Of a DNA stretch of 64,000 nt, positions 1-64,000 are shown one piece after another. The number at the start of each line of letters is the position of its first letter. Positions within the stretch are counted from its first letter, which is position 1. The notes beneath the pieces are model-generated. The model searched no databases and had not been told where the DNA came from. It saw only the letters and a list, made by a program, of their open reading frames with translations. Both the position numbers and the translations under genes were made by a program. The DNA lies in IMG/VR virus record IMGVR_UViG_3300048008_000449, positions 1 through 64,000 of that record. The stretch is one strand, 5' to 3'.

Positions 1-2
1 AT

Positions 3-185
3 GTTCTAGATAACTTATCAACAGGTGATACATTCTATGTTGGTACAACATCAGGAACTTCAATGACAGTAACAGGTAATATTACTAAGACTCAAATCAG
101 TGGCGATTATTATGATTATTACTTTGATGTAAGTGTAGCACCATCAAGTACAACATACTTTTACGAATATACAGTAGTAGCATAA
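3..185 (+). CDS. 3' end of a gene running in from the left edge; Thr/Ser/Tyr/Val-rich, possibly a virion structural (tail/baseplate-like) protein
   Basis: Open frame 3-185 reads VLDNLSTGDTFYVGTTSGTSMTVTGNITKTQISGDYYDYYFDVSVAPSSTTYFYEYTVVA-stop; beta-strand-like composition; function is inferred only. Confidence 0.55.
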   Translation, partial: VLDNLSTGDTFYVGTTSGTSMTVTGNITKTQISGDYYDYYFDVSVAPSSTTYFYEYTVVA

Positions 186-193
186 TAAATAGA

Positions 194-1024
194 TTATAGA
201 TTTATAATTCTTTTAGCCATGCATAGGTCAGGCTTAACCAAGCTCTCATTTAATATATCAGCTTCAAAACATTGTAGCTTTGTACCAAACACAATTTGAT
301 GTGTTATCCATTGTGCATTAAAGAACCAAATGTCACCTGGATTAAAAGTAATATAATGTAATGGGTGGTGAAATTGATCCCATTGTTGTTCATTCCAAAC
401 ACATCTATTACGCATTTCAGTAATAAATGTATGTATATCGTTTTTGTTTAACTCACCTAAATTAAATTCATCTTTATAATCATAGTACATTTTTTCTAAG
501 TCAGGTCCAAAAGATAACACTCTAGGACGTTTCTTATCTAGTTGTACAAACATACGTATCTGTTGTTCATTGCCTGTATGTTGTTCATCTAGTTCGTCTA
601 GGTGTAGTTTATTTTCTACTAATGTATTGTATCTGTGACTGAGCATACGTTCGGTTGTTTTGTAATGTGGGAATAGCATATCAAATACTTCGTTCCAACC
701 TTGTTGTGATTGTTTATGCTTCTTATGAAACAAGTCTATTTGTTCCTCAGACCAATTACGTTCATCTCTTAATCTATTACGTTTTTTGATATGGCTGTTA
801 TACCATGGCATAATCCATTTATTATCGGGGATAGTCCAATCTGGTAAGTCGTTATAATAATCATAATCAAGTTGTGGAATAGTTAAGTTCTTAATAACCA
901 CTGGCCATCCGCTCTCAAATGCTTCGTATACCTTATAATTATCTGTTAAATCTTCTTTCTTTGCGTCAAACACATTGACAACAAAGTCGTCTCCTGCTAT
1001 AATATCTTTAGCGATTCGGGTCAT
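194..1024 (-). CDS. Kdo-hydroxylase (KdoO)-like Fe(II)/O2-dependent cupin hydroxylase
   Basis: Motifs LHLDE..QIRMFVQLD..RPRVLSFG and FNPGDIWFFNAQWITHQIVFG resemble the KdoO family LHxD..RILRVFxN..PRVW..G / F.PG..W..F.DQV.H pattern; start moved to the ATG at 1024 (GGAG RBS upstream) from the 1186 ORF-track start. Confidence 0.55.
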   Translation of the reverse strand: MTRIAKDIIAGDDFVVNVFDAKKEDLTDNYKVYEAFESGWPVVIKNLTIPQLDYDYYNDLPDWTIPDNKWIMPWYNSHIKKRNRLRDERNWSEEQIDLFHKKHKQSQQGWNEVFDMLFPHYKTTERMLSHRYNTLVENKLHLDELDEQHTGNEQQIRMFVQLDKKRPRVLSFGPDLEKMYYDYKDEFNLGELNKNDIHTFITEMRNRCVWNEQQWDQFHHPLHYITFNPGDIWFFNAQWITHQIVFGTKLQCFEADILNESLVKPDLCMAKRIINL

Positions 1025-1046
1025 ATGTACTCCATTATATATGTAG

Positions 1047-1060
1047 ATAAATATATTTAT
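1047..1060. promoter_or_regulatory. Perfect 14-bp palindrome ATAAATATATTTAT: two back-to-back T4-late-like (TATAAATA-type) motifs between divergent genes
   Basis: Read directly from the sequence; lies between the KdoO-like gene (-) and the first radical SAM gene (+). Confidence 0.5.
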
Positions 1061-1739
1061 GACAGTTGATAATGGTACATATGCTGGTTTAAATATAAAT
1101 TTTATGCGAGTTGGCAGAAGATTTAATGTTGATGCTAGTACCAGATGTAATTTATTATGCCCAGGTTGTACAAGAACACAAGACATGGCGGCTGGAAATC
1201 GTAATTGGGATATAACAGATTTAAAACTTGAATACTTACAAGCATTGTTACATCCTAGAAATAGAATTAGTTGTGTTACTTATAATGGTGCTCTTAGCGA
1301 TCCAATATACAGTGGTACAATGACAGAACAATTGGAATATATTAATACTTTAGAATTTAGACCCAGAGTAATTATTTCAACTAATGGCAGTGGACGTAAT
1401 GAAAAGTGGTGGAAACATTTTTCTAGTTTATTAAGAAAACAAGATTGGCTACAATTTAGCATTGACGGATTAGAAGATACTAATCACATATATAGAGTCA
1501 ATGCAAGATGGAATAGTATTATGGCAGGAGTAAAAACTGTCAGAGAAAATTGCAATGGAAGTCTATGGTGGAGATACGTAGTGTTTGAACACAATTATCA
1601 TCAAGTAGGTAAAGCTAAACAATTAGCTGAGGAGTTGGGATTTGATAAATTTCAACCAATGGTTGGTGATAGAAGAACTCCGGCACATATGTTATTAAAA
1701 AGTGCAACATGGCAAGAGATATTAAATGATATATCCTAG
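1059..1739 (+). CDS. Radical SAM protein, core only (SPASM domain encoded by the next gene)
   Basis: CNLLCPGC (CxxxCxxC), STNG, FSIDGLEDTNHIYR, VFEHNYHQV; paralogous to the N-terminal part of 3469-4530; true start may be slightly downstream. Confidence 0.9.
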   Translation: MTVDNGTYAGLNINFMRVGRRFNVDASTRCNLLCPGCTRTQDMAAGNRNWDITDLKLEYLQALLHPRNRISCVTYNGALSDPIYSGTMTEQLEYINTLEFRPRVIISTNGSGRNEKWWKHFSSLLRKQDWLQFSIDGLEDTNHIYRVNARWNSIMAGVKTVRENCNGSLWWRYVVFEHNYHQVGKAKQLAEELGFDKFQPMVGDRRTPAHMLLKSATWQEILNDIS

Positions 1740-2079
1740 ATGCAAAGTAGTAGGACCAAACGCTAACTCAGAAGCAATGTCAATGAGATTTGACGGCTAT
1801 GTTGTTCCATGTTGTCATATGAATAGTCAACATGCAATGGATAAGTTATCATTGTTCTTGGGTAAAGATGTAAAAAATATACACATTACAAGTGGACATA
1901 GTATAGATGAAATAAATACTAGCAAAGAATATAAACGTATTGAAGATAGTTGGAACACACCTACACCTTTTTCAATTTGTAAAAGTGCATGTGGTAGACC
2001 AGGTGAAATAGGTCCAGACATACATCGCACAGGAACACAATTCGTTCAAAAGACTTTAAACAAGGATACACATGAATAA
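1726..2079 (+). CDS. Stand-alone SPASM/Twitch Fe-S domain protein
   Basis: PRC..MSMRFDGYVVPCCHM..ICKSACG matches the C-terminal SPASM region of 3469-4530 (CPW..QIDPWGTVWPCCHV..CQRTCG). Confidence 0.8.
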   Translation: MIYPRCKVVGPNANSEAMSMRFDGYVVPCCHMNSQHAMDKLSLFLGKDVKNIHITSGHSIDEINTSKEYKRIEDSWNTPTPFSICKSACGRPGEIGPDIHRTGTQFVQKTLNKDTHE

Positions 2080-3139
2080 ATCAGTAAATGCATGGAGCGA
2101 GTTTCAACCGCTAAAAAAAGTAGTGCTTGGCGCTCCGTTTCCACCTGAAACATTTGATTGGCATAAGGACAAAGAGACTCGTGATGTTATGCGTCAGATC
2201 TTTACAGAAACAGCAGAGGACTTACAAGTGCTGGAGGGGATATTAAAGGGCAAAGGTATTGAAGTAATACGTCCAAAGAATATATTTACAATCACAGGTG
2301 AAGAACAGATTCAATTACCATGGATGCATTGTGGTTTTCCAAACCACCCATTAATGCCACGTGATACATTAATGCCATATGGTAATAGTATTTTTGAACT
2401 GTTTACAGGTAGCGATAATCGCTACTTTGAAAATCTCGCATATTACGATCATTGTAGTAAATGGTTTCGTGAAGGTGCAGATTGGGTTAGTATGCCAGGA
2501 GTACTAGTAGAGAGTGGTAAAAAATACGACCACTTTGTAAAAAACGATCGACTGCTTTATCATGCGGCTAATATGATAAAGTGTGGACGCCACGTTTTGT
2601 TTAGCCAACCTTACGAGGGAGACAATAAACGAGGCAGAGGAACGGCACTGGGCCGCGAATGGATTCAACGTGAAATAAAGTTGCGATATCCAGACACCCA
2701 ATTTTTGGACATACCAGTAGGAGGACACATCGACGGAAAAATAGCTCTACTAAAACCTGGCGTACTGATGACCTGGAATAAAAACTGGGTACCAGAAGAA
2801 ATGAAAAACTGGACTATTATTGAAGTAGATGATGACTTTGATATGCCCGAAGACTTTCAACAAACTCGTAAGCGTAGATTTCATAAAGAATATGTAAGCA
2901 AGTGGTTAGAGCATTGGGTAGGTTGTCCAGATGAAAGTGTGTTTGATGTTAATGTATTATCATTAGATGAAAGCACAGTTATTTGTACAGGAAAAAACGA
3001 ACAAGCATTTGCTGAAATGGAAGCACACGGCATTGAACCAATTTACTGGAATTTTAGACATCAGTATTTTTGGGATGGTGGCATTCACTGTTTAACAAGT
3101 GATATAGTTAGAGAAGGAGATTGTGAGAGTTATGTATAA
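2072..3139 (+). CDS. Amidinotransferase (arginine:glycine / inosamine-phosphate amidinotransferase family, pentein fold)
   Basis: NAWSEFQPLKKVVLG, PRD, GHIDG, GGIHCLTSD with the catalytic Asp/His/Cys pattern. Confidence 0.88.
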   Translation: MNKSVNAWSEFQPLKKVVLGAPFPPETFDWHKDKETRDVMRQIFTETAEDLQVLEGILKGKGIEVIRPKNIFTITGEEQIQLPWMHCGFPNHPLMPRDTLMPYGNSIFELFTGSDNRYFENLAYYDHCSKWFREGADWVSMPGVLVESGKKYDHFVKNDRLLYHAANMIKCGRHVLFSQPYEGDNKRGRGTALGREWIQREIKLRYPDTQFLDIPVGGHIDGKIALLKPGVLMTWNKNWVPEEMKNWTIIEVDDDFDMPEDFQQTRKRRFHKEYVSKWLEHWVGCPDESVFDVNVLSLDESTVICTGKNEQAFAEMEAHGIEPIYWNFRHQYFWDGGIHCLTSDIVREGDCESYV

Positions 3140-3476
3140 TCATTTAAAAAATTACATTGGAATATATCTATTAGCAATGGTATGTTTTCTAATATATGCA
3201 TCTGAACCAACAGATGAAATACCAGTTTGGATATGGTATCTTTTCATTCCAGTAGTTTTATGGAAAACGCCACCGTTTAATATTGGTGATTGGTTTTGGG
3301 GTAAAGTAGCAAGTTTTTGGATGTGGATATTGAAACCATTTACAAGATGGCAAAACACTTGGCCTACATGGGTAAAGTATGTGTTTGGTATTGTACTTAT
3401 TATATTGTTTGAAGAATATATTTTAAAGCCAGCAGGCTACACAATGTATCCTTGGAGAATAGATTTTAATGGCTGA
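3132..3476 (+). CDS. Small Trp-rich integral membrane protein, unknown function
   Basis: Several hydrophobic aromatic-rich segments; ATG at 3132 overlaps the upstream stop like neighbouring genes. Confidence 0.65.
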   Translation: MYNHLKNYIGIYLLAMVCFLIYASEPTDEIPVWIWYLFIPVVLWKTPPFNIGDWFWGKVASFWMWILKPFTRWQNTWPTWVKYVFGIVLIILFEEYILKPAGYTMYPWRIDFNG

Positions 3477-4530
3477 TATAATGGAATGGCATAAAAATGT
3501 TACTTCATTGCAGTTTGACATTAGTAGTCATTGCAATGCACGTTGCGGTGCATGTGTAAGAAACAAAGATGGCGGGGAAACTGAATCAAATTTAGAACTA
3601 GCACATTTTGATTTTGACTTATGGAAACGTATAGCATATGAAGATACTAAACGTTGGTATATACATAGACTAAATCTAAATGGAAATTGGGGCGATCCAA
3701 TGATGCATCCAAAATTAGTAGAAATGATGGAAGTATGGTTAGATGCACACCCAAGAAGTACACCATCAATTGCAACAAATGGAAGTATGAGAGGACCAAA
3801 GTTTTGGCATGACTTAGCTAGTGTAATGCATCACTTTCCAAATCATAAAGTAGACTTCTCAATTGATGGAATGGGAGACACACATAGCATATATCGTAGA
3901 CGTACAGACTTTAATAAAATTTGTGAAAATGTAAAATCGTTTTCCGAAGCAGGCGGGCATGCTACAATACAATTTACAATGTTTGAACATAACGAACATC
4001 AGCATAAAGAAGTTGAAGATTTAGCAAGGTCGTTAGGAGCAATGCAACTTGTTAAACGTAGAAGTCATTCTTCAAATATGGTTATAAAAGATAAAGATGA
4101 AGAATATAAAATAACAGCAACTGAAGGTATTCCAGAAGAAAGAATAAAATTAAAAGATGATAGAATTGAAAGTACAAATCCACACAAAGTACATATATTA
4201 GAAGCAAGTGATATGTATGATACTTATTTGAACACTTCAGAAAAACAAAAAACAAAATGTCCTTGGTACAATGCACAAGAGATTCAAATTGATCCTTGGG
4301 GTACAGTTTGGCCATGTTGTCATGTTAGTCTATTTGGAGTTCATTTAGAAAAGCATAATATTGCTAATGAAGTAGATGAAACATTTGTACAGGCTAGAAA
4401 AGATAATAATTTAAAAGATAGTTCTTTGTATGATATATTAAAGTCTGATTGGTATAACGAACATGTTAAGTTAAGCGTCAAAGGCGCAAAATGGAAAACA
4501 TGTCAACGAACATGTGGAGTTGAAGCATAA
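3469..4530 (+). CDS. Radical SAM protein with C-terminal SPASM/Twitch domain
   Basis: CNARCGAC, NGNWGDPM in place of GGEP, ATNG, FSIDG; C-terminal C..PCC..C...C. Confidence 0.92.
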   Translation: MADIMEWHKNVTSLQFDISSHCNARCGACVRNKDGGETESNLELAHFDFDLWKRIAYEDTKRWYIHRLNLNGNWGDPMMHPKLVEMMEVWLDAHPRSTPSIATNGSMRGPKFWHDLASVMHHFPNHKVDFSIDGMGDTHSIYRRRTDFNKICENVKSFSEAGGHATIQFTMFEHNEHQHKEVEDLARSLGAMQLVKRRSHSSNMVIKDKDEEYKITATEGIPEERIKLKDDRIESTNPHKVHILEASDMYDTYLNTSEKQKTKCPWYNAQEIQIDPWGTVWPCCHVSLFGVHLEKHNIANEVDETFVQARKDNNLKDSSLYDILKSDWYNEHVKLSVKGAKWKTCQRTCGVEA

Positions 4531-5780
4531 TGTATAAAAATCCTATGTTAGATGATCATAGATTCCCTACATGTTTAGCACCATGGAACGCATTAACTAT
4601 TAAGTGGGGCGGTGCAGTATTGCCTGACATTATTTACAATGGCAAGTTTGGAAACATTACAAGACAAACATTACCAGAGATATTAAACAGTGAAGAAGCA
4701 GTAGCATTGCGTAAGTCGCATGCAAGTAGAATAGTTCCAGAAGCATGTTTAGCATGTACCAAAAAAGAACAAAGCGGTAAAAGTCGTAGAATGTATTTTT
4801 GGGATAAACTTGATGTCGATGTTAAAAAAGGAAGTATTAAGAACACAGCAAACAGTAAGCCTGACATACGTTATTTAGATTTTACAATCAGTAATAAATG
4901 TAATTTAGCATGCATACATTGTAATCCTTTTGTAAGTACAGGGTGGACCAAAGATGGAAAGAAACTAAACAAAGAAAAGCCAGACTATTGGAAACAAGCA
5001 CAAATAGGATATCACGGTGTAGAAGATATGACATTCCTTGATAACTTGTTTGCTGATCCAGACTATTTTCGTAACCTACAGTGGGTAGCATTAAGAGGCG
5101 GAGAGCCATTGTATGATGAGAGTTGTAAAGCAATATTACAGTGGTTTATTGATCAAGGACTAGCAAAGAATATTATGCTAGACATTAGTACAAATGCTAC
5201 AGTTTTCGATGATGACTTTCAGGAGATATTTAAACACTTTAAGCATATTGAATTGCTTATCAGTATTGAAGCAGTAGATGAATTATACAGTGTAGTACGA
5301 GGAGGATCGTATACATTTAAAGAATTAGAAGAAAACATAGAAAAGTTTTATACATATCCTAACATTGAAGTTGTGTTTGCAGTAACAGTTATGTTAACAA
5401 ACGTATTTGGGTTAGACAAAGTATGGGACTGGTTTAAAGAAAAACACATGCATAGAGCAAGTATAAGCATGAGTAATGTTGTAGTTAATCCTACATATTT
5501 AAATATTGCATACATGCCAGATGTGTTAAAATATATTATGTATGATAAGCTATTGTCTATTCCAGATCAAAGCATTTGGCCTAAAGGCAGTTATCATGTA
5601 GACGAAATACATTACCAAACTGGAATACATGCTATCAGAGATGGATTACAAGTTGAGGTAAACGAAAAAGAACAAGAAAAGCAATGGGATTGGTTTGTCA
5701 AGTATACAAAAGACTTAGACAGATTACGTGGAACAAACACGTTTGAATTAATAAAGGAGTTAAAATTATATGAACAGTAA
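4530..5780 (+). CDS. Radical SAM protein with N-terminal SPASM/Twitch-like domain
   Basis: N-terminal CLAPWNAL..CLAC; CNLACIHC; GGEP; STNA; SIEA..YSVVRG. Confidence 0.93.
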   Translation: MYKNPMLDDHRFPTCLAPWNALTIKWGGAVLPDIIYNGKFGNITRQTLPEILNSEEAVALRKSHASRIVPEACLACTKKEQSGKSRRMYFWDKLDVDVKKGSIKNTANSKPDIRYLDFTISNKCNLACIHCNPFVSTGWTKDGKKLNKEKPDYWKQAQIGYHGVEDMTFLDNLFADPDYFRNLQWVALRGGEPLYDESCKAILQWFIDQGLAKNIMLDISTNATVFDDDFQEIFKHFKHIELLISIEAVDELYSVVRGGSYTFKELEENIEKFYTYPNIEVVFAVTVMLTNVFGLDKVWDWFKEKHMHRASISMSNVVVNPTYLNIAYMPDVLKYIMYDKLLSIPDQSIWPKGSYHVDEIHYQTGIHAIRDGLQVEVNEKEQEKQWDWFVKYTKDLDRLRGTNTFELIKELKLYEQ

Positions 5781-6708
5781 CCCAGATTTTGGTACCAGTG
5801 GCAACAGCGTCTGGAATCAACAATATTTTGATTTTTTAAATGAAACATTCTTTCCTAAAATTGATATCACTACAATTGCTGATGAATCAAATATTATGCT
5901 TGATAGATATCAAGGATGGATAGAAAGTAGTACATTAAATAAATTTAAAGGACTAGACGCATTTCCAATGCGTTATGCAAGCGTTGGTACTACGCAAGCG
6001 TTAGATTGGTGGCATTATTATTGTGCAGTTAACAACATGGATCTAAAAATGTTTAGAGGAGAGTACCCATATCATAGAGATGCATACTTACAAACTCATT
6101 TGGGTTGGGATGATTGTATTGAAGATTGTGGATTAATTGCAGGTGATGCAGTTGTAGTAAGTGTTCCATTTAGTGCAACAGGCAGACTTCCAATACAATG
6201 GGAAGACTTAATGAAAACATGTAACAGACTAAAGATTCCAGTGTTTGTTGATTGTGCATGGTTTGGAACTTGCTTTGGTATTACTGTTAACTTAGATGAA
6301 CCATGTATTAAAATGGTTGCATTTAGTACAACAAAAGGACTTAGTTGTGGTAACTGGCGTGCAGGTATTGTGTTTAGTAAAGTAAACGAAAAAGACTTTA
6401 AACGTGCTACTGATGGTAGCTTAGAAACACAAACAGATTGGAATCATGGTAATCATCTTAATACTGCTATTGCTAACAGATTAATGGCAGAGTTTTCACC
6501 AGATACTATTCCTAAAAAATATATGGCATCGCACATGGCAGTATGTAAACATTATGGATTAATTCCTACACAAACTGTACATATTGCAGAAGGTGCTCGT
6601 GGAACTGAATGGGACGTATTTCATAGAGATGAAACATACAATAGAATTAATATTTCAAAAGCATTGAAGCGACACAAGAACAAGGGAAACTTTTATGACA
6701 ACATATGA
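5770..6708 (+). CDS. PLP-dependent transferase (fold-type I, aminotransferase-like)
   Basis: VFVDCAWFG (DxA aromatic) and FSTTKGLSCGNWRAG (S.SK..G.R.G PLP-lysine motif). Confidence 0.75.
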   Translation: MNSNPDFGTSGNSVWNQQYFDFLNETFFPKIDITTIADESNIMLDRYQGWIESSTLNKFKGLDAFPMRYASVGTTQALDWWHYYCAVNNMDLKMFRGEYPYHRDAYLQTHLGWDDCIEDCGLIAGDAVVVSVPFSATGRLPIQWEDLMKTCNRLKIPVFVDCAWFGTCFGITVNLDEPCIKMVAFSTTKGLSCGNWRAGIVFSKVNEKDFKRATDGSLETQTDWNHGNHLNTAIANRLMAEFSPDTIPKKYMASHMAVCKHYGLIPTQTVHIAEGARGTEWDVFHRDETYNRINISKALKRHKNKGNFYDNI

Positions 6709-7147
6709 TGATCCTATTAACATAACAACTAAAGGACAATATCCAATTAGAGCCCATATGGTATTTAATAACATGGGTCCAGAAAACTGTGAAGATATCC
6801 TTTGGCAGAATGTAATAGATTCAACAAGTAATCTTGAAGGAAACGAAATAGGTGTAAGTGTAACACAGAGTTATCAATATACAAAGTTAAATGACGATCC
6901 AACTATTATGGTTAGATGGCAAGGTATTAAGACTACAAATGGTAATGAATTTAGAATTGGTCTAGGAAAAGGAATACCAGCAGATAAAAGAACACCACCT
7001 ATAATGTCTGGCAATATGAAAACCGGAGTGCAAGTCAATAGTACACTATCTATACAATCAGTAAAACTAGGTTGTGTAAATGGAGAGTTTGCAATTGAAA
7101 AAGATGGCAAATGGTATGCTATTCAAATAGGAGAAGCTATTGAATAA
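6695..7147 (+). CDS. Hypothetical beta-rich protein with no enzyme motif recognised
   Basis: 150-aa ORF overlapping both neighbours; no motif recognised. Confidence 0.7.
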   Translation: MTTYDDPINITTKGQYPIRAHMVFNNMGPENCEDILWQNVIDSTSNLEGNEIGVSVTQSYQYTKLNDDPTIMVRWQGIKTTNGNEFRIGLGKGIPADKRTPPIMSGNMKTGVQVNSTLSIQSVKLGCVNGEFAIEKDGKWYAIQIGEAIE

Positions 7148-8276
7148 ACTTCCTAGTAATGCTTGTGTGTATCCATTCAAAGCTGAAATGCTTATGCATG
7201 GACAACCTGCGACTCCTTGTTGTAGGTTTCATACTAGATTTTTAAAAGGAAAAGGTTTTAACGAAATACGTGAAACTATGATGCGTAATGAATGGCACCC
7301 AGGTTGTTATAAATGTAAATCAGATGAAGAAGTTAAAGGTAGCAGTATGAGAACTGAGGCTGACGAATTCTTTGATGACTTTACAGACACTGTACGTTTA
7401 GAGTACTTAGAAATAACAGTGGGTAGACTTTGCAATTTAGCATGTTTAAGTTGTGGAAGTGAATTCAGTCATACATGGGACAAAGACGAAATAGCATTGG
7501 GAATAAGTAGCGAAGACAAAATTAAAAAATTAAAAGAAGTACAAGAATATGATTTAGATAATTTAGATTTAAATAATTTAAAGCATGTTAAATTTATTAA
7601 AGTAACAGGTGGTGAACCATTTTTACACAAACAGTTTTTAAATCTTATAGTTAGGTTAGCGGACAGTGAACTAGCAGGACAAATTAGCTTAGAGATATTT
7701 ACAAATTGTACATGGTATCCAGCCAAACTTGAACTAGATGCATTAATGAAATTTAAACATATACAACTAAGTCCTAGCATAGATGGTGTAGGTAGTACAA
7801 ATGACTTACTACGTTACCCATCTAAGTGGGAAAAAATAGAAGCTACACTTGACAAGTGGATTGAACTTAGAGACGCTACAGGACGCTTAAATATAGCTAC
7901 AGCCACCACTGTAAGCGTTATTAACGCTCCACAGCTACATGAGTTTATACATTGGGCAAGAGTGCATAAAGGAATAGGAGTTATACTACAGACGGTATAT
8001 GAGCCACACTATATGAGTGTAGAGCATTGGCCAGATTGGTATAAACAAACATTAGATATGATTGTTGAACAGCAATTTTCAGGGTTCAACAAAAATGCAG
8101 GTAAATTTAAGACTGCATATAAACTTTTAAAGAAGCTATGCAAATCGCATAGTAAAAAAGACAATAGTATTATGTATAAGACAGAACTAAAACATATACT
8201 GAAACACCGAGGCCAAGACATTAGTATGGCACCAAAATTTAAGAATATATTAGAGTATCATGATAAACAAGGATAA
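7140..8276 (+). CDS. Radical SAM protein with N-terminal SPASM/Twitch-like domain
   Basis: ACVYPF..PCCRF..CYKC; CNLACLSC; TGGEPF; FTN; SIDG. Confidence 0.93.
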   Translation: MNKLPSNACVYPFKAEMLMHGQPATPCCRFHTRFLKGKGFNEIRETMMRNEWHPGCYKCKSDEEVKGSSMRTEADEFFDDFTDTVRLEYLEITVGRLCNLACLSCGSEFSHTWDKDEIALGISSEDKIKKLKEVQEYDLDNLDLNNLKHVKFIKVTGGEPFLHKQFLNLIVRLADSELAGQISLEIFTNCTWYPAKLELDALMKFKHIQLSPSIDGVGSTNDLLRYPSKWEKIEATLDKWIELRDATGRLNIATATTVSVINAPQLHEFIHWARVHKGIGVILQTVYEPHYMSVEHWPDWYKQTLDMIVEQQFSGFNKNAGKFKTAYKLLKKLCKSHSKKDNSIMYKTELKHILKHRGQDISMAPKFKNILEYHDKQG

Positions 8277-9519
8277 ACTAAAGAAAAGCAAAACATTCTG
8301 CATGCTACCGTTTATGCATATTTACGGAACAGCAGGCGGAGACATTGTGCCGTGTTGTGAGGCACAAGAAATCCCATTGAATAAACCAGGGGAGACAGCT
8401 CTTGAAAGCTGGAATAACGAAAACTATAAAGAGCTAAGACGGGCTTTGGCAGAGGACGAAAGACCAGAACGTTGTAATGTGTGCTGGCACTTAGAGGATA
8501 GCGGCATTGTAAGCAACCGTCAACAATGGGAAAAAGACAACTGGAAAGACTTCAGTGACAAAGTTAAAGTCAATGATGATTTCAGTGTTGATAATAAACC
8601 TATGTGGGTAGAACTTAAAGTAAGTAACTTTTGCAATTTAAAATGTATTATGTGCAGTACACATAGTAGTTATAAACGTGTAAAAGACTTAGATATTATT
8701 AAGAAGTATACAAAAGATGGCTACGAAACTAGACTTTTACGACCTACGGATTTATTCGCAAGTTTAAATGAATGGCCTGATCTATGGGATAATGTTCACA
8801 CACTACAATTTACAGGGGGTGAACCAATCATTAATCAAGAGCATTATGACTTACTAGAAGGAATACCCACAGAAGTTAAATCAAAAATTAAATTACGTTA
8901 TGCAACAAATATAAGTCATATTAAATTTAAAAAATACGACTTAGTTGAAATGTGGAGACAATTTAAACATGTTAACATTAAAGTAAGCATGGATGGCGTT
9001 GAAGAAGTATACAATTATATTAGACAAGATGGTGATTGGGATACAGTATATAACAATATGCTTGTTCTTAATGCAGAACCAACAATAGATCTTGCTGTTG
9101 GTATAACAGTGCAATCTCATAACATTTATCATATGCCAGAGTTTTATCAATTTTGGAAAGAAAGTCCAATTGAATTAAAGTTTATTACAGCCAACGTATT
9201 ACAAACGCCAAAGTATCTAAGACCAAACTTATGGCCTCAACCATATAGAACTAAAATAATTGATAGACTAAGAGAAGCATATGAATGGTATCCAGAAATG
9301 GAAAGGTTTATAACGTACATGGAAAATAATCCACCAGATGAATTAAACTATACCAAGATGAGAAAATATACTAGAGATCTTGAAAACAGGTATCCCAAAG
9401 ATACTACACTAAAGTCAATGATAAAAGATCATTTAGGAATAAAACTGGAAGGAATGGACGAGGTCGATCAGCGAGTGAAAGATCAAGAAGCAGCATTTTT
9501 TAAAGGATTCAAACGATGA
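8260..9519 (+). CDS. Radical SAM protein with N-terminal SPASM/Twitch-like domain
   Basis: FCMLPFMH..PCC..CNVC; CNLKCIMC; TGGEP; YATN; SMDG..YIR. Confidence 0.94.
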   Translation: MINKDKLKKSKTFCMLPFMHIYGTAGGDIVPCCEAQEIPLNKPGETALESWNNENYKELRRALAEDERPERCNVCWHLEDSGIVSNRQQWEKDNWKDFSDKVKVNDDFSVDNKPMWVELKVSNFCNLKCIMCSTHSSYKRVKDLDIIKKYTKDGYETRLLRPTDLFASLNEWPDLWDNVHTLQFTGGEPIINQEHYDLLEGIPTEVKSKIKLRYATNISHIKFKKYDLVEMWRQFKHVNIKVSMDGVEEVYNYIRQDGDWDTVYNNMLVLNAEPTIDLAVGITVQSHNIYHMPEFYQFWKESPIELKFITANVLQTPKYLRPNLWPQPYRTKIIDRLREAYEWYPEMERFITYMENNPPDELNYTKMRKYTRDLENRYPKDTTLKSMIKDHLGIKLEGMDEVDQRVKDQEAAFFKGFKR

Positions 9520-9656
9520 AAAATAAATTGCTAACAGAAATTAAAAATTTGGAACAAGTAATATATATTTCAGAACTAGAAAAAGTTTCAGATAAAACTA
9601 TGACTAACCTTAGAAATAAATTAACAAAATTACAAAAACAGGCAGAGAATGATTAA
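9516..9656 (+). CDS. 46-aa basic, coiled-coil-like small protein (absent from ORF track)
   Basis: MKNKLLTEIKNLEQVIYISELEKVSDKTMTNLRNKLTKLQKQAEND; fills the gap exactly, with an ATGA overlap upstream and an 8-nt overlap downstream. Confidence 0.6.
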   Translation: MKNKLLTEIKNLEQVIYISELEKVSDKTMTNLRNKLTKLQKQAEND

Positions 9657-10926
9657 AGGCCAAAAAGATTGGGATTATCAATTTGTAAGTGACTGTGAAA
9701 TAGTAAATGTGTTTATACCAAAAAACACACATCTCAGCGAACACGAAGAATTGAAACAAAAGCTACTGTTATTGCAACAAGTAGAATGTGATAATCACTT
9801 GACATCAAGCATAGTTAACTTGTATAATACTAGTAGTATTGACTGGATTAACCATGTTAGAAAAATGGGACACAAATATGTTGCATTTTGGTTTGATGGC
9901 TGTTGGCCTAAAACAGAAGGTATTGAGAAAAAGATACTAACCTATATAACTAGATTAGAAAAGAAAGATTGGATAACCGCAGTACATCCAAAATACTTAG
10001 ATAGTTTAATGTTACTGAATATAGACGAATTTATTGCATGGCCTGCTAAAGCACCTAACTTTGGAAACTATAAGTTTTGGGCAGAGAATTGGATAAGTGA
10101 CTGTACAGTAGAATTAAGTAAAACCATAGAAAGAAACATAGTAGTGGGTGCACCACAAACAGATCCAGAGAACTTTTTAAATGGACTAATGAATGAGAAA
10201 TATACAGATCATACTATTTCAAGAGGTGCAAGAGTAATTATAAAACGTAAAAATATACCAAGTAGTCCTGTATATTTTGTTAATACAGAGCCACTAGATG
10301 TTGACATTATTGAGCAAAATAAGGGTAAAATATACCAACAATATGTGGGTACAACTGCAGGTTTTAAACTGCTATATAACGCATATAACTACGGTTTTGA
10401 TTTACACAGTACAAAGTTCGTCTGGTACGATTTCGACGCACACAGCCTCAAATTTAAGCGTCTAATGGTGGAAAATTGGGACGGAATTGACTATCCAGCG
10501 TTTGTTGAACAGTTTTGTAGCAAGTATCCAGAAGCAAACTCATTATTGCTAAAAGATGCTAAAAAGCAATGGGCAAGTATTCTTGAACACTTTGGCGGAG
10601 AAAACAATTGGCTAGATTTTTGGTGTCAAGTTGGATGTATGGAACACGAATTTATTGAAGTAGATTTAATCAGCGGACACAAGCAAATAACAGACAAATT
10701 AGATAACGTTAGTACATTCTTTTGGACAAGCAACATATACAGTTATGTATTGCTAAAAGTAATGAGCGAACCATTTAAGTTAGAACGTAGTTTTGCTGAC
10801 TTAGTAACAAGATTACAAGAGATTGATAACTGTTGGTTCTTTGGAACAGATCCAAATGATAATAACTTAAATTGCAATGTAAAATCTATATTAGGTTATA
10901 GTACAAACGAAAGTATAGGAACGTAA
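9649..10926 (+). CDS. Uncharacterised two-domain enzyme-like protein, paralog of 10926-12326
   Basis: Shared blocks with the next ORF: YFVNTE/YILNTE, VWYDFD..KF...ENWDG.DY / IWADYS..KW...NEWNG.DF, FWTSNIY/LQCSNIF. Confidence 0.7.
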   Translation: MIKGQKDWDYQFVSDCEIVNVFIPKNTHLSEHEELKQKLLLLQQVECDNHLTSSIVNLYNTSSIDWINHVRKMGHKYVAFWFDGCWPKTEGIEKKILTYITRLEKKDWITAVHPKYLDSLMLLNIDEFIAWPAKAPNFGNYKFWAENWISDCTVELSKTIERNIVVGAPQTDPENFLNGLMNEKYTDHTISRGARVIIKRKNIPSSPVYFVNTEPLDVDIIEQNKGKIYQQYVGTTAGFKLLYNAYNYGFDLHSTKFVWYDFDAHSLKFKRLMVENWDGIDYPAFVEQFCSKYPEANSLLLKDAKKQWASILEHFGGENNWLDFWCQVGCMEHEFIEVDLISGHKQITDKLDNVSTFFWTSNIYSYVLLKVMSEPFKLERSFADLVTRLQEIDNCWFFGTDPNDNNLNCNVKSILGYSTNESIGT

Positions 10927-12326
10927 TGAAAATATTTATAAGAAGAAAAGAAATATGTCATATATCAGTCAGTGGTGTATTATGTAAAGAGTTAGAAGAA
11001 AAAGCATCTGACGATTATATTTCTATCTTAAAAACAGCAACTAATATAAATCTAAACCTTAGTACTGAATCGTCTTATATACATGATATTGAAGTGGACG
11101 CAGTATGGGATGCGTTTGAAAATTTAAGAGATCTTGGATTTAAAGTAGCAGTGTTATGGGCTGAAGGTAGTTGGCCTTGTGATCCTGATATAGATGATCA
11201 AATATTAGAATCAGTTGAGGAATGGGACAAAGAAGAATGGGGTTGTGCAGGACATATTTTAGATAGACCTGGAAAACGCAAGCCTACATTCCATCATCAG
11301 TGTGTTATTGTTAATTTACAAAAACAAACAGAAAGTATTCAATGTAGGATTCGTGAGTATGAAGCAAGTACAGAACACTTTCACGATGACTACACACCTA
11401 AATGGATTAAACCAACAGGAGCTTCTAACTTATATGAATATGTTCCTTCTAGTAGTTGGAGTTACGAAGAAGCAAAGAAACCATATAACTTGTTTAATTG
11501 TATATTGAGAACATCTCTAAAAAAAGGTTTAAAAGTTTTTAATATAGGATATAATATACGTAATTGTAAAGTATGTACATACCCTGAAGATGATATTAAA
11601 TGGACAGAAGAACAATTATTTAAAGAATACAGTGATCCAAAGATTATATATGATATAAAAGAAAACTATCCAGACAAGTTTTGTTTACTTGAAGCTAAGG
11701 TAATGTCTGAAACTTCTTTATATATTCTCAACACAGAATCAGTACCACATGTAATACAAGATGATATACAAGTAATGGTATGTCCGTGTAGTGGGTTACA
11801 TCAATTTAAATTTATAGAAAATAGTTTAGAGGTAATGGAAAAAGTTATTTGGGCAGACTATAGTTCTTATGCAGTTAAGTGGATGGAAATACTAATCAAC
11901 GAATGGAATGGGAAAGACTTTCATGACTTCTTTGAAACTAACAAACATAGACTTGATTATGATGGAATGTATGTATATGGACATGGTACATGGGAAAAGT
12001 TTTTAGATAGTTTTGATAGCAAAGAACAGTGGTTAAGTGTGTGGAATAAGATAAGAAATTTAGAGCATGATTTTAATGTAATAAATATTGTTAATGAAAG
12101 TAATAAAATAATAGAACTAATCCCACATGATAAGAATGTGTTATTACAATGTAGTAATATCTTCATGTATGAATCAAATTATTTTAACAAAGGATTAGAT
12201 ACAACATTTAATTCTATATCATATGTAAGAAGTGTACAAAACATTTCAAACAAAGTTTACTTGAATGGTGATTTTAATGGAAATTTTTATGATATGGTAA
12301 ACATAGGTAGGAGAAAATTTATATGA
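10926..12326 (+). CDS. Uncharacterised two-domain enzyme-like protein, paralog of 9649-10926
   Basis: See shared motif blocks; N-terminal GHILDR..FHHQCVIVNL is glycosyltransferase-like by eye (weak). Confidence 0.7.
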   Translation: MKIFIRRKEICHISVSGVLCKELEEKASDDYISILKTATNINLNLSTESSYIHDIEVDAVWDAFENLRDLGFKVAVLWAEGSWPCDPDIDDQILESVEEWDKEEWGCAGHILDRPGKRKPTFHHQCVIVNLQKQTESIQCRIREYEASTEHFHDDYTPKWIKPTGASNLYEYVPSSSWSYEEAKKPYNLFNCILRTSLKKGLKVFNIGYNIRNCKVCTYPEDDIKWTEEQLFKEYSDPKIIYDIKENYPDKFCLLEAKVMSETSLYILNTESVPHVIQDDIQVMVCPCSGLHQFKFIENSLEVMEKVIWADYSSYAVKWMEILINEWNGKDFHDFFETNKHRLDYDGMYVYGHGTWEKFLDSFDSKEQWLSVWNKIRNLEHDFNVINIVNESNKIIELIPHDKNVLLQCSNIFMYESNYFNKGLDTTFNSISYVRSVQNISNKVYLNGDFNGNFYDMVNIGRRKFI

Positions 12327-13096
12327 CAATGGTAGATATACGAGAGTATAGAAAATTACATATGTTTAAGCCAGTTGATGAAAGAACACAAGAACATTTC
12401 TCAGCATGGGAAGATGTTAAAAAGAATCCAGCATTGGCTGACGAAATACAATTACAACCAAAAGAAGACGATGCAGATTTTATTAGAGATAATACTAAAG
12501 TGCCTTGGGTTGAAATTAAATCAAAAGTATTTTTTCCAGCACCTAGTATAAAAGCTGAAGCACAACAACTATTACGTACAGAATGTTTTACATCTCATAG
12601 AGCAGATAATTCAGGAGGCTGGATGAGCTTGTGTGTTTATGGAATGAGTAGTGTACATACAAATAGTACACACGATTATCAACTGCCAGAGTTTGCAGAA
12701 AGAGATCTAAGTGACTGGACAGACATTGCAAAGTTTTGCCCTATTACAAAAGACTGGCTAGAAAATAATGGACTGTATGATAGATATACACGTGTTCGTT
12801 TTGTAGTAGTATTGCCCGGCGGCTGGATAAGTCCACATGCAGATGTAGATAGTAAAGTAGGACTTGGTGCTACTAATGTATCATTAAACAATCCAGACGG
12901 ATGTGGATTAGTAATGGAAGAATACGGAAAAATGCCATTTGAAGATGGTAACATATTTAAGATTAATACTGGATACGAACATGCAGTATACAATAACTCA
13001 GGGATGCCTAGATTTCATATGATATTAGATGGCGATGTGAGTGATTATCAAAGAAATGAAATAGACAAGAATTATGCCAAAATGTTTGATGTTTAA
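12323..13096 (+). CDS. Aspartyl/asparaginyl beta-hydroxylase-like 2OG-Fe(II) oxygenase
   Basis: RVRFVVVLPGGWISPHAD (HxD) and INTGYEHAVYN..RFHMI. Confidence 0.85.
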   Translation: MTMVDIREYRKLHMFKPVDERTQEHFSAWEDVKKNPALADEIQLQPKEDDADFIRDNTKVPWVEIKSKVFFPAPSIKAEAQQLLRTECFTSHRADNSGGWMSLCVYGMSSVHTNSTHDYQLPEFAERDLSDWTDIAKFCPITKDWLENNGLYDRYTRVRFVVVLPGGWISPHADVDSKVGLGATNVSLNNPDGCGLVMEEYGKMPFEDGNIFKINTGYEHAVYNNSGMPRFHMILDGDVSDYQRNEIDKNYAKMFDV

Positions 13097-14126
13097 ACAC
13101 GGAGTAACAATAGGTCCTGTCGGAAACGTCAGACCTTGTTGTATGTACATGAATCAAGATTTAGACAAGCGTTATAATGACGAAGGCTGGCGAGAAGAGT
13201 TTGACCAACTATATGAAGAAAGTCTTACTAAATGGTTGCCCAATTGTTACGAGTGTAAAGCAGAAGAAGACAGAGGCGAAAATAGTTTACGTATGGATGC
13301 TAACAGATGGTTTGAAGGCACAGAAGGAATTCAGTATTGGGATTTAAAATTGCATAACACATGCAATTTAACTTGTGTTATGTGCAATCCTGTTAGCAGT
13401 AGTAAGTGGCAAACACTAGTAAACAATAACCCTGAAGAAGAATGGCTTGGTGTTGTTAAAAAAGAAGCACAAATGAAAACTGGTTGGCATAAAGATATAT
13501 TGCCACTAATGATGGAACAACTTTATGATACAAAATATTTAAAATTTACAGGTGGCGAACCATTAATGATTCCACATGTAAGAAAGATTATTAAAAAATT
13601 ATATGACGAGGAAGTATCACCAGCGGTGCGTCTAAGTATTATTACTAATGGAACAATTCCATTAGATGCTGAAATGCTTAAAATGCTATTAACATTTAAG
13701 CGTGTACTGTTTATTGTAAGTGTTGACGGACTAGGCGAGAGATTTGAATATATCAGACAAGGATCAAATTGGCAAGAAGTTGAAAAGAATCTTCAACAGT
13801 TTAAAAAAATTGAAACAATGCACAACAACTTTGGATTGAAAATTAACTTCCTTCCAATGGCAGTTAATGCTGCTCAGCATGATGAGGCAGAACAATGGGC
13901 TAAGAAGAATAAATATGAATTTAGTCATAGTGTTGAAATATATAGACCAAAGTATTTGACATATGCTAGTTTAAATGCTAAACTAAGAGATAGATATAAT
14001 ATAACTTCGCATTACGAATATGACGAAGAACAATACCAACAGCTATTAAAACATATGGCTATAAAAGATAAGTTATCAGGCACTAACTTTAAGAGTGCTT
14101 GTCCGGAGTTTTTTGAAGATGAGTAA
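13074..14126 (+). CDS. Radical SAM protein with N-terminal SPASM/Twitch-like domain
   Basis: PKC..GNVRPCC..CYEC; CNLTCVMC; TGGEP; ITNG; SVDG..YIR. Confidence 0.93.
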   Translation: MPKCLMFKHGVTIGPVGNVRPCCMYMNQDLDKRYNDEGWREEFDQLYEESLTKWLPNCYECKAEEDRGENSLRMDANRWFEGTEGIQYWDLKLHNTCNLTCVMCNPVSSSKWQTLVNNNPEEEWLGVVKKEAQMKTGWHKDILPLMMEQLYDTKYLKFTGGEPLMIPHVRKIIKKLYDEEVSPAVRLSIITNGTIPLDAEMLKMLLTFKRVLFIVSVDGLGERFEYIRQGSNWQEVEKNLQQFKKIETMHNNFGLKINFLPMAVNAAQHDEAEQWAKKNKYEFSHSVEIYRPKYLTYASLNAKLRDRYNITSHYEYDEEQYQQLLKHMAIKDKLSGTNFKSACPEFFEDE

Positions 14127-15336
14127 AAAATTACCAAGTGATACATTTTGTGTATTACCATTCATGCATGCCGCGGTTAATCCTGGCGGCGGGTTTCGTG
14201 TTTGTTGTAACAGTAATCCTGCTAACAATAAAGTACTAAAGGATGATGGAAGTGGCAAAGCGTATAGAATATTTAAAGATGATATCAACGATGCATGGAA
14301 TAGTAAATGGTATAAAAATATTCGTAAGCAGTTTATTAACGGAGAACGTCCTGAAACATGTCAAAGATGTTTCCGTGAAGAAGATGCAGGCATAAGAAGT
14401 CCACGTACAGGATATAATGAAAAATGGTATAAAGATGATGTTAATGTAGCTGAAGAAATACCATTGGATATACGTTATGTAGATTTGCGTTTAGGTAATT
14501 TATGTAATTTAAAATGTAGAATGTGTAATCCATGGAGTAGTAGTATGTGGGTTAAAGACTGGAACAAAGTAACAGGACTTGCAGAACTTACACCAAACGA
14601 TCCATTAAGTGATGAAGAACTAGATTATATGGAAGTTATGAAAGTATGGCCTGATCGTAAACAAACAGGATTAAACTTTGTAGAGATTGCAGGAACTATT
14701 GAAGAAATTTATTTAACAGGCGGTGAACCTACGTTAGCAACAAGTCAATATGCATTATTTGATTATTGTATTGAAAACGATTTAGCAAGTGGTATTAAAT
14801 TAAAGTATAACACAAACTTAACAAATATACCACAAAAGATGATTGACTATTGGAGTCACTTCAAAGGTGTACAACTTAATACAAGTATTGACGCAACAGG
14901 TGACAGAGATAGATATGTTAGATATCCAAGTAGTTGGCCAAAAATAGAACAAACATTTGACAAGCTGTTAGCATTACCAAATGTAGCAATTCAGGTACAT
15001 TGTACAGTACAAGTATTAAATATGTGTGCTATGAGTGAATTGTTTGATTGGACTAGAAGTAAAGGCATACCTGACAAAGACATATATTTAAATATTCTTA
15101 ATCATCCAGAAATGTACAACATTCGTACATTACCTAAAGAATTAAAACAACTAGCAGAACAGCGTTTACAACCATATTTAGACATACCAAAAGTAGCAGA
15201 TACAATTAAGTATATGTGGGCTGAGGATTGGCACGAAAAACGTTGGAAGGAATTTGTTGATTTTAATATGAAAACAGATGAATTACAAAAAGGTGACTTA
15301 CTAACAGTAGCCCCAGAATTTAAGAATTTTGTTTAG
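14119..15336 (+). CDS. Radical SAM protein with N-terminal SPASM/Twitch-like domain
   Basis: FCVLPFMH..RVCC..CQRC; CNLKCRMC; TGGEP; YNTN; SID..YVRYPS.W; start set at ATG 14119. Confidence 0.94.
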   Translation: MSKKLPSDTFCVLPFMHAAVNPGGGFRVCCNSNPANNKVLKDDGSGKAYRIFKDDINDAWNSKWYKNIRKQFINGERPETCQRCFREEDAGIRSPRTGYNEKWYKDDVNVAEEIPLDIRYVDLRLGNLCNLKCRMCNPWSSSMWVKDWNKVTGLAELTPNDPLSDEELDYMEVMKVWPDRKQTGLNFVEIAGTIEEIYLTGGEPTLATSQYALFDYCIENDLASGIKLKYNTNLTNIPQKMIDYWSHFKGVQLNTSIDATGDRDRYVRYPSSWPKIEQTFDKLLALPNVAIQVHCTVQVLNMCAMSELFDWTRSKGIPDKDIYLNILNHPEMYNIRTLPKELKQLAEQRLQPYLDIPKVADTIKYMWAEDWHEKRWKEFVDFNMKTDELQKGDLLTVAPEFKNFV

Positions 15337-15338
15337 CC

Positions 15339-15345
15339 ATAAATA
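15339..15345 (+). promoter_or_regulatory. ATAAATA late-type promoter motif in the only clear intergenic gap of the cluster
   Basis: CATAAATAG followed by an AAGGAG RBS and the ATG at 15370. Confidence 0.5.
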
Positions 15346-15369
15346 GTGCTATAACAAGGAGACAATACA

Positions 15370-16035
15370 ATGGATAAATGGAGTGATATAATTTCTGCGA
15401 GAAGTACAACCTTTAGTTGGACTGATGAATTAATACCAAAAGAAGTAATACAAGAAGTATGTGAGGAAGTACATTTATTTTGCCCTAGTAAAAATAGAAA
15501 GATACCTTACATTGTAAACGTAATTAGAAATACAGATTACGATCAGCGTAAAGCCCTACACACAGGCTGTCATAGAAATACTGATCGTACTATAGAAGAA
15601 GACGGTGGTAACCCACAAGTGCTTGCTCCAACATTATTGGTGTTTAGTAAGCGTGACGTAACTGAAGCTGAAACAAAGTTTCAAACTATAGAAAAAAGAG
15701 TTGAAGATGGCATTGCTAATACAGATAACATTGAAATTGGTATGGCAGCATTATCATTCTTATACGGCTTAACATCAAGAGGATGGGATACAGGTTTGTG
15801 TCAGTGTGTTAGAAGTCGTAGTGGAACAGCAAGATTACTTGGAACCAACGGCTCTACTGATTTAATTATTGGTGTAGGTAAACGTAACACAGTAGATTCA
15901 GAAACAGGTGAAACAACAACTTGGCCTAAGTATATGGATCCACGTAACGATAAGCATCGTAAAATTCCATACCCATATGGAATTAGTCCTTATCCTAAAC
16001 CAAACTTTGACGATATATATAAAATAGAATTTTAA
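15370..16035 (+). CDS. Nitroreductase-family flavoprotein
   Basis: IISARSTTFSW, CPSKNRKIPY, DNIEIGMAA..LTSRGWDTGLCQC fit the nitroreductase R.S / PS..N.QP / D.GI..G..TC pattern. Confidence 0.75.
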   Translation: MDKWSDIISARSTTFSWTDELIPKEVIQEVCEEVHLFCPSKNRKIPYIVNVIRNTDYDQRKALHTGCHRNTDRTIEEDGGNPQVLAPTLLVFSKRDVTEAETKFQTIEKRVEDGIANTDNIEIGMAALSFLYGLTSRGWDTGLCQCVRSRSGTARLLGTNGSTDLIIGVGKRNTVDSETGETTTWPKYMDPRNDKHRKIPYPYGISPYPKPNFDDIYKIEF

Positions 16036-16048
16036 GTAAGTGAGATAA

Positions 16049-16612
16049 ATGAAAATAATCGCAACCGGTAATCCAGAATTTGGTGTTGCAAAAGCAATTG
16101 CTGAACGGTTTCCTGAAACAACCTTTGTCAATAGAACTGACTGGGGATATGATTTATGTCAAGATTCATATAAAAAGAAACTAGCAGAAAAGGCTCTTAA
16201 TTATGACGTCTTTATTAACTGTTCCGCACTATGGCAGTATCATCAAACTATGCTACTAGATGTAGTCTACAAAAATGCTTTAAAGAACCTTAAACGACTA
16301 CATATCGTGTCTTTGGGTAGTACAACTGACAGAGCCACCAAAGGTAGCGACTGGCATTATCAACAAGAAAAGAAGGCATTGCGTAGTACAAGCAATGCAT
16401 TGGGCTTAAAAAGCATATGGGCTGGTGGACCAAAAGTAAGTTATGTTACATTTGGAACACTGGAAAATAATGCACATAAGCATCCAGGAAGAACAGTAAT
16501 GAAACTAAACGAAGCCGTAGATATGATAGAATATGTAATTAATATGCCTTATCATTTAAACGTTAACGAACTAAGCATTGACCCAATGCAAACGGATTGG
16601 CCAAATGAATAA
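16049..16612 (+). CDS. Short-chain dehydrogenase/reductase (SDR)
   Basis: KIIATGNPEFGVAKAI Rossmann motif, INCS, SLGS, YQQEK (YxxxK). Confidence 0.8.
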   Translation: MKIIATGNPEFGVAKAIAERFPETTFVNRTDWGYDLCQDSYKKKLAEKALNYDVFINCSALWQYHQTMLLDVVYKNALKNLKRLHIVSLGSTTDRATKGSDWHYQQEKKALRSTSNALGLKSIWAGGPKVSYVTFGTLENNAHKHPGRTVMKLNEAVDMIEYVINMPYHLNVNELSIDPMQTDWPNE

Positions 16613-17780
16613 ATTTTGCTACATGCCTTGGCATGCAATCACGTTGAGTGCAAATGGTGATATTAAGCCATGCTGTCAATTTAGTAATAAAGGTCGTTTA
16701 CCTAATACACAACATGAAACTATTATGGAAAACTTTAATAGTGAACGTATGCAAGAACTACGTAAAGACTTTCTAAAAGGTGTACAACCTAGTGCTTGCA
16801 ATAGTTGTTGGGAGAGAGAAGATTTAGTAGGACAAAGTAGACGCCTGTGGTTTAATAAAAAGTTTATGAAGTTTGATGCTGATTTTATAAATGGCAATAC
16901 ACCTGATACATATGATGTACCAAATCCAAAGTTCTATCAAGCAGATATTAACTTATCAAATGTGTGTAATTTAAAATGCCGTATGTGTGGAAGTTGGGCA
17001 AGTAACAGTTGGTTCGAAGAAGAAATAGCGTTAGCTAAAATAGACAAGCGTTATGAAAAGAATGAAAGAGCAGTTCCATTACAACAATATGGATTAGAAG
17101 ACTTACGCAATATGCTACCTCATTTAAAAGATGTAAAGCGTATAGACTTTAAAGGCGGAGAGCCTATGATGGCTAAACATCATAATCAATTCTTACAATG
17201 GTTGATTGATGAAGATATGACTAACATTGAATTATTTTACACAACAAACGGAACAGTACAAAATCCTAAAATACTGAACTTGTTAAAACAGTTTAAACGT
17301 GTTAGTATATGTTTTAGTATAGAAGGTACTGGAGAACTATATAGATATATTAGAGGTGGCAAATACGAACTAGAAGATTTTGAATTCACACTATCAGAAT
17401 ATGATAAGTTACCAAATGTACAAATTATGTTTAATGTAACATTACAAAATTATAATGTATTTAACTTACCAGACTTGCATTTTTTCTTGCATGAAATGGA
17501 AGATAAATACGAGAGAGTAAGTGCTAACAGTAGTTTCACTACTATCTGTAACAAACCAGCATATTTAAGTCCAATGAACTTGCCAGATGATTTACGAGAT
17601 AAAGCAATTAAAAACTTATCCTTGTTTGAAGATTTTGACAAGTTAGTTGAGAGTATGAAAGCTAGAACATTTAATCCTGAACTATGGGATACATTTATTA
17701 ACTTTACAAACGACTTAGATAAAATGCGAGGAGATAGTGTAGTTAAAGCTGTACCTCAACTAAAGGAATATTTTAAATGA
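16605..17780 (+). CDS. Radical SAM protein with N-terminal SPASM/Twitch-like domain
   Basis: FCYMPWH..KPCC..CNSC; CNLKCRMC; GGEP; TTNG; SIEG..YIRG; start set at ATG 16605. Confidence 0.94.
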   Translation: MNKFCYMPWHAITLSANGDIKPCCQFSNKGRLPNTQHETIMENFNSERMQELRKDFLKGVQPSACNSCWEREDLVGQSRRLWFNKKFMKFDADFINGNTPDTYDVPNPKFYQADINLSNVCNLKCRMCGSWASNSWFEEEIALAKIDKRYEKNERAVPLQQYGLEDLRNMLPHLKDVKRIDFKGGEPMMAKHHNQFLQWLIDEDMTNIELFYTTNGTVQNPKILNLLKQFKRVSICFSIEGTGELYRYIRGGKYELEDFEFTLSEYDKLPNVQIMFNVTLQNYNVFNLPDLHFFLHEMEDKYERVSANSSFTTICNKPAYLSPMNLPDDLRDKAIKNLSLFEDFDKLVESMKARTFNPELWDTFINFTNDLDKMRGDSVVKAVPQLKEYFK

Positions 17781-18499
17781 GAAAACTTGTAGGTATTGAA
17801 GATAATCATGCACCTAAGGATGAGTTACTACGAGTAGAATGGAATTTAGGAAAACGTTGTAATTACAATTGTAGTTACTGTGGTAACGAACTACATAATA
17901 AAACAAGCGAGCATATGCCTTGGGAAGTTTATACTAATACAATAGATAAAATTGTAGAAGCAGCAATGGGCAAAAAGATTAAAATTAGTTTTACAGGCGG
18001 TGAGCCATTTGTACATCCAAAGTTTATTGATATGTTAAAGTATGCTAAAGAAAATGGTGTATATAGATGTAGTGTTACAACAAACGGAAGTCCACCACCT
18101 AAGATATATAAGAAAGCATTGCCATATTTACATTATGTTGTAATCAGTTATCATTTTGAATTTGCATATCATGAGAAAGTTATTAATAACATTACAGGTA
18201 TGTGGAAAGAGATACAAGAATATAGAGCTAAAGATGATTACAAAGGCATGCATGTTCATATTATGGCTTTACCAGGACACTTGCCACAATGGAAAGAAAT
18301 CATAGACGAATTAAAAGAATGTGGAGTTGAGTATACTATAAGAAAAATTAGACCACGTGTTAACATGGATCGTACAGGTTGGAATAAACCATATGCTGAC
18401 GGTATGTTAGGGCAACATCCTAAACACGAAGAAACAGAAAAGTTTGCAGGACAATATTATAGTAATGAAGAAGAGGAGTGGTTAAAAGTAAATGCCTGA
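17777..18499 (+). CDS. Radical SAM protein, core only (paralog of the N-terminal part of 23454-24629)
   Basis: VEWNLGKRCNYNCSYC, SFTGGEPF.HP, TTNG, SYHFE. Confidence 0.92.
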   Translation: MRKLVGIEDNHAPKDELLRVEWNLGKRCNYNCSYCGNELHNKTSEHMPWEVYTNTIDKIVEAAMGKKIKISFTGGEPFVHPKFIDMLKYAKENGVYRCSVTTNGSPPPKIYKKALPYLHYVVISYHFEFAYHEKVINNITGMWKEIQEYRAKDDYKGMHVHIMALPGHLPQWKEIIDELKECGVEYTIRKIRPRVNMDRTGWNKPYADGMLGQHPKHEETEKFAGQYYSNEEEEWLKVNA

Positions 18500-19799
18500 T
18501 ACTAATTATCATAGAGACATATACACCAGAAAACGAAAAGTTAAAGAATGGATGGCTGAACCTGGAAATAATTTTTGTGCATTGCCGTTTATTCATATGG
18601 CAATTGAAGCAGATGGGCAGGTAAGACCTTGTTGTATGGGAGATCCTTTTGACAATATTAATGTTTCAGGCGGTACAATAGAGAGTGCATATAATCACCC
18701 TGAAAGACAAGAATTTGTACAAGCATTTAAAGACAACAAACAACATCCAAAGTGTAATGTATGTTGGAATGCATCATATAGTATACGTAGTAGATATTCA
18801 TCAAATGACATGTCTATAAAATTTACTGAATCAGTAATGGAAGGCAATACCCCAGAAGCATCATTAAAATGGTTAGAAATTAAACCCGGAAACAGATGTA
18901 ATTTAAAATGTAGAATATGTGGGATACACAATAGCAGTACATGGACAAAAGATCATCATATTCTAAAAGAACACAAGAGCGTAAAATTTAAAGATTCATT
19001 TGCATTTAAATATACACAAAAATGTAATTGGGTCGATGATCCTAACTTCTGGAATGATATAAATCAGTTAGATGAAATACAAGATTTACACTTTATGGGT
19101 GGTGAACCTTTTATGGTATTAGAGCATTTTCAGTTACTTGAGAAATTAGTAGCTAGTCGAGATTGTAGTGATATCACTATTAGATATAATACAAATGGTA
19201 CTTATTATCCAACAGCAGAACAATGGAAATTGTATGAGAATTTTAGACAAGTAAAATTTCAAGTAAGTATTGATGATGTTGGTCCAAGATTTGAGTACGC
19301 TCGTAAAGAAGCAAAGTGGGATCTAGTAAAAGAAAATCTAAGAAAGTTTAGAGAAGCAAAACTATTATGCGAAGTTAAAGCAAAAAATGATCCCATCAAT
19401 TATCCAGTAACAAAAGTTAGAGCAAATTTAGACCCAACAGTAAGTATGTTTAATATATTTTACTTAGATGTTATTGAAGAAGAATTTAATAACATGGGTT
19501 GGCCTTTGGGAAGTCATGCAGATCATTATGTCTATAATGGACCAAATAATATAAGAAACTTGCCAGATGAATATAAACATATAATAACTGAAAAATATAA
19601 AGACACTAAAAGTACTTGGATACCAATGGCAGTAGATTATATGTGGACAGCCAAAAGTGATTATGAACAGTGGATGATGTTTGTAAAACAGACTAAAGAA
19701 ACAGACACAGTAAGAAATGAAAGTTTTAGTGATGTATATCCTGAATTTTATAATCTTATAAAAAGTGAATATGATAGGTATGAACCAATAGATGAATAA
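18492..19799 (+). CDS. Radical SAM protein with N-terminal SPASM/Twitch-like domain
   Basis: FCALPFIH..VRPCC..CNVC; CNLKCRIC; GGEPF; YNTNG; SIDD..FEYAR. Confidence 0.94.
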   Translation: MPDTNYHRDIYTRKRKVKEWMAEPGNNFCALPFIHMAIEADGQVRPCCMGDPFDNINVSGGTIESAYNHPERQEFVQAFKDNKQHPKCNVCWNASYSIRSRYSSNDMSIKFTESVMEGNTPEASLKWLEIKPGNRCNLKCRICGIHNSSTWTKDHHILKEHKSVKFKDSFAFKYTQKCNWVDDPNFWNDINQLDEIQDLHFMGGEPFMVLEHFQLLEKLVASRDCSDITIRYNTNGTYYPTAEQWKLYENFRQVKFQVSIDDVGPRFEYARKEAKWDLVKENLRKFREAKLLCEVKAKNDPINYPVTKVRANLDPTVSMFNIFYLDVIEEEFNNMGWPLGSHADHYVYNGPNNIRNLPDEYKHIITEKYKDTKSTWIPMAVDYMWTAKSDYEQWMMFVKQTKETDTVRNESFSDVYPEFYNLIKSEYDRYEPIDE

Positions 19800-20157
19800 T
19801 TTTAAAAATATAATAACACATTACAGTGATGGTACAAGTGAAGAAGATAATGTAAATAATGTAATGGCACGAGATGAAAATGATTTCCGTGGTTGGGAAT
19901 GTTGGGCTGGTGTACAAAATATTACAATAAGCAATACAGGTGATGTGTATAGAGCAATATGCAAAGTAGGAGGCAAACTAGGAAACATATATGATGGATT
20001 TGAAATGCCACTTGAAACAATTATTTGTAACAAGCCTAGATGTATATGTGCCGCTGATGTACAACTATCAAAAGCACAACCAGAGCATGTTACAAAATTA
20101 AGAGTAGGAAAAGATTGGATGGACGATGTTTATAGTTCGGGTATAAAAGATGAGTAA
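19792..20157 (+). CDS. Stand-alone SPASM-like domain protein
   Basis: FRGWECWAG..G.VYR..C..LGNI..GF..C...C.C.AD.Q.SK matches the C-terminus of 23454-24629 (FEGWECSSG..C..LGNI.TGF..C...C.SSADSKIPK). Confidence 0.82.
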   Translation: MNNFKNIITHYSDGTSEEDNVNNVMARDENDFRGWECWAGVQNITISNTGDVYRAICKVGGKLGNIYDGFEMPLETIICNKPRCICAADVQLSKAQPEHVTKLRVGKDWMDDVYSSGIKDE

Positions 20158-21457
20158 ACAAAGCAATTATGAAAAGTTCTACGAGAACGCTATAGGAAAA
20201 ATTGGCAAACTGCCAGTGGATAAAGAATCATTTTGTCCATTGCCATTTGTACATGTAAGCACTATGCCGCATGGAGAAGTTAAACTATGTTGTAGAGCAC
20301 AACCACCAAAGAATGGAAAAAATCCAAATGTTAAAGATGAAGATTTTAATCTAAAAGATTATTGGCACAGTGAGTATATGAATGAGATACGAGATTCCTT
20401 AATCACAGGTGAGAAACATCATCAGTGTAAAAATTGTTGGAAGATGGAAGATAATAACATTGTTAGTTTACGTATGAATAGATTAACAGATTTAATGGAA
20501 ACTCCATCAACCAGAAATGCAGTTGAAAAATATTTAGTAGATAGAGAAGTAGATTTTAAAATTCCACTGATAGAACTTAAACTAAGCAACGTATGTAATT
20601 TTAAATGTCGTATGTGTTGGCCAAAAGACAGTTCAAAGTGGATGCAAGATTGGGATAAAGTAAAACAATTCTATAATAAAAATGACAGAGAATATGTAGA
20701 TGAAATTGTAGACAGTAATGATTTACGTAAATCTAGAGTAATGAACTTGTATGAAAAAGATGAACATTTTGTTCCACAATTATTAGAAGTAATGGAAACT
20801 GTAGAAGAGATTGAATTTGCAGGCGGTGAGCCACTTATGGATCCTATTCATTATCGTGTATTAGACAGTATTCCACATCCAGAAAACGTTACATTAAAAT
20901 ACAGTACAAACCTAAGTATTATGAAAATGGGTAAACATAGTGTTATTGACTTATGGAAAAAATTTAAAAGCATTAAACTAACAATCAGTATTGATGGACA
21001 CAAAGAGCTTAATGCTAAAATAAGAAGAGGGTCTGATTGGGAACTATTAAAAAGTAACATTAACTTAGTTAAGAAAGAATTAACTAATATTGATGTTATC
21101 AAAGGAACTACATGTATTAGCGGAATGAATGCAAAAGAACTAGGCGAAACAGCTGAAGCTATTGTATTCGAATTAGGTATACACTGGCATACAAGCCGTG
21201 TACAATGGCCTGATTTCTTACATGCTAACGTATTACGCCCAACGGAGCTTCAAGGTGGAATAGACGGCTTAAAACGGGTATTTGATAGCTTAAACCTACC
21301 AGAAAGACGTATGGTAGGTAGACGCTTTATGTTTGAAACACATTTAAATGGTGCTATGCATTGGCTACAATCTTGTATTGACAATAACAAGCACGAAGAA
21401 AAATACGAAGCATTTTGTAAGTTTAATCAGACAATTACGGACATTGATGATGACTAA
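20150..21457 (+). CDS. Radical SAM protein with N-terminal SPASM/Twitch-like domain
   Basis: FCPLPFVH..KLCC..CKNC; CNFKCRMC; AGGEP; YSTN; SIDG. Confidence 0.94.
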   Translation: MSKQSNYEKFYENAIGKIGKLPVDKESFCPLPFVHVSTMPHGEVKLCCRAQPPKNGKNPNVKDEDFNLKDYWHSEYMNEIRDSLITGEKHHQCKNCWKMEDNNIVSLRMNRLTDLMETPSTRNAVEKYLVDREVDFKIPLIELKLSNVCNFKCRMCWPKDSSKWMQDWDKVKQFYNKNDREYVDEIVDSNDLRKSRVMNLYEKDEHFVPQLLEVMETVEEIEFAGGEPLMDPIHYRVLDSIPHPENVTLKYSTNLSIMKMGKHSVIDLWKKFKSIKLTISIDGHKELNAKIRRGSDWELLKSNINLVKKELTNIDVIKGTTCISGMNAKELGETAEAIVFELGIHWHTSRVQWPDFLHANVLRPTELQGGIDGLKRVFDSLNLPERRMVGRRFMFETHLNGAMHWLQSCIDNNKHEEKYEAFCKFNQTITDIDDD

Positions 21458-22496
21458 GAAGTTAGCAATATTTGGTAATAGCTTTGGAACGCAACTCGCA
21501 GACCCTGCAAAAAGAGTATGGGAGTTAATGCCAAGCAAAGAGAGAAAAATAGAATTTAGAAAAGCATGGTATAATGAAATGCCTAGCTGGATTAGAATGC
21601 TTAAAAATGAATATGATGTAGTGCATACATTTGCTGTTGGCAATACAGGTATAGATTATAGTTACTTACAATTTTTAAGATATCACAATGAGTATGATAC
21701 TGTAATATTCATAACAACACGAGCATGGACTCATTCACATATACAATATGGTAATCAAGTAGAGGAATGGCGAGGCGAAGCTTCTATACATGATATTGAT
21801 TTTATAAGACCCGAATGGATGTTAGATGAAAGACCAATTAATTGTTACAAAAAGTTCGCTGAAAAAATACTTAAATCAAATAATAAACCAACTGGTCCTG
21901 AAATGCCTATATATGATGAAGATGCAATAAACTTAATGAAAGTATATGTTGACTACGGTACACATGTTGTTCCCAAATTTCCATTTAGAGATCTGTTACA
22001 ATGGGCATCAATGATTGATAATATAATTAGAACTAGACCAGATGTTAAAATGATAAACACTAGTCCAGAAGAGTTTAATGATCTTGGAATTAAAATACCA
22101 ATTGGAAAAATACAAACTTTACATAGAATGGAAAATGATATTTTACTAGGCAAACATGCAGAGTATGAATTTAGAAAAGCTCAGGGTTTACCGTTAGATG
22201 AAGATGGGAAACTTGTTGCTGGATTAGATGATGCATTGCAACAGATGCCTGTTTTAAAATTGTACAGTGATGCTAGAGTAGGACACTTATCAACAGAAGC
22301 ACATAGGTTAATATATGCTGAAGTAAAAGATTTATTAGCATCCAACAATACTTGGTTAGATTTTGATTTAGATGCTATGGTTAAAAAACTTATGGAAATG
22401 AATTTAGATAAAAAGAGATATTTTGTTGCAGAACACAAAGACATTAAATCATGGGCTAAATATAATAACTTATGGATTGATGAGGAAGTAAAATGA
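21450..22496 (+). CDS. SGNH/GDSL-hydrolase-like protein
   Basis: IFGNSFG (block I), FAVGNTG (block II), DARVGHL (D..H); start set at ATG 21450 (21447 also possible). Confidence 0.55.
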   Translation: MTKKLAIFGNSFGTQLADPAKRVWELMPSKERKIEFRKAWYNEMPSWIRMLKNEYDVVHTFAVGNTGIDYSYLQFLRYHNEYDTVIFITTRAWTHSHIQYGNQVEEWRGEASIHDIDFIRPEWMLDERPINCYKKFAEKILKSNNKPTGPEMPIYDEDAINLMKVYVDYGTHVVPKFPFRDLLQWASMIDNIIRTRPDVKMINTSPEEFNDLGIKIPIGKIQTLHRMENDILLGKHAEYEFRKAQGLPLDEDGKLVAGLDDALQQMPVLKLYSDARVGHLSTEAHRLIYAEVKDLLASNNTWLDFDLDAMVKKLMEMNLDKKRYFVAEHKDIKSWAKYNNLWIDEEVK

Positions 22497-23464
22497 GTAT
22501 AGGAATTTTTGGCGATAGTTTTGCAAGGTGTAAAGTTCCATTAATGCATCCTTTAGACCCAAGTAATATTAAAACAGTAATACATACAAATGATGAATAT
22601 ATTAACTTCCAACAAAAAGTAGAAGCACTGATGCCAACTTGGGCTAAGTTATTACCAGATACTACAAATTTTGCAGCAGGCGGTACAGATTTATCTTGGA
22701 GTTTTTTAAAGTTTTTAGAACACCATGAAAAGTATGATAACATTATTTTTGTAGTTACATCGCCAAAAAGAATAACACTAAATGCTCCTCATATGTATGT
22801 GCCAAGTGACAGAGGAAGTAAATTTGGAGTAAATTTGATAACATCAGTAAGTGCTAATCAATCACTTCTTAAAAAAGAAAAGTTTTGTAATTCTGTAAAT
22901 GAAGAACATCTATATGTACGTGATGCTTACGATGCAATTAACAAATGGCAGACTCATATTCAACCAGAGTTTCCTGAAAGAGATTTCTTACATTACGGAA
23001 TATTAATTAATGAGTTGCAACGTATAAGACCAGATATTAAATTAATAAAAGCATTTTGTCACCCTACAGCAGATGATGAATGGAAGATGAAAGATTTTGG
23101 CAAAAAAAATTACTATCCATACAAGCATTTTGATAATATTCCACTTGACAATAAAGCTGAATACCTGCATAATATAGTAAAAGTTGAAGATTCTAATTAT
23201 TTTGAAGAACAAATAGCACAACCTAATAAATGGCATGATTGCAGATCAGGACATATAAGTATTACTTCGCATGTAATATTATATAAAATAATAACAAAGT
23301 GGTTAAAAACTAATGATACATGGCTTAACTTTGATATAGAAGAATTTAAAAATAATAAAGTAGATGCAAATGATAGCTTTATGGATAAAAGTAAATCGTT
23401 ACCAGAATGGCAAGATGCATTCCTACAAAGACGTATTAATGATGGAAAAATAAATGGAAGATAA
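22493..23464 (+). CDS. SGNH/GDSL-hydrolase-like protein, paralog of 21450-22496
   Basis: IFGDSFA, NFAAGGTD..WSF, DCRSGHI; shared FP.RD.L..RPD.K.I and WL.FD blocks. Confidence 0.6.
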   Translation: MSIGIFGDSFARCKVPLMHPLDPSNIKTVIHTNDEYINFQQKVEALMPTWAKLLPDTTNFAAGGTDLSWSFLKFLEHHEKYDNIIFVVTSPKRITLNAPHMYVPSDRGSKFGVNLITSVSANQSLLKKEKFCNSVNEEHLYVRDAYDAINKWQTHIQPEFPERDFLHYGILINELQRIRPDIKLIKAFCHPTADDEWKMKDFGKKNYYPYKHFDNIPLDNKAEYLHNIVKVEDSNYFEEQIAQPNKWHDCRSGHISITSHVILYKIITKWLKTNDTWLNFDIEEFKNNKVDANDSFMDKSKSLPEWQDAFLQRRINDGKINGR

Positions 23465-24629
23465 AGATTTAAAATGGAGTGAATATGATTTCACTAAAAC
23501 ACCGTACGATAAACTAGTACGTGTTGGACAACGAAATATGTTGTATAGAGACATGTTTACTGTTAGCTGGTTAATAGGAAGATTTTGTAATTACAATTGT
23601 AGTTATTGTTGGCCTTATGCTAGAAGTAGTAGAAAAGATCATAGACCAACTGAACTTAATTTAAAAACAATTGATGAGATTAAGCGTCAAGCACGTGAAA
23701 GAGGATTCAATAGTTTTCACTTTAGTTTAAGTGGGGGTGAGCCTACATTCCATCCTGGCTATTTAGATATGTTAAAACATTTAAGTGATGATGCACATAA
23801 TACAAATTATACAAGTGTGCATATGACTTCAAACTGTAGTCGTAATATGAAATGGTTTCAAACATATTGTGATTATGCTAGTAAGTTTCACAGAGCAAGT
23901 ATAACAGCAAGTTTACATGTTGAACACGTAAACACACCTGAAAAAATGCAAGACCTTGCAGACAAATTAATACTATGTCAAGAGCATGATGTACAAGTAA
24001 CAATTAATATGGTTATGGTACCTGCATTATTTGATGAATATTATGACAACGCATTATTCTTCCATAATCAAGGAATCAATGTTACACTAAAACCTCAATC
24101 AGATCCAACAGCAAGTAGAATTGTTGATGGTTATACAGATGAAATGAAAAGAAAATTACACAATGGTATGCCACAACGTAGTTACACTGAAGCTAAAGCA
24201 CAACAAAAGCAATTAGTAACTAGACCTAAGCCTACATTTAAAATTGACCCTGATGATCATTTCCGTAAACAGACAGCATCAGTTCCGTGGAACATGCAGG
24301 TGGAATTTAGAGATGATAAAGGTGATCCGTGGTATATGGATCAAGCTGAAAGATTTAATGCATTTAATTTTAATCAATTTGAAGGTTGGGAATGTAGTAG
24401 TGGATATCGTAGTATAATTATACGTGAACCAGATGGATCAGTTAAAAGGTCTTACTCATGTCATGATCAACCTTTAGGTAATATTGAAACTGGATTTAAA
24501 TTGTTTGATGGTCCAAAAGTATGTACTACAAAATCTTGTGTATCAAGTGCTGATAGTAAAATACCAAAACGAGCACCAGGAACAGCTATGCCCCTTTGGC
24601 CCGGTGATGATACTTTCTTTGAAGATTAA
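23454..24629 (+). CDS. Radical SAM protein with C-terminal SPASM-like domain
   Basis: SWLIGRFCNYNCSYC, SGGEPT.HP, TSN; C-terminal WEC..C..C...C. Confidence 0.93.
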   Translation: MEDKDLKWSEYDFTKTPYDKLVRVGQRNMLYRDMFTVSWLIGRFCNYNCSYCWPYARSSRKDHRPTELNLKTIDEIKRQARERGFNSFHFSLSGGEPTFHPGYLDMLKHLSDDAHNTNYTSVHMTSNCSRNMKWFQTYCDYASKFHRASITASLHVEHVNTPEKMQDLADKLILCQEHDVQVTINMVMVPALFDEYYDNALFFHNQGINVTLKPQSDPTASRIVDGYTDEMKRKLHNGMPQRSYTEAKAQQKQLVTRPKPTFKIDPDDHFRKQTASVPWNMQVEFRDDKGDPWYMDQAERFNAFNFNQFEGWECSSGYRSIIIREPDGSVKRSYSCHDQPLGNIETGFKLFDGPKVCTTKSCVSSADSKIPKRAPGTAMPLWPGDDTFFED

Positions 24630-25082
24630 TTATTTGATATTAGCCCAATGCTTTTTAGCATTTCCTGTATGATGAGCCCAACGTATAAACAGTCCTACTT
24701 CGCGACCGTTAGCCTCAATTTCCCAAGGTAGATCCCAATAGTCTGTTGTTTCTGGAACAAGTGTATCTTTCCATTTATAAAACTTTTTTTGTATTGCCGT
24801 ATCACTCATTTCGTTACGAGCATATTGCTTAACATGTACCATTTCGTGTGCAACAGTTTCAAGCATTCTACGCAACCCAACAGTATGATCAATTTCTAAT
24901 TCATACTCGCGAGCAGATTCACGTAGACAATAACCGTCGGCATCTGATCCTAATTTTTTGAGTTTAACTACTATGTCAAGAGTTTGCATTCGCGGCATTA
25001 ATTTCTTTATGCAGAATTCAACCATAGAACGTGCATATTCTTGTTTGGCTTTCGTGCCGCCTGTAATTTCAATGTCGTTCAT
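24630..25082 (-). CDS. Putative zinc metallopeptidase (HExxH), phage type
   Basis: TVAHEMVHVKQY and DLPWEIEA. Confidence 0.75.
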   Translation of the reverse strand: MNDIEITGGTKAKQEYARSMVEFCIKKLMPRMQTLDIVVKLKKLGSDADGYCLRESAREYELEIDHTVGLRRMLETVAHEMVHVKQYARNEMSDTAIQKKFYKWKDTLVPETTDYWDLPWEIEANGREVGLFIRWAHHTGNAKKHWANIK

Positions 25083-25093
25083 GTTACTAACCT

Positions 25094-25387
25094 TTACTGG
25101 CCCAAATAATCTTTTTTCAGTACTTCTAACTGTTCTTCTGCATTTGGGTATTTTTGTAACAAATCAAGTTCTAACTGTTCTTTACTTTCAACTGCATTTT
25201 CAGATTCAATCTTATCAGCAATATCATTAAACGCTTCGTAAAAATCGTTGTTGCTACGATATAAATTGTGAACATCCATATATGCATCAGCATCAACAAA
25301 ATTCCAGTTTATTGAACCGTCTTCGTTTTTGTTCTCATCTAACTCAATTGCTGATCTCATTGTTGACTCTAATATTGCATTAATCAT
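25094..25387 (-). CDS. Hypothetical acidic protein, first gene after a consensus sigma70 promoter
   Basis: 97-aa ORF with AAGG-containing leader; no motif recognised. Confidence 0.65.
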   Translation of the reverse strand: MINAILESTMRSAIELDENKNEDGSINWNFVDADAYMDVHNLYRSNNDFYEAFNDIADKIESENAVESKEQLELDLLQKYPNAEEQLEVLKKDYLGQ

Positions 25388-25418
25388 AGTGTATACCTTT
25401 TTGTTAACTTATACATAC

Positions 25419-25447
25419 ATTATAGCAAGAACTCTTGGTAATGTCAA
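25419..25447 (-). promoter_or_regulatory. Consensus sigma70 promoter TTGACA-17-TATAAT with palindromic spacer CAAGA-NN-TCTTG
   Basis: Counted from the sequence: -35 at 25442-25447, -10 at 25419-25424, inverted repeat at 25426-25437. Confidence 0.85.
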
Positions 25448-25461
25448 CCTTTTTGTTCAAC

Positions 25462-25487
25462 AAAAAACCCTTGTATTACAAGGGTTT
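25462..25487 (-). terminator. Intrinsic terminator-like hairpin
   Basis: AAACCCTTGTA-T-TACAAGGGTTT 11-bp inverted repeat followed by a T-run on the minus strand. Confidence 0.7.
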
Positions 25488-25520
25488 ATAAATTAAATGC
25501 ATATTTATTTAGCTGATTAT

Positions 25521-25619
25521 TTAAATTAAGTCGTTTTTAAGACAGTATATCCATGCCCTAGCTTGTTGTTTTGTGTATCCTTCTTTACGCATTAGTCTGT
25601 AAATACTTGGATAACACAT
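25521..25619 (-). CDS. Possible 32-aa small protein
   Basis: MCYPSIYRLMRKEGYTKQQARAWIYCLKNDLI fills the gap after 25623; not in ORF track. Confidence 0.35.
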   Translation of the reverse strand: MCYPSIYRLMRKEGYTKQQARAWIYCLKNDLI

Positions 25620-25622
25620 TTT

Positions 25623-26147
25623 CTACTGAGGATTGTCTGGATCTGAGTGTATTTCGTTAATAATACGTTGATCAACCCCTTGCAATTTAAGTGCTTTTCG
25701 TTTGGGAGGTAAGCTATCTCGTCTAATATTATCAAATGTAAATTCTTGTATATTAGTTAATAACCCATTTTTTTGCTCTGTTTCTTTAAATACTCCAGTG
25801 GCTGGTTTTCCATTTTCTGCTTGTTCACCCATAGTTTGCATCTTACGTGCATTGCTCTTTGAATAAGGCATTGTATAGTACTGTGGTTGAGGCTCACCAA
25901 CATGTCTAACTAGATAGTAAATGTGAGGCTTTTGAACTTCTGCCCATAGTACTTCTACTTCTCCTTTTGGTAAACTATTAACTGGAGTTCCTTGTAATGC
26001 ATATATTGAATAACCTGTATATAAGCTACTTACTAGTACCAAAGGAATTAATAAAAATACAAGAATTCTGTTTTTGTTAGTTTGTATAATAGCATACGTT
26101 GTTAGTACTGCTAAACAAAAAAGTAAAATTGTGGCTATATAAATCAT
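25623..26147 (-). CDS. Membrane-anchored protein (two N-terminal TM helices), third gene of the TolQ/MotA-like cassette
   Basis: Hydrophobic residues 1-50, soluble C-terminus; 1-nt overlap with the upstream gene. Confidence 0.7.
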   Translation of the reverse strand: MIYIATILLFCLAVLTTYAIIQTNKNRILVFLLIPLVLVSSLYTGYSIYALQGTPVNSLPKGEVEVLWAEVQKPHIYYLVRHVGEPQPQYYTMPYSKSNARKMQTMGEQAENGKPATGVFKETEQKNGLLTNIQEFTFDNIRRDSLPPKRKALKLQGVDQRIINEIHSDPDNPQ

Positions 26148-26746
26148 TATTGAACTGCTCCATTTGATGGCACTATATCTCTGAAGTGCTGAAATATTTC
26201 TGTAACTTTACCATCTTTATCTACATTGAAAGCTGGCAATCTTTGTACTTCTCTGAAACGAAGTAAGTTTCCAGTTATACTATAAACTTGTCTAAATGGG
26301 TTTACTTTCATTACAGTAACAGTATAATCAATTACATCTTCTTTCTTTGAATAAGCATGCACCGATACATAATAATCGCCCGGAACAATACCTCTTATTG
26401 TAGTCATTTCTCTGTTTGATTTTAAAGTACGTGTTACACCATCAATAAGAACTACATCATTTGTTGTACCTAAATCATCTCTGTCTAAGTGTAATGGCGT
26501 TAATTCTCTGTTTGCAAAACCTACAGGTTTGTTGCTATCGTGTTGTACCCATAAATCAACATCATCTACTGATTCTTGTTCCCATTCGAGTATAATAATA
26601 AACTCTGCTTTAACAGGTATATCTGCTTTTTTAGTAATAGGATTAATCAATAGAAAAGCAATAACGAATAGCATTACAAATCCAATAAGGACATTGAAAA
26701 GCAAGTCGTTGAATGCTAGGTTGGAAGTGGTTCTTCTGTTAGGCAT
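26147..26746 (-). CDS. ExbD/TolR/MotB-like single-TM protein with a beta-rich soluble domain
   Basis: AFNDLLFNVLIGFVMLFVIAFLLINP (TM helix with the Asp typical of MotB/ExbD), followed by a DVDLWV-containing domain. Confidence 0.6.
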   Translation of the reverse strand: MPNRRTTSNLAFNDLLFNVLIGFVMLFVIAFLLINPITKKADIPVKAEFIIILEWEQESVDDVDLWVQHDSNKPVGFANRELTPLHLDRDDLGTTNDVVLIDGVTRTLKSNREMTTIRGIVPGDYYVSVHAYSKKEDVIDYTVTVMKVNPFRQVYSITGNLLRFREVQRLPAFNVDKDGKVTEIFQHFRDIVPSNGAVQ

Positions 26747-27182
26747 TAGACTTTTGTTCTTGTACCATTACTTGAACTTTTACAAATAAACTTGCAACCA
26801 ATCCACATAATGTTGTTAGTAGAGCGGTGCTCATGCCCGCCGCCATGTCAATAATGACTTGCCTCATACTTTCAATATCGCCTGGATCAATTTGTGAGAA
26901 GCTACTGCCTAGCATAAGCATGAAACCTATGACGGTTCCAACCATACCAACAGTCATGCACGACTCACCAATAAACCATGCCATATCGTTATCGTCTATT
27001 TGTTTGTAACTTCTATAACCAACTAAACCTGAGGCAATTGTAAACATACCTAGGATAGCAAAGCTAAGTTTTGTAGAATCATTTTCTATAAGAAATTGGA
27101 TCGCTCCGAAGTAAAAAGCAATGCCGAGTGCGATAGTTTGCATCACTGCAACTAGCCACCAAATTAAGAATTTTTTATTCAT
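26739..27182 (-). CDS. MotA/TolQ/ExbB proton-channel family protein
   Basis: VGMVGTVIGFM and GMSTALLTTLCGLVAS match the LG.LGTV.G / G..TAL.TT..GL signatures. Confidence 0.82.
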   Translation of the reverse strand: MNKKFLIWWLVAVMQTIALGIAFYFGAIQFLIENDSTKLSFAILGMFTIASGLVGYRSYKQIDDNDMAWFIGESCMTVGMVGTVIGFMLMLGSSFSQIDPGDIESMRQVIIDMAAGMSTALLTTLCGLVASLFVKVQVMVQEQKSNA

Positions 27183-27202
27183 GGAATACTTCCCTTTATA
27201 TT

Positions 27203-27448
27203 TTAGTATTTATCTATATTAGAAGATAAACGTAGAAGCATTGCCTGTTTTGGTTCAAACAGTAAATATACCTCAACGAACGTAGAATCACATTCTTCTA
27301 ATTTAGTTGCTTTGCTATTGTTAACAAAGATAGTTCTTTTTGGTTGATATTTCATTACTATTTGCTTTACGTCTTCAAGGGTTCCTGAGACTTTGAAAGA
27401 TATTAATTCACCTATATACTCTAGGCCATGTTTAAATTTTGATTTCAT
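27203..27448 (-). CDS. Hypothetical protein
   Basis: 81-aa ORF overlapping the upstream gene. Confidence 0.55.
   Translation of the reverse strand: MKSKFKHGLEYIGELISFKVSGTLEDVKQIVMKYQPKRTIFVNNSKATKLEECDSTFVEVYLLFEPKQAMLLRLSSNIDKY
27207..27213 (-). promoter_or_regulatory. AGATAAATA late-type promoter motif upstream of the TolQ/MotA-like cassette
   Basis: TATTTAT on + strand 25 nt upstream of the ATG at 27182. Confidence 0.45.
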
Positions 27449-28358
27449 TACATAATATCTCTGTTAAAAAGTCGCTTTTAGTAAGTGTCTTTAGTCTTAC
27501 GTAATCGTCTTTGATTAACAAGTTATTATATAATTGCTCGTATAGTACATCATTACTTGTAATGTGTAACGAATTACACATGTATTTATAGTAATCAGTA
27601 CTGGTCGTTTTATTAGTAGAAAATAAAGTTTTTAAATCAAACACAATATTTTCAATTGGTAATAATTCATCTTCTTGTAGATCTACAACATTAAGAAATT
27701 GTTCTGTAAACTTGTGTGTTCCTTCTTCTATTGCATATTCTAGCCCTTGTTCTCTTGCCATAGTTATTAGTGCCGCTGGTTTATCTTTCATCCATTCTAT
27801 TACTGTAGATACATTTTTTGGATCAATTTCTTCTGCAAGTATATTAGTTAAATGTTCTATAGAACTAGCTTCTGGTAAGTTGAACCAATTTTTAAATCTC
27901 CCAATTTTCTTACCATCCATAACAGCAATGTTTCCATGTTGATATCGATGATTAGTATCAAATATTCTATATGCTTTTGGTTGATTAACAAAGTATATTT
28001 TTTGTTCAGTGTCTAATAAATTACCTATTGATATACTAGAAGGTAAACACCATTTAAAATCAGATTCTAATATTGGTTCGTTTTCAATATCTCTAAAATC
28101 TTGTAATGAGTTTTTTATATGATCTAAGTAGTTTGGAGATTTATGAAAGTTTCTAAAATCATCACTTATCTCAGGTAATCCACCAACTTCTCTTGTATAG
28201 TCAGCACCCTGTCTAATATAATAATTATTATAAGTTAGTTCATCAATTGGTTTAGGAAATATACCAGTGTCTGGTGAGTATGTTAGTATATGTTGAAATA
28301 TACTTGACTGTCCAACATGGTCTTCAAAGTTGACGTTAAGTAATAAATTATTTAGCAT
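27432..28358 (-). CDS. Hypothetical protein
   Basis: Long ORF; start set at ATG 28358 overlapping the clamp-loader stop; no motif recognised. Confidence 0.7.
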   Translation of the reverse strand: MLNNLLLNVNFEDHVGQSSIFQHILTYSPDTGIFPKPIDELTYNNYYIRQGADYTREVGGLPEISDDFRNFHKSPNYLDHIKNSLQDFRDIENEPILESDFKWCLPSSISIGNLLDTEQKIYFVNQPKAYRIFDTNHRYQHGNIAVMDGKKIGRFKNWFNLPEASSIEHLTNILAEEIDPKNVSTVIEWMKDKPAALITMAREQGLEYAIEEGTHKFTEQFLNVVDLQEDELLPIENIVFDLKTLFSTNKTTSTDYYKYMCNSLHITSNDVLYEQLYNNLLIKDDYVRLKTLTKSDFLTEILCNEIKI

Positions 28359-29277
28359 TAAGTGTTCTTGCAATTTCTATCATTGTAGCACTTAGATTAA
28401 TTTCTGGATCTGCTACCTGAGTATGTTTAATCATACCCTCTCTTATTGCTAGTACACAACTATCGTATGTAAAATCGTCGTTTGTATATAAATCTAAATT
28501 CTTGTATAACCAAGTAAAAATTTCATTGTATTCATCAGCTCTTGCACTCTTAACAATTAGTTTACGTGCATCTTGAATCTTGCCAGCCTTAAACAGTTCT
28601 ACCATATTAATACGCCATTCGCTTGTACTACCGCCATCTTCTGGTAGTAACAATTTGTTATCTACAATAGTCATTTGTACTGTATTAATAGTCTTACGTA
28701 AATCAGGATAATTAGCACGAACCATTGCATCTAATGTATCAATGTCAAACTCTACTGCATTGTCTGCAAGTATTTCGCCTACTCTTACTGTAAAATCTGT
28801 TTGATCTAATTGTTCAATATGAAAACCTTGACATCTACTATGCAATGCAGGAATAATCATGTTAGGATAATTGCAAGTTAAAATAAATCTTACACTTGCA
28901 TGATACTGTTCCATTACTCCACGTAATGCCGCTTGTCCTTCAGGACTAATATGATCTGCCTCATCAAGTAGAATAACTTTAAATTCACCCCAAGGCATAG
29001 TTTCACTAAACGCACTAATACGTTTGCGAATCATTTCAACGCCATTATCTCTTGATGCGTTAATGTATAAAACATCAGCATTCTCAACATTAAGTTCTTT
29101 GATTAATACTTTTGCTAGTGTAGTTTTACCTGTGCCAGGACTACCGCTGAATAACAAATGTGGAATACCACCATCGTCAATCCAGTTCTGCACTTGTTTA
29201 CGTTGTGCATCATCTCTAAACACATAAGTACCAACCGTTTCAGGACGATACTTTTCTACCCATAATTCTTTAGCCAT
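28348..29277 (-). CDS. Sliding-clamp loader AAA+ subunit (RFC small subunit / T4 gp44-like)
   Basis: LWVEKYRP, PHLLFSGSPGTGKTT, ILLDEAD, SRC. Confidence 0.93.
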   Translation of the reverse strand: MAKELWVEKYRPETVGTYVFRDDAQRKQVQNWIDDGGIPHLLFSGSPGTGKTTLAKVLIKELNVENADVLYINASRDNGVEMIRKRISAFSETMPWGEFKVILLDEADHISPEGQAALRGVMEQYHASVRFILTCNYPNMIIPALHSRCQGFHIEQLDQTDFTVRVGEILADNAVEFDIDTLDAMVRANYPDLRKTINTVQMTIVDNKLLLPEDGGSTSEWRINMVELFKAGKIQDARKLIVKSARADEYNEIFTWLYKNLDLYTNDDFTYDSCVLAIREGMIKHTQVADPEINLSATMIEIARTLNAK

Positions 29278-29299
29278 TAGTCTTCCTTATTAAAGTTAT

Positions 29300-29328
29300 A
29301 TTATACTTGGTTTTCATTAAAAAGTCAA
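29300..29328 (-). promoter_or_regulatory. sigma70 promoter TTGACT-17-TATAAT upstream of the clamp loader
   Basis: -35 at 29323-29328, -10 at 29300-29305, counted from the sequence. Confidence 0.8.
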
Positions 29329-29332
29329 CTTG

Positions 29333-29566
29333 TTACTTGATAATGCCATTTTCCCAATTCTCTGCACAATCTTCTGCATAACGTTTACTGTGTCCAACAA
29401 TTGGTCTCTCTTCAACCAATGTGTTGTCTTGATACATCTTAACAACGTAATGTGTCTCTTCAACAATCTCTGCATGTCTATTATTTGTTGTTTTTGAAAA
29501 ACCTATTGTACTATCAGCCACTGCTTGTAGCTTACTAGCTCTTTTTCCTTTTCTTCCGGTTGCCAC
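29333..29566 (-). CDS. Hypothetical protein
   Basis: 77-aa ORF; C-terminal HSKRYAEDCAENW resembles a recurrent phage small-protein ending (by eye). Confidence 0.65.
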   Translation of the reverse strand: MATGRKGKRASKLQAVADSTIGFSKTTNNRHAEIVEETHYVVKMYQDNTLVEERPIVGHSKRYAEDCAENWENGIIK

Positions 29567-29819
29567 TTTGTTCTCCTTTTATTTCTTTTGGATTTAATAG
29601 ATTAACTGCGTTTGGGAATATTTTATCCGTGAGGTCTAAAACTAATATTAGCATTAATACTCCCCAACCTAACGGACCTGCGAAAAACAGCCAGCATATA
29701 ATATGCCAATCTTTAGCTTCCTTGCCAACTGTATATTTTGCTAATGCCATAACTGCTATAAACCATAGTAGCATTACTACTATAGAAACTGCGACATCAA
29801 TAAAAAACATGTAATTCAT
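29535..29819 (-). CDS. Small membrane protein
   Basis: Two hydrophobic segments and a basic tail. Confidence 0.55.
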   Translation of the reverse strand: MNYMFFIDVAVSIVVMLLWFIAVMALAKYTVGKEAKDWHIICWLFFAGPLGWGVLMLILVLDLTDKIFPNAVNLLNPKEIKGEQSGNRKKRKKS

Positions 29820-29822
29820 ATT

Positions 29823-30035
29823 TTACCACCATCCTAATGTTCTGCCATTTCCTGCAATAATTAGACAACATGTTAATACATGCAATACTATCCAGAACGT
29901 TCTGAAAGCTAGTGCCTTCACTACATCTGATTGTGTAATTGGCAAAAATTCAGGCTTATCATCATCATTGAGACCAATTGGCATTCCAACTGTTCTCGCC
30001 CAAACTTTTAAAAATCTTCTTTGTCCACTCATCAA
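29823..30035 (-). CDS. Small membrane protein
   Basis: 70-aa ORF, ATGA overlap with prs, C-terminal hydrophobic helix. Confidence 0.6.
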
Positions 30036-30979
30036 ATTTTATGTGTAAACAAACTGCTTACACTTTCTTCATTACTGACACGTCTAATAGCTTCACCAAA
30101 CATAGTTGATACACTTACTACTCGTGTCTTTTTACAATCATCTGGACAAGAAAATTTAATGCTATCTGTAATAACAAGTTCTTCCAATACACTATTCTCA
30201 ACTTTATGACATGCTTCGCCAGTTAGTACTCCATGTGTAATATATGCTCGTACACTTAATGCACCAGCGTCCATGATTGCTTTTGCGGCGTTACATAGTG
30301 TTCCACCACTGTCAATAATATCGTCAACTAGAATTGCATGACAACCTTTAACATCACCAATAAGTCCCATTACTTCACTTTCGCCTGCTTTGGGTCTACG
30401 TTTGTCCACAATAGCAATATCGCCTCCAAACATATCAGCAAATTTTCTAGCACGTACTGTACCACCTGCGTCTGGTGAAACAAATACTGTACCTTTTTCT
30501 ATTTCTACATTATACTTAATATCTTTTGCAAACGCAATACGACTTGTTAAGTCATCAACAGGAATATCAAAAAAGCCTTGTATCTGTCCTGCATGTAAAT
30601 CCATTGTAAGGATTCTATCTGCACCTGCTTGTGTAATAAGATTTGCAACTAGTTTTGCAGTAATTGGTGTACGGCTAGCACTCTTACGATCTTGTCGTGC
30701 ATAACCAAAGTATGGAATAACTGCCGTAATACGACTGGCACTGCTACGCTTAGCCGCATCAATCATAATCATTAATTCCATTAAATTGTCGTTCACAGGT
30801 GTGCTTGTGCTTTGTATAATAAAAACATCTTCGCCACGTATATTTTCTAAAAATTCTACACTACATTCGCCATCAGCAAAAGTTTTAATTTCAGCAGGTA
30901 CAATTGTAGCAAAACAATGAGAAGCAATTTTCTCTGCCATTTCAGTATTACTATTTCCTGCAATAATCTTCATCTTCAT
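30032..30979 (-). CDS. prs: Ribose-phosphate pyrophosphokinase (PRPP synthetase)
   Basis: [45 protein letters not shown]. Confidence 0.96.
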
Positions 30980-31016
30980 CTAGTCTCCAACTCTTGATTA
31001 ATAATTATATATACTT

Positions 31017-31045
31017 AATATATATTAGAATTCATAAAAAGTCAA
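31017..31045 (-). promoter_or_regulatory. sigma70-like promoter TTGACT-17-TATATT upstream of prs
   Basis: -35 at 31040-31045, -10 at 31017-31022. Confidence 0.6.
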
Positions 31046-31047
31046 CA

Positions 31048-31431
31048 TTAAATTTTAAGCATTAATGCCATTATGTCAATAACATCGCTTGGTCTCGCAT
31101 AGTACTCTTTTTCTATCCATCCTTGTTTAACACTTATTTCAGGACAGTCAAATGAGTGATCACCATTTCCGTTATTAAAAGTACAGTAATTCCATACTCT
31201 GCATACAACTGGTAAGTGTGTCATTCCCATTCGAGGTAAGAGATATATTCTATGATTGCCCGTGTCTAGTCTAACTTTACGACTGTAAACTCCTACGCCT
31301 AATATTATGGGTTCTAAAATTCCATTTTTCGAAATGTCTTCCATTAAAGCAAGATCATCATTTGGGCTAGGCGTAGGGTTTTTCCATTGTGTTAAGAGTT
31401 GTACAGGCATTTGCTGTATGAACTCTTTCAT
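31048..31431 (-). CDS. ParB/Sulfiredoxin-like domain protein
   Basis: ISKNGILEPIIL..RLDTGNHRI..GM..LPV. Confidence 0.65.
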   Translation of the reverse strand: MKEFIQQMPVQLLTQWKNPTPSPNDDLALMEDISKNGILEPIILGVGVYSRKVRLDTGNHRIYLLPRMGMTHLPVVCRVWNYCTFNNGNGDHSFDCPEISVKQGWIEKEYYARPSDVIDIMALMLKI

Positions 31432-31432
31432 C

Positions 31433-32071
31433 TTAATATGTGTCTACGATTTGATCTGCAATGCCGTGCTTCACTGCTTCTTCGGCTGTTAACCAAACAT
31501 CTTGTGCTGGTAACAATATTTCACGGATTTTCTTTTCTGTTAAACCAGTACATCTTTTATAATGTTCTAGCATACGTTCACTTGAAAGTTCAAACTCTTT
31601 AATACGAGCAAATAGTTCGTGTTCTTTACCACCTGATCCCCAACTGTATTGATGTGATAAGATACTTGTGTTTCTAGTTAGTACACGTTTACCTTTTTCA
31701 CCTGCCATAAATGCAAGTACACCACATGAAGCAATCATACCAAGTCCTACTGTTCTAACTGGAATAGCAGAACCTTTCATAGTATCAATTAAACCAAATG
31801 CGGCATGTACACTTCCACCTGGACTGTTGATAATAAGTGTAAGTTCCTTTGGTCTTTCACTGTCTGGTAATAAATTCTTTTCAATAATCCAGTTGACAAT
31901 TGGTTTTGTTGTTTCGTATGTAAAAGCTTCAGCAAAGTAATGTACACCTGCATCCCACATCATTTGTCCTGGTTGTTTTGGTGGGCCCATTGGTGGTCCC
32001 TTTGGTGATGCATTTTCTTCTAATGCGGCACCCATTTCTCCTATCGCCTTTTGTAATTTATCGATATTCAT
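31433..32071 (-). CDS. clpP: ClpP-like serine protease (peptidase S14)
   Basis: LIINSPGGSV, GMIASCG (catalytic Ser), ILSHQ (His), WLTAEEAVKHGIAD. Confidence 0.9.
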   Translation of the reverse strand: MNIDKLQKAIGEMGAALEENASPKGPPMGPPKQPGQMMWDAGVHYFAEAFTYETTKPIVNWIIEKNLLPDSERPKELTLIINSPGGSVHAAFGLIDTMKGSAIPVRTVGLGMIASCGVLAFMAGEKGKRVLTRNTSILSHQYSWGSGGKEHELFARIKEFELSSERMLEHYKRCTGLTEKKIREILLPAQDVWLTAEEAVKHGIADQIVDTY

Positions 32072-32096
32072 TTTAATTTATTTCCTTAATATTTAA

Positions 32097-32474
32097 TTAT
32101 AGTTTGTGTCTAGTCGTGTCATTGGATGGACGTTTTGGAATTGATTTAGCATATACTTCAAGACTTTTATCGTCTCTTGGATCAGTATCTGATAATGCTA
32201 AACAATCTTTATTGTCAAGTAGGTAAATTTTTTCTTCATTGCCTACATCCATACCATTGCTCCATCGTCCGTGATCAACAAGGACGAAATTGTCTTTTTG
32301 TATCCAATCGATTCCTTCACCAACACTGTACACTTTAAACCAACGTGGTCTAACTGCGGCTTCTGTTGCATCTTTTTCAGTAATAATAATTCCACCTGCT
32401 GTAGTTTTTTCAGTGCCAGGCTTATCAATCATTTCTGCCAGAATCTTATTTTTCATTGCTCTAATAGTTCTCAT
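32097..32474 (-). CDS. groES: GroES-like co-chaperonin (phage gp31-type role)
   Basis: EKTTAGGIII mobile loop, VYSVGEG; no groEL nearby. Confidence 0.8.
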   Translation of the reverse strand: MRTIRAMKNKILAEMIDKPGTEKTTAGGIIITEKDATEAAVRPRWFKVYSVGEGIDWIQKDNFVLVDHGRWSNGMDVGNEEKIYLLDNKDCLALSDTDPRDDKSLEVYAKSIPKRPSNDTTRHKL

Positions 32475-32482
32475 TATATTTC

Positions 32483-32875
32483 CTATTTTGCTTCGATGTC
32501 TTCCATACTTCCGTCACTATACTCAACTTCAAAATATTGAGTGCCGTCTTCTCTAGTACGAGCTTTACGACCAACTTCAGTTACTTTAGGCTTCTTGGGT
32601 TTTTCCTGTTTGTCAACAGGCTCTTTAGTTTCAATGTTGACATGTTGTTTCTCATCTTCTTTGATACTAATATTTTTGCTGTCTGCACCTGGTACATTAT
32701 CTTTGTAGAATTCTTTTGCAATTTTTTCTCGAGGAATTGTTACTTGGTTTCTATTGTCAATAATATCACCACGAGCATTCAAGTTCATATTACTTACTGC
32801 TCTTGTTTTTTCGTGTTTTGCCGCAAGTGCCGCCATATCTAATGTACGCCCTTTGGCTGTTTTTACTGTTTTCAT
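32483..32875 (-). CDS. Hypothetical phage protein
   Basis: KTAKGRTLDM..N.NARGD.I N-terminus; charged C-terminus. Confidence 0.7.
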   Translation of the reverse strand: MKTVKTAKGRTLDMAALAAKHEKTRAVSNMNLNARGDIIDNRNQVTIPREKIAKEFYKDNVPGADSKNISIKEDEKQHVNIETKEPVDKQEKPKKPKVTEVGRKARTREDGTQYFEVEYSDGSMEDIEAK

Positions 32876-33378
32876 TTTAAAAACTCCTTGATATCAAGTT
32901 CATATTTAATGCTATCTATACGATGTATACCTAGCAAGTATAGACAGTAGCTAGCTACACTACTACCTCTTCCTACTCCTAGTACAATGTTATGTTGTTC
33001 ACATATGTTTGCTAAGTAAAGCAAGAATTTCAGCACTATTATCATACCTCGCTTATCGTATTCAATAAGCTCTTTATATACCCTGTCACGTTGTTGTGCT
33101 GAACTACAACGTTCCATTAACCATTCATGGATATTTATGTCGTAATATTCTGACGGCATATTCCATTTATTTAGGCAATCTTCTACATATGTATCACTGT
33201 TACTTTCGTAACTAGCTTTGATTATTCTATCTAAATCGAATGTTTGACACCATTCGTTATATGTATTTATGGGCTCTATATCGTCCATTATTACATTATC
33301 AAATTGTTTGCCAGTTAATACCCCATGCACTAAGTCTTCTTCAGTCATAACGTATTGTTTATTTTTATTCATATGCAT
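32872..33378 (-). CDS. dnaE: DNA polymerase III alpha-subunit fragment (GRGS region only)
   Basis: VLGVGRGSSVASYCLYLLGIHRIDSIKYELDIKEFLK corresponds to DnaE GPGRGSAAGSLVAY.LGIT..DP..Y.L.FERFL; ends before the PDIDxD catalytic motif; start may be 33372. Confidence 0.8.
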   Translation of the reverse strand: MHMNKNKQYVMTEEDLVHGVLTGKQFDNVIMDDIEPINTYNEWCQTFDLDRIIKASYESNSDTYVEDCLNKWNMPSEYYDINIHEWLMERCSSAQQRDRVYKELIEYDKRGMIIVLKFLLYLANICEQHNIVLGVGRGSSVASYCLYLLGIHRIDSIKYELDIKEFLK

Positions 33379-33384
33379 CCTACT

Positions 33385-33413
33385 ATTATATTACTTTTTC
33401 TTGTAAAAGTCAA
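33385..33413 (-). promoter_or_regulatory. sigma70 promoter TTGACT-17-TATAAT whose -35 lies inside the 3' end of the upstream CDS
   Basis: -35 at 33408-33413, -10 at 33385-33390. Confidence 0.7.
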
Positions 33414-33699
33414 GCATTTCATCTATTGATTCCGTCGGAGGTGGTAAGTCTAAATCACCTATTTCTAATGATGTTCCATCTTCCTCCATTTTACCATCTT
33501 TTGATTTTAGTAATGCTGTCTGTGATAACTGCATTTTATGATCTCTAATCAAATCAATAAACAAATTAATCTGATCAAGTATTCCACCACTCATTTGAGC
33601 TTTACTAGCCGCTAGTACTTTTTTAAGCATTTGTTTTTCAAACTCAATAGTTTCTTCTAACGTAAGCTGTTCTAATGGTTTACCTTGATAGTCAATCAT
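33391..33699 (-). CDS. Hypothetical protein
   Basis: 102-aa ORF, ATGA overlap with rpiB. Confidence 0.65.
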   Translation of the reverse strand: MIDYQGKPLEQLTLEETIEFEKQMLKKVLAASKAQMSGGILDQINLFIDLIRDHKMQLSQTALLKSKDGKMEEDGTSLEIGDLDLPPPTESIDEMLDFYKKK

Positions 33700-34145
33700 C
33701 TCAACATATCCACACGTTCTTGATGTCTACCACCTTCAAATTTAGTGGTAAAAAATTTAGTAATAATTTTTTTAGCTTTAGGCAAACTAGTGAAGTCTGC
33801 ACCTAAACAAAGTATATTTGCATCGTTGTGTAGTCTAGACATTTCAGCTTCTTTTTCTGTTCTACATACAACAGCTCTACAACGTGGTACTCGGTTGGCT
33901 GCGATTGATACACCATAACCTGATCCACAAATTATTATTCCAGTATTCATCAATTTACTAGAAATATCTCTGGCTACAATTGATGCTATTTTTGGATAGT
34001 CAACTTTTTTATTTTCATATGGACCGCTATCAGCAAATACTGATATATCAAATCTTGGGTCCTTGTCAATTGGTGTTAACCATTTAGATATTTCATTTTT
34101 TAATTCATATCCTCTATGGTCTGATCCAATTACTAGATCGATCAT
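33696..34145 (-). CDS. rpiB: Ribose-5-phosphate isomerase B
   Basis: IGSDHRG, VDYP, GIIICGSG.GVSIAANR, HNDANILCLG, FEGGRHQERV. Confidence 0.95.
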   Translation of the reverse strand: MIDLVIGSDHRGYELKNEISKWLTPIDKDPRFDISVFADSGPYENKKVDYPKIASIVARDISSKLMNTGIIICGSGYGVSIAANRVPRCRAVVCRTEKEAEMSRLHNDANILCLGADFTSLPKAKKIITKFFTTKFEGGRHQERVDMLR

Positions 34146-34564
34146 ATATCACCGTCTTTTCTATTCTCACTATAATGAGCATCAAATGATCCACCTGGGT
34201 AACGTTTTTCAAGTTTTTTAACATTTTCTGCAATAACTTCATTAGGGTCAATTCCTAATGCACTACAACTGTTCATCCAATACCACATAATATCGCCAAG
34301 CTCTCGCATAGCGTGATACTGTGTGTCTTCATCCATAGGCTTACCTTGGAATACACACTTCTTTACAATTTCCATAAACTCGCCACCTTCAGCACTGATG
34401 CCAATAGCACCTGTCATAAGTTGTGCCATGTTTACTTTCATTTTGCTTTCAGTTGTTTCAATCTCAACAATACGATTATACATCTGCATACTTGAGAGTG
34501 ATTCATTGCTTGTTACTTCTCGTACAAAATCTTTGTACTTGTTTAGATCAATCTGCTTGGTCAT
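34142..34564 (-). CDS. mazG: MazG-like nucleoside triphosphate pyrophosphohydrolase
   Basis: GISAEGGEFMEIVKK, ELGDIMWY, N..KL..RYP. Confidence 0.88.
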   Translation of the reverse strand: MTKQIDLNKYKDFVREVTSNESLSSMQMYNRIVEIETTESKMKVNMAQLMTGAIGISAEGGEFMEIVKKCVFQGKPMDEDTQYHAMRELGDIMWYWMNSCSALGIDPNEVIAENVKKLEKRYPGGSFDAHYSENRKDGDI

Positions 34565-34573
34565 TTTACTTCC

Positions 34574-34972
34574 TTAATTTTTTGTTGCGTCAGTTACTTC
34601 TGGTAATTTAAATGCGTTTGCATTTTCTTCTACTTTTTCCATGTCAAAGTTAATGCTTTCTCCACAACCACAACTACTTGCCGCTGATGGATTAACAATT
34701 TCTAACATAGTACCCATAAGGTCTTGTTTAAGTTCAAGTGTTGTGCCTACTAAAAACATAATACTTGAGCTGTCAACTGCCATCTTTTTTCCGTTATCCA
34801 TAATTATAACATGATCTGCTTTCGTGTCAAGTTCTGATTCTTCTTTTAGTTTCCATTCGTAACTAAAACCTGCACACCCACCTCCACGTAAACCTAATAC
34901 TGGAATCTTATTATCATTTGATTCACTTATACCTGTTAAGTGATTCATAGCTTTTTCTGTAATTTTAATCAT
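34574..34972 (-). CDS. iscA: HesB/IscA/SufA A-type Fe-S carrier protein
   Basis: GGGCAGFSY and NPSA..SCGCGES (three conserved Cys). Confidence 0.9.
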   Translation of the reverse strand: MIKITEKAMNHLTGISESNDNKIPVLGLRGGGCAGFSYEWKLKEESELDTKADHVIIMDNGKKMAVDSSSIMFLVGTTLELKQDLMGTMLEIVNPSAASSCGCGESINFDMEKVEENANAFKLPEVTDATKN

Positions 34973-35496
34973 TCTTTTGCTCCGTACAATTGGACCACGG
35001 GTAAATTATCGAGGCCCTTGTTGAGATATTCCAAGTTAACAAGTGTTACTGCCCCAATAACTTGGGCACCTGTTTGCTCAACCAATCTCTTAGTAGCTAA
35101 CATGCTACCTCCGGTTGCTATTAGGTCATCTGCAATTAATACTCTGCTAGTATGACCAAGTATACCTTCTTGTAATGTTAGTGTATCACTTCCATATTCA
35201 AGTTCGTATGTTTCTTCTAATAGTACTCCTGGGTATTTAGCACCTTTTTTACGAACCATTGTAAAAGGTAATAACATTTCTTGAGCAAGTGCTGAACCTA
35301 TTACAAATCCTCTACTCTCAATACCCACAATATGAGTAATGTACGACCCATCAAAATCTTCTTCGCATTGTGTTGCTAGAGATCTTACACAATCTCCCCA
35401 TACGTTACTACTAAACAAACTATTTAAGTCGTAAAAGTTTATACCTTCGACAGGATAATCTGGTACTGTTCTTATAAAATTTTTAATCTGTTTCAT
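34969..35496 (-). CDS. apt: Adenine phosphoribosyltransferase
   Basis: PDYP..GI.F.D, GIESRGF, VRKKG, YELEYG, DDLIATGGS. Confidence 0.94.
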   Translation of the reverse strand: MKQIKNFIRTVPDYPVEGINFYDLNSLFSSNVWGDCVRSLATQCEEDFDGSYITHIVGIESRGFVIGSALAQEMLLPFTMVRKKGAKYPGVLLEETYELEYGSDTLTLQEGILGHTSRVLIADDLIATGGSMLATKRLVEQTGAQVIGAVTLVNLEYLNKGLDNLPVVQLYGAKE

Positions 35497-35767
35497 CTAT
35501 TGTATCCACATGTATTCCTTTTACCCAATGATACCACTCACGCCATTTACGTTTTGCACTTACATGGGTTGGGTCTTTTGCCCAGTCTGCGACATCTTCT
35601 CTACTCTTCCAAGTCGTAATTGTAATTTCAATGTCGCCAATTTCTTCACTTGTTAAACTAATAAAACCAGGATGCTTTTCACCCAAGTCTCTAACTCTAG
35701 TTACGTAGTCTTTATATTCGTCATTAAAGTTTTTAATTTTTGCTATAAAGAATACTTTTACTGCCAT
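35483..35767 (-). CDS. Antibiotic biosynthesis monooxygenase (ABM) domain protein, heme-degrading HmoA/IsdG-like group
   Basis: PGFIS..ITITTWKS.E.V..W..DP.H..AK....EWY. Confidence 0.7.
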   Translation of the reverse strand: MAVKVFFIAKIKNFNDEYKDYVTRVRDLGEKHPGFISLTSEEIGDIEITITTWKSREDVADWAKDPTHVSAKRKWREWYHWVKGIHVDTIDETD

Positions 35768-35952
35768 TACATTACATGCTTTTTAAGTTTATCCATAATA
35801 GCACTGAACTCAGAAATCTCTTCGTTTAGTTCAGCAATTTCTTCATTAAGATCAGCAATACGAATTTCGCTGTCTTCAATTTTACGCTGTCTATCACGTA
35901 CCTTACGTTCTCTATCACGAATCTTTTTCTTATATGTATTTAACTCTGCCAT
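35767..35952 (-). CDS. Small coiled-coil protein
   Basis: Heptad-like charged repeats (RDRERKVRDRQRK, LNEEIAELNEEISE). Confidence 0.65.
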   Translation of the reverse strand: MAELNTYKKKIRDRERKVRDRQRKIEDSEIRIADLNEEIAELNEEISEFSAIMDKLKKHVM

Positions 35953-35954
35953 AA

Positions 35955-36299
35955 TTACTCCTGTTCCGGTGGATGAAAATCGTCTTCATTTGGAAAATCA
36001 TAATACCCACTAGGGTCTGAAGTGTAGTATGGATCGTTATACATAGGATCGTCTTCACTTGTAACACCTTTAATTTCAGGAATGAAATGCATTAGTGTTG
36101 ACTCAACACCTTGTTTAAGTGTTTCAGTACTACTAGCACAACCACTACAACTTCCACTCATCTGAGTGTGAAGAATTCCTGTTTCTTCATTAAAGTTAAT
36201 TATATTAATTTGCCCACCATGTTGTGCTACATTTGGATTAATATATTCTTCCATAACTTTATCAATTTGTTCAAGCAACTCTTCTTTAGACTTACTCAT
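35955..36299 (-). CDS. NifU C-terminal domain protein (NfuA-like Fe-S carrier)
   Basis: I.P.V..HGG.I, MSGSCSGCASS..TLKQGVE (CxxC). Confidence 0.92.
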   Translation of the reverse strand: MSKSKEELLEQIDKVMEEYINPNVAQHGGQINIINFNEETGILHTQMSGSCSGCASSTETLKQGVESTLMHFIPEIKGVTSEDDPMYNDPYYTSDPSGYYDFPNEDDFHPPEQE

Positions 36300-36444
36300 A
36301 TTTGTACCTCGTTTTTCTAATATCCATCATATGGATACTACGTTCAATTTTATCTTCTTTACGTCTAGCAAATTTGTAACCAGCAAAAAAAGATAGTGCC
36401 ATTACTGCTCCAATAGCTAGCAAGTGCCATACTAAAAATGTCAT
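36292..36444 (-). CDS. 50-aa single-TM protein (absent from ORF track)
   Basis: MTFLVWHLLAIGAVMALSFFAGYKFARRKEDK..; GGAG RBS; overlaps both neighbours. Confidence 0.6.
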   Translation of the reverse strand: MTFLVWHLLAIGAVMALSFFAGYKFARRKEDKIERSIHMMDIRKTRYKYE

Positions 36445-36608
36445 ACTGTTTCTCCTTTGGTTATCACCTCTTCAATTCGGTGATGTGGATATGCCTTCGG
36501 GCGTATCTCTTTAATCTTTTCTAAATATTTCTGTGCTTCTGTTTCTGAATGAAATCGTGCAACAGAAATTTCGTCGTGTATTCTAGGTGTATAAATTATA
36601 TCGTACAT
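36441..36608 (-). CDS. Small hypothetical protein
   Basis: Start set at MYDII (36608) after an AAGG RBS. Confidence 0.55.
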   Translation of the reverse strand: MYDIIYTPRIHDEISVARFHSETEAQKYLEKIKEIRPKAYPHHRIEEVITKGETV

Positions 36609-36618
36609 ATTATTTCCT

Positions 36619-37182
36619 TTATAAAACGTGTTCATGTTCAATGATATGCCAATACATTAATGCTTCATAGCCAAACCATAATCCAAATACTAAAAATGCA
36701 AAACGTGTAACTTTAAATAACACATGAGCTGATACTTTATTTTTAATTAATGGAAACATTCCAACGACTATTGCAATTGCAACTGATGCAGACATCCAAC
36801 TGTATAGTGTATTGTTACTTGCCATAAACATAAACATAAATATCTCAGAACTTTCTCTAGCAAAAATAACAAAGATTGTAACTAATGCGGCGATACTAGT
36901 ACCTGATCCCATTTTTTGAATACTATCAACAATTTGCTGTCCCATTGTGTGTGAAGTAAAATATAAGTAAATCATCATTGCTGATAAAAACCCATACATT
37001 AACCATTCATAAGGTTCTAGCAAGTTTCCTAGTTGCCAACCTAATACAAATCCTACAATAATTCCAGCAATAGCAGATGCATACATGCTCCAATTTAATT
37101 TGATGAATGTTGTAATCATCAATGTTATAAACATTATCTCTAATGCTTCTCTTCCTACTAATATAAACGGTGCAATAAGCAT
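36619..37182 (-). CDS. FTR1/EfeU-family iron permease (short)
   Basis: Two RExxE motifs (GREALE, ARESSE) in a highly hydrophobic protein; start set at ATG 37182 after AGGAG. Confidence 0.8.
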   Translation of the reverse strand: MLIAPFILVGREALEIMFITLMITTFIKLNWSMYASAIAGIIVGFVLGWQLGNLLEPYEWLMYGFLSAMMIYLYFTSHTMGQQIVDSIQKMGSGTSIAALVTIFVIFARESSEIFMFMFMASNNTLYSWMSASVAIAIVVGMFPLIKNKVSAHVLFKVTRFAFLVFGLWFGYEALMYWHIIEHEHVL

Positions 37183-37183
37183 G

Positions 37184-37528
37184 TTAATCTCCTTCTCCTG
37201 GTTTTTCAGATAGTAATTCACGTTTGTTTGGTTTATCTTTCCATTCTGCAGCATCTGCAGGTGGATCTTTCATTGTAGTTATGTTTGGCCATTTTTCAGA
37301 CATATCGGTATTGACTTTCATCCAATAGGCTAGTTCTGTGCCTTCGATAGCACCATCAGCAACAATTGCATCTACTGGACATTCGGGTTCACATACACCA
37401 CAGTCAATACATTCATCTGGATTTATTACTAGAAAGTTTTCACCTTCATAGAAACAATCAACAGGACAAACTTCAACGCAGTCAGTATGTTTACATTTAA
37501 TACAATTTTCTGTTACTAAATATGTCAT
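37184..37528 (-). CDS. fdxA: 7Fe (3Fe-4S/4Fe-4S) ferredoxin, FdxA type
   Basis: [38 protein letters not shown]. Confidence 0.95.
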
Positions 37529-37825
37529 TTATACTCCTAAAATTAATCTTGTATCTTCGCTCATTTTATCTGGTCCAAAAGGCGGATCAAATGTTATTTT
37601 AACATCGCATGTTTCGACGTTATCTACTTTTGTTACTGCTTCGTGGACTTCCGCTATGATCTCGTCTGCGGCAGGACAGAACGCACTAGTTAATGTCATA
37701 ACAATATCAACGTGTGCTTTATTAATATTTATTTCATAAATTAAACCCAAATCATATACGTTTATACTGATCTCTGGGTCATATACTACTTTTAAATTTT
37801 CAATAATCTTTTCTTTATCTATCAT
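37529..37825 (-). CDS. DUF59 / SufT-like Fe-S cluster assembly protein
   Basis: VYDPEISINVYDLGLIY, MTLTSAFCP, TFDPP..P; start set at ATG 37825. Confidence 0.9.
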   Translation of the reverse strand: MIDKEKIIENLKVVYDPEISINVYDLGLIYEININKAHVDIVMTLTSAFCPAADEIIAEVHEAVTKVDNVETCDVKITFDPPFGPDKMSEDTRLILGV

Positions 37826-38802
37826 ATATTTTCTATTAGTGGTTTTATTCTTTTCTTTAATTGTTTCGCCCATAACACATGGCCTTTTTCATTAAGGTGA
37901 TTACATTTACATTGATGCGACATAGATATTGGTCCATCAACTTGTAGCCATCCTCCTTCATCGGATGTTCCATCAAGACAATTAAGTCGTTCTCTTATTG
38001 ATTGATCAAAGTTAATAAGGTGATCAAATAATGTACTAGTATCACCTAGCATCATTTTTCCAATCTTGTACCAAATACTTCTAGCATCAAGTGATTCCCA
38101 TAAAAATTCTACACCAGAACTGACAGCTATGTTTTTAATAGCTTCTATCTTTATCAGATCATCTAAACAAGCCGCTGGCCCCATTCCATCAAGTATGTGT
38201 ACTTGTTTATAAGTGTCTAATATTTTTTTAGCATATGCTATCTCACTAGGAGTTAATGGATGCTCTAAAGGTTGCCAAAACTTCTTTGTTACACCTCTTC
38301 TCCAATCCTGCATACTAGCAGATTGATATAATGCATTGCATATATCATTATCACCCCAATGATCAACTAGACCTCTGCCCCAACGTTCATTTAGTTGTAA
38401 ATAAGATTCCAATGAAGCTCTACCAAATTGATTATTACTACCTGTTTTTGGGTCAGTAAATACATAAGGTCTATTAGCAACAGAATTATAAGGTACTGCA
38501 CTTTGTCCATTAAGAAGTCTAGCTTCTAATACCATTAATTTACAGTTTGGATCTTTAAGTACACCTCTAGTAACCAACTCGTTTGTTGCTTGTAATAGTT
38601 CTGAGTTATTACACCCAGGTAAACCTATCTTAATACATTCTAATCCTAGTTGTTGAGCTACCTGTTCGTGAGCAGTTTTTCCACTTATTACGCCGTCCTC
38701 ATAATCGTCACAACATCCAAAAGTGTGACTAGTACCTAATGCTACCATAAACGGCTTATTAGGTACTACCAAAGGTGGTTTATTGTCTAGCTTTCTACTC
38801 AT
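37822..38802 (-). CDS. SGNH-hydrolase-like protein
   Basis: ALGTSHTFG, GLPGCNN, CNHLNEKGH. Confidence 0.6.
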   Translation of the reverse strand: MSRKLDNKPPLVVPNKPFMVALGTSHTFGCCDDYEDGVISGKTAHEQVAQQLGLECIKIGLPGCNNSELLQATNELVTRGVLKDPNCKLMVLEARLLNGQSAVPYNSVANRPYVFTDPKTGSNNQFGRASLESYLQLNERWGRGLVDHWGDNDICNALYQSASMQDWRRGVTKKFWQPLEHPLTPSEIAYAKKILDTYKQVHILDGMGPAACLDDLIKIEAIKNIAVSSGVEFLWESLDARSIWYKIGKMMLGDTSTLFDHLINFDQSIRERLNCLDGTSDEGGWLQVDGPISMSHQCKCNHLNEKGHVLWAKQLKKRIKPLIENI

Positions 38803-39257
38803 TATTGAGAACTTGGTGAGTAGATAGCACTGTTTGCACCATGCTCACTACACTCTGCTGATTCACACCAGCAACGATCATCACTCATTTCTCGTATAAG
38901 TTTATCTGCAAATGCCCATGCATGTTCTGCAAACTTTTCTGCACCAACTCCGTCAAACAATCTAATTTCTGCTAAGTTCATAGCATCAAGTTCTTTGAAC
39001 TTCTCAAGATGGGGATCGTTTTTGTCTAAGCATAATTTATGATCAAAATGATCTTCAAGCCATGCTTTCAAAGGTTTTAATCCTCCAAAGTCAACTGCCC
39101 AGTTTTTATTATCTAATTCACTGCATCCAAATGTAAATTTAAATGCTAATGAATAGCCATGAATCAAACTACAATGTGAATGATCAGCATGTGGTTGACG
39201 AAATACTGCACTTAGTCCAATATTATGTCCGTATGTTTTTGTGCTTAAATAAGCCAT
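38802..39257 (-). CDS. queD: 6-carboxy-5,6,7,8-tetrahydropterin synthase / 6-pyruvoyl-tetrahydropterin synthase (QueD-like)
   Basis: HSHCSLIHGY, VDFGGLK.LK.WL...FDH, E..ANSA. Confidence 0.85.
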   Translation of the reverse strand: MAYLSTKTYGHNIGLSAVFRQPHADHSHCSLIHGYSLAFKFTFGCSELDNKNWAVDFGGLKPLKAWLEDHFDHKLCLDKNDPHLEKFKELDAMNLAEIRLFDGVGAEKFAEHAWAFADKLIREMSDDRCWCESAECSEHGANSAIYSPSSQ

Positions 39258-39280
39258 ATCTTATCTCCTATATAATATCA

Positions 39281-39320
39281 GCGGCAGAATGTTTTGAGAG
39301 GGTTGACGCCTAAGACCTCA
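39281..39320 (-). ncRNA. Candidate preQ1-I-like riboswitch aptamer in the queD leader
   Basis: UGAGG-UCUUAGGCGUCAAC-CCUC-U-CAAAACAUUCUGCCGC: short P1 stem, loop starting UC and ending AAC, A-rich 3' tail, possible GGCG/UGCC pseudoknot; recognised by eye only. Confidence 0.45.
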
Positions 39321-39326
39321 TTTATG

Positions 39327-39533
39327 TTATGCGTTTTTTAAGTTAATAGCTGATAAACCTTTAGGTGTTTCAGCAACTTCAAAAACAAGTTCATCACCTT
39401 CATTAAGACTGTTAAGTCCTGATGCTGTTATAGCTGATGAATGCACGAATACGTCTTTTTCGCTATCGTGTCTAGTAATGAATCCGTAGCCTTTAGTAGC
39501 ATTGAACCATTTTACTTTTCCTGTTATAGTCAT
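39327..39533 (-). CDS. cspA: Cold-shock protein
   Basis: [24 protein letters not shown] (RNP1/RNP2). Confidence 0.95.
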
Positions 39534-39563
39534 ATTATCCTTTATTTGTTATTTAAGTACATG

Positions 39564-40313
39564 TTACACTAGTTCTGTAGTTTTGTCAAGAGCATATCTA
39601 ATGTGTTGCCTAACTACTTTTGCTGGTGTTGCATCTCGTTTATGCAATACTTTGTGATTATTATATACCAACAGTTGTTTTGGAGCCCAATTATGAGAAT
39701 ACATGTGTTGTTCTTTGTATATCTCTTTTTGTAATTGCGGTTCTAACTCTGTTTCCGTATATGCTTCGCTGTAAAAGTAATATGGGCCATAATCATCTTC
39801 CCATACTAAATCATGTGTCGCTCTATTAAACCTTCTCCAGGCTCTTTCTTGTAACTTACTTTTAAAATTATAAGGATACTCTTCCTGACTCATGTACTTC
39901 GTAATACTGTTGACGCATTTTACGCCTTTTGCTTGTTCTTTTAAACTGTCACTGCTATCTTTATATACGCCTTGCATATCTAAGTAGTGTGTTTGACTAG
40001 ATCCCTTGTCAGCACGTATACAATACAATCCAACAAATGGATGTATTGAATCGCTGTAAGCTCTATCTTGGTGCCAAAGCATATCTGTTGCATGATTTAG
40101 CTTTTCACCTTTTTCATCTTCAATACCAATTGTAACTTTTTTACGACCATACATATCTTGATCTAAAAGTTTACCAAACTTGTCAATGGTTTGTTCATCA
40201 GCACCTTCAATACATATGATACCATATGCACCATTTTGAAAATCATTAACTAAAGTAGGAGTTATATCATCTACTTTTATGTTATGTAAGAATTTATATT
40301 TTTCTATAGTCAT
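39564..40313 (-). CDS. TauD/TfdA-family 2OG-dependent dioxygenase
   Basis: LWHQDRAY (HxD), H.W..K.L..YNN.KVLHKR. Confidence 0.82.
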   Translation of the reverse strand: MTIEKYKFLHNIKVDDITPTLVNDFQNGAYGIICIEGADEQTIDKFGKLLDQDMYGRKKVTIGIEDEKGEKLNHATDMLWHQDRAYSDSIHPFVGLYCIRADKGSSQTHYLDMQGVYKDSSDSLKEQAKGVKCVNSITKYMSQEEYPYNFKSKLQERAWRRFNRATHDLVWEDDYGPYYFYSEAYTETELEPQLQKEIYKEQHMYSHNWAPKQLLVYNNHKVLHKRDATPAKVVRQHIRYALDKTTELV

Positions 40314-40857
40314 TTGTTAACGGATTCTCTCCTCTCCATATTATATGTTGCCAGCATTCGTCACCATCACATGGTGCAGTTTGCCATTCATAATCTTCTA
40401 GTACCCAATCTTTGTACTTACAATTATAATTTAATCCTTTATGTAGATTACGCATCACTTTAAAATTTCCATGTTCTCTACTTATAAAGTGTTTGGTTAA
40501 GCCTTGAGATATTGCATAATCTACTTGTTGATCTGCATGTTCTGCGGTAAATGTACTTAGCCCTTTTACATGGTACTTATGAATACGTAGTCCTTTTTGT
40601 GCTACATTAAGTTTTTTACTTGTATAATATCTACTTAATACTCTAACACCGTTATTATAAAAATCTCTCGTTCTTGCTACACTACCTGCAATTGGATCGC
40701 CCTCATCATCCCATGTTACACTGTAACATAAATTTTCTTCACTGCTTAAACTTTCTATCTCATAATTATGAGGCATTCTATTCAATGAATCTTTTAATGA
40801 TTCTTCAAATAATGTAATAAGTTCTAGAGGGATCCAATCAGTAGTTTCTGTATGCAT
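40294..40857 (-). CDS. GNAT-like acyltransferase-fold protein
   Basis: PIAGSV..NGVRVLSRYY pattern; weak. Confidence 0.4.
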   Translation of the reverse strand: MHTETTDWIPLELITLFEESLKDSLNRMPHNYEIESLSSEENLCYSVTWDDEGDPIAGSVARTRDFYNNGVRVLSRYYTSKKLNVAQKGLRIHKYHVKGLSTFTAEHADQQVDYAISQGLTKHFISREHGNFKVMRNLHKGLNYNCKYKDWVLEDYEWQTAPCDGDECWQHIIWRGENPLTNDYRKI

Positions 40858-41798
40858 TATTCTTCTTTAAGAAATTTATAATTAAACGCAATACGATAAA
40901 GTAATCTATCACCTTTGACTGCATTACGTGCATGGTAACTCATAAACTGATCGTTAATAATTAAGTCACCTTCTTTCCAATGATGATGGTACATATACTG
41001 TGGTTGAAATAGATGTTTATGCAATGCATCCAATAATGGTTTTGCTTCTTGCAATGTAATTTCTTCACCAGTTTCTTTATTACGTAATTTACGCATTACA
41101 CCAAAGTGTCCTGTATAAATTGCTTTAGGACTATTGTCCTGATCCCACCAGCCTGGTATTGTTCTAAATGGATGTTGTACAATTAATGGTTTCCAACTAC
41201 CACGTACAGGATTAAGTTCGTTTTTACCTTTACGTCCTGTGCTTTTTAAATTACCTTCAAATATAGCAAGTAATTCATCCATGCCTTTGTTTAAACTGTC
41301 GTCATCAAATTGGTATATGCTATTGTCTTTATCAAACTGTGCCCAATATTCAAAATTATCAGCAGTATCTTTTAGCTCTTGTGGTAAGTCTTCGTATGCT
41401 TGCTTGCTGTTTAGATAACTTGTAACAACTTGTTCACCTGGACGAACACAATAGAAAGCAATACAACTTTCAATAACATGTTTCCAATGACGCCAGTTGC
41501 CGTTGTTGTGCCAACCTAATTCGCTTTCAGGAAATAATCCAACAAACTTTCCATCTTTGTCTTTTTCATTTGTAACACGGCTAATACCTGGATAATCTTT
41601 GTGTTCAAAGTAAACATCAAATCCTGCTTTCTTTGGACTATATAGTTTTCCAATGCTAGTAGCACCATCTAATAATTCTTGTTCGTGTAAATTAGCACCT
41701 GGTATATACGCAATAACATCTTTTGGTTGATTACGGCATACTTCATGCCAGTTATTTGGATCTCTCATATCCAAATTGTATTCTACGGGTTTAAACAT
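40857..41798 (-). CDS. TauD/TfdA-family 2OG-dependent dioxygenase
   Basis: ELGWHNNG, HHWKEGDLIINDQFMSYHARN..GDRLLYRI. Confidence 0.85.
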   Translation of the reverse strand: MFKPVEYNLDMRDPNNWHEVCRNQPKDVIAYIPGANLHEQELLDGATSIGKLYSPKKAGFDVYFEHKDYPGISRVTNEKDKDGKFVGLFPESELGWHNNGNWRHWKHVIESCIAFYCVRPGEQVVTSYLNSKQAYEDLPQELKDTADNFEYWAQFDKDNSIYQFDDDSLNKGMDELLAIFEGNLKSTGRKGKNELNPVRGSWKPLIVQHPFRTIPGWWDQDNSPKAIYTGHFGVMRKLRNKETGEEITLQEAKPLLDALHKHLFQPQYMYHHHWKEGDLIINDQFMSYHARNAVKGDRLLYRIAFNYKFLKEE

Positions 41799-41800
41799 TT

Positions 41801-42523
41801 TTACCTCTTTATTAATTTAATAAACCAAGCACCTGGGTCCCATTGCCACAGTGTCTTGCCGATACGCCAGTTTCTAGAATCTTCGTGATGGTTTTTATGC
41901 CATCCTTCTCCAGCGGTTAATATATTTGCAACCCAACTATTTTTAGGGTTACCATTTTCTGTGTGTGGGATTAAATTTACAAGTCCATATCCATGGAATG
42001 CAAATACTACTGGCATACAAAATCCAAATAAAAATAACATAGGATTTATGAACAACAATAATATTGCTATTAGTGTTATTAGTAAAAAATAGTTATCATG
42101 GAAGAATTTTGTATCCGGAGTAATTAATCCTTTAATCATTTTTCTTTCTATAGTAACATCGTTGCCCCATTGACTAGTATATACCTTAAAGAAACCTTTA
42201 AGTGTTGGACTATGTGGGTCTTTGTTAGTGTCAGTATAAGCATGGTGCATTCTATGTGTGCTAGCCCATGTTAATACAGGACCAGGATTTGCGAACATTC
42301 CTAGTACCTGTACATAATATCTATACCAATTTGGTGCTTCAAACGATCCATGACTAAAGTATCTATGATACCCTGCACTGATTGCTGAAGCGGCAATAAA
42401 TTGCCACCAAATGAAACTTAAGATTAGCATCCAAAGTTCACCATATATAAATGCTGGTATGAGCATTAAGTGGCAGATTGCATGTATTGAAAGAAGTTTA
42501 TGTGTTGTTGATATCTTCTTCAT
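41801..42523 (-). CDS. Membrane fatty acid desaturase (delta-9 acyl-CoA/acyl-lipid type)
   Basis: His boxes HRYFSH, HRMHH and GEGWHKNHH; DPHSP; WDP. Confidence 0.93.
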   Translation of the reverse strand: MKKISTTHKLLSIHAICHLMLIPAFIYGELWMLILSFIWWQFIAASAISAGYHRYFSHGSFEAPNWYRYYVQVLGMFANPGPVLTWASTHRMHHAYTDTNKDPHSPTLKGFFKVYTSQWGNDVTIERKMIKGLITPDTKFFHDNYFLLITLIAILLLFINPMLFLFGFCMPVVFAFHGYGLVNLIPHTENGNPKNSWVANILTAGEGWHKNHHEDSRNWRIGKTLWQWDPGAWFIKLIKR

Positions 42524-42546
42524 GCTTTACCTTTATAAATTAGTTG

Positions 42547-42819
42547 TTAGATAGTTTCTTCTGAAATAACAGTTGAAGTATAGTTTCTATCTTCTATTTC
42601 TGATGCAAACGCTTCTCTGTGAGCAGTAGCGTTAGCTTCGTCAATATAAGTTAAAACAATACGTACACCGTTACCAGCTTCATTCACGTCCATAGTTCCA
42701 GCAGTAATATACTGATCATTATACAATCCGCATCTACCATGTTCTGCAATCCATTCTTCAATGTTTGCATAAGTATTTGAATTGTTAGTGACTAGATCTG
42801 CAGTTTTTCTAAAAGCCAT
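42547..42819 (-). CDS. 90-aa acidic protein at the head of the desaturase/TauD operon
   Basis: Start MAFRKT at 42819 after a strong GAGGAG RBS; no enzyme motif. Confidence 0.7.
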   Translation of the reverse strand: MAFRKTADLVTNNSNTYANIEEWIAEHGRCGLYNDQYITAGTMDVNEAGNGVRIVLTYIDEANATAHREAFASEIEDRNYTSTVISEETI

Positions 42820-42852
42820 TTGTTTTCTCCTCACATCTTCTGATGTATTTCT

Positions 42853-42919
42853 ATTATATTACATTATTTATGACATTATGTCAATCAGATCTTGACAGAT
42901 AAATAAGTATGTATATAAT
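42853..42919. promoter_or_regulatory. Divergent promoter region with inverted TTGACA boxes, each followed by an ATAAATA motif
   Basis: (+) TTGACA 42892-42897, 16 nt, TATAAT 42914-42919, with ATAAATA inside the spacer; (-) TTGACA 42879-42884 with ATAAATA at 42865-42871. Confidence 0.65.
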
Positions 42920-42925
42920 AGTAAC

Positions 42926-43438
42926 ATGCTAGTAAAACAAGATCCAGGTAAAAGAGACATAGAATTCTTCGGTTATATATGCGAAGATATGGGCTATATG
43001 AACAATGCTAATTTAGATGCAATGAAATATGATTGGTGTAAGAAGCACAACGGCGAATGGTGGGCGGCTTATCACAATGATGTAATTGTATCAATGGCGG
43101 GTTGTCATAAGTTTCATGATGGTCATAGAATGTTGTTCAGGGGAGTACAAACAATGCCTGCACAGACTGGATTAAGTAAAAATCATATGACTAGTATTCC
43201 ATGGAAATGGATATTACCTGAGCAAATAAAATGGGCTCAAAGTTCAGAAGAACAGCCTGCATATATTACAACAAATGTTGAGAATGATGCAAGTGGAAAA
43301 ATGAATAGAACAGATAGATTATTTCATCTGTTAGCTAAACAAGGAATAGTAAGTTTTTATACTGAAGAAGAAATATACGGAACAAAACAATCAGTATGGA
43401 AATTAAACTTAGAAAAATATTATGAAACATTGGTTTGA
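42926..43438 (+). CDS. GNAT-like acyltransferase-fold protein
   Basis: WWAAYHNDVIVSMAGCH..RMLFRG pattern; weak. Confidence 0.4.
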   Translation: MLVKQDPGKRDIEFFGYICEDMGYMNNANLDAMKYDWCKKHNGEWWAAYHNDVIVSMAGCHKFHDGHRMLFRGVQTMPAQTGLSKNHMTSIPWKWILPEQIKWAQSSEEQPAYITTNVENDASGKMNRTDRLFHLLAKQGIVSFYTEEEIYGTKQSVWKLNLEKYYETLV

Positions 43439-43712
43439 TTGGAAACATTTAAGAGTAGCAGAATATCTAAATGGAACAAAACGTGATAATGCTATTGTGC
43501 TTTACTTTAAGCACATGTACATAGGTTTTAGAGAAGCAGGTAAACAGTTGTTTATGTGTATTGCTAGTATCATACATGCAATATTTCCTCCATTATTTAA
43601 TTTTAAATTATTAGAAATGGTAATTAATCAAGCAATAGGATTACACAAGTTTTTGCCTCAACATCCAGACTGGAAGAAATTAAAAGATGAACTTAATAAA
43701 AATAATAAATGA
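43422..43712 (+). CDS. Small protein resembling DUF6356
   Basis: YF.HM..F..A..L....AS.IHA.FP.LF pattern recalled for that family. Confidence 0.5.
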   Translation: MKHWFDWKHLRVAEYLNGTKRDNAIVLYFKHMYIGFREAGKQLFMCIASIIHAIFPPLFNFKLLEMVINQAIGLHKFLPQHPDWKKLKDELNKNNK

Positions 43713-44364
43713 TGGCACAACAATTAATACTAGCGGAACTACTGGTCCAAGTAAACCAATTTGGCAAAGTGCTGAAAAGATATACTTTGCAAATAGAGCC
43801 GCAGTAAAATGTCAGAAGTTAAATAAGTTTAGTAAAGTATATACAGTATGTACATTAGATCACGCAGGTGGATTATTTGCACAAACAATACCAGCTATAG
43901 CAGTTGATGCAGACGTATATATAGAACCATTTAATGCATTTACTTGGGTTAAAAAAATTATGGACTATACACATTCGCACCTAACACCTAATATGGCTAG
44001 AGCTGTTATGGCTACTAAAACATTTAGTAAACTTGATTTAACTGGCATAACAATTATGTGTGGAAGTGATAGAGTGCATAGTAGTATTATTAAAGCATTT
44101 ATAGCACAAGGTGCTACGTTTATTGCCAATTGGGGCATGAGTGAAGTAGGACCAGTTGCTATTAACAAAACATTTAACAAAGGTGATGTTGTAGATCATA
44201 CAGAAAGTATTATGGGAGATACAACCTATTGTGAAACTAAAATTGTAGATGGAGAGTTATATGTCAAAGGATATATTTGTGTATATGATGATTGGTTTGC
44301 AACAGGCGACTTAGTAGAATACAAGGATGATATTTACTGGTACCTAGGGAGAAAAAATGCGTAA
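43687..44364 (+). CDS. Truncated AMP-binding (ANL superfamily) adenylating enzyme
   Basis: TSGTTG.SK P-loop, NWGMSEVGP, FATGDL, GR; only 225 aa, with no C-terminal subdomain. Confidence 0.78.
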   Translation: MNLIKIINDGTTINTSGTTGPSKPIWQSAEKIYFANRAAVKCQKLNKFSKVYTVCTLDHAGGLFAQTIPAIAVDADVYIEPFNAFTWVKKIMDYTHSHLTPNMARAVMATKTFSKLDLTGITIMCGSDRVHSSIIKAFIAQGATFIANWGMSEVGPVAINKTFNKGDVVDHTESIMGDTTYCETKIVDGELYVKGYICVYDDWFATGDLVEYKDDIYWYLGRKNA

Positions 44365-45112
44365 GCTAGAAAACAAACATGTATTTGTTAGCTTTGAACC
44401 AGGAGCAAGTGGACATAGACTAGCAAGAGTATTAGCTACCATGCCATGTATGCATTGGTATAGCTGTGAAGAAAATGGAATTAATCCATGGAATGTTGGC
44501 AAAGTAAATGATTATAGTGGACAACGTAAAACAAGTAGATACCATTTTGATCGTATAACACCAAAAGGTAAATTGCCGCCAACACATGATTATGTAGAAA
44601 AGTATCTTCCTAATGAGAAACAATATTATAAATTGTTTGATCAATTATTTAAAGAGAATGGTGGAGAAGATATTATCAATGATGGTAAGCGTGTGTTATA
44701 TTGTACACATAGTATGCCTAATAAGATATTAGAATACTTTCCTAACAGTATTGTTTTTAATATTATACATGATCCAAAAACTATAACAGATCGTTACATG
44801 CAGACTACTGCAAAGTTTCCTGGATATGTAAAGCATTATGGTGTAGTGCCAGAAGATAATGAATATTTACAATTTTTAAAAATATTACATTCAAGAAAGA
44901 ATGATTTAACTGTAGCAGACATATGGGCATTTGAACGTAAGAAAAAATTCTATTCAGAAGCATTAGAAGAAAAACTTAAAAAAGAAATATATGCTAAGAT
45001 GTTTTCAAATAGTATTTTTAGGAAAGCAATAGACGATCCTAGAGTGTTTAACACTACAACAAAGTTTAATTATAAAGAAATAAAAAGGTATTTAGATGAT
45101 AGACTTCAGTAA
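44357..45112 (+). CDS. Hypothetical protein, sulfotransferase/P-loop-like N-terminus
   Basis: VFVSFEPGASGHRLARVL resembles a 5'-PSB loop; weak. Confidence 0.4.
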   Translation: MRKLENKHVFVSFEPGASGHRLARVLATMPCMHWYSCEENGINPWNVGKVNDYSGQRKTSRYHFDRITPKGKLPPTHDYVEKYLPNEKQYYKLFDQLFKENGGEDIINDGKRVLYCTHSMPNKILEYFPNSIVFNIIHDPKTITDRYMQTTAKFPGYVKHYGVVPEDNEYLQFLKILHSRKNDLTVADIWAFERKKKFYSEALEEKLKKEIYAKMFSNSIFRKAIDDPRVFNTTTKFNYKEIKRYLDDRLQ

Positions 45113-45800
45113 CGTAATTTTTATAACTGGTGCACCTGGTAGTAAATGGAGTGCGGTTAGTTGGGTGTTAAGTGAATCACCATTTCTTAATGTAAGTATT
45201 ACAGATAGAACAGAAGAAAGATTAATGGTACACGATGCCATCTATGGTGGAGTAAGACACACGGGTGTTTACTTTGGACCAGGAAATGAACTTGGAAAGC
45301 AATTTCATAAAATTAATACACTTACAAGACAAGAAGTTTTTGATGAAATTAAACAAGCATGGGCAGAATGGGATGAAGAAAAAACTTACATTGTACGTTG
45401 TCATCAATTCATTTATAATTGGGATTGGATGATTGAAAACTTTCCAGAAGCAAAGTTTGTTACTGTATCCAGGCCTCCTGAAATGTGTGTACAAGGTTGG
45501 ACTAGTGTAGGTGGAATTGATACTCCATATCCACATTATAAAGAGTTTTACAAAACACAAGAAAATGCAATAGAACAAATTAAACTAGAATCAAGATTAG
45601 CACATAAAGCATTTCATGATCATCACATGGATGTTCATGTTGCAAGTCCTGGTCATTTCTTTAAAGAATTTTTATTAGATCCAGAACCAGAAACTGGACT
45701 AGATAGATATATTAAACATTTAGAAGGATATAATTGGGGTGCTAAAGATCCGCTTATGCAGTTAAAACATGACGTGTTGATCGGCTACCTAAATTTCTAA
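45096..45800 (+). CDS. Hypothetical protein, sulfotransferase/P-loop-like N-terminus
   Basis: IFITGAPGSKWSAV; later AKFVTVSRPP; weak. Confidence 0.45.
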   Translation: MIDFSNVIFITGAPGSKWSAVSWVLSESPFLNVSITDRTEERLMVHDAIYGGVRHTGVYFGPGNELGKQFHKINTLTRQEVFDEIKQAWAEWDEEKTYIVRCHQFIYNWDWMIENFPEAKFVTVSRPPEMCVQGWTSVGGIDTPYPHYKEFYKTQENAIEQIKLESRLAHKAFHDHHMDVHVASPGHFFKEFLLDPEPETGLDRYIKHLEGYNWGAKDPLMQLKHDVLIGYLNF

Positions 45801-46602
45801 TAACATCAACAACTTTATCTTTTTCAAAGTTAAATTGACACGATCCAATTTGGATATGATCATTTCTTAAATCTTCCCAAGCATCAATAACATAACTTCT
45901 CCAAGAAGACTTGTGGTCTAAAAATTCATCACCTTCACTGAATCTCATAAATTTCCAATCAGTATCTGTATTGATATGTTTCCATTGCCATTCGTGATCG
46001 TAATGATGTGTTCTTATACAATCATTTTCAGTTTTTGGAAACGCTGAATATGTTTCTATTCCTAGTTTAATTGGAACACCTGTACTCCACATTTGAAACT
46101 CTTTATATGCTTCGTACTTGGTTGTTATTTTAAAACATTCACCTGGTGGAATAAATGCAGGTTCATCGAAATGAGTATATATACATTTAATACTTTCAAA
46201 TCCACATAACCATAATGCAATAAGTCTTCCACTACCTGGATGTACTCTATATCTATTAAACCAAGGTTCGTGTATAATTTGTGGATAGAATCTTAATTCT
46301 TCGTATTGTATACATTCAGTAAGATAAAATATTTTACTAACATCTTCCATAACATCTCTATCTTGCATATCATTATTTGTTACTTCGGATTCGTGGAATT
46401 CTAAGATTTGTTCAAATGGTAAACTTCTAAAATATTCTAACATCCTAACAATTTCGTACATAGGGTTATGTAGTATATCCCAATTGACGTAACTAGACGC
46501 AAGATAACCGCCCTTACGCTCGTGATCGTTTATCCAATGTTGTAACATATAGTCTTGTGCAAGATCTTTTAAACCTGGGTAATATCGTGGGTCTACTGGC
46601 AT
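45754..46602 (-). CDS. Hypothetical protein
   Basis: Long ORF with a VHPGSGR motif; start set at ATG 46602. Confidence 0.65.
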   Translation of the reverse strand: MPVDPRYYPGLKDLAQDYMLQHWINDHERKGGYLASSYVNWDILHNPMYEIVRMLEYFRSLPFEQILEFHESEVTNNDMQDRDVMEDVSKIFYLTECIQYEELRFYPQIIHEPWFNRYRVHPGSGRLIALWLCGFESIKCIYTHFDEPAFIPPGECFKITTKYEAYKEFQMWSTGVPIKLGIETYSAFPKTENDCIRTHHYDHEWQWKHINTDTDWKFMRFSEGDEFLDHKSSWRSYVIDAWEDLRNDHIQIGSCQFNFEKDKVVDVIRNLGSRSTRHVLTA

Positions 46603-47300
46603 AGTATACCAGCCATATTGGTATGCCATTCTTCACCAGGATGATCATCATCTCTAGCTTTAGAGAATTCTTCTTTTGATAATGTGTTTATTGTACATTG
46701 ATGTAATTCTATATTATTAGCTTTACAAAAATATTCTACTAACTGTTTGTTCTTTTGATAATTATATTCGTCTGCTTTATCATTCATTAATGTTGCATAC
46801 GAACTTATCCACGTTGGTGATTTTAATTCTTGTCTAATTGCTTGTTTTGATAAATTTTTAAACTTATGAAGACCGCCGTCATCTTCTATATGTTCTCGTC
46901 TTTCTTTAAAAGTCCACATCACATATATATGTTTTGGATTAAATGTTTTACAATAAGAAATAGCTAGCCTTGCTATTTTATCATTACTAGCACCATTCTG
47001 TCCAAGATTTGTTACGTCTATTAACTGAGGCCAGCAAGTGTTTACTCCATAACCAAATGTATAACTACAACCAAATGCCGCATCAACGTTTTCATCAGGA
47101 ACTATTTCACCTCTATAACGCCAATCATTAATATAATATTCAACACTATCTTCAGTATAGCCATTGGCTATTCCTTGTTCTTTTTCTCCGTCATCTAACC
47201 AATTTCTTTTACCAGGATTATCATGGCCTAGTGTAAAAACACTAAACCATTTGTCTGTAAGATATCGAGATTCTTGAAACTGTTCTGGAAGTCTTTTCAA
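46593..47300 (-). CDS. SGNH-hydrolase-like protein
   Basis: AFGCSYTFG, NLGQNGASND.I, DDDHPG..WH. Confidence 0.7.
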   Translation of the reverse strand: MKRLPEQFQESRYLTDKWFSVFTLGHDNPGKRNWLDDGEKEQGIANGYTEDSVEYYINDWRYRGEIVPDENVDAAFGCSYTFGYGVNTCWPQLIDVTNLGQNGASNDKIARLAISYCKTFNPKHIYVMWTFKERREHIEDDGGLHKFKNLSKQAIRQELKSPTWISSYATLMNDKADEYNYQKNKQLVEYFCKANNIELHQCTINTLSKEEFSKARDDDHPGEEWHTNMAGILCQ

Positions 47301-47963
47301 TTATTGTCCCCAACGATAGAATATATGAGTACCTACTTGTGTAATCCTTGCCATACCTCTATCATTAATCCAATTTGGTTTTACATAATCTGCATGATAA
47401 TGTGTTGCACCTTCAGTAATGTCTACTGTAAATGTTTGGTCACCATATACACCAGTACTTATGTCAAGTACTAACTTAGCAATATCTGTAGCAAGATAAA
47501 CTGCTTCTTCGTTGTACATTATATCAGCTTTACCATCACAGTACCAACTGAATTGACATTTGTTTTTGATAGGAAAATATACTGCATCATTTTCATCTGG
47601 AGTCTGCTTAGTTTTCCAACTTTCTTTAACAGGTCCTTGATGTACTACACCACAAACTGTATCTGGATAACGTGGATCTGAAACACGATTCATAACAACC
47701 ATTGTAGTTGCATACATTCCTGCATAACCATCGTTACGTGCTTCAAAATACATATTTTCAACTAGACATTGTAAATCGTATTTGTCATATGGACCTTCAA
47801 GGAAAGTATCCATTAAGTATGCATCCGAGTCAAGTACTTCGTATTCTGGAAGTACACCTGTTGTATCAGCTTTAGCTGGCCATATACCAGTTGCAAAAAA
47901 GCCTATTGACATAACAACTGCTACGTTCATAAAAGTTCCGATAATGTTAGCTAGTACTCTCAT
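47301..47963 (-). CDS. Cell wall hydrolase (SleB / Hydrolase_2 family) with N-terminal anchor
   Basis: CL..N.YFEAR, VVMNRV...YP.TVCGVV.Q, CQFSWYCDG, GATHYHA.YV.P.W, G.HIFYR. Confidence 0.92.
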   Translation of the reverse strand: MRVLANIIGTFMNVAVVMSIGFFATGIWPAKADTTGVLPEYEVLDSDAYLMDTFLEGPYDKYDLQCLVENMYFEARNDGYAGMYATTMVVMNRVSDPRYPDTVCGVVHQGPVKESWKTKQTPDENDAVYFPIKNKCQFSWYCDGKADIMYNEEAVYLATDIAKLVLDISTGVYGDQTFTVDITEGATHYHADYVKPNWINDRGMARITQVGTHIFYRWGQ

Positions 47964-47997
47964 ATTTCTGCCTCTTTCTTTGTTAATTTATACACAT

Positions 47998-48026
47998 ATT
48001 ATAGCAAGATATCTTGGTGTTGTCAA
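47998..48026 (-). promoter_or_regulatory. Consensus sigma70 promoter TTGACA-17-TATAAT with a perfect CAAGATATCTTG palindrome in the spacer
   Basis: -35 at 48021-48026, -10 at 47998-48003, palindrome at 48005-48016. Confidence 0.85.
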
Positions 48027-48029
48027 CCT

Positions 48030-48203
48030 TTATTCTTCTATTTCTGGTTTTTCTAGGCATACAAATACGTTGGAAGTATTGGACTTTTCACTAGAGACAA
48101 CTAAACTTGCAACTTGACATGATTTTTCATCAGCAAATTGACCTATTTCGATTACTTTATAACTGCCTTGGGCTGTAAGCATTACCAACACCAGAAACCA
48201 CAT
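48030..48203 (-). CDS. 57-aa putative secreted/membrane small protein (absent from ORF track)
   Basis: MWFLVLVMLTAQG..F...SC........VC; overlaps the upstream stop. Confidence 0.6.
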   Translation of the reverse strand: MWFLVLVMLTAQGSYKVIEIGQFADEKSCQVASLVVSSEKSNTSNVFVCLEKPEIEE

Positions 48204-48679
48204 TAGATGTATTCCTTTTTGTTATCTGTAACTTTCATTACACATTTACCTTTAGTAAGATTATCAATATTACCAACAAACTTACCAACTAGGTGTTCAT
48301 ATTTAGTTCCTTTTTGAAACCCACCAACAATGTAGCCTCGTTTCATATACCAGTCTCCTGATTTACCTTTACGAATAACATTATCTAAATACAATGTATC
48401 TTGTCCTTCAGGATCATATCTTTTTTGATCCTTAACATACTCTGATTCATAATCATCTTCAACTGCGGTAACATCAAATATTGTTTCTTCAAACATTTCA
48501 TTTGTAACAGTAATAAGATCAGCAACTTCGTATGCAACATCAATATGCTCACCGGGTGCTTCTACAATATATCTTGAACCACTTTTGTTTTTCCAATATG
48601 GGCTATCTACACCATGCTTATAATCATCATCGTGTGCGGCATAGTTTTCTCTAACTTGAGTTTCAATTAAGTATTTCAT
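48203..48679 (-). CDS. Hypothetical phage protein
   Basis: Start MKYLIETQVRENY at 48679 after AAGGAG. Confidence 0.7.
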   Translation of the reverse strand: MKYLIETQVRENYAAHDDDYKHGVDSPYWKNKSGSRYIVEAPGEHIDVAYEVADLITVTNEMFEETIFDVTAVEDDYESEYVKDQKRYDPEGQDTLYLDNVIRKGKSGDWYMKRGYIVGGFQKGTKYEHLVGKFVGNIDNLTKGKCVMKVTDNKKEYI

Positions 48680-49026
48680 TATACAGTCTCCTTTACTGTT
48701 AAAGTTATGTTTTGTTCTGCACATGCATCATAAATCTTCTGTTCCATAATAGGAGCAATTACACGTTCAATTTGATCAAAATCACCTGGGTGGTGATAAT
48801 CACCTTGACTAAAAGGTAACATTAAATCATGTTTTTGTAAACCCATGCATTTTAAACTTTTACCTTTGTTTCCTAAACCATTATTAAAGATATCATGTAC
48901 AACGTTTTGTGCTTTACGAAACTGATCTAGTTTACGATTCTTAACAGGATTAACACAAGGACCATCTAATGGAATTAACTCATTAAGTGCATCTACTGCT
49001 GGTTCTAAATTTTTACATACCCACAT
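48679..49026 (-). CDS. Hypothetical phage protein
   Basis: Start MWVC at 49026 after AGGAG. Confidence 0.7.
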   Translation of the reverse strand: MWVCKNLEPAVDALNELIPLDGPCVNPVKNRKLDQFRKAQNVVHDIFNNGLGNKGKSLKCMGLQKHDLMLPFSQGDYHHPGDFDQIERVIAPIMEQKIYDACAEQNITLTVKETV

Positions 49027-49059
49027 ATTATATCTCCTAATTTCTAACTTTATATATAC

Positions 49060-49088
49060 AGTATACAGTAAGATATCTTGCTTGTCAA
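49060..49088 (-). promoter_or_regulatory. sigma70 promoter TTGACA-17-TATACT with AAGATATCTT palindrome in the spacer
   Basis: -35 at 49083-49088, -10 at 49060-49065, palindrome at 49070-49079. Confidence 0.8.
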
Positions 49089-49111
49089 CCAGATAAAACA
49101 AAAAAAGTCAT

Positions 49112-49140
49112 AAAAAAACCCTTATAAAACAAGGGTTTTT
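49112..49140 (-). terminator. Terminator-like hairpin, near copy of the 25462-25487 hairpin
   Basis: AAAAACCCTT..AAGGGTTTTT inverted repeat with a T-run on the minus strand. Confidence 0.65.
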
Positions 49141-49157
49141 AAATTAATTTAATTTTT

Positions 49158-50117
49158 TTATAGTCCGTTTGGAACAATAATGTAATGAATTGATAAAACT
49201 ACACCCACAGATGCACCTAGTCCAATCATCATTTTAAAGAAGTCTTTTGTTACCAATGGGAATACACTTTTAAACTTTTCCTTGCCTGTTATAGTTGCCA
49301 TAGCAAGTTCACGTCCACATAGTAGTCCTACAAATACCCATGTTGTTGACATTGGAATATCATTTAGTTCTTTAAAGAAGAACAAGATTAACCAATATAC
49401 ACCATCAATAATTGTGGCACTTCTTACATAACGAGTGTTATGTTTTTCAATTACTATATTTTGTATTTTACCTCCACCTTCACGGAACATAAATGCAAGT
49501 CCTACAACAAAGACAATGCTCACTAGAATCATTAGATCCCATGGAACTTGTCTTGGAAGGAATACTGCAATGTTAGCCATGTCATGACTTAGCCAAGTAA
49601 ACCACAGGAAGCCTGTTGTTACCCATTGTGCTATTCGCCATGCTTTTTTATGTTCTTCTTTAACAGGCTTTGCTTCGTCTAGTAGTTTAGTAACTCCTAT
49701 CCAAATAACGTATGCCGCAACTGCCGCAACTGCATAACCCATCATGCTTTTCATAAGCATCTTCTCTAGTACAAAGGTACTTGCAAAAGCACTTAATACT
49801 AGAAAACTAGTACTAACTGGTACTCCTATACGTGTAAGTATTAATAGTAATCCTGGCGCCATAGCATGGTACCATTGTATCTCTTGAAATGGAATTTTGT
49901 TTAATCGTCCGTAACTAATATCTCCGCCATTAGTGTACCAACCATACCATAATGTATAAAGGAGAACTGCTGACGCCGCTCCCCACATTACTTTCCAATT
50001 GAATTTTTCGTTGTTTGATGCAATCCAAGTACCAAGAGTTTGTACTGAATCATTTGCAATTACTGAATAGCCGGCAAATAGAAATCCTATTGCCATCCAT
50101 AGTGTGAGTGCGTCCAT
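49158..50117 (-). CDS. Multi-pass membrane transporter, PiT/phosphate-sulfate permease-like
   Basis: Internal repeat signatures ANDSVQTLGTWIASN and SHDMANIAVFLP; PVSTS/PMSTT motifs; many TM helices. Confidence 0.6.
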   Translation of the reverse strand: MDALTLWMAIGFLFAGYSVIANDSVQTLGTWIASNNEKFNWKVMWGAASAVLLYTLWYGWYTNGGDISYGRLNKIPFQEIQWYHAMAPGLLLILTRIGVPVSTSFLVLSAFASTFVLEKMLMKSMMGYAVAAVAAYVIWIGVTKLLDEAKPVKEEHKKAWRIAQWVTTGFLWFTWLSHDMANIAVFLPRQVPWDLMILVSIVFVVGLAFMFREGGGKIQNIVIEKHNTRYVRSATIIDGVYWLILFFFKELNDIPMSTTWVFVGLLCGRELAMATITGKEKFKSVFPLVTKDFFKMMIGLGASVGVVLSIHYIIVPNGL

Positions 50118-50133
50118 AATTTTCTCCTTTATT

Positions 50134-50193
50134 GCTTGACAGCTTTACCCTGTCGCTCACAATGTTAGTTTAATTACTAACAAAATTATTTAT
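50134..50193 (-). promoter_or_regulatory. Structured leader of the permease gene: ATAAATA motif plus two hairpins before the RBS
   Basis: TGTTAGT/ACTAACA stem (50163-50182) and GACAG-7nt-CTGTC stem (50138-50154), directly upstream of AAAGGAG. Confidence 0.45.
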
Positions 50194-50489
50194 TAACCCC
50201 AGTCTTTGAAGTTACCATCGTCCTCGTTATCGTCGTAACCTTGTAAATATTCATAAATTTCTTGTGCTGTCATATTAGCTTCTTCAACTTTATCTGAGTT
50301 ATGAGTATCCTCAGTATAATAATGAGGACGTTTCCCACGCCGATAATAACTGTCAGCACTTCCTCTGTCGTATGGCCCACCATGCCGTTGACATGGTGTA
50401 ACTATTTTCTCAACTAATACGTCTATATCATGTCCTAGTTGTTGCATTGTATATCCCATGAATCTAAATTTGATGATTCCATTAAACAC
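50193..50489 (-). CDS. Hypothetical phage protein
   Basis: RHGGPYDRGSADSYY motif; start uncertain. Confidence 0.65.
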   Translation of the reverse strand: MFNGIIKFRFMGYTMQQLGHDIDVLVEKIVTPCQRHGGPYDRGSADSYYRRGKRPHYYTEDTHNSDKVEEANMTAQEIYEYLQGYDDNEDDGNFKDWG

Positions 50490-51004
50490 ATCTCTTCAAA
50501 ACTATCACATTCAAATTCCCACCATTTAAGAGTTTTGTTTGGAATACCTGTAAAATTAGGTTCGCCAATATGACAAGTTTTTTGTTCAATAACAATTGAA
50601 ATTGCTGAACGTAAATGATTGAATGCCCAATTTGGTATATAAAAGTAATGAAACTTTTTAAGTAATTTATTATATGCAATTACTCTAAGGTCTCCAGTTT
50701 TTGTATTAACATTTCGAACTTCAAAACTGTTCATCCATTGACCTTTTGCTTTGTTATTATTTCGAGCACTACTGGTTACAGTTTTAGCATCAGACCCATC
50801 GCAAAAGTCACGCCCATGAGTACTATCTCCTTTAAAGTTTCCTATTGTTGCCATAGCTATTTCTGCAATAGTTTCACGTTGCATAATACCCATTTTTGTA
50901 AATTCAATCAGATGTTTCTCTTGTGCTTTTTTTAAATTCATATATGGAAGCAATTCTTTTACAAACAGAATGTCGTATTGAATTGCATTGTCGGTAGTAG
51001 CCAT
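50435..51004 (-). CDS. Hypothetical protein, possible PD-(D/E)xK nuclease
   Basis: GRDFCDGSDAK could be a nuclease motif; weak. Confidence 0.35.
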   Translation of the reverse strand: MATTDNAIQYDILFVKELLPYMNLKKAQEKHLIEFTKMGIMQRETIAEIAMATIGNFKGDSTHGRDFCDGSDAKTVTSSARNNNKAKGQWMNSFEVRNVNTKTGDLRVIAYNKLLKKFHYFYIPNWAFNHLRSAISIVIEQKTCHIGEPNFTGIPNKTLKWWEFECDSFEEMCLMESSNLDSWDIQCNN

Positions 51005-51039
51005 TTAATATCTCCTCTAATTATTTAGCCTACCCTTTT

Positions 51040-51069
51040 AGTGTAACACTAAGAAGTCTTACCTGTCAA
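51040..51069 (-). promoter_or_regulatory. sigma70-like promoter TTGACA-18-TACACT with TAAGA-NN-TCTTA palindrome in the spacer
   Basis: -35 at 51064-51069, palindrome at 51050-51061. Confidence 0.65.
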
Positions 51070-51077
51070 CCTTTTAA

Positions 51078-51647
51078 TTATAGATTTTTGTAAAATGATT
51101 TTTTATATAAACATGCTATTATATCTTGTAATAGTCTAACGTATTTAGGTCCTTGCTCGCTCCAAGATGCTAAGTATGGTACAAGATTAATTGGATCTGA
51201 TTGTTTTGATATTGTATTTTGAAATTCTAATTCATCTCTGAATTCTTGATATGCTGGGTGATTTTCTAATATAAAGAAATAATGTTCTATACTTTCACAC
51301 CAGTTATTATAACTTCTAACACCCCACGGTGCATCTGGTGCACCTTTTGCTTTTAGTTGAGGTTCGTTTGGATTCCAAGTTCTAACGCCAAACAATGCAT
51401 TGCCTTCTAAAGCAAATCTACTTTTACCCCACGCACTTTCATGTGCGGCTTGTGCTATTATTAGTTCTAGTGGAATTTGTTTTGATTTTGGATATGTTGA
51501 TTTATTGGCATATATTGATTCAACACAATGTTTAATCTTATACGCAAAGTCTTTATTAGTTATTTCTGCCGCATTTACTGTTTGTGTAAACAATAATGCT
51601 ATTGCTAATAATACTTTAATCACTAAGTATTTAACTTTTATGAACAT
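51078..51647 (-). CDS. Glucosaminidase-domain (Bax/FlgJ-like) peptidoglycan hydrolase with signal/anchor
   Basis: IIAQAAHESAWGKSRFA..GNALFG. Confidence 0.85.
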   Translation of the reverse strand: MFIKVKYLVIKVLLAIALLFTQTVNAAEITNKDFAYKIKHCVESIYANKSTYPKSKQIPLELIIAQAAHESAWGKSRFALEGNALFGVRTWNPNEPQLKAKGAPDAPWGVRSYNNWCESIEHYFFILENHPAYQEFRDELEFQNTISKQSDPINLVPYLASWSEQGPKYVRLLQDIIACLYKKSFYKNL

Positions 51648-51655
51648 ATAGTTAT

Positions 51656-51684
51656 ATTATACTATAAAATAGACAAGATGTCTA
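51656..51684 (-). promoter_or_regulatory. sigma70-like promoter TAGACA-17-TATAAT with a TAGACA-AGA-TGTCTA inverted repeat
   Basis: -35 at 51679-51684, -10 at 51656-51661. Confidence 0.65.
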
Positions 51685-51690
51685 TGGTCT

Positions 51691-51716
51691 AAAAACCCAG
51701 TAAATACTAGGCTTTT
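51691..51716 (-). terminator. Possible terminator after the DNA polymerase gene
   Basis: AAAAGCCTAGTA-TT-TACTGGGTTTTT imperfect hairpin with T-run at the polymerase stop. Confidence 0.45.
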
Positions 51717-54408
51717 ACCATTCAAACAAGTTAGTAAACGTAGTTTTAGCCGCGGCTTTGTCTAAACCCCAATCTAACACACCAAGTAAGTTTTCTAGCT
51801 TCTTAGTAACTACTACTTCTTCCATGTGATCATCATCAAACGGAAGATCTTTAAACCATTCAGGAAGCCTTGTTTCATCTGTAGGATATCCTACACTTGT
51901 AAAGCCCATTGGATTATCTTTTAATCTACAAACAATAGTTTTCATGCCATCTGTAATTTCTACTGCATAATTGTCACTGTTAATTTGTCTTAGCTTATTC
52001 CAATTCAATGCGGCTGTTACATGTCCAGGCATTGCTGGCTTTTTAACATCTTTAACACTTTTACCATTGTCATGTGCTCTTTTACGATCTTTATCATACT
52101 TTGCCATTTTACCACGATATGCTGTTAAATTATTAACACGTTTAGGACTACCTTTTTGCCAACTTGGCTTTTCACGATACTCTTTACGAAACTCAATAAT
52201 CTTCTCAAGTATATCTTGTTCTTCAGCATCTGTTAGTACTTCAAGCAATACATCTTTTAAAAAGTCTTGCATCCATGCTGGTGTATCACTACGTTTTAAG
52301 TCTAGTCCCATAGCTTTAATGTAACCAGCTTTACCGTCAACATCTTCACGTTTACCTTCATTATCAAACACTAGCATTGCATAACGTTTCTTTGTAATAA
52401 ACAATCCACTGCTTCCAACCATTTCTCTACCTGCGGCAATAATACTACCTAAATCTAATGTAGTATGAAATGTTCTGCTCATAAAACCAGGAAATGTTTT
52501 GTTTACTTCTTCGCAAATTGCATCATAGTAATCAATGATGTTATCCTTATCCCAATTAATTTCATTATTTTTAATCTGGTCTTTTAGTATGGGATATGAA
52601 CTAAAGTAAGTAGAATCTGTATCACCGTAAACAATTGCTTTGCCTTGATGATCATATTCGCCTGCAATAATTTTATTAAGTTCTGCGGCCATATGTTTTG
52701 CAATACAACGACCTGTTAGTGTTGTACTTTGTCCTAGCCTACTATCAAAAAATCTACTACCAGGATTAAGTAACGCACCATATAAACTGTTCAAGTTAAT
52801 CTTTTTAACCAACTGTCGCTTATCCCAATATGCAAACTTGTCGCCACCTTCTTCACGTGCATCACGTGCTTTGGCTTGTAGCTCTTTACGTTCAGCATAC
52901 CAACGTTCTAGCAAGCCAGGAATAATACCTTTTTTCTCGTATGTGAAGATTGTGCCATTTGCACTAATAATCCAAGGTTGTCCACTGTTAAACACAATTT
53001 CATATATCTCTGCGCCAGTGGCTTCAAAACTAGTTCCATCTTCAAAATCTAAATGTAATATTTCTTCAATGTCTTTGTTAATAACAAGTTCATATTCATG
53101 TGTTGCAAAACGACCTTCCCATGCTTCAGCAACTGTCTTTGCATTCTCAATCATTTCTTTTGTATATGTGTGTCGCACTTGCCCAATAATGGTTTCTGTA
53201 CTCATATTACAACTGCGAATAATACTAGGGTATAGACTGTTTAAGTCAATACTGCCGACCCACTTATGCAAACCTTTTTTAGGTGTAGCAACATAAGCAC
53301 CTGCCGCCTGTGTAGTGTCTTTGTCATAACGTTTATCAGGAACAATAAGTCCTTGTGAATGTGCTTCATTAATAATAGCTTGGTCTGTTTGTGCAACCGC
53401 ACCCATTGTTGTTTGTAGTAGTACAGTATTAGAATGTGCTAGTACGTTTGCTAAGTCAATAAACTGTAGCTTCTTATCTAGCTTTACAAGCAAGTCAACG
53501 TCTTGCCTAGAATATGCAATAAACTTTTCAAAGTCATTGTTATACAATTGATCCAATGTACCTTCATAATCTACTTTACGGTCACCTAGTTCATATTCAC
53601 CAATAGCATCCAAACTATAACTGTGCATCTCATGATATGTATACTTACGATACAACTGCATGTAATCCATGTGTACACGCCCAATAGTATCATATGTTTC
53701 CTGTGTTGCACCAAAACGTTCAAACTCACGTTGTTTAGGAAGTTTATCCCATAGACAAAAACGCCTTGTATGGCTTTTACTTAATACACGTGCTACACGA
53801 TTAACTAGATAAGGAATATCAAATCCCTCACTGTTCCATCCACTTAAAATATCTGCATCGTCAATAAGATCTAAAAATGCTTCAAGCATTTCACGTTCAG
53901 TTTTAAATAGCATAGTATTTTCAAACTTGTTAGTAACTTCTTCTGCTTGATCAAACGTCATAGTTTTAGGACCAATAGCAAGACAAATTGTTGCATTCAT
54001 CCAAGTATTGTGTAAACTAATTGCTGTTACTGCATTAAACGGATCTTCTGGTGGTGCAAATCCTGCTTCTTTGTTAAAGTCTGTCTCAATATCAAAGAAA
54101 CAAATATTTAGATCTGGCGTTGCACTAGGATCATAATTTTCAGCGAATGTTTTAAATATAACATTAACATCACTTTCATATAGACCTTTATGTCCGTTAA
54201 TCTTTTTTTCTGTGTTAAATTTTTTACTTGTGTTGCAAACAACACGTTCTAGTTTTTCACCAAAGATACTTGTGTATTTCCCACGTTGATCTTTATAATA
54301 GAATGTATACTTGGCGGGAATTTCTTTATATTCTCGCTTTCCGTTTATACGTTCTACAACGTGTACAATGTCTCTATCTCTGTCGTGAAATGCGTCTACG
54401 TAACTCAT
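51715..54408 (-). CDS. Family B DNA polymerase (phage replicative)
   Basis: FDIETD (ExoI), DLNSLYPS (A), KINLNSLYG (B), YGDTDS (C), KKRYA; no intein seen. Confidence 0.97.
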   Translation of the reverse strand: MSYVDAFHDRDRDIVHVVERINGKREYKEIPAKYTFYYKDQRGKYTSIFGEKLERVVCNTSKKFNTEKKINGHKGLYESDVNVIFKTFAENYDPSATPDLNICFFDIETDFNKEAGFAPPEDPFNAVTAISLHNTWMNATICLAIGPKTMTFDQAEEVTNKFENTMLFKTEREMLEAFLDLIDDADILSGWNSEGFDIPYLVNRVARVLSKSHTRRFCLWDKLPKQREFERFGATQETYDTIGRVHMDYMQLYRKYTYHEMHSYSLDAIGEYELGDRKVDYEGTLDQLYNNDFEKFIAYSRQDVDLLVKLDKKLQFIDLANVLAHSNTVLLQTTMGAVAQTDQAIINEAHSQGLIVPDKRYDKDTTQAAGAYVATPKKGLHKWVGSIDLNSLYPSIIRSCNMSTETIIGQVRHTYTKEMIENAKTVAEAWEGRFATHEYELVINKDIEEILHLDFEDGTSFEATGAEIYEIVFNSGQPWIISANGTIFTYEKKGIIPGLLERWYAERKELQAKARDAREEGGDKFAYWDKRQLVKKINLNSLYGALLNPGSRFFDSRLGQSTTLTGRCIAKHMAAELNKIIAGEYDHQGKAIVYGDTDSTYFSSYPILKDQIKNNEINWDKDNIIDYYDAICEEVNKTFPGFMSRTFHTTLDLGSIIAAGREMVGSSGLFITKKRYAMLVFDNEGKREDVDGKAGYIKAMGLDLKRSDTPAWMQDFLKDVLLEVLTDAEEQDILEKIIEFRKEYREKPSWQKGSPKRVNNLTAYRGKMAKYDKDRKRAHDNGKSVKDVKKPAMPGHVTAALNWNKLRQINSDNYAVEITDGMKTIVCRLKDNPMGFTSVGYPTDETRLPEWFKDLPFDDDHMEEVVVTKKLENLLGVLDWGLDKAAAKTTFTNLFEW

Positions 54409-55709
54409 TCAGGGCTAATCCAATATTTTTCTAATTGTGGTATGTATTTAAGTATACTTGTTTTTCTGTGTTTGTCAAGTAATTCTGTTGTCTTACAGAA
54501 GAATTTCCAATTGTCTTTATCTTCTTCTGTGTAAGGTTTTTTAAGTAAATGTACTACTCCTCTCAGAACATGGTCTTTTGCATCATCCCATCTAGTGAAA
54601 CATTGTTCTTCAATCCAACTTGCTAGCCATAATCTATATTCTATATCTGGGTGTACTTGTAAACAAAGATAAATTGGAGCAACAAGAGCGGCATTAAAAC
54701 CAGTAAGATCATTTAACTTACTTTTCCCATGATGTTCGTGTTCCCATAACCATTCAATATAAGGTTTGATATTATACATATTAAGTAACTGTGGAGTGTA
54801 AGAAAGACCCATATGGAATATTTTACTACAGTCAAGTATTCTTTGTTGAATCATTTCACCTTTGTATTTTCCAATAGTTCCAACTGCTGGTCTTATATAT
54901 TCATATACATCACCAATAGCATCTAAACTTACTACAAGTCTAGTATTAAGTTTTTTTAATTTTTCAGTTTTTTCTTCATCAAGCAAAGTTAAGTTTGTTA
55001 CAATTTTTAAATCACCTTCGTAACCATGTTCAACTAACTTATCTACCATATGCCAAAACTCTGGTTGAAAAAACGGTTCACCACCACTACATTCAATTAG
55101 TTTACATTCAAGAAATGTTTCTAGATTCTCGTCAACAACACGAGCTGGAACTACGTATTGTTTTTGTTCCATTCTTGTTCCTGCTACTGCTCTATCAACT
55201 TCTTGTATACTATCCATATTTTTTAACAAATAGTTAACATCTTTGTACCAACCTGTGCTACGTTTTGGACTACACATAGTACATCTAAGATTACATGCAT
55301 TACTAAAATCTATTGAAAATTTATTAATACCTTCGTAATGTCTTGGCTTTCTAGGGTCATTCCATTCATGCTGTGAGCCAAATCTATGACTCCATCCTGA
55401 TTTGTTTTCTGATTTTTGACAACGTCCACATCCGTCAGGCCATACGTTTTCTTTTGTATTAGCCCTTACTTCTGCTGACTGTGAATTAAAAAAGAAATCT
55501 CTTGCGTTAATATCTTTTATATTTCCAAATAAACCTTTTCTATATTGACAACAGAATCCGTAATCACCAAAGTTATCAACATGTACTTCGTTATGAGGAG
55601 CAACACAATAAGTATTATTAAGGTCAGCTTTCCAATGAACCAAAGAATCATCTGGTACATTCTCATAAGGCATTATCATTCTATTTCTTGGCTTATTATC
55701 TTTTTTCAA
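54405..55709 (-). CDS. Radical SAM protein with N-terminal SPASM/Twitch-like domain, outside the main cluster
   Basis: YCVAPHNE..FCC..CGRC; CNLRCTMC; SGGEPF; VTN; SLD..YEYIR. Confidence 0.92.
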   Translation of the reverse strand: MKKDNKPRNRMIMPYENVPDDSLVHWKADLNNTYCVAPHNEVHVDNFGDYGFCCQYRKGLFGNIKDINARDFFFNSQSAEVRANTKENVWPDGCGRCQKSENKSGWSHRFGSQHEWNDPRKPRHYEGINKFSIDFSNACNLRCTMCSPKRSTGWYKDVNYLLKNMDSIQEVDRAVAGTRMEQKQYVVPARVVDENLETFLECKLIECSGGEPFFQPEFWHMVDKLVEHGYEGDLKIVTNLTLLDEEKTEKLKKLNTRLVVSLDAIGDVYEYIRPAVGTIGKYKGEMIQQRILDCSKIFHMGLSYTPQLLNMYNIKPYIEWLWEHEHHGKSKLNDLTGFNAALVAPIYLCLQVHPDIEYRLWLASWIEEQCFTRWDDAKDHVLRGVVHLLKKPYTEEDKDNWKFFCKTTELLDKHRKTSILKYIPQLEKYWISPE

Positions 55710-56808
55710 AAACGTATACTCCTTCGAATTTTTCCCTACCAGCTAGTTTATCGTTACCTACACCTGGTCTAGTATTCAACATCATTTTAATTGTGCCCGT
55801 ATGCTTGAACCCAACTTTTTCAGCTGTTTCAATCCATCTTTCCACAATATGGTATTCCTTGTTTCCGTACGATTTGTAGTCTGCGATGTTCGATGCAAAC
55901 GTACCATCTGATCGTAATCCTCTTCTGATATTCTGCATAGTAGGTTCCACATACCCTTCAAACCATTCATCAAGTGTTGTGTACTTAACCATGCATTGTG
56001 TTTCTTCGTCACTGTACTTCTCCAAGTTAAAGTACGGTGGGCTACTAAACGCTAAATCAATATCTTCACACTGATAATCTTCAGAACCAGAACATATAAA
56101 TTCTCCGTCAGCACCTAATAGTTCATTTAAATAATTTAAATACTTGATTGTTTCAGTATTAGGATCCGTACCTATGTATTTATAGTTTAAATTACTACTA
56201 CTAATACCCAAGAGACGACCGCCATAACCACAAGAGTAATCATAAATGCGGCCCCACAAAACCGGACATAAGCGTTCTGCCAACGCTCGGGCGTGTTGAG
56301 GTTTAAAGTTCTGCACGTTTTCTCCCGTAACAAGTTCCAATGAACGGCGTAATGCAGTAGGATATACAAGGCGATTCCCATCCCTAAACTCAAAGCATAT
56401 TCTGATAGCCCTGCGTAATTTAGCATCATCGTAAAATCTATCCTTTAATGAATTTGATCCTCTACCTTTTGGTTCGGCTGTTTGCATATTGGTAAAGATG
56501 AATCTGTTAATAGTTTGGCCTGCGTTGTTTCCGAGTCCAATTCGTTCAGCCTGCACACCGTTATATGACTTGGAACGAAACCCTCTGATTTCTTCTCTGA
56601 GACCTTTTTCGGTGTAATATATAATAGGGACGATACCACGATTACGGTAGAGATTAAAAACAGTATCGATAGTTCTTTCAGGATTTGCTTCATATGTCTC
56701 TTTCGTATGTTTATCAAATTCTGGGTACAGGTCTTCATATCCTGTAAACACATCAGCGAAGATGTGCTCTGGTTTAATACCCCAGAATTGATAAATTGTT
56801 TCTAACAC
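55696..56808 (-). CDS. DNA methyltransferase (N6-adenine / N4-cytosine type)
   Basis: YDYSCGYGGRLLG (motif I) and FSSPPYF (motif IV). Confidence 0.85.
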   Translation of the reverse strand: MLETIYQFWGIKPEHIFADVFTGYEDLYPEFDKHTKETYEANPERTIDTVFNLYRNRGIVPIIYYTEKGLREEIRGFRSKSYNGVQAERIGLGNNAGQTINRFIFTNMQTAEPKGRGSNSLKDRFYDDAKLRRAIRICFEFRDGNRLVYPTALRRSLELVTGENVQNFKPQHARALAERLCPVLWGRIYDYSCGYGGRLLGISSSNLNYKYIGTDPNTETIKYLNYLNELLGADGEFICSGSEDYQCEDIDLAFSSPPYFNLEKYSDEETQCMVKYTTLDEWFEGYVEPTMQNIRRGLRSDGTFASNIADYKSYGNKEYHIVERWIETAEKVGFKHTGTIKMMLNTRPGVGNDKLAGREKFEGVYVFEKR

Positions 56809-57065
56809 TAATCAGCTCTGCCAACGCTCTCAAGTATTGTTTCGAGAGTATCAAAATCATCTCTATGTTTATGAAACTCTGCCTTGTGTGCAATTTTAAT
56901 TGCCTTGTTTAGTACTGCTGGCTTAATGCCCATTTCTTCTGCAATATGCTTAACCGTATCTTTTAGACCTTCGTTAAGTGTTTCTACTTCAGTCATAACT
57001 TGTACGCCTTCTTGCATAAGGTTTTTTAGTTTAGCAACGTCTTCCGTTCCAAATGTAATGCTCAT
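56808..57065 (-). CDS. Small dsDNA-binding protein, phage DsbA / GapR (DUF2312)-like
   Basis: Helical ..E...L.E..K......AE..GI....LNK.I..A.K pattern. Confidence 0.6.
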   Translation of the reverse strand: MSITFGTEDVAKLKNLMQEGVQVMTEVETLNEGLKDTVKHIAEEMGIKPAVLNKAIKIAHKAEFHKHRDDFDTLETILESVGRAD

Positions 57066-57095
57066 AGATTATCTCCTATTTTTGTAATTGTATAT

Positions 57096-57124
57096 ATAAT
57101 ACACTCTTATGTTGGAGTTGTCAA
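57096..57124 (-). promoter_or_regulatory. sigma70 promoter TTGACA-17-TATTAT upstream of dsbA-like/MTase/rSAM/polymerase
   Basis: -35 at 57119-57124, -10 at 57096-57101. Confidence 0.7.
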
Positions 57125-57961
57125 TTGATATCTGAGTGTATTTGAGGCTCGTTCAACTATCACATCTATATTAGAAGCATGATGTCTTACTGCATCTAAT
57201 CCTGCTAGTGCTAGTAACTTTTTGCTTTGTAATGTAGGCATTTGATGTTGATTGTATTGAAATAAGTAACTTATTGCTTTTAGTTTATTGTTAACATCGT
57301 TTACTTTAATATTCCACTCTTTATAACTATTACGTTGCAAGTATTCTTTTACCCATTGTTTTAAATTTTTATTATGAAATATTTTTAAAGCATTAAATGT
57401 ATCTGCTGGATCACCTAGCCAATCATGCATCTCTAATACTACATCAGCATGTTCTGCCCACATTTCATCTTGGTTGATATATTGATTATAAAGATATTTC
57501 CAAGTACTGTCAATACTAGTAAATGCATTCATTTCATCACTGTATTCACGTTTTAAAAATAAGTCTAAATACAAGTAACTATTAGTACCCATTGTTGTTG
57601 TTATTACAGTTATAGGAAGATTATGTTTATTTTTATATTCTATAATCTCTTTTGTATTTTTAGCATGTGTAAATAGTGCTACACTTTTTCCTGTTCCTAA
57701 AGACTCCCATACTCTACATAATGTACTTAATGAACTTACATCCATTTGTTCATTATTTCTAATGTCAGGAGTATATGTTTCTACATATGTATCGGGAATG
57801 TTCCACCAGTCATTTATTGTTAATGCATCATTAAAATTTGTACCTTTTTCAGTATGGTACACATTATTATGAACTACATTATAACATGCTGGGCTTTGAT
57901 TAATTATGTAAGTTAAGGCACTCGCACAAATTGCACTACGAGTACAGACAAGGTATATCAT
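57107..57961 (-). CDS. Hypothetical protein, possibly sulfotransferase-like fold
   Basis: IYLVCTRSAICASAL N-terminus and ..DWL.DP..T pattern; weak. Confidence 0.4.
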   Translation of the reverse strand: MIYLVCTRSAICASALTYIINQSPACYNVVHNNVYHTEKGTNFNDALTINDWWNIPDTYVETYTPDIRNNEQMDVSSLSTLCRVWESLGTGKSVALFTHAKNTKEIIEYKNKHNLPITVITTTMGTNSYLYLDLFLKREYSDEMNAFTSIDSTWKYLYNQYINQDEMWAEHADVVLEMHDWLGDPADTFNALKIFHNKNLKQWVKEYLQRNSYKEWNIKVNDVNNKLKAISYLFQYNQHQMPTLQSKKLLALAGLDAVRHHASNIDVIVERASNTLRYQLTTPT

Positions 57962-57976
57962 ATTGTTTATCTTCTT

Positions 57977-58258
57977 TTAACGTTTGCCTTCAAGGAACTT
58001 AATACGTTTTTCTAAATCTTCAATCTTTTTTGTAAGTTTTGGATTGGCTGCTTTCCATGCATCTGGATTATGTTTGAACCATGTCCAACCCCATCGGTTG
58101 ATTAGGAAGTCTAATGTTGCTTCCCATTTGTTAATTGCCCAAAAAGCTATGTATGTATCTTTAATCCAGTATACAAATAATGCACCAAATATGCTACCAA
58201 CTATAGCTGTGTAAATCCACAACCTGTCTGTAACCATTTGTACAATTATATCCCACAT
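57977..58258 (-). CDS. Small membrane protein with C-terminal coiled coil
   Basis: N-terminal TM helix; KKIEDLEKRI tail. Confidence 0.65.
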   Translation of the reverse strand: MWDIIVQMVTDRLWIYTAIVGSIFGALFVYWIKDTYIAFWAINKWEATLDFLINRWGWTWFKHNPDAWKAANPKLTKKIEDLEKRIKFLEGKR

Positions 58259-59328
58259 TATGCGTTAGCCTTATTAAGTGTTAACTGTGCCCATTGTTCT
58301 CTACCTGCACCAGCTTGTGTTGGAATAACACTGATACTAGTTGATGCTGCGTGTCCGCCTCTTCTAAATGCAATTAAATCATTTTCGTTTTTAATCATTG
58401 CAAATTTTTGATTTGGAAAACTACATAATAGTAATGCATCAAAATCGTCTCTATTTTTGTACCATAAGAAGTTTGCTTTTAAATAAGCATCTTCAATTTC
58501 AATTGGATTATCTGTTTTAGCAAATGCTTGTATAATTGGATCTGCAAAACCTTCTAAGTCCATCTTTAGTAGTTCTGTCATAATTGCTGTTCTAAGTTTT
58601 ACACTGTCTGGTTGATTTAATGGTAAGTCTTGTGCTAGAGCTGGAATAAATTTACCTAATCCTAAACTACCACCTTTACCACCAATTGATGCTATAACTG
58701 TTGGAATTCTATCTGCGTATTTGTCAATTACTGTACGTTTAGCTTTTTGTGATCCGCCACCGTAACCAATACGTCCACCAGTGCTAGATACTGCTGATTT
58801 TAATTCAACTTTACCAATACCTTCTATTTCTAAATCACCTTCACCTGACGCTAATCTAATTTTGTTACTTAGACATGCAAGTGCATATTCACCTGGTCCT
58901 TTTTGCTTCTTACCTGTTCCATAATTTTTAAGTTCATGAAAAACTTTAATAGCGGCTGGGTGTGTGAATATTGCTGAGAACGAAACTAATGGTGAATTAA
59001 GTTTTGATACATCAACTACTCCACCTTTTTCTAATTGAGAAATCATCTCATTCATTGATTTAAAATCACTATCAGCTGATGCAATAATTTTAGTTAAGTC
59101 TTGCATAACTAAAGTTTTTTCTTTATCACTTAATGGTTCATCTGCTAATGGTGCTGCAAAACCTGCTTGAATATTATCTCCAATTTGACCACTATTTAAT
59201 AGTTTATAAATTCTATCTAATAATTTAGCGTCCTCGTCATTATCTGCTCTAAGGCCGGATATTCTAGATACAATAATTTCTTTTTCTTTATCTAAATCAT
59301 CATATTCAAATAAGTTTCTAAGTCTCAT
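58258..59328 (-). CDS. Late protein with head-protein-like leader and putative PD-(D/E)xK nuclease domain
   Basis: MRLRNLFE N-terminus; GPGEYAL..GDLEIEGIGKVELKS (E..GD..ELK). Confidence 0.5.
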   Translation of the reverse strand: MRLRNLFEYDDLDKEKEIIVSRISGLRADNDEDAKLLDRIYKLLNSGQIGDNIQAGFAAPLADEPLSDKEKTLVMQDLTKIIASADSDFKSMNEMISQLEKGGVVDVSKLNSPLVSFSAIFTHPAAIKVFHELKNYGTGKKQKGPGEYALACLSNKIRLASGEGDLEIEGIGKVELKSAVSSTGGRIGYGGGSQKAKRTVIDKYADRIPTVIASIGGKGGSLGLGKFIPALAQDLPLNQPDSVKLRTAIMTELLKMDLEGFADPIIQAFAKTDNPIEIEDAYLKANFLWYKNRDDFDALLLCSFPNQKFAMIKNENDLIAFRRGGHAASTSISVIPTQAGAGREQWAQLTLNKANA

Positions 59329-59352
59329 AATAAATTCCTCTTTTATATACTA

Positions 59353-59997
59353 CTATTTATAATAAAACCCAATTTGTCCGCTATCTAAATTTCCGTTAGC
59401 GTCATCTTCGCATTTCTTAAAAATGTAGCCCATATGCTCATATTCCATGAACATTTGTTGATCTTCGTGTGCCCATATAGGTATTACTTCTACTGCCCAT
59501 TTAGGATAACCTATATTATGCCTTAAATGAACTTCTATAATTTTACCACCTTTAAAATCAATGTTAATGTGTTTAGCTGAACTTAGTCCATCAACCCAAC
59601 TTGGTAAATCATAGTCAGGAAAGGGTTCTACCTTTTCCCATTTGTTAAACGCTGAAAGACTTCTCGAATGATGTATGCCTCTCATTGCTTGCTGTGGATA
59701 TATTTCTCCTTTACGGAATGTATAGTCCACACTAACTAAATCGCCTTCAAAATATTCACACCAAAAATGTCCTGGTGTATTAATAGTCTGACCTTTTTCA
59801 AGTTCTACTATTTTTGCTGAAACTCCCATATTACTTAAATTCATAATAGGTCTTTCAACATACATTCCTGTACTTGGTACAGGAACAGTGTCAGGCCCAC
59901 AACTATAACCTAGCTTTTGACTTAATTCTAGTTTATTGTAGACCCACCTTAAGGCAGGATATGCCTGCCAACTATCTGCGTTTTTTGGTTCGCTCAT
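59353..59997 (-). CDS. ATP-grasp-like protein
   Basis: VYNKL.LS..LGY.CGP, RP..NL..MG, CEYFEG...SVDY, INI.F.GGKIIEVHLR.N. Confidence 0.55.
   Translation of the reverse strand: MSEPKNADSWQAYPALRWVYNKLELSQKLGYSCGPDTVPVPSTGMYVERPIMNLSNMGVSAKIVELEKGQTINTPGHFWCEYFEGDLVSVDYTFRKGEIYPQQAMRGIHHSRSLSAFNKWEKVEPFPDYDLPSWVDGLSSAKHINIDFKGGKIIEVHLRHNIGYPKWAVEVIPIWAHEDQQMFMEYEHMGYIFKKCEDDANGNLDSGQIGFYYK
59354..59361 (-). promoter_or_regulatory. Full T4 late consensus TATAAATA
   Basis: TATTTATA on +, upstream of GAGG RBS and ATG 59328. Confidence 0.6.
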
Positions 59998-60178
59998 TTT
60001 TTATTCCAGTGCAATTACTACACCTGCAACTATCACATACTTTTATCATACGTAATTCGCCGCCATCACAAGCATAGTCTTTAACCTGTTCCCAACGTGA
60101 AGTTCCACAATGTGTTGGATGACCGCAGTTTTGGCAAGAGCCGTTTGTATGTTCTGCTATCTTCCTTGTGAATTCCAT
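59972..60178 (-). CDS. Small Cys-rich zinc-binding protein
   Basis: CQNCGHPTHCG and CDSCRCSNC. Confidence 0.65.
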   Translation of the reverse strand: MEFTRKIAEHTNGSCQNCGHPTHCGTSRWEQVKDYACDGGELRMIKVCDSCRCSNCTGIKNERTKKRR

Positions 60179-60271
60179 TGGTTTACAGTTTCGCCATCTT
60201 CAACTGATGTTGTGTGTTTGCTTCTAGAAATGTTTCGATAAGTTTTTTAGTCATTCACTAATTTCTTTCGT

Positions 60272-60520
60272 CTATTTAATAGATTTCCAAAGTTGATTAA
60301 CTAGTTTATCTTTAGTTAATCTTCTGTCAAGCTCAATACCATATACTCTGCCAACTTCTTCAAGTTTAGCTTTAGTCATGCTTGATAGTTCTTTTTTGTT
60401 TTTAAAAGACGGTTTTACTACTAGTGGTTTTGTTTCTGTTTTCTTTTTAACTTCTTTAACTTCATCAGTTAGTACTAATGGCTTTTCAGAAGAAAAAATA
60501 TTCTTTATCCATTTAAACAT
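60272..60520 (-). CDS. Small basic protein with Rho-N/HeH-like C-terminal motif
   Basis: MTKAKLEEVGRVYGIELDRRLTKDKLV; start set at 60520. Confidence 0.6.
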   Translation of the reverse strand: MFKWIKNIFSSEKPLVLTDEVKEVKKKTETKPLVVKPSFKNKKELSSMTKAKLEEVGRVYGIELDRRLTKDKLVNQLWKSIK

Positions 60521-60534
60521 AGTATTTCCTTTTA

Positions 60535-62154
60535 TTATTTGCGTTTTTGAATCCAATCAGTTATACGTAATCGTCTTTCTGACTTAGCGGATTCGTCTTG
60601 TTGTTGAGTCATGAATTTAATAACGGCAGCTTTAGCTCCATCTGGTACATTGTTATGGTAATCTTCAGAATCCATATCATATACACTAATGTCTTTATCA
60701 CTAAATGGGCTTCCGCCTTGGTGTTCATGTCCTACATGTATCTCATTAGATTTCTTAGATTTAATTCCGCTTCCATCTGTGTCAGCATAATCTAATCTAC
60801 TATCTAAACCTAATACATCAACTTCTTTTGGATCTGCTTTTACTACATTTTTAAAAGATGTTAAATCAGCTCTTTTATGCCCACCACCGGTAACAGTACC
60901 AGTATTACGATAATCTACTTTAAAGTATTCACCGTTTGGGGCTCTAATGTAGTCTGTGTTTGGTGCATACAGATCTAATTCATTAATTTGTTTTTCATTT
61001 TCTGTCGCAGCTCTAAAAATCTTTTCTTTTAATTTTCCTGCATGCTTAGATGCATATATTGCTTTTGGTGTTTTTTTTGATTTTGGTCTGCTTGGTGGTG
61101 TTGATGTTGGTGGATCCATCATTGGTTTTGGTGATGTTGTAGGTGGTGGTGCTGGGTCTGGTTCACTCGGTTGTGATGGTGATTTTGGTGATGGTGTTGG
61201 ATCCATAAATTTAGGCATCTTACGTTTTAGATGACGACTTGGTTCGCTAGGTTGATTTGGTTTGTTATTTTCAACAAATACTTGTACCATATCATCGCCA
61301 TTACGTAGTCCGCCTTTTTTAACTTTTACGTTTTCTTTGCCGTATTTCTTTTCAGCTTCTTCTGGAGACATACTAGTTTGTTTCCAACGCTTTTCTGCTT
61401 CTCTAACTGCACTACGCAAACCTGATTCGTATTGTACACTTTCGTATTCACCTGGCATAGCCATGTCTTTTGATCCTGCCCATTTTGCTAAACGTGCCGC
61501 TAACTGTGCTGCTTCTTCTCTAGAAAGTTGAACATAACCTTCAGAGCCAGTAAGTTGTATTGCTATTCCGTCTTTACTTGCGAATTGCTTTACACTAACG
61601 TCTCCGATGTTACCCATTTCAGTACCTTCATCTAATTCTGCACCTTCATCTAATTCTGCACGTTTTAAAAAGTCTTGAATTACATCTGCATGTAAACTTG
61701 TTAATAGTTCATGCATTACTTTTTCATAACCATGCTTTTCAATCATATCATATACAGGTTGTGTATAATACCCACCTGCTTCGTTGGTTTGACGTTTTTC
61801 AGATGCACAATCATCACATGTAGTAATGTCGCCATCTGTTTCGGATGCAATCCATTCACAGTCCGCACATCCTTCTGTACCTTCATTTGCTTTTTCTGCT
61901 TTTGATGCATGTACTGCTTTACGCTGTGCATCTGATTTATATTTGCCTTCTAACATTGGGTAATACTTTTTAACAATAGCATTACGTGCTTCTATTTCAT
62001 CTGGGTTAATATGTCCACGTTCATAATGGTCTTTTTGAATTTGTGCCATTAATTTTTGTTCTTCGGGTGTACCGAATTCGTTTGCTAATGCAATACCGTT
62101 TTCTGTGTGGTAATTGTTATCTTCATTATCTAAGTATTGCTCTTTGCTAAACAT
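60535..62154 (-). CDS. Large modular acidic protein with Pro-rich insert; putative internal head protein
   Basis: Segments bounded by (L/N)EG/EA/ES, KSDAQRKAVHASK module, Pro-rich block; function inferred. Confidence 0.6.
   Translation of the reverse strand: MFSKEQYLDNEDNNYHTENGIALANEFGTPEEQKLMAQIQKDHYERGHINPDEIEARNAIVKKYYPMLEGKYKSDAQRKAVHASKAEKANEGTEGCADCEWIASETDGDITTCDDCASEKRQTNEAGGYYTQPVYDMIEKHGYEKVMHELLTSLHADVIQDFLKRAELDEGAELDEGTEMGNIGDVSVKQFASKDGIAIQLTGSEGYVQLSREEAAQLAARLAKWAGSKDMAMPGEYESVQYESGLRSAVREAEKRWKQTSMSPEEAEKKYGKENVKVKKGGLRNGDDMVQVFVENNKPNQPSEPSRHLKRKMPKFMDPTPSPKSPSQPSEPDPAPPPTTSPKPMMDPPTSTPPSRPKSKKTPKAIYASKHAGKLKEKIFRAATENEKQINELDLYAPNTDYIRAPNGEYFKVDYRNTGTVTGGGHKRADLTSFKNVVKADPKEVDVLGLDSRLDYADTDGSGIKSKKSNEIHVGHEHQGGSPFSDKDISVYDMDSEDYHNNVPDGAKAAVIKFMTQQQDESAKSERRLRITDWIQKRK
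61624..61659. repeat. Perfect 18-bp tandem duplication (AELDEG x2)
   Basis: ACCTTCATCTAATTCTGC repeated twice. Confidence 0.9.
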
Positions 62155-62155
62155 A

Positions 62156-63283
62156 TTATTTCACCTTCTTCTTTGCTTTGCTCAATGCATTTTTGAAAAG
62201 ATCTTTTGCTACAACTTGTAACTCATCTGTTCTCTTTTCATCAAATTCCATACCTTCGGTAATATCTGAATCTGCATGAGATTTATATTTGTATCTTGGA
62301 TCGCCTGCTTTATATCTTTGCCAAGCTGGAGTATTTAACTCTTTATCAGCCGGAGTAACTACTAACGCATCATGTTCTTCTTTTCTTTTGCTTGATGCTT
62401 TAGCAACACTTGAATCTTCTTCAACTCCATTTACGTTATCCCAAAAATCAGCTGCCGCTTCGCCGCCGCCTAATTGGTCTGCGTATTCTCTAACAAAATC
62501 TTCTTTATCCATATCTTCTGCATTATCGTGTAACATATTCTTCATTTGTCCTTCATTAACATCTTTGTCTAATGCTCTGAAGTCATCATATGTTAAAAAC
62601 ATATCACGGTCTGAATCGTAATAGCTACCTTCTTTTGGATCATAATAAACTACTTTTCCTGATTTTGTAGGAAATGGTCCTTCTAATCCATCACGCTCTT
62701 GATATTTGTCTGTATCCATTGGAGGTAAGATTGAATACCCTTCTTCCATATGTGGAGGAACTTCTGCATGTGAATGCATATGTGGTTGTATTCCTTCTGG
62801 TTCAACTTCAGCTTTCATGGCATTGTATTCAGTGTAACGACTCACTGCATCAATATCTTTACTTGCTTGTGCTATTTTACTTTGTACCCATGGTTCTAAA
62901 TCGTCTCTATCGTCAATTATTCCATGTAACTTAATAGCATCACGTGCTAAGAAATATAGTTGTGAACGAGCCATAAACCCGTCATCGTCATCTGCGTCAA
63001 GCACGCCTTCTGCTACCATACCTACTGGTGTTTTTGGTGTAATTTTTTTCTTCTTACTTAATGATTCTTCTACATCTAAATGTGCAACTGCACCGTAGAT
63101 TCCTTCTTCTAATGATTCGTATACATTACTTAGATTGGCTCTAATATCATCAAGCCAAGCTATGTCTCCACCTATTTCTGCAATAGCTTGTTCTAGTCTG
63201 CTGTCTTTTTTAAAAACTTTTTCTAGTTTATTAATCTGATCCATCGCAAGACTGAAAGTATTTTCAATTTTTTGATTATTCAT
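62156..63283 (-). CDS. Modular acidic protein; putative internal head protein
   Basis: MARSQL..LH..I.D.DDLEPWVQSKI..A and GLEGPF....GKVVYYDPKEG.YYD modules recurrent in large-phage head-region proteins (recalled). Confidence 0.6.
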   Translation of the reverse strand: MNNQKIENTFSLAMDQINKLEKVFKKDSRLEQAIAEIGGDIAWLDDIRANLSNVYESLEEGIYGAVAHLDVEESLSKKKKITPKTPVGMVAEGVLDADDDDGFMARSQLYFLARDAIKLHGIIDDRDDLEPWVQSKIAQASKDIDAVSRYTEYNAMKAEVEPEGIQPHMHSHAEVPPHMEEGYSILPPMDTDKYQERDGLEGPFPTKSGKVVYYDPKEGSYYDSDRDMFLTYDDFRALDKDVNEGQMKNMLHDNAEDMDKEDFVREYADQLGGGEAAADFWDNVNGVEEDSSVAKASSKRKEEHDALVVTPADKELNTPAWQRYKAGDPRYKYKSHADSDITEGMEFDEKRTDELQVVAKDLFKNALSKAKKKVK

Positions 63284-63288
63284 AGTCG

Positions 63289-63591
63289 TTACCTTTTTTC
63301 AATGCCACGACTGTTCTTACCGCCGCGTTTTCTGATTGTTTCTAATTCTTTATATGTATTAGTGATTGCTGTAATAAATCCTTGTACTAAACCTTTATTA
63401 AGATTATATTCTACATTATCCCAATTTCCCATTTTAGCCATCTCTGCCATTTCAGTGAACATACGTTCTACTTTTTGCTCTAAAGACTTTAAATTCATTC
63501 TACCATATCCTTGTACCAATACTTCTGGGTTATTTGGATCTTCTGGATTTTTAGAATAAATCTCTTCTTTTGCTAGCTGAGATTCTCTCAT
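63289..63591 (-). CDS. Hypothetical late protein
   Basis: 100-aa ORF; PNNPEVLVQGYGR. Confidence 0.65.
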   Translation of the reverse strand: MRESQLAKEEIYSKNPEDPNNPEVLVQGYGRMNLKSLEQKVERMFTEMAEMAKMGNWDNVEYNLNKGLVQGFITAITNTYKELETIRKRGGKNSRGIEKR

Positions 63592-63794
63592 CTTTTTATT
63601 ACCTTCACTGTTTCAGTGTAACCGACACTTTGCTTTTTATGTTTACCGTCACCTAAGTATCCTTTTGGATCAACTGCTTTTCTAGCATCTTTTTTCTTAG
63701 TTCCGGGTGTCATAGGAAACGATATGCTGGCAAAATTACCAGACATTGTATCGCCGCCATCGGCATCTTCGGTTATTATATCATATATTTTCAT
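63588..63794 (-). CDS. Small late protein with MKIYDIITE head-protein-like leader
   Basis: 68-aa ORF right after an ATAAATA motif. Confidence 0.6.
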   Translation of the reverse strand: MKIYDIITEDADGGDTMSGNFASISFPMTPGTKKKDARKAVDPKGYLGDGKHKKQSVGYTETVKVIKR

Positions 63795-63799
63795 ACAAG

Positions 63800-63806
63800 T
63801 ATTTAT
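63800..63806 (-). promoter_or_regulatory. AGATAAATA late-type promoter motif
   Basis: TATTTAT on +, just upstream of ATG 63794. Confidence 0.5.
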
Positions 63807-63825
63807 CTAATTAATATCAAAAGTC

Positions 63826-64000
63826 TTAGTAATTGAGTGTCGCACTCATTAACTTAACAACATTCTCCCATGTTTTAGGAATATTCATCACTAAATGCAT
63901 GCTGTTGTCCTTCCAACTATGTGTTCTGTGTGTTTTACGTGTGTCTATGTAGTATACACCACCAGCTTTAATAGGCCATATATGCCCATCTGTATGCCAT
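63826..64000 (-). CDS. 3' end of a cupin oxygenase-like gene (AspH-like), running in from the right edge
   Basis: ..WPIKAGGVYYIDTRKTHRTHSW..SMHLVMNI..-stop. Confidence 0.55.
   Translation of the reverse strand, partial: WHTDGHIWPIKAGGVYYIDTRKTHRTHSWKDNSMHLVMNIPKTWENVVKLMSATLNY

What the first reader, a model, noticed from the sequence alone, without database searches (positions are those of the whole stretch)
194..1024. Kdo-hydroxylase-like gene divergently linked to the rSAM cluster
Seen: HxD and cupin motifs resembling KdoO, sharing a ~35-bp divergent control region with the first rSAM gene. Known: KdoO hydroxylates Kdo to Ko in the LPS core. Inference: the cluster may act on LPS or another acidic sugar (host receptor masking, superinfection exclusion, or a virion glycan). 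This is the best substrate clue in the window.
Basis: partly seen in the sequence, partly recalled or inferred. Interest (0 to 1): 0.6.

Follow-up and report, generated by a model that had tools for sequence, protein, structure and literature searches.

The report
KdoO-like iron oxygenase beside amidinotransferase
The gene is a real iron/2-oxoglutarate oxygenase whose closest known relative is the LPS enzyme KdoO, but it is a distant branch that always travels with an amidinotransferase and radical-SAM genes in marine giant phages and in Bdellovibrio-like bacteria. It therefore more likely tailors that cluster's unknown product than hydroxylates Kdo.

Summary
Window 194-1024 (-) is a 276-aa gene with an invariant H141-x-D143...H242 triad, and 34 bp separate it from the first rSAM gene.

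The KdoO resemblance is also real:
- The AlphaFold model's best solved match is KdoO (Z 20.2 against 11.4 for the next fold).
- A widened family profile hits only KdoO in the PDB (E 1.6e-13).
- hhalign against proteins carrying PF11004 gives 99.8% probability over 276 columns.

The protein itself does not match PF11004, and its intermediate relatives score only 18-39 bits. It is a divergent branch, not a KdoO orthologue.

Its conserved partner is an amidinotransferase of the HsvA/SxtG/StrB1 type. That gene lies within about 1.2 kb in every locus with enough flank. In one phage lineage the whole module is oxygenase, amidinotransferase and one rSAM/SPASM enzyme. The same multi-rSAM cluster, oxygenase included, occurs in Bdellovibrionia MAGs. 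The 205-kb record holds no KdsA, KdsB or WaaA.

The LPS/Kdo reading is therefore unsupported but not excluded. The best reading is a tailoring hydroxylase for an amine- or guanidine-bearing product of the cluster, substrate unknown. I rate it a new variant of a known kind, of moderate interest.

The parts
194..1024 (-). 276-aa Fe(II)/2-oxoglutarate oxygenase of the KdoO-like (PF11004-related) superfamily. Metal triad H141 (604-602), D143 (598-596), H242 (301-299). R131, R157, N161, R168, W233 and G247 are conserved across the superfamily.
1025..1058 (.). 34-bp divergent intergenic region. GGAG ribosome-binding site for the minus-strand gene at 1033-1030.
1047..1060 (.). Perfect 14-bp palindrome ATAAATATATTTAT, conserved in relatives. 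It reads NATAAATA on both strands, which resembles a T4-type late promoter, so it is a candidate bidirectional promoter (inference).
1059..1739 (+). Radical SAM core (226 aa), the first half of a split rSAM/SPASM enzyme. It lies between the oxygenase and the amidinotransferase only in the window, its identical twin L016, and L020; in L024 it also flanks the oxygenase, but the contig ends before an amidinotransferase could be seen.
1726..2079 (+). 117-aa SPASM-domain piece, the second half of the split rSAM enzyme.
2072..3139 (+). 355-aa amidinotransferase (pentein fold; C-terminal GGIHCLT with the catalytic Cys). It is the constant neighbour of the oxygenase.
3123..3476 (+). 117-aa Trp-rich small protein that looks like a membrane protein (judged by eye; no transmembrane prediction was run). 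It is 92-97% conserved in L006/L007/L028/L029 (39% in L030) and missing from other relatives.
3469..4530 (+). 353-aa rSAM/SPASM (twitch-type) enzyme, the third member of the minimal three-gene module seen in the lineage at 60% identity.
4530..24629 (+). The rest of the cluster: about ten more rSAM/SPASM genes, an aminotransferase-like gene (5770-6708), an Asp/Arg-hydroxylase-like 2OG oxygenase (12323-13096), a nitroreductase-like gene (15370-16035) and several unknowns. At least 10 of these families are shared with Bdellovibrionia clusters.

Best explanation
The gene encodes a soluble, non-haem Fe(II)/2-oxoglutarate-dependent oxygenase on the KdoO scaffold. Fe(II) is held by H141, D143 and H242. 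Conserved R131, R157, R168 and N161 are taken to bind 2-oxoglutarate and probably an anionic group of the substrate (inference). The protein is not a KdoO orthologue. It belongs to a separate, deeply conserved branch whose members work inside a biosynthetic module built around an arginine-dependent amidinotransferase and twitch/SPASM radical SAM enzymes. The most likely role is a tailoring hydroxylation, or a related oxidation, of the amine- or guanidine-bearing intermediate that the amidinotransferase makes or uses. That intermediate could be an amino sugar or cyclitol, a polyamine or an amino-acid derivative. In the phage the gene is probably transcribed from a palindromic, T4-late-type promoter shared with the cluster. 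Shown here: the fold, the triad, homology to the KdoO family, and the conserved gene neighbourhood. Inferred: the reaction type, the substrate class and the promoter.
For: - Fold: AF2 model with pLDDT 83.8. KdoO is the top hit by Foldseek (E 5e-11) and by VIA-align (Z 20.2, 243 residues aligned, next fold Z 11.4). The nearest ESM Atlas cluster is 'Kdo hydroxylase family', TM 0.80.
- Sequence: the widened profile A2 hits only KdoO in the PDB (E 1.6e-13) and aligns H141/D143/H242 with KdoO H146/D148/H260, and R157/R168 with R162/R174. 62 of 65 distant relatives carry PF11004. hhalign of A1 against A6 gives 99.8% probability, E 2e-30, over 276 columns.
- Context: the amidinotransferase is identified by HsvA 5e-25, SxtG 7e-20 and StrB1 2e-16. 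It lies within about 1.2 kb of the oxygenase in all 27 loci with enough flank, in either orientation. A three-gene module (oxygenase, amidinotransferase, rSAM) stands alone in L002-4 and L034-36.
- Wider conservation: relatives at 24-34% identity still sit beside rSAM genes. Six Bdellovibrionia/Bdellovibrionales MAG loci keep the oxygenase inside an array that shares at least 10 gene families with the window.
- Promoter: the palindrome is conserved. ATAAATA is enriched 21-30 nt upstream of starts.
Against: - No substrate is identified, and no enzyme of the cluster has been characterised.
- KdoO is the only characterised member of this superfamily, so a Kdo-like acidic sugar cannot be excluded. 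The three conserved arginines shared with KdoO would fit an anionic substrate.
- The rSAM/SPASM enzymes and the Asp/Arg-hydroxylase-like protein would also fit a peptide pathway.
- Caulobacter phage CcrPW carries a homologue with no rSAM or amidinotransferase nearby, so the link is not universal across the superfamily.
- The RNA-library contigs identical to the window cover the amidinotransferase and the rSAM gene but not this gene; contigs cannot show absence.
Confidence: 0.6

Rival explanations
1. It is a genuine Kdo (or other ulosonic-acid) 3-hydroxylase. The phage remodels host LPS inner core, or a Kdo-containing glycan, during infection, and the rSAM/amidinotransferase genes decorate the same sugar.
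For: KdoO is by far the closest characterised protein. The cluster also holds an Asp/Arg-hydroxylase-family protein; from my own knowledge, the lipid A hydroxylase LpxO belongs to that family. A small, apparently membrane-spanning protein follows the amidinotransferase. In Synechococcus phage S-SCSM2R a partial amidinotransferase homologue lies directly beside KdsB, KdsA and 2OG oxygenases. In Campylobacter phage CP220 the rSAM + amidinotransferase module is followed by two glycosyltransferase-like genes and a PAP2 phosphatase. Both the phages and the Bdellovibrionia attack Gram-negative cells.
Against: The protein has no PF11004 match at all. The profile of the close family reached no protein with a strong PF11004 score among 1.84 billion (best 7e-18). 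The 205-kb record has no KdsA, KdsB or WaaA, though it is only about 56% complete. The S-SCSM2R 2OG proteins are unrelated to this family. The constant partner is an amidinotransferase, and Kdo has no amine for it to act on.
Confidence: 0.12
2. It is a peptide- or protein-modifying oxygenase in a RiPP-like pathway: the rSAM/SPASM enzymes cross-link or epimerise a peptide, and the oxygenase hydroxylates or cleaves it.
For: SPASM/twitch rSAM enzymes are typical peptide maturases; the rSAM353 protein gives sub-threshold hits to PapB, SkfB, DynA and YydG models. MicC, an aKG/Fe enzyme first spotted through a KdoO-like predicted fold, cleaves a triceptide to a C-terminal amide (PMC12912966). Asp/Arg hydroxylase family members act on peptides (my own knowledge).
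Against: Only the three enzymes of the minimal module are shared with the window cluster; no small ORF near them is co-conserved as a precursor would be. The cluster is tightly packed, with no obvious precursor gene. The amidinotransferase is closest to small-molecule enzymes. MicC's crystal structure is closest to KanJ, not KdoO. The widened profile finds no PDB sequence other than KdoO.
Confidence: 0.15
3. It takes part in nucleotide or DNA-base hypermodification that protects phage DNA, with amidino or guanidino chemistry on a base side chain.
For: Campylobacter phages, whose dG is fully replaced by 7-deazaguanine derivatives, carry unexplained rSAM + amidinotransferase modules (PMC2853527; PMC10516641). 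In L002 the trio lies near PTPS/QueD-like, ferredoxin and phosphoribosyltransferase genes. rSAM and PLP enzymes take part in known thymidine hypermodifications (my own knowledge).
Against: The same cluster sits on long Bdellovibrionia contigs, up to 917 kb. No DpdA/TGT-like gene or DNA glycosylase-like gene was seen in the cluster by Pfam. KdoO-like enzymes have no known nucleic-acid substrate.
Confidence: 0.08

Closest known systems
KdoO, Kdo 3-hydroxylase (Methylacidiphilum infernorum structures 5YKA/5Y9I/6A2E; Pfam PF11004 Kdo_hydroxy)
   Same: Whole-chain fold (Z 20.2, 243 of 276 residues aligned). The HxD...H triad and two or three arginines align. Similar length, about 280-300 aa. Homology is shown by profile searches.
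   Different: Only 16-18% identity. There is no direct PF11004 match. The gene is phage-borne and locked to an amidinotransferase/rSAM module, whereas characterised KdoO acts on Kdo2-lipid A in LPS core assembly (my own knowledge). No Kdo pathway genes lie on the record.
rSAM + 'glycine amidinotransferase' module of Campylobacter phages CP220/CPt10 (Timms et al. 2010, PMC2853527)
   Same: A phage-borne, unexplained cluster of about five rSAM genes with one pentein-type amidinotransferase.
   Different: The amidinotransferase is only 21-25% identical. The one CP220 hypothetical tested (gp082) is not KdoO-like. CP220 adds glycosyltransferase-like and PAP2 genes that were not detected in the window by Pfam (several window ORFs had no Pfam or NCBIfam hit).
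MicC, an aKG/Fe enzyme of the minviopeptin triceptide RiPP cluster (PMC12912966)
   Same: An unannotated 2OG oxygenase next to an rSAM/SPASM enzyme, first recognised through a KdoO-like predicted fold.
   Different: MicC's crystal structure is closest to KanJ. It acts on a peptide, and no sequence link to the present family was found (one search lists only KdoO).
Small-molecule amidinotransferase pathways that include 2OG oxygenases, e.g. cylindrospermopsin CyrA/CyrI and streptomycin StrB1 (my own knowledge)
   Same: An amidinotransferase of the HsvA/SxtG/StrB1/AGAT type combined with an oxidative tailoring enzyme and an aminotransferase-like protein.
   Different: Those pathways use other 2OG oxygenase families and have no array of about 13 rSAM enzymes. 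None of them is known from phages.

Membership tests
Fe(II)/2-oxoglutarate oxygenase superfamily (DSBH/cupin fold) | Double-stranded beta-helix core | tested here: met
   AF2 model with pLDDT 83.8. 197 PDB hits at E<=0.001; all those listed are 2OG/JmjC oxygenases. 67 chains at Z>=8.
Fe(II)/2-oxoglutarate oxygenase superfamily (DSBH/cupin fold) | 2-His-1-carboxylate facial triad HxD/E...H | tested here: met
   H141, D143 and H242 are invariant in A1, A2, A3 and A6 and align with KdoO H146, D148 and H260.
Fe(II)/2-oxoglutarate oxygenase superfamily (DSBH/cupin fold) | 2OG-dependent turnover | not testable with these tools
   This needs an enzyme assay. Conserved R131, R157 and R168 are only candidate 2OG/substrate binders.
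Kdo_hydroxy (PF11004) family in the broad sense | Match to the Pfam model above the 25-bit cut-off | tested here: not met
   There is no hit at E<=0.1 or at E<=10 in the six-frame search. The nearest relatives, P0119 and P0121, also have none, and P0124-P0128 score 18-25 bits.
Kdo_hydroxy (PF11004) family in the broad sense | Full-length homology to family members by profile methods | tested here: met
   hhalign of A1 against A6 gives 99.8% probability, E 2.3e-30, over 276 columns. 22 of the 29 A6 members match PF11004 at E<=1e-5. A2 against the PDB finds only KdoO, E 1.6e-13.
KdoO proper (Kdo 3-hydroxylase of LPS core) | Orthology to the characterised enzymes (B. ambifaria, Y. pestis, M. infernorum) | tested here: inconclusive
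   Identity to MiKdoO is 16-18%. The family profile reached no protein with a strong PF11004 score.
KdoO proper (Kdo 3-hydroxylase of LPS core) | Activity on Kdo2-lipid A giving Ko | not testable with these tools
   This is a biochemical assay. The KdoO structure paper (PMC6186499) was not held, so substrate-site residues could not be compared.
KdoO proper (Kdo 3-hydroxylase of LPS core) | Presence of a Kdo/LPS pathway for it to act in | tested here: not met
   PF00793 (KdsA), PF02348 (KdsB) and PF04413 (WaaA) have no match on the 205-kb record. The record is about 56% complete, and a host enzyme set could still supply Kdo.

The most novel reading that the evidence does not exclude
The oxygenase, the amidinotransferase and the twitch/SPASM rSAM enzyme form the core of an undescribed biosynthetic pathway. 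It is expanded to more than 10 rSAM enzymes in some genomes and is shared by marine T4-like giant phages and predatory Bdellovibrionia. Its product would be a hydroxylated, guanidino-bearing metabolite or envelope decoration used when attacking Gram-negative cells. The KdoO-like enzyme would then be the first member of its superfamily with a non-Kdo substrate.
Probability: 0.35. Interest if true: 0.8.

Novelty: new variant of a known kind. Interest (0 to 1): 0.5.

Why it matters
KdoO is the only characterised member of its fold family. This work shows a deep sister branch with the catalytic site intact but a different, strictly conserved genomic partner. That suggests the scaffold has at least one other substrate class.

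The gene also marks a compact three-gene module: oxygenase, amidinotransferase and one rSAM enzyme. That module is a tractable way into the otherwise opaque arrays of about 13 rSAM genes in marine giant phages. Related arrays have stood unexplained in Campylobacter phages since 2010. The cluster's presence in Bdellovibrionia as well hints at a function tied to attack on Gram-negative cells.

For annotation, the practical message is that 'Kdo hydroxylase' should not be transferred to these proteins.

Tried and rejected
- Direct family scans of the protein (Pfam, PHROGs, NCBIfam) and phmmer or the close-family profile against the PDB gave nothing. Structure and iterated profiles were needed.
- megablast of the first 8 kb against phage genomes found no match.
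- tblastn in phages found only Caulobacter phage CcrPW gp101, which lies in a tRNA array with no informative neighbours.
- The KdoO structure paper was not held, so KdoO's substrate-binding residues could not be compared.
- I tested whether CP220 gp082 or the two S-SCSM2R 2OG oxygenases are KdoO-like. hhalign probability was 0.2% for each, so they are not.
- I looked for a conserved small ORF (a candidate precursor peptide) around the minimal module. Only the three enzymes are shared.
- The unknown cluster proteins (425, 466, 382, 323, 187, 150 and 117 aa) got no NCBIfam name (the 121-aa ORF only a sub-threshold rSAM_STM4011 hit), and the 425-, 466- and 312-aa proteins have no PDB sequence match.
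- Context look-ups for P0121, P0126 and P0132 returned contigs too short to use. P0136 lies beside a methyltransferase and an ABC-F gene, which is not informative.
- The search for related loci with the 14-sequence alignment A3 failed for lack of a conserved stretch. I repeated it with four sequences.
- RNA-library contigs cover the neighbouring genes but not this one in the identical strain, and only a piece in a relative. Contigs cannot prove or disprove transcription.
- No binding claim is made.

Full report
**What is there**

The window is the first 64 kb of a 204,772-bp IMG/VR virus record that CheckV rates about 56% complete. It is 34% G+C and encodes a T4-type DNA polymerase, so I treat it as a fragment of a marine T4-like giant phage.

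On the minus strand an ORF runs from the ATG at 1024 to the stop at 194 and gives 276 aa. The frame stays open back to 1186. Homologues, however, begin at the same MTRIA, and a GGAG sits 5 nt before the ATG at 1024. The next gene on the plus strand, a radical SAM core, starts at 1059, which leaves 34 bp between the two genes.

The gene is real and under constraint. A word search finds 114 homologues at 60-93% identity in marine metagenomes, some on contigs longer than 300 kb. 24 IMG/VR loci carry the gene.

**The KdoO resemblance**

Direct scans gave nothing: Pfam, PHROGs, NCBIfam, and phmmer or the close-family profile against the PDB. Because the protein was left open, I ran the large profile search and a structure prediction.

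- **Model.** The AlphaFold model, built on 27 homologues, has pLDDT 83.8 and pTM 0.85.
- **Solved structures.** Foldseek puts the five KdoO entries first (E 5e-11 to 3e-10, TM about 0.63), followed by FIH and JmjC enzymes at E about 1e-6 to 1e-5. The Foldseek-independent search gives KdoO 5Y9I at Z 20.2 (243 residues, rmsd 3.4 Å), while the next fold, JMJD7, scores Z 11.4.
- **ESM Atlas.** The nearest cluster is 'Kdo hydroxylase family protein', with TM 0.80 and a feature score of 0.96.
- **Distant relatives.** The profile of the close family found 112 relatives among 1.84 billion representatives. 62 of the 65 full-length distant ones carry PF11004 Kdo_hydroxy, but weakly: the best E-value is 7e-18, and several score near or below the 25-bit cut-off.
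- **Widened profile.** A profile that includes these relatives hits one PDB sequence only, KdoO, at E 1.6e-13 over residues 20-311. It aligns H141/D143/H242 with KdoO H146/D148/H260, and R157/R168 with R162/R174.
- **Profile against profile.** hhalign of the phage family against an alignment of PF11004-bearing proteins gives 99.8% probability, E 2e-30, over 276 columns.

The protein is nevertheless a remote branch: it has 16-18% identity to KdoO and no direct Pfam match. It is not an orthologue.

**What it travels with**

The 355-aa protein at 2072-3139 is an amidinotransferase. It matches HsvA at 4.9e-25, SxtG at 7e-20, StrB1 at 1.6e-16 and AGAT at about 1e-13, and it has the C-terminal GGIHCLT catalytic-Cys motif.

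tblastn of the window's cluster proteins against all fetched loci shows this gene within about 1.2 kb of the oxygenase in every locus with enough flank, 27 of 27. In most loci the two genes are directly adjacent. They are divergent in most lineages and co-directional in L002-4, L025-26 and L034-36. The amidinotransferase is better conserved (74-93% identity) than the oxygenase (60-90%).

In the lineage at 60% identity, which is another giant phage carrying ClpP, ClpX, IF3 and S21 genes, the whole module is three genes: oxygenase, then amidinotransferase (81% identical to the window's), then one rSAM/SPASM enzyme (43% identical to window 3469-4530). No other rSAM lies within 10 kb. In the window, in its 100%-identical twin record L016, and in L020, a split rSAM (1059-1739 plus 1726-2079) has been inserted between the oxygenase and the amidinotransferase. 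In L024 the split rSAM also flanks the oxygenase, but the contig ends there.

Relatives at only 24-34% identity still lie beside rSAM genes. A scan of reference genomes places these relatives in Pseudobdellovibrionaceae, Bdellovibrionales and Bdellovibrionia MAGs, on contigs up to 917 kb. There the oxygenase sits inside an array that shares at least ten gene families with the window cluster:
- the amidinotransferase (45% identity);
- the aminotransferase-like protein (40-44%);
- the Asp/Arg-hydroxylase-like protein (31-35%);
- several distinct rSAM families;
- a 121-aa protein (57%).

The oxygenase is thus an old, integral member of this cluster and not a chance neighbour.

**The LPS idea**

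Several results give it no support:
- The record holds no KdsA, KdsB or WaaA. The record is incomplete, and a host could supply Kdo.
- The oxygenase fails the Pfam model.
- Kdo offers no amine for the amidinotransferase, which is the constant partner.

Some hints keep the idea alive at about 0.1:
- KdoO is the only characterised relative.
- The arginines shared with KdoO would suit an anionic substrate.
- The cluster has a PF05118 protein; by my own knowledge the lipid A hydroxylase LpxO belongs to that family.
- A Trp-rich small protein that looks membrane-spanning follows the amidinotransferase.
- Synechococcus phage S-SCSM2R has KdsB, KdsA, a partial amidinotransferase homologue and 2OG oxygenases side by side, although those oxygenases are unrelated to this family.
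- Campylobacter phage CP220's rSAM + amidinotransferase module ends with two glycosyltransferase-like genes and a PAP2 phosphatase.

**The peptide (RiPP) idea**

It is suggested by the SPASM enzymes and by MicC (PMC12912966). Against it, no conserved small ORF accompanies the trio, and MicC's crystal structure is closest to KanJ rather than KdoO.

**The DNA-modification idea**

It is suggested by the Campylobacter phages (PMC2853527 and PMC10516641). Against it, the cluster also occurs on long bacterial contigs.

**Most likely mechanism**

The protein is an Fe(II)/2OG oxygenase that hydroxylates, or otherwise oxidises, the amine- or guanidine-bearing intermediate handled by the amidinotransferase and the rSAM enzymes. 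The fold, the catalytic triad, the homology and the conserved linkage are shown. The reaction and the substrate class are inferred.

**The control region**

The 34-bp spacer holds the ribosome-binding site for the oxygenase gene. It also holds most of a perfect 14-bp palindrome, ATAAATATATTTAT (1047-1060), which runs into the ATG at 1059 and is unique in the window. The palindrome is conserved in relatives whether the plus-strand gene is the split rSAM or the amidinotransferase.

It reads NATAAATA on both strands. By my own knowledge, TATAAATA is the T4 late promoter and NATAAATA the cyanomyovirus form.

In the window ATAAATA occurs 22 times. Six copies are oriented within 60 nt upstream of a start, where about 0.8 would be expected, and five of those lie 21-30 nt upstream, including the one before the oxygenase gene. 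A bidirectional late promoter is therefore a reasonable inference, but it is untested. The plain sigma-70 scan is not enriched in this region.

**Expression**

The DNA occurs in many seawater metagenomes. In RNA libraries, contigs identical to the window cover the upstream gene, the amidinotransferase and the rSAM353 gene, but not 194-1024. In one library a relative's contig covers 257-522. Contigs show presence only, so this evidence is weak either way.

**Verdict**

The thing is a new, context-defined variant of the KdoO-like oxygenase family, and its substrate is unknown. The amidinotransferase and the minimal three-gene module are the better handles for finding the substrate.

Noticed in passing
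window 1047-1060: Perfect 14-bp palindrome ATAAATATATTTAT, conserved in the intergenic region of relatives. It reads NATAAATA, a T4-type late-promoter-like motif, on both strands. ATAAATA is enriched 21-30 nt upstream of starts (e.g. 15339, 27207, 42899, 59354).
   Followed up: partly
window 1059-24629: About 13 radical SAM genes in one co-directional array. Many have the SPASM/twitch hit N-terminal to the rSAM core, which is the reverse of the usual order. rSAM353's best NCBIfam hit is the N_Twi_rSAM model, below its cut-off. At least 10 of the cluster's families have one-to-one counterparts in Bdellovibrionia MAGs (L045-L050).
   Followed up: partly
window 3123-3476: 117-aa Trp-rich small protein that looks like a membrane protein, directly after the amidinotransferase. 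It is 92-97% identical in L006/L007/L028/L029 (39% in L030) and absent from other relatives.
   Followed up: no
window 12323-13096: A second 2OG oxygenase in the cluster, of the Asp/Arg beta-hydroxylase family (PF05118, E 1.6e-11). It is conserved in the Bdellovibrionia clusters at 31-35% identity.
   Followed up: no
L006 14756-15901; L033 8857-9930; L024 3243-4373: A second, divergent amidinotransferase paralogue (23-28% identity) lies a few kb from the oxygenase in some relatives.
   Followed up: no
L014 (Synechococcus phage S-SCSM2R, record 212-217 kb): KdsB, KdsA, a 'glycine amidinotransferase' and two 2OG-Fe(II) oxygenases lie side by side. The paper reports the amidinotransferase and one oxygenase in the virion proteome (PMC12801897).
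   Followed up: partly
L015 (Campylobacter phage CP220, record 70.7-80.7 kb): A module of five rSAM genes plus an amidinotransferase is followed by two nucleotide-diphospho-sugar-transferase-like genes and a PAP2 phosphatase. Its function has been unknown since 2010.
   Followed up: partly
window 54405-55709 and 51715-54408: Another radical SAM gene lies immediately upstream of the T4-type DNA polymerase gene, followed by a protein with a weak DNA-methyltransferase-like hit (55696-56808).
   Followed up: no
window 30032-30979: A ribose-phosphate pyrophosphokinase (PRPP synthetase) homologue with a weaker nicotinamide phosphoribosyltransferase hit. It is an auxiliary nucleotide/NAD metabolism gene.
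   Followed up: no
L016 (IMGVR_UViG_3300046750_000365): A second IMG/VR record is 100% identical over the region and extends beyond the window's left end. The 60-aa open end at window 3-185 is the C-terminus of a gene convergent with the oxygenase.
   Followed up: partly

Follow-up and report, generated by a model that had tools for sequence, protein, structure and literature searches.

A conserved radical-SAM gene cluster shared in its parts by a marine T4-like jumbo phage lineage and predatory Bdellovibrionota

Why would a marine T4-like jumbo phage carry, in one run of genes, a dozen or more radical-SAM (rSAM) enzymes together with amine- and guanidine-installing enzymes? This question was raised by a first-pass annotation of the DNA analyzed here (the "window", positions 1 to 64,000 of IMG/VR record IMGVR_UViG_3300048008_000449, 64,000 nucleotides), which described 12 rSAM enzymes and several tailoring enzymes in a coupled operon of about 23.5 kb and inferred a dedicated pathway of sequential radical steps on one substrate class, be it virion proteins, a virion or host-surface glycan, or a small molecule. 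The observation itself proved to be correct. We found 25 co-directional ORFs between positions 1059 and 24629, with overlaps at 21 of 24 junctions, and a further coupled ORF of 46 aa that fills a gap of 129 nt and brings the total to 26. Exactly 12 of the 25 ORFs, namely those listed as radical-SAM proteins in this interval of the table, carry the CxxxCxxC motif, and all 12 recover PF04055 in profile searches. Ten of these score above the gathering threshold, whereas ORFs 1059 and 3469 score 27.3 against a cutoff of 29.5, but are supported by NCBIfam, PHROG and paralogy. Eight of the 12 pass the curated cutoff of NCBIfam NF033640, a family with an N-terminal twitch Fe-S domain (hereafter N-twitch). 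No member of this family has a known function, and a literature search recovered no paper on it.

The remaining assignments of the first-pass annotation fared unevenly. The amidinotransferase, the PLP enzyme, the AspH-like oxygenase, the paralog pairs 9649/10926 and 21348/22493, and the PolB and clamp-loader genes of the genomic context are confirmed. Of the two genes described as free SPASM domains, 1726 is confirmed, whereas 19792 has no Pfam hit but is homologous to the C-terminus of 23454. The nitroreductase and the SDR are only weakly supported. The pair called unknown paralogs, 9649 and 10926, are predicted to fold as GT-A-like plus methyltransferase-like proteins. In contrast, no tool supports the two SGNH-like assignments, for which only an N-terminal FG(D/N)SF motif is visible. 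Nor are the T4-type late motifs supported, because TATAAATA is depleted rather than enriched, with 4 occurrences found against 13.7 expected. The start codons chosen in the first-pass annotation for the fifth and sixth N-twitch paralogs are probably right, as they give the recurrent 8-nt overlap and homologues are 405 aa long; the same rule suggests the alternative start given in the table for ORF 21348.

Table 1. Features of the cluster and its surroundings in the 64,000-nt window, with the observations on which each reading rests
Positions	Strand	Feature	Basis
194..1186	-	Divergent cluster member with a conserved LHLD...ITH (HxD...H) motif, read as a putative Fe(II)/2OG-type oxygenase; true start probably the MTRIA methionine near 1024	Homologous to a 297-aa gene inside the Bdellovibrionota cluster (1.4e-21); present in 24 viral loci; motif and start taken from the alignment; no Pfam or PDB hit
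975..1003	+	Perfect sigma-70-type consensus (TTGACA, 17 nt, TG-TATAAT), 56 nt upstream of the first operon gene; putative promoter	Consensus match only
1059..1739	+	Radical-SAM core without auxiliary domain; N-part of a split copy of the 3469 type	CNLLCPGC motif; PF04055 27.3 bits; 28% identity to 3469; phrog_21308 1.4e-19
1726..2079	+	Free-standing SPASM/twitch Fe-S domain protein; C-part of the split enzyme	PF13186 25.1 bits (cutoff 21.5)
2072..3139	+	Amidinotransferase, which transfers an amidino group from arginine to an amine	PDB hits HsvA (4.9e-25), SxtG, StrB1 and AGAT; MPRD, HID and GGIHC motifs align with the catalytic residues (Cys/His/Asp); Bdellovibrionota orthologues about 358 bits
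3123..3476	+	Small hydrophobic, Trp-rich protein, probably in the membrane; variable part of the cluster	Sequence inspection; no family hit
3469..4530	+	Radical-SAM enzyme with a C-terminal SPASM domain	Pfam and NCBIfam profiles, motif; Bdellovibrionota homologues
4530..5780	+	N-twitch radical-SAM paralog 1	NF033640 254 bits (cutoff 170); its phage orthogroup is sister to three Bdellovibrionota proteins, support 96
5770..6708	+	PLP-dependent enzyme of fold type I, resembling class I/II aminotransferases	PF00155 25.1 bits; Asp161 invariant, Lys189 nearly invariant in FSTTKGL; AF2 pLDDT 84.6; Foldseek matches aminotransferases and CobD at 6e-10
6695..7147	+	Unknown 150-aa protein; variable part of the cluster	No family hit; present in only a few relatives
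7140..8276	+	N-twitch radical-SAM paralog 2	NF033640 219 bits
8260..9519	+	N-twitch radical-SAM paralog 3	NF033640 319 bits; sister to a Bdellovibrionota protein, support 99
9516..9656	+	Coupled 46-aa ORF of helical character; not a conserved precursor candidate	Outside the identical contigs, a similar 46-aa ORF seen only in one other (L002)
9649..10926	+	Predicted two-domain protein: GT-A-like N-domain plus class I SAM-methyltransferase-like C-domain	AF2 pLDDT 84.7; Foldseek PDB hits Mimivirus R699, PBCV-1 A64R, LARGE1, LH3, AviRa, NNMT; BFVD gives full-length matches in uncultured phages, then GT-A and MTase proteins; G238 and D261 invariant; no conserved DxD
10926..12326	+	Paralog of 9649	9.5e-9 to 9649; in a Bdellovibrionota MAG this family is fused to the AspH-like domain in a 740-aa protein
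12323..13096	+	Asp/Asn beta-hydroxylase-like Fe(II)/2OG oxygenase	PF05118 44.7 bits
13074..14126	+	N-twitch radical-SAM paralog 4	NF033640 200 bits
14095..15336	+	N-twitch radical-SAM paralog 5; likely true start 14119	NF033640 381 bits; 1351 homologues, mostly metagenomic including Tara entries; groups with two Bdellovibrionota proteins, support 96
15370..16035	+	Nitroreductase-like flavoenzyme, weakly supported; variable part of the cluster	PF00881 21.3 bits (cutoff 23.5); a gene at the corresponding position in related contig L173 has a confident hit
16049..16612	+	Short Rossmann-type protein resembling an SDR, weakly supported	199-aa Bdellovibrionota homologue (119.5 bits) annotated adh_short_C2 (weak); PDB SDR hit only 0.12
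16578..17780	+	N-twitch radical-SAM paralog 6; likely true start 16605	NF033640 317 bits
17777..18499	+	Short radical-SAM protein; N-half of the 23454 type	PF04055 64.3 bits; 35% identity to residues 20-114 of 23454; split kept in relatives at 82-93% identity
18492..19799	+	N-twitch radical-SAM paralog 7	NF033640 266 bits
19792..20157	+	Free Cys-rich domain homologous to the C-terminus of 23454	5e-10 to 23454; weak hit to the STM4011 C-terminus
20150..21457	+	N-twitch radical-SAM paralog 8	NF033640 302 bits
21348..22496	+	Unknown protein with an N-terminal FGNSF motif; likely true start 21450	No family hit; paralog of 22493
22493..23464	+	Paralog of 21348 with an FGDSF motif	Paralogy to 21348; no family hit
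23454..24629	+	Radical-SAM enzyme with a C-terminal Cys-rich domain; scores highest of all cluster proteins against its Bdellovibrionota counterpart	PF04055 52.6 bits; Bdellovibrionota orthologues 496-536 bits; 4743 homologues, of which the top 120 are at least 75% identical
54405..55709	-	Outlying ninth N-twitch-like radical-SAM gene next to PolB; may not belong to the pathway	SPASM-like region at residues 34-97, rSAM region at 134-272; long branch in the tree

Does the run of genes end where the first-pass annotation placed its limits? Our analysis indicates that the unit is larger than 23.5 kb, as it includes the divergent gene upstream of the operon and runs off the left end of the window. 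An identical contig adds three further N-twitch rSAMs, two further amidinotransferases and, lying among the rSAM genes just left of the window, a PNP_UDP_1 (5'-deoxyadenosine/MTA-nucleosidase-like) gene (2.7e-17), for a total of at least 34 kb and about 15 rSAM enzymes. The cluster is conserved in every related marine viral contig compared: all 17 IMG/VR contigs found with one of its rSAMs keep its core. In all 9 phage contigs reconstructed over about 24-34 kb this core comprises 8-12 N-twitch rSAMs, 1-3 amidinotransferases, one PLP enzyme, 2-3 GT-A/MTase proteins, an AspH-like protein, a nucleosidase-like protein and the family of the divergent gene. A related Tara scaffold has SufE inside the cluster. 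The paralogs are only 21-31% identical to each other, but 60-90% identical to their orthologues, and the GC content of the cluster (0.332) equals that of the rest of the window (0.342).

The cluster is also not phage-specific, as Bdellovibrionota chromosomes carry orthologues of its parts, paralog by paralog. A 3.04-Mb Bdellovibrionales contig carries rSAM, PLP and SDR-like homologues. A Pseudobdellovibrionaceae contig, which is flanked by two-component and toxin-antitoxin genes, also carries the amidinotransferase and the AspH-like and GT-A/MTase domains fused in one protein. In a tree of 99 proteins the nine paralogs of the window sit in nine separate places, and several of them are sister to Bdellovibrionota proteins with support of 96-99.

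What, then, might this assemblage make? The interpretation offered in the first-pass annotation is partly supported: a dedicated, conserved and uncharacterized multi-step radical pathway in a viral genome is upheld, but its extent and its restriction to phages require correction, and of the three substrate classes it offered the evidence leans toward a small molecule or sugar. Our preferred reading, which we hold with no more than moderate confidence, is that this is one biosynthetic or tailoring pathway rather than a chance accumulation of rSAM genes, long resident in the genome of a marine T4-like jumbo phage lineage and present as the same pathway in Bdellovibrionota. In this view about 11 divergent N-twitch rSAMs and 4 other rSAM enzymes would each perform a different radical C-H activation on a common non-peptide scaffold, most likely a sugar, cyclitol or glycan-type small molecule, by dehydrogenation, epimerization, deoxygenation or decarboxylation of the BtrN/DesII/BlsE type. 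The PLP enzyme would aminate the keto intermediates, and one to three amidinotransferases would convert the new amines to guanidines with arginine as donor. The product would be further tailored by O2-dependent hydroxylases (the AspH-like and HxD...H proteins), the GT-A/methyltransferase-like proteins, and the SDR-like and nitroreductase-like reductases, whereas the nucleosidase encoded in the cluster would remove inhibitory 5'-deoxyadenosine. The gene content, catalytic motifs, conservation and orthology with Bdellovibrionota are established by our analysis, but the chemistry, the substrate class, the order of steps and expression during infection are matters of inference. Certain features sit uneasily with this proposal. 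No scaffold-forming enzyme (inositol or DOI synthase, sugar nucleotidyltransferase or 4,6-dehydratase) was found, no exporter or flippase was seen inside the cluster, and there is only one PLP enzyme for about 15 rSAMs, and the fold of this PLP enzyme resembles amino-acid aminotransferases and not the DegT class of sugar aminotransferases. Likewise, the GT-A-like domain lacks a conserved DxD, its nearest solved folds include protein-glycosylating enzymes such as LH3 and R699, and its fusion with an AspH-like hydroxylase would also suit protein modification.

The alternative that survives best, though we consider it unlikely, is peptide or protein modification, in which the rSAMs, the AspH-like hydroxylase and the GT-A/MTase proteins would modify a ribosomal peptide (RiPP) or a virion or cell-surface protein, and the amidinotransferases would convert Lys or Orn side chains to (homo)arginine. 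In its favor, most characterized multi-paralog SPASM/twitch rSAMs are peptide maturases, and the best PDB hits of the N-twitch profile include SkfB and CteB. The best-known members of the Asp/Asn beta-hydroxylases, for which PF05118 is named, act on protein residues, and the hydroxylase-GT-A/MTase fusion of Bdellovibrionota resembles the lysyl hydroxylase-glycosyltransferase LH3. However, no RRE/PqqD domain was detected in any of the 25 proteins, no protease was seen, no precursor peptide was found, the only small ORF is not conserved, and neither Cys-rich small ORFs nor collagen-like repeats occur in the window or in 7 related loci. The relatives of the amidinotransferase and the settings of solitary N-twitch rSAMs described below also argue against it.

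Nucleic-acid hypermodification appears more doubtful still. Jumbo and T4-like phages often hypermodify their DNA, and it is conceivable that the pathway builds an amino- or guanidino-bearing side chain on a DNA (or RNA) base or nucleotide precursor, which would protect phage DNA from host nucleases and help packaging. A possible early sigma-70-type promoter upstream of the operon, a PRPP synthetase gene in the window, an N-twitch-like rSAM and a weak DNA-methylase-like ORF next to PolB, and the presence of MoaA, viperin and BlsE, which act on nucleotides or nucleosides, among the fold relatives of the rSAM core are compatible with this. Against it, the orthologous clusters sit in Bdellovibrionota chromosomes among ordinary cellular genes with no phage or restriction genes seen beside them, and no hydroxymethylase, base kinase, aGPT-Pplase or TGT/DpdA-type gene was seen among the window ORFs scanned, which leave out the remaining 140 kb of the genome. 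Finally, a depot of independently acting auxiliary metabolic rSAM genes in a permissive genome region, linked only by a shared need for Fe-S clusters and SAM, is equally doubtful despite the variation of accessory genes between relatives (6695, 15370, 18492, 21348 and 22493), the placement of the Bdellovibrionota genes on both strands, and the great size of the N-twitch family (7553 clusters at E<=1e-30) and its single occurrence in unrelated clusters, because a core of roughly 10 families travels together across the 9 phage contigs and most of it is also found in two families of Bdellovibrionota, the genes are tightly coupled for translation, a Rosetta-stone fusion links two of the families, orthology holds paralog by paralog and a 5'-dA nucleosidase-like gene is embedded in the cluster.

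How does the cluster compare with known systems? No characterized pathway matched it. The suggestion of the first-pass annotation that such arrays might already have been recorded without a function is borne out, as Nishimura 2017 (PMC5332604) counted 12 rSAM genes in a 183-kb T4-like environmental genome, assigned no function to them and discussed them only in the context of Fe-S metabolism. The N-domain of the N-twitch rSAMs matches the BtrN twitch domain (6.6e-7), whereas their core matches SkfB, CteB, BlsE, MoaA and viperin. Single N-twitch rSAMs elsewhere lie in deoxysugar and lipid clusters: in Poseidonocella next to FdtA, an NDP-hexose 2,3-dehydratase and an EryCIII-like glycosyltransferase, and in Paenibacillus in an ACP/KS/KR/GT2 cluster. 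An amidinotransferase-PLP gene pair recurs next to an Orn/Arg decarboxylase in another contig of 346 kb that looks phage-derived, and the closest solved relatives of the amidinotransferase all act on small molecules.

The first-pass annotation had described a run of 12 radical-SAM genes with tailoring genes between 1059 and 24629, and this observation holds: that strand carries 25 ORFs of at least 80 aa, 21 of whose 24 junctions overlap, and a 46-aa ORF that overlaps both neighbours fills the one large gap of 129 nt. Twelve of the ORFs carry a CxxxCxxC motif at the positions it had listed, and all twelve hit PF04055. Two of the starts that it had chosen, 14119 and 16605, fit better than those of the longest ORFs, as they give the recurrent 8-nt overlap and homologues are 405 aa long, and by the same rule a third ORF, 21348, probably begins at 21450. 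Its interpretation was supported only in part, because the cluster is larger than it had proposed, and because neither its SGNH assignments nor its late motifs found any support. The individual features are collected in the table.

Features of the cluster and of its surroundings (single positions are ORF starts of the longest reading; bit scores are against NCBIfam NF033640, cutoff 170 bits)
Position	Strand	Assignment	Basis or remark
194-1186	- (divergent)	Member of a family with an HxD...H motif	Homologue inside the bacterial cluster
1059	+	Radical SAM	CxxxCxxC; below the NF033640 cutoff; with 1726 forms a split copy of the 3469 type
1726	+	Second part of that split copy	
2072	+	Amidinotransferase	HsvA 4.9e-25, SxtG 7e-20, StrB1 1.6e-16, AGAT about 1e-13, over residues 19-355
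3469	+	Radical SAM with C-terminal SPASM domain	CxxxCxxC; below the NF033640 cutoff
4530	+	N-twitch radical SAM	254 bits; CxxxCxxC; lacks the PCC cysteine
5770	+	Fold-type I PLP enzyme	Asp161 invariant, Lys189 nearly so; confident model resembles class I/II aminotransferases and CobD
7140	+	N-twitch radical SAM	219 bits; CxxxCxxC
8260	+	N-twitch radical SAM	319 bits; CxxxCxxC
9516-9656		46-aa ORF	Not conserved
9649	+	Predicted GT-A-like domain followed by predicted class I methyltransferase-like domain	Glycine of motif I and the acidic residue invariant; no conserved DxD
9799-9828	+	Perfect 12/12 sigma-70 consensus inside ORF 9649	Could be an internal promoter or chance
10926	+	As 9649	As 9649
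12323	+	AspH-like	
13074	+	N-twitch radical SAM	200 bits; CxxxCxxC
14095	+	N-twitch radical SAM	381 bits; CxxxCxxC; start probably 14119
15370	+	Weakly nitroreductase-like	
16049	+	Weakly SDR-like	
16578	+	N-twitch radical SAM	317 bits; CxxxCxxC; start probably 16605
17777	+	Radical SAM	CxxxCxxC; below the NF033640 cutoff; with 19792 forms a split copy of the 23454 type
18492	+	N-twitch radical SAM	266 bits; CxxxCxxC
19792	+	Second part of that split copy	
20150	+	N-twitch radical SAM	302 bits; CxxxCxxC
21348	+	No family assigned	SGNH call unsupported; start probably 21450
22493	+	No family assigned	SGNH call unsupported
23454	+	Radical SAM with C-terminal Cys-rich domain	CxxxCxxC; below the NF033640 cutoff
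30032-32071 and 36619-37254	-	PRPP synthetase, ClpP protease and a short FTR1 iron-permease-like ORF	
39564-40313	-	TauD-family dioxygenase	Part of the patch 39564-45800
40857-41798	-	TauD-family dioxygenase	Part of the patch 39564-45800
41801-42523	-	Fatty-acid desaturase/hydroxylase	Part of the patch 39564-45800
43687-44364	+	AMP-binding fragment	Part of the patch 39564-45800
45096-45800	+	Sulfotransferase-like ORF	Weak; part of the patch 39564-45800
54405-56808	-	Ninth N-twitch-like radical-SAM gene directly downstream of PolB; next ORF of 369 aa	Radical SAM on a very long branch of the family tree; weak DNA-methylase-like hit of the 369-aa ORF

The eight N-twitch proteins match the NF033640 model, "twitch domain-containing radical SAM protein" (N_Twi_rSAM), end to end, and in them the auxiliary-cluster domain lies before the barrel rather than after it (Pfam SPASM at residues ~15-95, radical SAM from ~120). 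Three cysteines of this N-terminal domain, C19, C89 and C92, are invariant, and a fourth, that of the PCC motif, is present in 7 of the 8. A profile of the eight aligns this domain to the twitch domain of BtrN (6.6e-7), whereas the barrel aligns to SkfB, CteB, BlsE, MoaA and viperin. The four remaining radical-SAM ORFs are of two types, each represented by an intact and a split copy, and as relatives keep the split of the 23454 type at 75-93% identity it is not an assembly error. In the amidinotransferase GGIHC aligns with GSFHC/GGFHC and HID with HID/HVD, and MPRD is also conserved; the designation of these as the catalytic Cys-His-Asp motifs is made by analogy with AGAT and StrB1. Single-sequence searches of the PDB gave nothing useful for 14095, 5770, 194-1186, a 470-aa ORF upstream, 16049, 22493 and 15370.

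The window equals the first 64 kb of the 204,772-bp IMG/VR contig 3300048008_000449, and its replication genes place it with the T4-superfamily jumbo phages: PolB is of the T4 type (phrog_262, 662 bits), with 44-48% identity to the PolB of the jumbo phages Atu_ph07, Phosso and GAP32, and a gp44-type clamp loader with AAA and Gp44_lid domains is present. However, the T4 late-promoter motif TATAAATA is depleted rather than enriched in the window (4 found against 13.7 expected), and no tRNA genes are present in the 64 kb. A perfect sigma-70 consensus lies 56 nt upstream of the first gene of the cluster, although this is a consensus match only. Outside the cluster, the patch of two dioxygenases, a desaturase/hydroxylase, an AMP-binding fragment and a sulfotransferase-like ORF is a second set of tailoring enzymes, which may be a separate lipid- or metabolite-modifying module.

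The divergent gene 194-1186 belongs to the cluster, and an identical contig that extends past the left end of the window adds two further amidinotransferase paralogs, three further N-twitch radical-SAM genes, a PNP_UDP_1 gene of the MTA/5'-deoxyadenosine nucleosidase type and several genes of unknown function, giving at least 34.4 kb with about 15 radical-SAM enzymes. MTA/SAH nucleosidases relieve radical-SAM enzymes of inhibition by 5'-dA, and a copy inside the cluster fits a heavy radical-SAM flux. A related Tara scaffold has SufE inside the cluster. All 17 viral contigs found with ORF 14095 carry most of the cluster, and in nine contigs reconstructed over 24-34 kb most of the core recurs, with 8-12 N-twitch radical-SAM proteins, 1-3 amidinotransferases, one PLP enzyme, 2-3 GT-A/methyltransferase-like proteins and 1-2 AspH-like proteins, together with the nucleosidase-like gene and the 194-1186 family, whereas 6695, 15370, 18492, 21348 and 22493 come and go. 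In one related marine contig, L173, an SbmA/BacA-type transporter-like gene (14888-15859 of that contig) lies about 4 kb downstream of the 23454 orthologue and is followed by an acetyltransferase and a methyltransferase-like gene. Paralogs are 21-31% identical to each other but 60-90% identical to their orthologues, which, together with the tree described below, rules out a recent duplication of these genes within the phage, and the GC content of the cluster matches that of the rest of the window. The 50,697 GenBank phage records hold only distant N-twitch relatives, in Vibrio and Ralstonia jumbo phages, and no homologue of 23454 or 9649; the RsoM2USA region is annotated only as hypothetical proteins.

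A scan of one genome per species with a back-translated CNLKCRMC motif, which yielded at least 120 loci and is biased by the motif, found N-twitch genes mostly in Bdellovibrionota, and 19 of the 22 sampled loci with two or more copies come from that phylum. Homologues of 2072 (about 358 bits), 5770, 12323, 16049, the 3469 type and 23454 (up to 536 bits) are found there too. A Pseudobdellovibrionaceae contig has 11 radical-SAM genes, the amidinotransferase and the PLP enzyme within 21 kb, as well as a 740-aa fusion of the AspH-like domain with the 9649/10926 family, and the cluster there is flanked by two-component and toxin-antitoxin genes. Another copy lies in a 3.04-Mb contig. Mis-binned phage contigs were considered as the source of these hits and rejected, as one locus lies in this 3.04-Mb contig, cellular genes flank the cluster, GC content is 0.39-0.50 there against 0.33 in the phage, and the genes lie on both strands. 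In a tree of 99 N-twitch proteins (FastTree, with some long branches) the nine window paralogs fall in nine separate places, and several phage orthogroups are sister to Bdellovibrionota proteins with support 96-99. The paralogs therefore diverged before the pathway was shared between phage and bacterium, in whichever direction it was transferred.

The N-twitch family is very large, with 7,553 clusters at 50% identity at E<=1e-30, yet searches of the literature on the family itself, on N-terminal SPASM domains, on radical-SAM enzymes of Bdellovibrio and on recent twitch-domain work found no characterized member. About 28 of its 36 top-scoring members in a representative protein library are proteins of ~800 aa or more with two or three matched stretches, and look like natural tandem fusions of two N-twitch units, while alphaproteobacterial and other members are fused to class I methyltransferase and TPR domains. 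Contextual evidence points towards a non-peptide substrate. Solitary members lie beside FdtA, an NDP-hexose 2,3-dehydratase and an EryCIII-like glycosyltransferase in Poseidonocella, and in Paenibacillus one sits in an ACP/KS/KR/GT2 cluster. All solved relatives of the amidinotransferase use small amines. A different contig that looks phage-derived, the 346-kb JGI contig L170, carries an amidinotransferase, a 239-aa ORF and a PLP enzyme in a small operon, with an Orn/Arg decarboxylase, three SPASM-first radical-SAM genes and a B12-binding radical-SAM gene nearby and ClpP close to the radical-SAM genes, which hints at polyamine or guanidine chemistry in other jumbo phages. Against such a substrate, no scaffold-forming or nucleotide-sugar enzyme and no exporter was seen inside the cluster, the PLP fold is of the amino-acid aminotransferase type, and the fusion of the hydroxylase with the GT-A-like family recalls the protein-modifying enzyme LH3.

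On balance, we consider it about as likely as not that radical C-H activations of the BtrN/DesII/BlsE kind act in series at different positions of one sugar-, cyclitol- or glycan-type scaffold, after which the PLP enzyme would aminate the keto intermediates, the amidinotransferases would convert the amines to guanidines, and hydroxylation, methylation and reduction would follow, with the nucleosidase clearing 5'-dA. The gene content, the sequence motifs, the conservation and the orthology with Bdellovibrionota are read directly from the sequences, whereas the binding of two [4Fe-4S] clusters, the reductive cleavage of SAM, expression during infection, the chemistry, the substrate class and the order of steps are inferred. 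Modification of a peptide or protein is a less likely alternative: the only unassigned small ORF is not conserved, no Cys-rich small ORF or collagen-like repeat was found in the window or in 7 related loci, and none of the 25 proteins has a Pfam or NCBIfam hit at E<=0.01 to an RRE/PqqD-like leader-binding domain, a leader protease or an exporter. Hypermodification of nucleic acids appears improbable; no hydroxymethylase, base kinase, aGPT-Pplase or TGT/DpdA-type enzyme was seen among the window ORFs scanned, a set that leaves out many small ORFs and the other 140 kb of the genome. That the genes share no common product is equally improbable.

A further possibility, more on the speculative side and doubtful on present evidence, is that during infection the phage runs a radical-SAM assembly line with no characterized counterpart, which makes a polycationic, multiply guanidinylated sugar-, cyclitol- or polyamine-like metabolite that is then packed with the DNA as a counter-ion, displayed on the virion, or used to remodel the host surface. 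In this view the N-terminal-twitch family would be a new class of small-molecule C-H-functionalizing enzymes, and the shared pathway would tie this abundant marine phage group to Bdellovibrionota, either as hosts or as gene donors. Irrespective of its product, the cluster takes roughly a sixth of a ~200-kb phage genome, encodes predicted oxygen-sensitive Fe-S enzymes, and is among the largest dedicated metabolic investments known in a phage. As orthology with Bdellovibrionota is observed paralog by paralog for several of the phage orthogroups, one solved reaction would annotate many genes in phages and bacteria. Homologues of two cluster proteins number in the thousands in public metagenome collections, including Tara Oceans data, and the product may therefore matter for phage-host biology in the sea. 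Unlike uncultured phages, Bdellovibrionota include groups that can be cultured, which would offer an experimental handle should such strains carry the cluster.

A comparable gene set had already been noted in the T4-like environmental viral genome TARA_ERS488813_N000010, a marine genome of 183 kb reported to carry 12 radical-SAM genes together with Fe-S-related genes (Nishimura et al. 2017, mSphere, PMC5332604). One related IMG/VR contig in our set is 183,842 bp long and is probably of the same phage group, an inference that does not rest on direct sequence comparison. That study counts the genes in a discussion of Fe-S metabolism and gives no family assignment, pathway or cellular counterpart. 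We found no published account of the family assignment, of the true extent and composition of the cluster, of the embedded nucleosidase or of the paralog-by-paralog orthology with Bdellovibrionota. NF033640 itself has only a structural name, and arrays of 8-12 of its paralogs in a phage are not described in any paper that we could find.

Multi-radical-SAM RiPP clusters, such as those of proteusins/polytheonamides and sactipeptides, resemble the present cluster in that several radical-SAM enzymes plus hydroxylases and methyltransferases act on one substrate, but differ from it in that no precursor peptide, RRE domain or protease was found here. The virus-encoded glycosylation machinery of giant viruses supplies the best solved-structure matches of the N-domain of 9649, namely PBCV-1 A64R and Mimivirus R699, and like them this would be a virus carrying its own tailoring enzymes. 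However, these matches are weak (E about 1e-4, TM 0.2-0.4), the DxD motif is not conserved, and the giant-virus clusters are built from nucleotide-sugar enzymes and not from radical-SAM enzymes. The BtrN/butirosin and StrB1/streptomycin aminocyclitol pathways share the proposed logic, in which a twitch-domain radical-SAM dehydrogenase makes a ketone, a PLP aminotransferase makes an amine and an amidinotransferase makes a guanidine. In contrast to these pathways, no DOI or inositol synthase or other scaffold-forming cyclase and no DegT-type sugar aminotransferase was found in the window cluster, its left extension or the Bdellovibrionota loci, and no kinase or classic glycosyltransferase is present here. 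The PLP enzyme is class I/II-like, the twitch domain is N-terminal rather than C-terminal, and there are about 15 radical-SAM enzymes instead of one.

Follow-up and report, generated by a model that had tools for sequence, protein, structure and literature searches.

A large T4-like phage carries a long operon of about a dozen radical SAM (rSAM) enzymes built around an amidinotransferase and a PLP enzyme. The same gene set occurs in predatory Bdellovibrionia bacteria. Its product is unknown, and it does not look like a streptomycin-type aminocyclitol pathway. We analysed a window of 64,000 nucleotides (positions 1 to 64,000 of the 205-kb IMG/VR record IMGVR_UViG_3300048008_000449), in which a first-pass annotation had noted an amidinotransferase, a fold-I PLP enzyme and an SDR interspersed among rSAM genes, without an obvious leader-core precursor peptide. 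This observation was confirmed by our analyses. The accompanying interpretation, that the phage may make guanidinylated aminosugars or cyclitols by a streptidine-like logic, was only partly supported.

An amidinotransferase and a PLP enzyme are embedded in an rSAM operon

All three genes are intact open reading frames on the plus strand. For the amidinotransferase (2072-3139, 355 aa), phmmer searches against the PDB returned HsvA (4.9e-25), SxtG (7e-20), StrB1 (1.6e-16) and AGAT (3e-13) as the best solved relatives, whereas Pfam and NCBIfam gave no hit at E<=0.01. Cys340, the nucleophile of this pentein-fold enzyme, as well as His219, Asp98 and Asp221 are invariant in 15 relatives. The PLP enzyme (5770-6708, 312 aa) is a shortened class-I-aminotransferase-like protein that scores 25.1 bits for Pfam Aminotran_1_2 (cut-off 19.7), and its class-I aminotransferase motifs PFSGTG, D161-C-A-W and S-T-T-K189...G-x-R197-x-G are invariant in 10 homologs. 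The third protein (16049-16612, 187 aa) gave no Pfam, NCBIfam or PHROG hit, but has a TG-x4-G N-terminus and a Y-x3-K motif, and its language-model neighbours are short viral adh_short/Epimerase families, making its assignment as a mini-SDR plausible but not proven.

These genes lie among 12 rSAM open reading frames with a CX3CX2C motif in one plus-strand operon (1059-24629), which extends beyond the limits originally proposed (2072-16612). Eight of them score above the cut-off of NCBIfam NF033640 (N_Twi_rSAM), a family with an N-terminal Twitch domain. A 99.99% identical IMG/VR contig continues 7.9 kb upstream of window position 1, and this continuation contains a 5'-deoxyadenosine/MTA-nucleosidase-like gene, as would suit heavy rSAM turnover. 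A sigma-70-like promoter (975-1003, plus strand; TTGACA-17-TATAAT with TG, 12 of 12 consensus match) is a candidate start of the operon, although the total number of promoter-like sites in the region is not above that of shuffled controls. No leader/core-type peptide was found; the only unannotated open reading frame in a gap encodes a 46-aa Lys/Glu-rich helical product (9516-9656, plus strand), overlaps both neighbours with an ATGA start and shows weak conservation (38%) at the same place in the related locus L003.

Gene content of the operon

Divergently from the operon, on the minus strand, a predicted KdoO-like Fe(II)/2OG dioxygenase is encoded at 194-1024 (276 aa from Met55 of the 330-aa open reading frame). 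Its AF2 model (pLDDT 85) matched KdoO, the Kdo 3-hydroxylase, best (Z 20.2, 240 residues aligned), while the next fold scored Z 10.8. The H141-x-D143...H242 triad is invariant, but the likeness is structural only, with 18% identity and no Pfam Kdo_hydroxy hit.

All following genes are on the plus strand. The operon begins with a split rSAM (1059-2079), comprising a core (1059-1739, 226 aa) and a SPASM piece (1726-2079, 117 aa) recognised by Pfam Radical_SAM and SPASM; this split is conserved in the related loci L011 and L021. The amidinotransferase gene is followed by a 117-aa hydrophobic (membrane) protein (3123-3476), found only in the close relatives L002, L009 and L015, and by an rSAM with a C-terminal SPASM domain (3469-4530; Pfam), for which NCBIfam hits remained below cut-off. 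The next gene (4530-5780) encodes the N-Twitch rSAM subfamily that travels with the amidinotransferase (NF033640, 254 bits). It lacks the second auxiliary-cluster Cys and forms an ortholog pair (SH-aLRT 95) with the Bdellovibrionia gene next to its amidinotransferase. Downstream of the PLP gene are a 150-aa protein of unknown function that is not conserved outside close relatives (6695-7147) and two N-Twitch rSAMs (7140-8276 and 8260-9519; NF033640, 219 and 319 bits), each with a Bdellovibrionia ortholog.

Two paralogs (9649-12326; 425 and 466 aa) are predicted to combine a GT-A-like N-terminal domain with a class-I-methyltransferase-like C-terminal domain. In an AF2 model (pLDDT 90), GT-A matches reached Z 9-10, and the methyltransferase-like domain matched 6ulo at Z 13.2 and EgtD/NNMT at Z 9-10. 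However, no conserved DxD motif appears among the invariant or near-invariant columns of the GT-A-like domain, where only G84 is nearly invariant. The genome contains six paralogs, and in the related locus L035 the protein is fused to AspH. The neighbouring gene (12323-13096) encodes a 2OG dioxygenase of the Asp/Asn beta-hydroxylase (AspH/LpxO) family (Pfam PF05118, 1.6e-11), followed by two further N-Twitch rSAMs (13074-14126 and 14095-15336; NF033640, 200 and 381 bits).

A nitroreductase-like protein (15370-16035) is only weakly supported (Pfam PF00881, 3.3e-4, below cut-off). Its homologs lie next to the amidinotransferase region in L009, L010 and L015, but none was found in the Bdellovibrionia loci, and the mini-SDR-like protein likewise has no counterpart in the Bdellovibrionia versions of the cluster, indicating that both are phage-specific accessories. 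The stretch at 16578-21457 encodes three N-Twitch rSAMs (16578-17780, 18492-19799 and 20150-21457) and a split rSAM with a core (17777-18499) and a Cys-rich C-terminal piece (19792-20157). Two paralogs (21348-23464; 382 and 323 aa; paralogy at 3.6e-24) share an N-terminal FG(D/N)SF motif and a later GH(L/I)S motif read from the sequence and are possibly SGNH-type hydrolases, without database support. The last gene of the operon (23454-24629, 391 aa) encodes an rSAM with 61-76% identical orthologs in distant phages and in Bdellovibrionota.

A conserved trio is shared between phages and Bdellovibrionota

To examine which genes form the core of the cluster, we compared related loci. The amidinotransferase, a Twitch-type rSAM and the PLP enzyme form a conserved adjacent trio in 18 of 18 viral loci with enough flank and in 7 of 8 Bdellovibrionota loci, and the PLP gene lies within about 4 kb downstream of the amidinotransferase in all 18 viral loci that reach that far and in 7 of 8 Bdellovibrionota loci. 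In the 346-kb jumbo-phage contig L024, the middle gene encodes a 2OG-Fe(II)-oxygenase-like protein instead of an rSAM, suggesting that the middle step is a C-H oxidation that either chemistry can do. Around the trio sit the KdoO-like dioxygenase, AspH/LpxO-family dioxygenases, the GT-A+methyltransferase-like proteins and at least nine distinct N-Twitch rSAM subfamilies, each with a one-to-one ortholog in a 30-kb chromosomal island of a Bdellovibrionia MAG. The nine phage-Bdellovibrionia ortholog pairs have SH-aLRT values of 95-100, while paralogs within the phage are only 21-31% identical. The paralogs are therefore old and each is kept, as expected for distinct steps of one pathway.

The streptidine analogy is not supported

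A phylogeny of the amidinotransferase had been put forward in advance as a way to probe the aminocyclitol reading. In our tree, the enzyme falls into its own phage plus Bdellovibrionota clade, separate from the actinomycete and cyanobacterial sequences. Searches of the 205-kb record, which is only 56% complete, revealed no DHQ-synthase-like (2-DOI synthase) gene, no DegT/DnrJ/EryC1 (StsC-type) aminotransferase, no NTP_transferase, no GT2 and no cyclitol or NDP-sugar entry enzymes; inositol-phosphate synthase was not searched. Kdo and lipid A genes were likewise not found in the record. In addition, the PLP enzyme carries the motifs of class-I amino-acid aminotransferases and not those of the sugar-aminotransferase family, and the SDR is not part of the conserved core. 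The N-terminal domain of the rSAMs matches the BtrN Twitch domain (7.5e-6), but the rSAMs share only this domain with BtrN, and it sits at the opposite end of the protein. In contrast, the enzyme assignments, the absence of a detectable precursor peptide and the general chemical idea of oxidation, amination and then amidination hold, and several accessory proteins have carbohydrate-type folds.

A possible pathway and its alternatives

We tentatively favour (confidence about 0.35) a many-step tailoring pathway, shared with predatory Bdellovibrionia and encoded by a phage operon of at least 32 kb, of which the region is the middle and which is cut by the start of the record; this pathway oxidises, aminates and guanidinylates a carboxylate-bearing, sugar-acid-like or amino-acid-like scaffold. 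In this view, the rSAM at 4530-5780, or the 2OG-Fe(II) oxygenase in the jumbo-phage version, would oxidise a C-H or C-OH position, the PLP enzyme would put in an amino group, and the amidinotransferase would convert an amine into a guanidine with L-arginine as donor. At least nine further, functionally distinct N-Twitch rSAMs, the KdoO-like and AspH/LpxO-family dioxygenases and the GT-A+methyltransferase-like proteins would tailor the same scaffold. We judge a sugar-acid-type unit of a glycoconjugate, such as an envelope glycolipid or glycan, to be the most likely scaffold, and a ribosomal peptide or a cyclitol to be less likely. While the enzyme families, catalytic residues, gene order, conservation and phage-bacterium orthology rest directly on our analyses, the order of steps, the substrate, the product and its role are inferred from them.

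Besides the KdoO-like and GT-A-like folds, this reading is in line with the context in relatives, as the module of Campylobacter phage CP220 carries two nucleotide-diphospho-sugar-transferase-like genes and a PAP2 phosphatase, and phage S-SCSM2R has a DegT-family enzyme annotated as AHBA_syn near an amidinotransferase and an rSAM (PMC12801897). LpxO, the lipid A hydroxylase, is a homolog of Asp/Asn beta-hydroxylases. Several findings speak against it, including the lack of NDP-sugar, Kdo and cyclitol synthesis genes and of GT2 in the incomplete record, the structural-only KdoO likeness, the lack of a conserved DxD motif among the invariant or near-invariant columns of the GT-A-like domain and the absence of a recognised transporter or flippase. 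The PLP enzyme looks like an amino-acid aminotransferase, and its NRINI motif resembles the alpha-carboxylate-binding Arg of AspC, a resemblance that was not tested; this fits a free amino or keto acid as well as a sugar acid. Moreover, the closest solved rSAM cores include peptide maturases (SkfB, CteB) as well as MoaA and BlsE, and the closest solved amidinotransferase, HsvA, acts on spermidine (PMC6187163).

Among the alternatives, a free amino-acid route appears possible but unlikely. Here, amidino transfer to a diamino acid, or use of Arg itself, would be followed by beta/gamma C-H oxidation by the rSAM or 2OG oxygenase and by replacement or cyclisation by the PLP enzyme, as in the VioC/VioD route to capreomycidine or the streptolidine and enduracididine routes, to give a soluble effector or building block. 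The full class-I motif set with the invariant C-terminal Arg R286, the exchange of rSAM for 2OG oxygenase in L024, the activity of amidinotransferase relatives on small amines and the lack of a precursor peptide and of sugar-activation genes agree with this route, although the VioC/VioD logic itself was not tested here. However, it does not explain the nine or more further conserved rSAM subfamilies, the GT-A-like proteins or the KdoO-like enzyme, and no NRPS, ATP-grasp or other ligase that would use such an amino acid was seen in the operon. Somewhat less likely is the modification of a ribosomal peptide or of a phage or cell protein, decorated by the rSAMs, AspH-type hydroxylases and GT-A/methyltransferase proteins, with the amidinotransferase converting Lys/Orn side chains to homoarginine/arginine. 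Most characterised SPASM/Twitch rSAMs that hit weakly are indeed peptide maturases (SkfB, 2.7e-12, with PapB, ScmE/F and CteB also hitting), and the archetype of the AspH family hydroxylates proteins. The fusion of dioxygenase and GT-A recalls the collagen lysyl hydroxylase/glycosyltransferase LH3, which appears among the fold matches, a second module of AspH and two GT-A/methyltransferase genes sits beside the tail sheath gene, and an amidinotransferase was detected in S-SCSM2R virion preparations (PMC12801897). In contrast, no leader/core peptide, RRE domain, leader peptidase or export gene was detected, a class-I aminotransferase-like PLP enzyme needs a free alpha-amine, and the same set sits in a bacterial chromosome with no phage structural proteins nearby.

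Guanidinylated polyamines for packing or protecting phage DNA, or hypermodification of DNA bases, are improbable. HsvA as best solved relative and an Orn/Arg decarboxylase gene near the module in L024 would fit the former, and thymidine hypermodification pathways use rSAM and PLP enzymes (PMC5889632). However, no DNA-base transferase, kinase or glycosylase-type gene was seen in the operon, the cluster is also chromosomal in Bdellovibrionia, and nine or more conserved rSAM subfamilies are far more than any known DNA or polyamine pathway needs. We consider the originally proposed streptidine-like aminocyclitol, made by an SDR dehydrogenase, an aminotransferase and a StrB1-type amidinotransferase with BtrN/NeoN-like rSAMs, the least likely, in view of the lack of a DOI-synthase-like gene (inositol-phosphate synthase was not searched), of a DegT/StsC aminotransferase and of a sugar nucleotidyltransferase, the separate amidinotransferase clade and the non-conserved SDR. 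StrB1 is nevertheless a significant relative, the Twitch domain resembles that of BtrN, and the full cluster contains three amidinotransferase paralogs, which would suit multiple guanidinylations.

Comparison with known systems

Eight genes of the operon and 13 in the record score above the curated NF033640 cut-off over the full 398-position model. We found no characterised member of and no paper on this family, whose name does not denote a function. The amidinotransferase shares the fold and the conserved active-site Cys, His and two Asp residues with HsvA (phevamine A pathway), SxtG, StrB1 and AGAT, but identity is about 20-25%, its acceptor is unknown, and the residue aligned with StrB1 Asp179, the third member of the triad, is His164 here and varies within the phage family. 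As in streptidine and 2-deoxystreptamine aminoglycoside logic (BtrN, NeoN), an oxidising enzyme, a PLP enzyme and an amidinotransferase are encoded side by side, and the Twitch domain is homologous to that of BtrN, but it is N-terminal and the PLP enzyme is of another family. With regard to LPS remodelling, the protein at 194-1024 has the predicted KdoO fold over its whole length with the HxD...H iron site but no sequence-level membership in the KdoO family, and the protein at 12323-13096 belongs to the Pfam family PF05118 to which LpxO is related; their substrates were not tested.

The rSAM plus amidinotransferase module of Campylobacter phages CP220/CPt10 (Timms et al. 2010, PMC2853527) is also carried by T4-like phages, with five rSAM genes, a putative amidinotransferase and an unknown function, and was noted by its authors as an exchangeable block. 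The CP220 amidinotransferase is only about 25% identical and falls in another clade, with Halobacteriovorax. By BLAST, the CP220 rSAMs match only the other rSAM types of the window (those starting at 3469, 17777 and 1059) and not the N-Twitch genes, and no PLP-like or KdoO-like partner was detected. The cluster in the window is several times larger.

Setting of the radical SAM operon

The window covers the first 64 kb of a 204,772-bp IMG/VR virus record with a G+C content of 34%, which is classed as linear and estimated by CheckV to be 56% complete. The record is T4-like, with a family-B DNA polymerase (phrog_262, 2e-198) as well as tail sheath, tail tube and neck genes. While its polymerase is 44-48% identical to those of jumbo phages such as Atu_ph07 and GAP32, megablast of 40 kb of the window against GenBank phages returned no close relative. 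A tightly packed plus-strand operon runs from 1059 to 24629, its positive GC skew ends near 24 kb, and twelve of its ORFs carry a CX3CX2C motif. Two perfect (12/12) sigma-70 consensus promoters were found on the plus strand at 975-1003 and 9799-9828, the first of which lies just upstream of the first gene of the operon, inside the 5' end of the divergent KdoO-like gene. Elsewhere in the window, a ribose-phosphate pyrophosphokinase gene (30032-30979, minus strand; phrog_619, 8e-49) with a weaker nicotinamide phosphoribosyltransferase-family hit suggests phage nucleotide/NAD precursor supply. Scans with Pfam, NCBIfam and PHROG left the genes starting at 3123, 6695, 9649, 10926, 19792, 21348 and 22493 unnamed.

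An amidinotransferase, a PLP enzyme and a possible mini-SDR

The first-pass annotation had named an amidinotransferase, a fold-type I PLP enzyme and an SDR among the radical SAM (rSAM) genes, and this observation held, although with less certainty for the SDR. The ORF at 2072-3139 is a genuine amidinotransferase of the pentein (guanidino-group-modifying) superfamily, with full-length phmmer matches in PDB to HsvA (4.9e-25), SxtG (7e-20), StrB1 (1.6e-16) and AGAT (3e-13). Mapping onto the StrB1 chain numbers placed Cys340 (nucleophile), His219 (catalytic) and Asp98 and Asp221 (guanidino-binding) at the positions of Cys332, His227, Asp108 and Asp229, and all four residues are invariant in 15 sequences. 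In contrast, the Asp of the Cys-His-Asp triad (StrB1 Asp179; AGAT Asp254) is replaced by His164, a position that is H, D or another residue in the relatives, with an unknown effect on catalysis.

The ORF at 5770-6708 scores above the Pfam Aminotran_1_2 (PF00155) cut-off and keeps the class-I aminotransferase signature, D161-C-A-W and S-T-T-K189...G-x-R197-x-G, in all ten homologs aligned, including the PLP lysine, the pyridine-N Asp and the phosphate Arg. However, at 312 aa (relatives, 257-318 aa) it falls short of the full-length two-domain architecture of about 360-400 aa. The sequence did not tell a transaminase from a lyase or decarboxylase, and a profile search of the PLP-like family against PDB sequences gave nothing useful.

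For the 187-aa product of 16049-16612, the evidence points towards an SDR without settling the assignment: a TG-x4-G and a Y-x3-K motif are present and its language-model neighbours are viral mini-SDR (adh_short) families, whereas it has no database hit, with no match in Pfam and only weak PDB hits (0.12).

The N-terminal-Twitch radical SAM enzymes

Eight genes of the operon, and 13 in the record, score above the curated cut-off (170 bits) of NCBIfam NF033640 (N_Twi_rSAM) over the whole model, with scores from 196 to 381 bits for the 13 genes, whereas none of 14 control genomes does. Their auxiliary-cluster (Twitch) domain is N-terminal, with conserved C19, C37, C89 and C92, and is followed by CX3CX2C (C137, C141 and C144) and GGEP. 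The N-terminal part of a profile built from 20 members matched the C-terminal Twitch domain of BtrN (residues 183-257; 7.5e-6), while the core matched 8vpo, SkfB, ChlB, MoaA and BlsE best. The family shares a domain with BtrN but is not BtrN-like overall. No N-Twitch rSAM was folded, nor was the PLP enzyme. The subfamily encoded next to the amidinotransferase (4530-5780) and its bacterial ortholog (L023:11037-12284) have lost the second Cys of the auxiliary cluster, which could leave an open iron site, as in MoaA. Two rSAMs are split into two genes each (1059/1726 and 17777/19792). Outside the operon, at 54405-55709 and 55696-56808 (both minus strand), a further N-Twitch rSAM lies directly upstream of the DNA polymerase gene (51715-54408) and next to a protein with a weak DNA-methyltransferase PHROG hit, and four more N-Twitch rSAMs lie in two tandem pairs at 67-69.4 kb and 95.4-98 kb of the record.

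Predicted folds of further operon proteins

We modelled two protein families. The divergently transcribed gene at 194-1024, folded with 11 homologs (pLDDT 85), matches the Kdo 3-hydroxylase KdoO at Z 20.2 with 240 of 276 residues aligned, compared to Z 10.8 for the next fold, and its HxD...H iron site (H141, D143 and H242) is invariant. The protein is not a sequence-level member of the KdoO family, as there was no match to PF11004 (Kdo_hydroxy) at E<=1 and no Pfam hit at 0.1, and a profile search of the KdoO-like family against PDB sequences gave nothing useful. The paralogs at 9649-10926 and 10926-12326, folded with 65 sequences (pLDDT 90), have a predicted GT-A-like N-terminal domain (Z 9-10 to several glycosyltransferases) and a class-I-methyltransferase-like C-terminal domain (Z 13.2 to 6ulo; 9-10 to EgtD and NNMT). 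The methyltransferase-like half is the conserved one, and no DxD motif shows among the conserved columns. No complex prediction was run, since no claim of binding is made.

The gene at 12323-13096 encodes an Asp/Asn beta-hydroxylase-family (AspH) dioxygenase. In a Bdellovibrionales MAG (L035:13256-15466), this domain is fused to the GT-A/methyltransferase-like protein in a 736-aa product that is followed by three membrane proteins (160, 332 and 175 aa). A second module of an AspH-like dioxygenase plus two GT-A/methyltransferase-like paralogs lies in the phage record at 171745-175413 (locus L062), between the tail sheath gene and a dNMP kinase and neck genes, and two further lone paralogs lie at 102094 and 122997. 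The genes at 21348-22496 and 22493-23464 are paralogs with SGNH-like motifs only; phmmer of the SGNH-like protein gave nothing, so the SGNH idea rests on motifs alone. The gene at 15370-16035 is weakly nitroreductase-like.

The operon showed no RiPP-type precursor peptide with leader and core, no RRE and no leader peptidase or exporter: it has no coding gaps apart from a 46-aa ORF at 9516-9656 (plus strand), and no peptidase, ABC or RRE Pfam hits were found. This ORF is translationally coupled to both neighbours (ATGA overlap with the stop of 8260-9519, and overlap with the start of 9649). We considered it as a precursor and rejected it because it is helical, Lys/Glu-rich, without Cys or a Gly- or Ser-rich core, and barely conserved (38% at the same place in locus L003), although weak or novel precursors are not excluded.

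Conservation in phages and predatory bacteria

Twenty-one IMG/VR loci encode relatives of the amidinotransferase. One of them (L002) is 99.99% identical to window positions 1-13136 and continues 7.9 kb upstream (L002:1-7929), where it carries two more rSAMs, a PNP_UDP_1 (MTA/5'-deoxyadenosine nucleosidase-like) gene, two more amidinotransferase paralogs (381 and 429 aa, both ending in ...FGK.WGNNE.RR) and a 470-aa unknown, showing that the start of the record cuts the cluster. In all 18 loci with enough downstream sequence, the PLP-like gene follows the amidinotransferase and an N-Twitch rSAM, including a distant group at 47% identity in which the three genes are directly adjacent. In a 346-kb jumbo-phage contig, the middle gene is instead a 2OG-Fe(II)-oxygenase-like protein. 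A 27-kb contig from a 'Legionellales' MAG (PBLX01000063.1; L046) carries many genes 45-73% identical to genes around 134-140 kb of the phage record, and is probably a phage contig binned into a bacterial MAG.

A scan of species genomes revealed orthologs at 36-50% identity in nine Bdellovibrionales, Bdellovibrionia or Pseudobdellovibrionaceae MAGs. In one of them, a Bdellovibrionia MAG, a 30-kb island on a 917-kb contig holds homologs of nearly every core gene of the operon, including 13 N-Twitch rSAMs. The SDR, nitroreductase-like and SGNH-like proteins and those encoded at 3123 and 6695 have no counterpart there. We considered whether this island is a prophage and rejected this, as it is flanked by rpoD, dnaG and acyl-CoA carboxylase genes, which show it to be chromosomal, and further copies are scattered on other contigs and in relatives: of this MAG and 30 of its relatives (31 genomes searched), 19 carry the family above cut-off, with up to 39 matches per genome. 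A search for an NCLDV capsid gene in the 4.5-Mb genome that holds the island was negative but uninformative, because its controls were not detected either. A eukaryote-type UDP-sugar pyrophosphorylase (UDPGP) gene (741896-743551 of the island's contig; L026:16896-18551) lies two genes from the left edge of the island, with no evidence as to whether it belongs to it. A tree of the phage and island rSAMs showed nine one-to-one phage-bacterium pairs with SH-aLRT 95-100, with the two labels fully interleaved.

The aminocyclitol reading is only partly supported

To investigate whether the cluster follows the aminocyclitol/aminosugar logic proposed in the first-pass annotation, we searched the 205-kb record for the enzymes that such a pathway would need. 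No DegT/DnrJ/EryC1/StsC-family aminotransferase (PF01041), NTP_transferase (PF00483), DHQ-synthase-like enzyme of the 2-DOI synthase type (PF01761), GT2 (PF00535), KdsA or KdsB was found in the record, of which 44% of the genome is missing; inositol-phosphate synthase was not searched. The only PLP enzyme belongs to the amino-acid aminotransferase lineage, and only GT-A-like folds without a conserved DxD were present. Phylogeny of the amidinotransferase had been put forward in advance as a check on this reading, and in the resulting tree the window sequence sits in a phage and Bdellovibrionota clade (SH-aLRT 99), separate from the sister clade with the Streptomyces, Micromonosporaceae, cyanobacterial and CP220 sequences. 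The functions of the actinomycete sequences are not known to us, and a full tree with labelled AGAT, CyrA, SxtG, StrB1, HsvA and AmtA sequences was not built. The proposed interpretation is thus partly supported: the streptidine analogy fails on membership, while the logic of oxidise, aminate, amidinate is compatible with the conserved trio.

A tentative model and its rivals

Our preferred reading, to which we give a probability of only about 0.35, is a many-step tailoring pathway with the trio as its heart, in which the N-Twitch rSAM, replaceable by a 2OG oxygenase, would oxidise a C-H or C-OH, the PLP enzyme would aminate the oxidised position, and the amidinotransferase would make a guanidine from an amine and arginine. 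The interleaved orthology argues that the other rSAMs are distinct steps on the same scaffold. The KdoO-like, AspH/LpxO-family and GT-A-like proteins, together with the glycosyltransferase and PAP2 neighbours in the Campylobacter phage CP220, tilt us towards a carboxylate-bearing sugar-acid unit of a glycoconjugate. Our data demonstrate only the enzyme families, residues, synteny and orthology, whereas the substrate, the order of steps and the product are inferences. Among the alternatives, a free guanidino amino acid made by VioC/VioD-type logic is possible but unlikely, and peptide or protein modification somewhat less likely still, whereas amidino-polyamines or DNA modification appear improbable and the strict aminocyclitol model is the least probable.

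A more far-reaching possibility, unlikely but not excluded, is that the operon is part of the largest conserved rSAM pathway yet described, in which at least nine functionally distinct N-Twitch rSAM enzymes work with up to three amidinotransferases, a PLP enzyme and KdoO/LpxO-like dioxygenases to build a heavily radical-tailored, guanidinium-bearing glycoconjugate or metabolite of a new chemical class, and that the whole pathway has moved en bloc between T4-like phages and predatory Bdellovibrionia. If the product is a guanidinylated envelope glycan or a new metabolite, it would represent new enzyme chemistry and a new way for phages and predatory bacteria to remodel cells.

Comparison with known phage modules

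Phage rSAM arrays with an amidinotransferase were described in 2010 and 2017 without a function being assigned (PMC2853527, PMC5332604), and our literature searches on the N-Twitch family, on Bdellovibrio rSAM expansions and on phage amidinotransferase function found no functional study, nor any paper on the N-Twitch family itself. As far as these searches reach, the conserved trio, the exchange of the rSAM for a 2OG oxygenase, the N-Twitch family assignment, the predicted KdoO-like and GT-A/methyltransferase folds, and the one-to-one orthology with large expansions in Bdellovibrionia are new. These findings offer three handles on the problem: a minimal trio (amidinotransferase, C-H oxidiser and PLP enzyme) that can be reconstituted in vitro; the finding that the rSAM paralogs are old, distinct and individually conserved, which points to one long pathway rather than a diversifying family; and bacterial counterparts that provide a possible genetic system, as Bdellovibrionia MAGs carry the full cassette and isolate-named Halobacteriovorax genome records carry a CP220-like module. 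The CP220 module itself comprises five rSAMs, an amidinotransferase, two GT-A-like genes and a PAP2 phosphatase, and has its nearest amidinotransferase relatives in Halobacteriovorax, which also carries five rSAM genes beside it.
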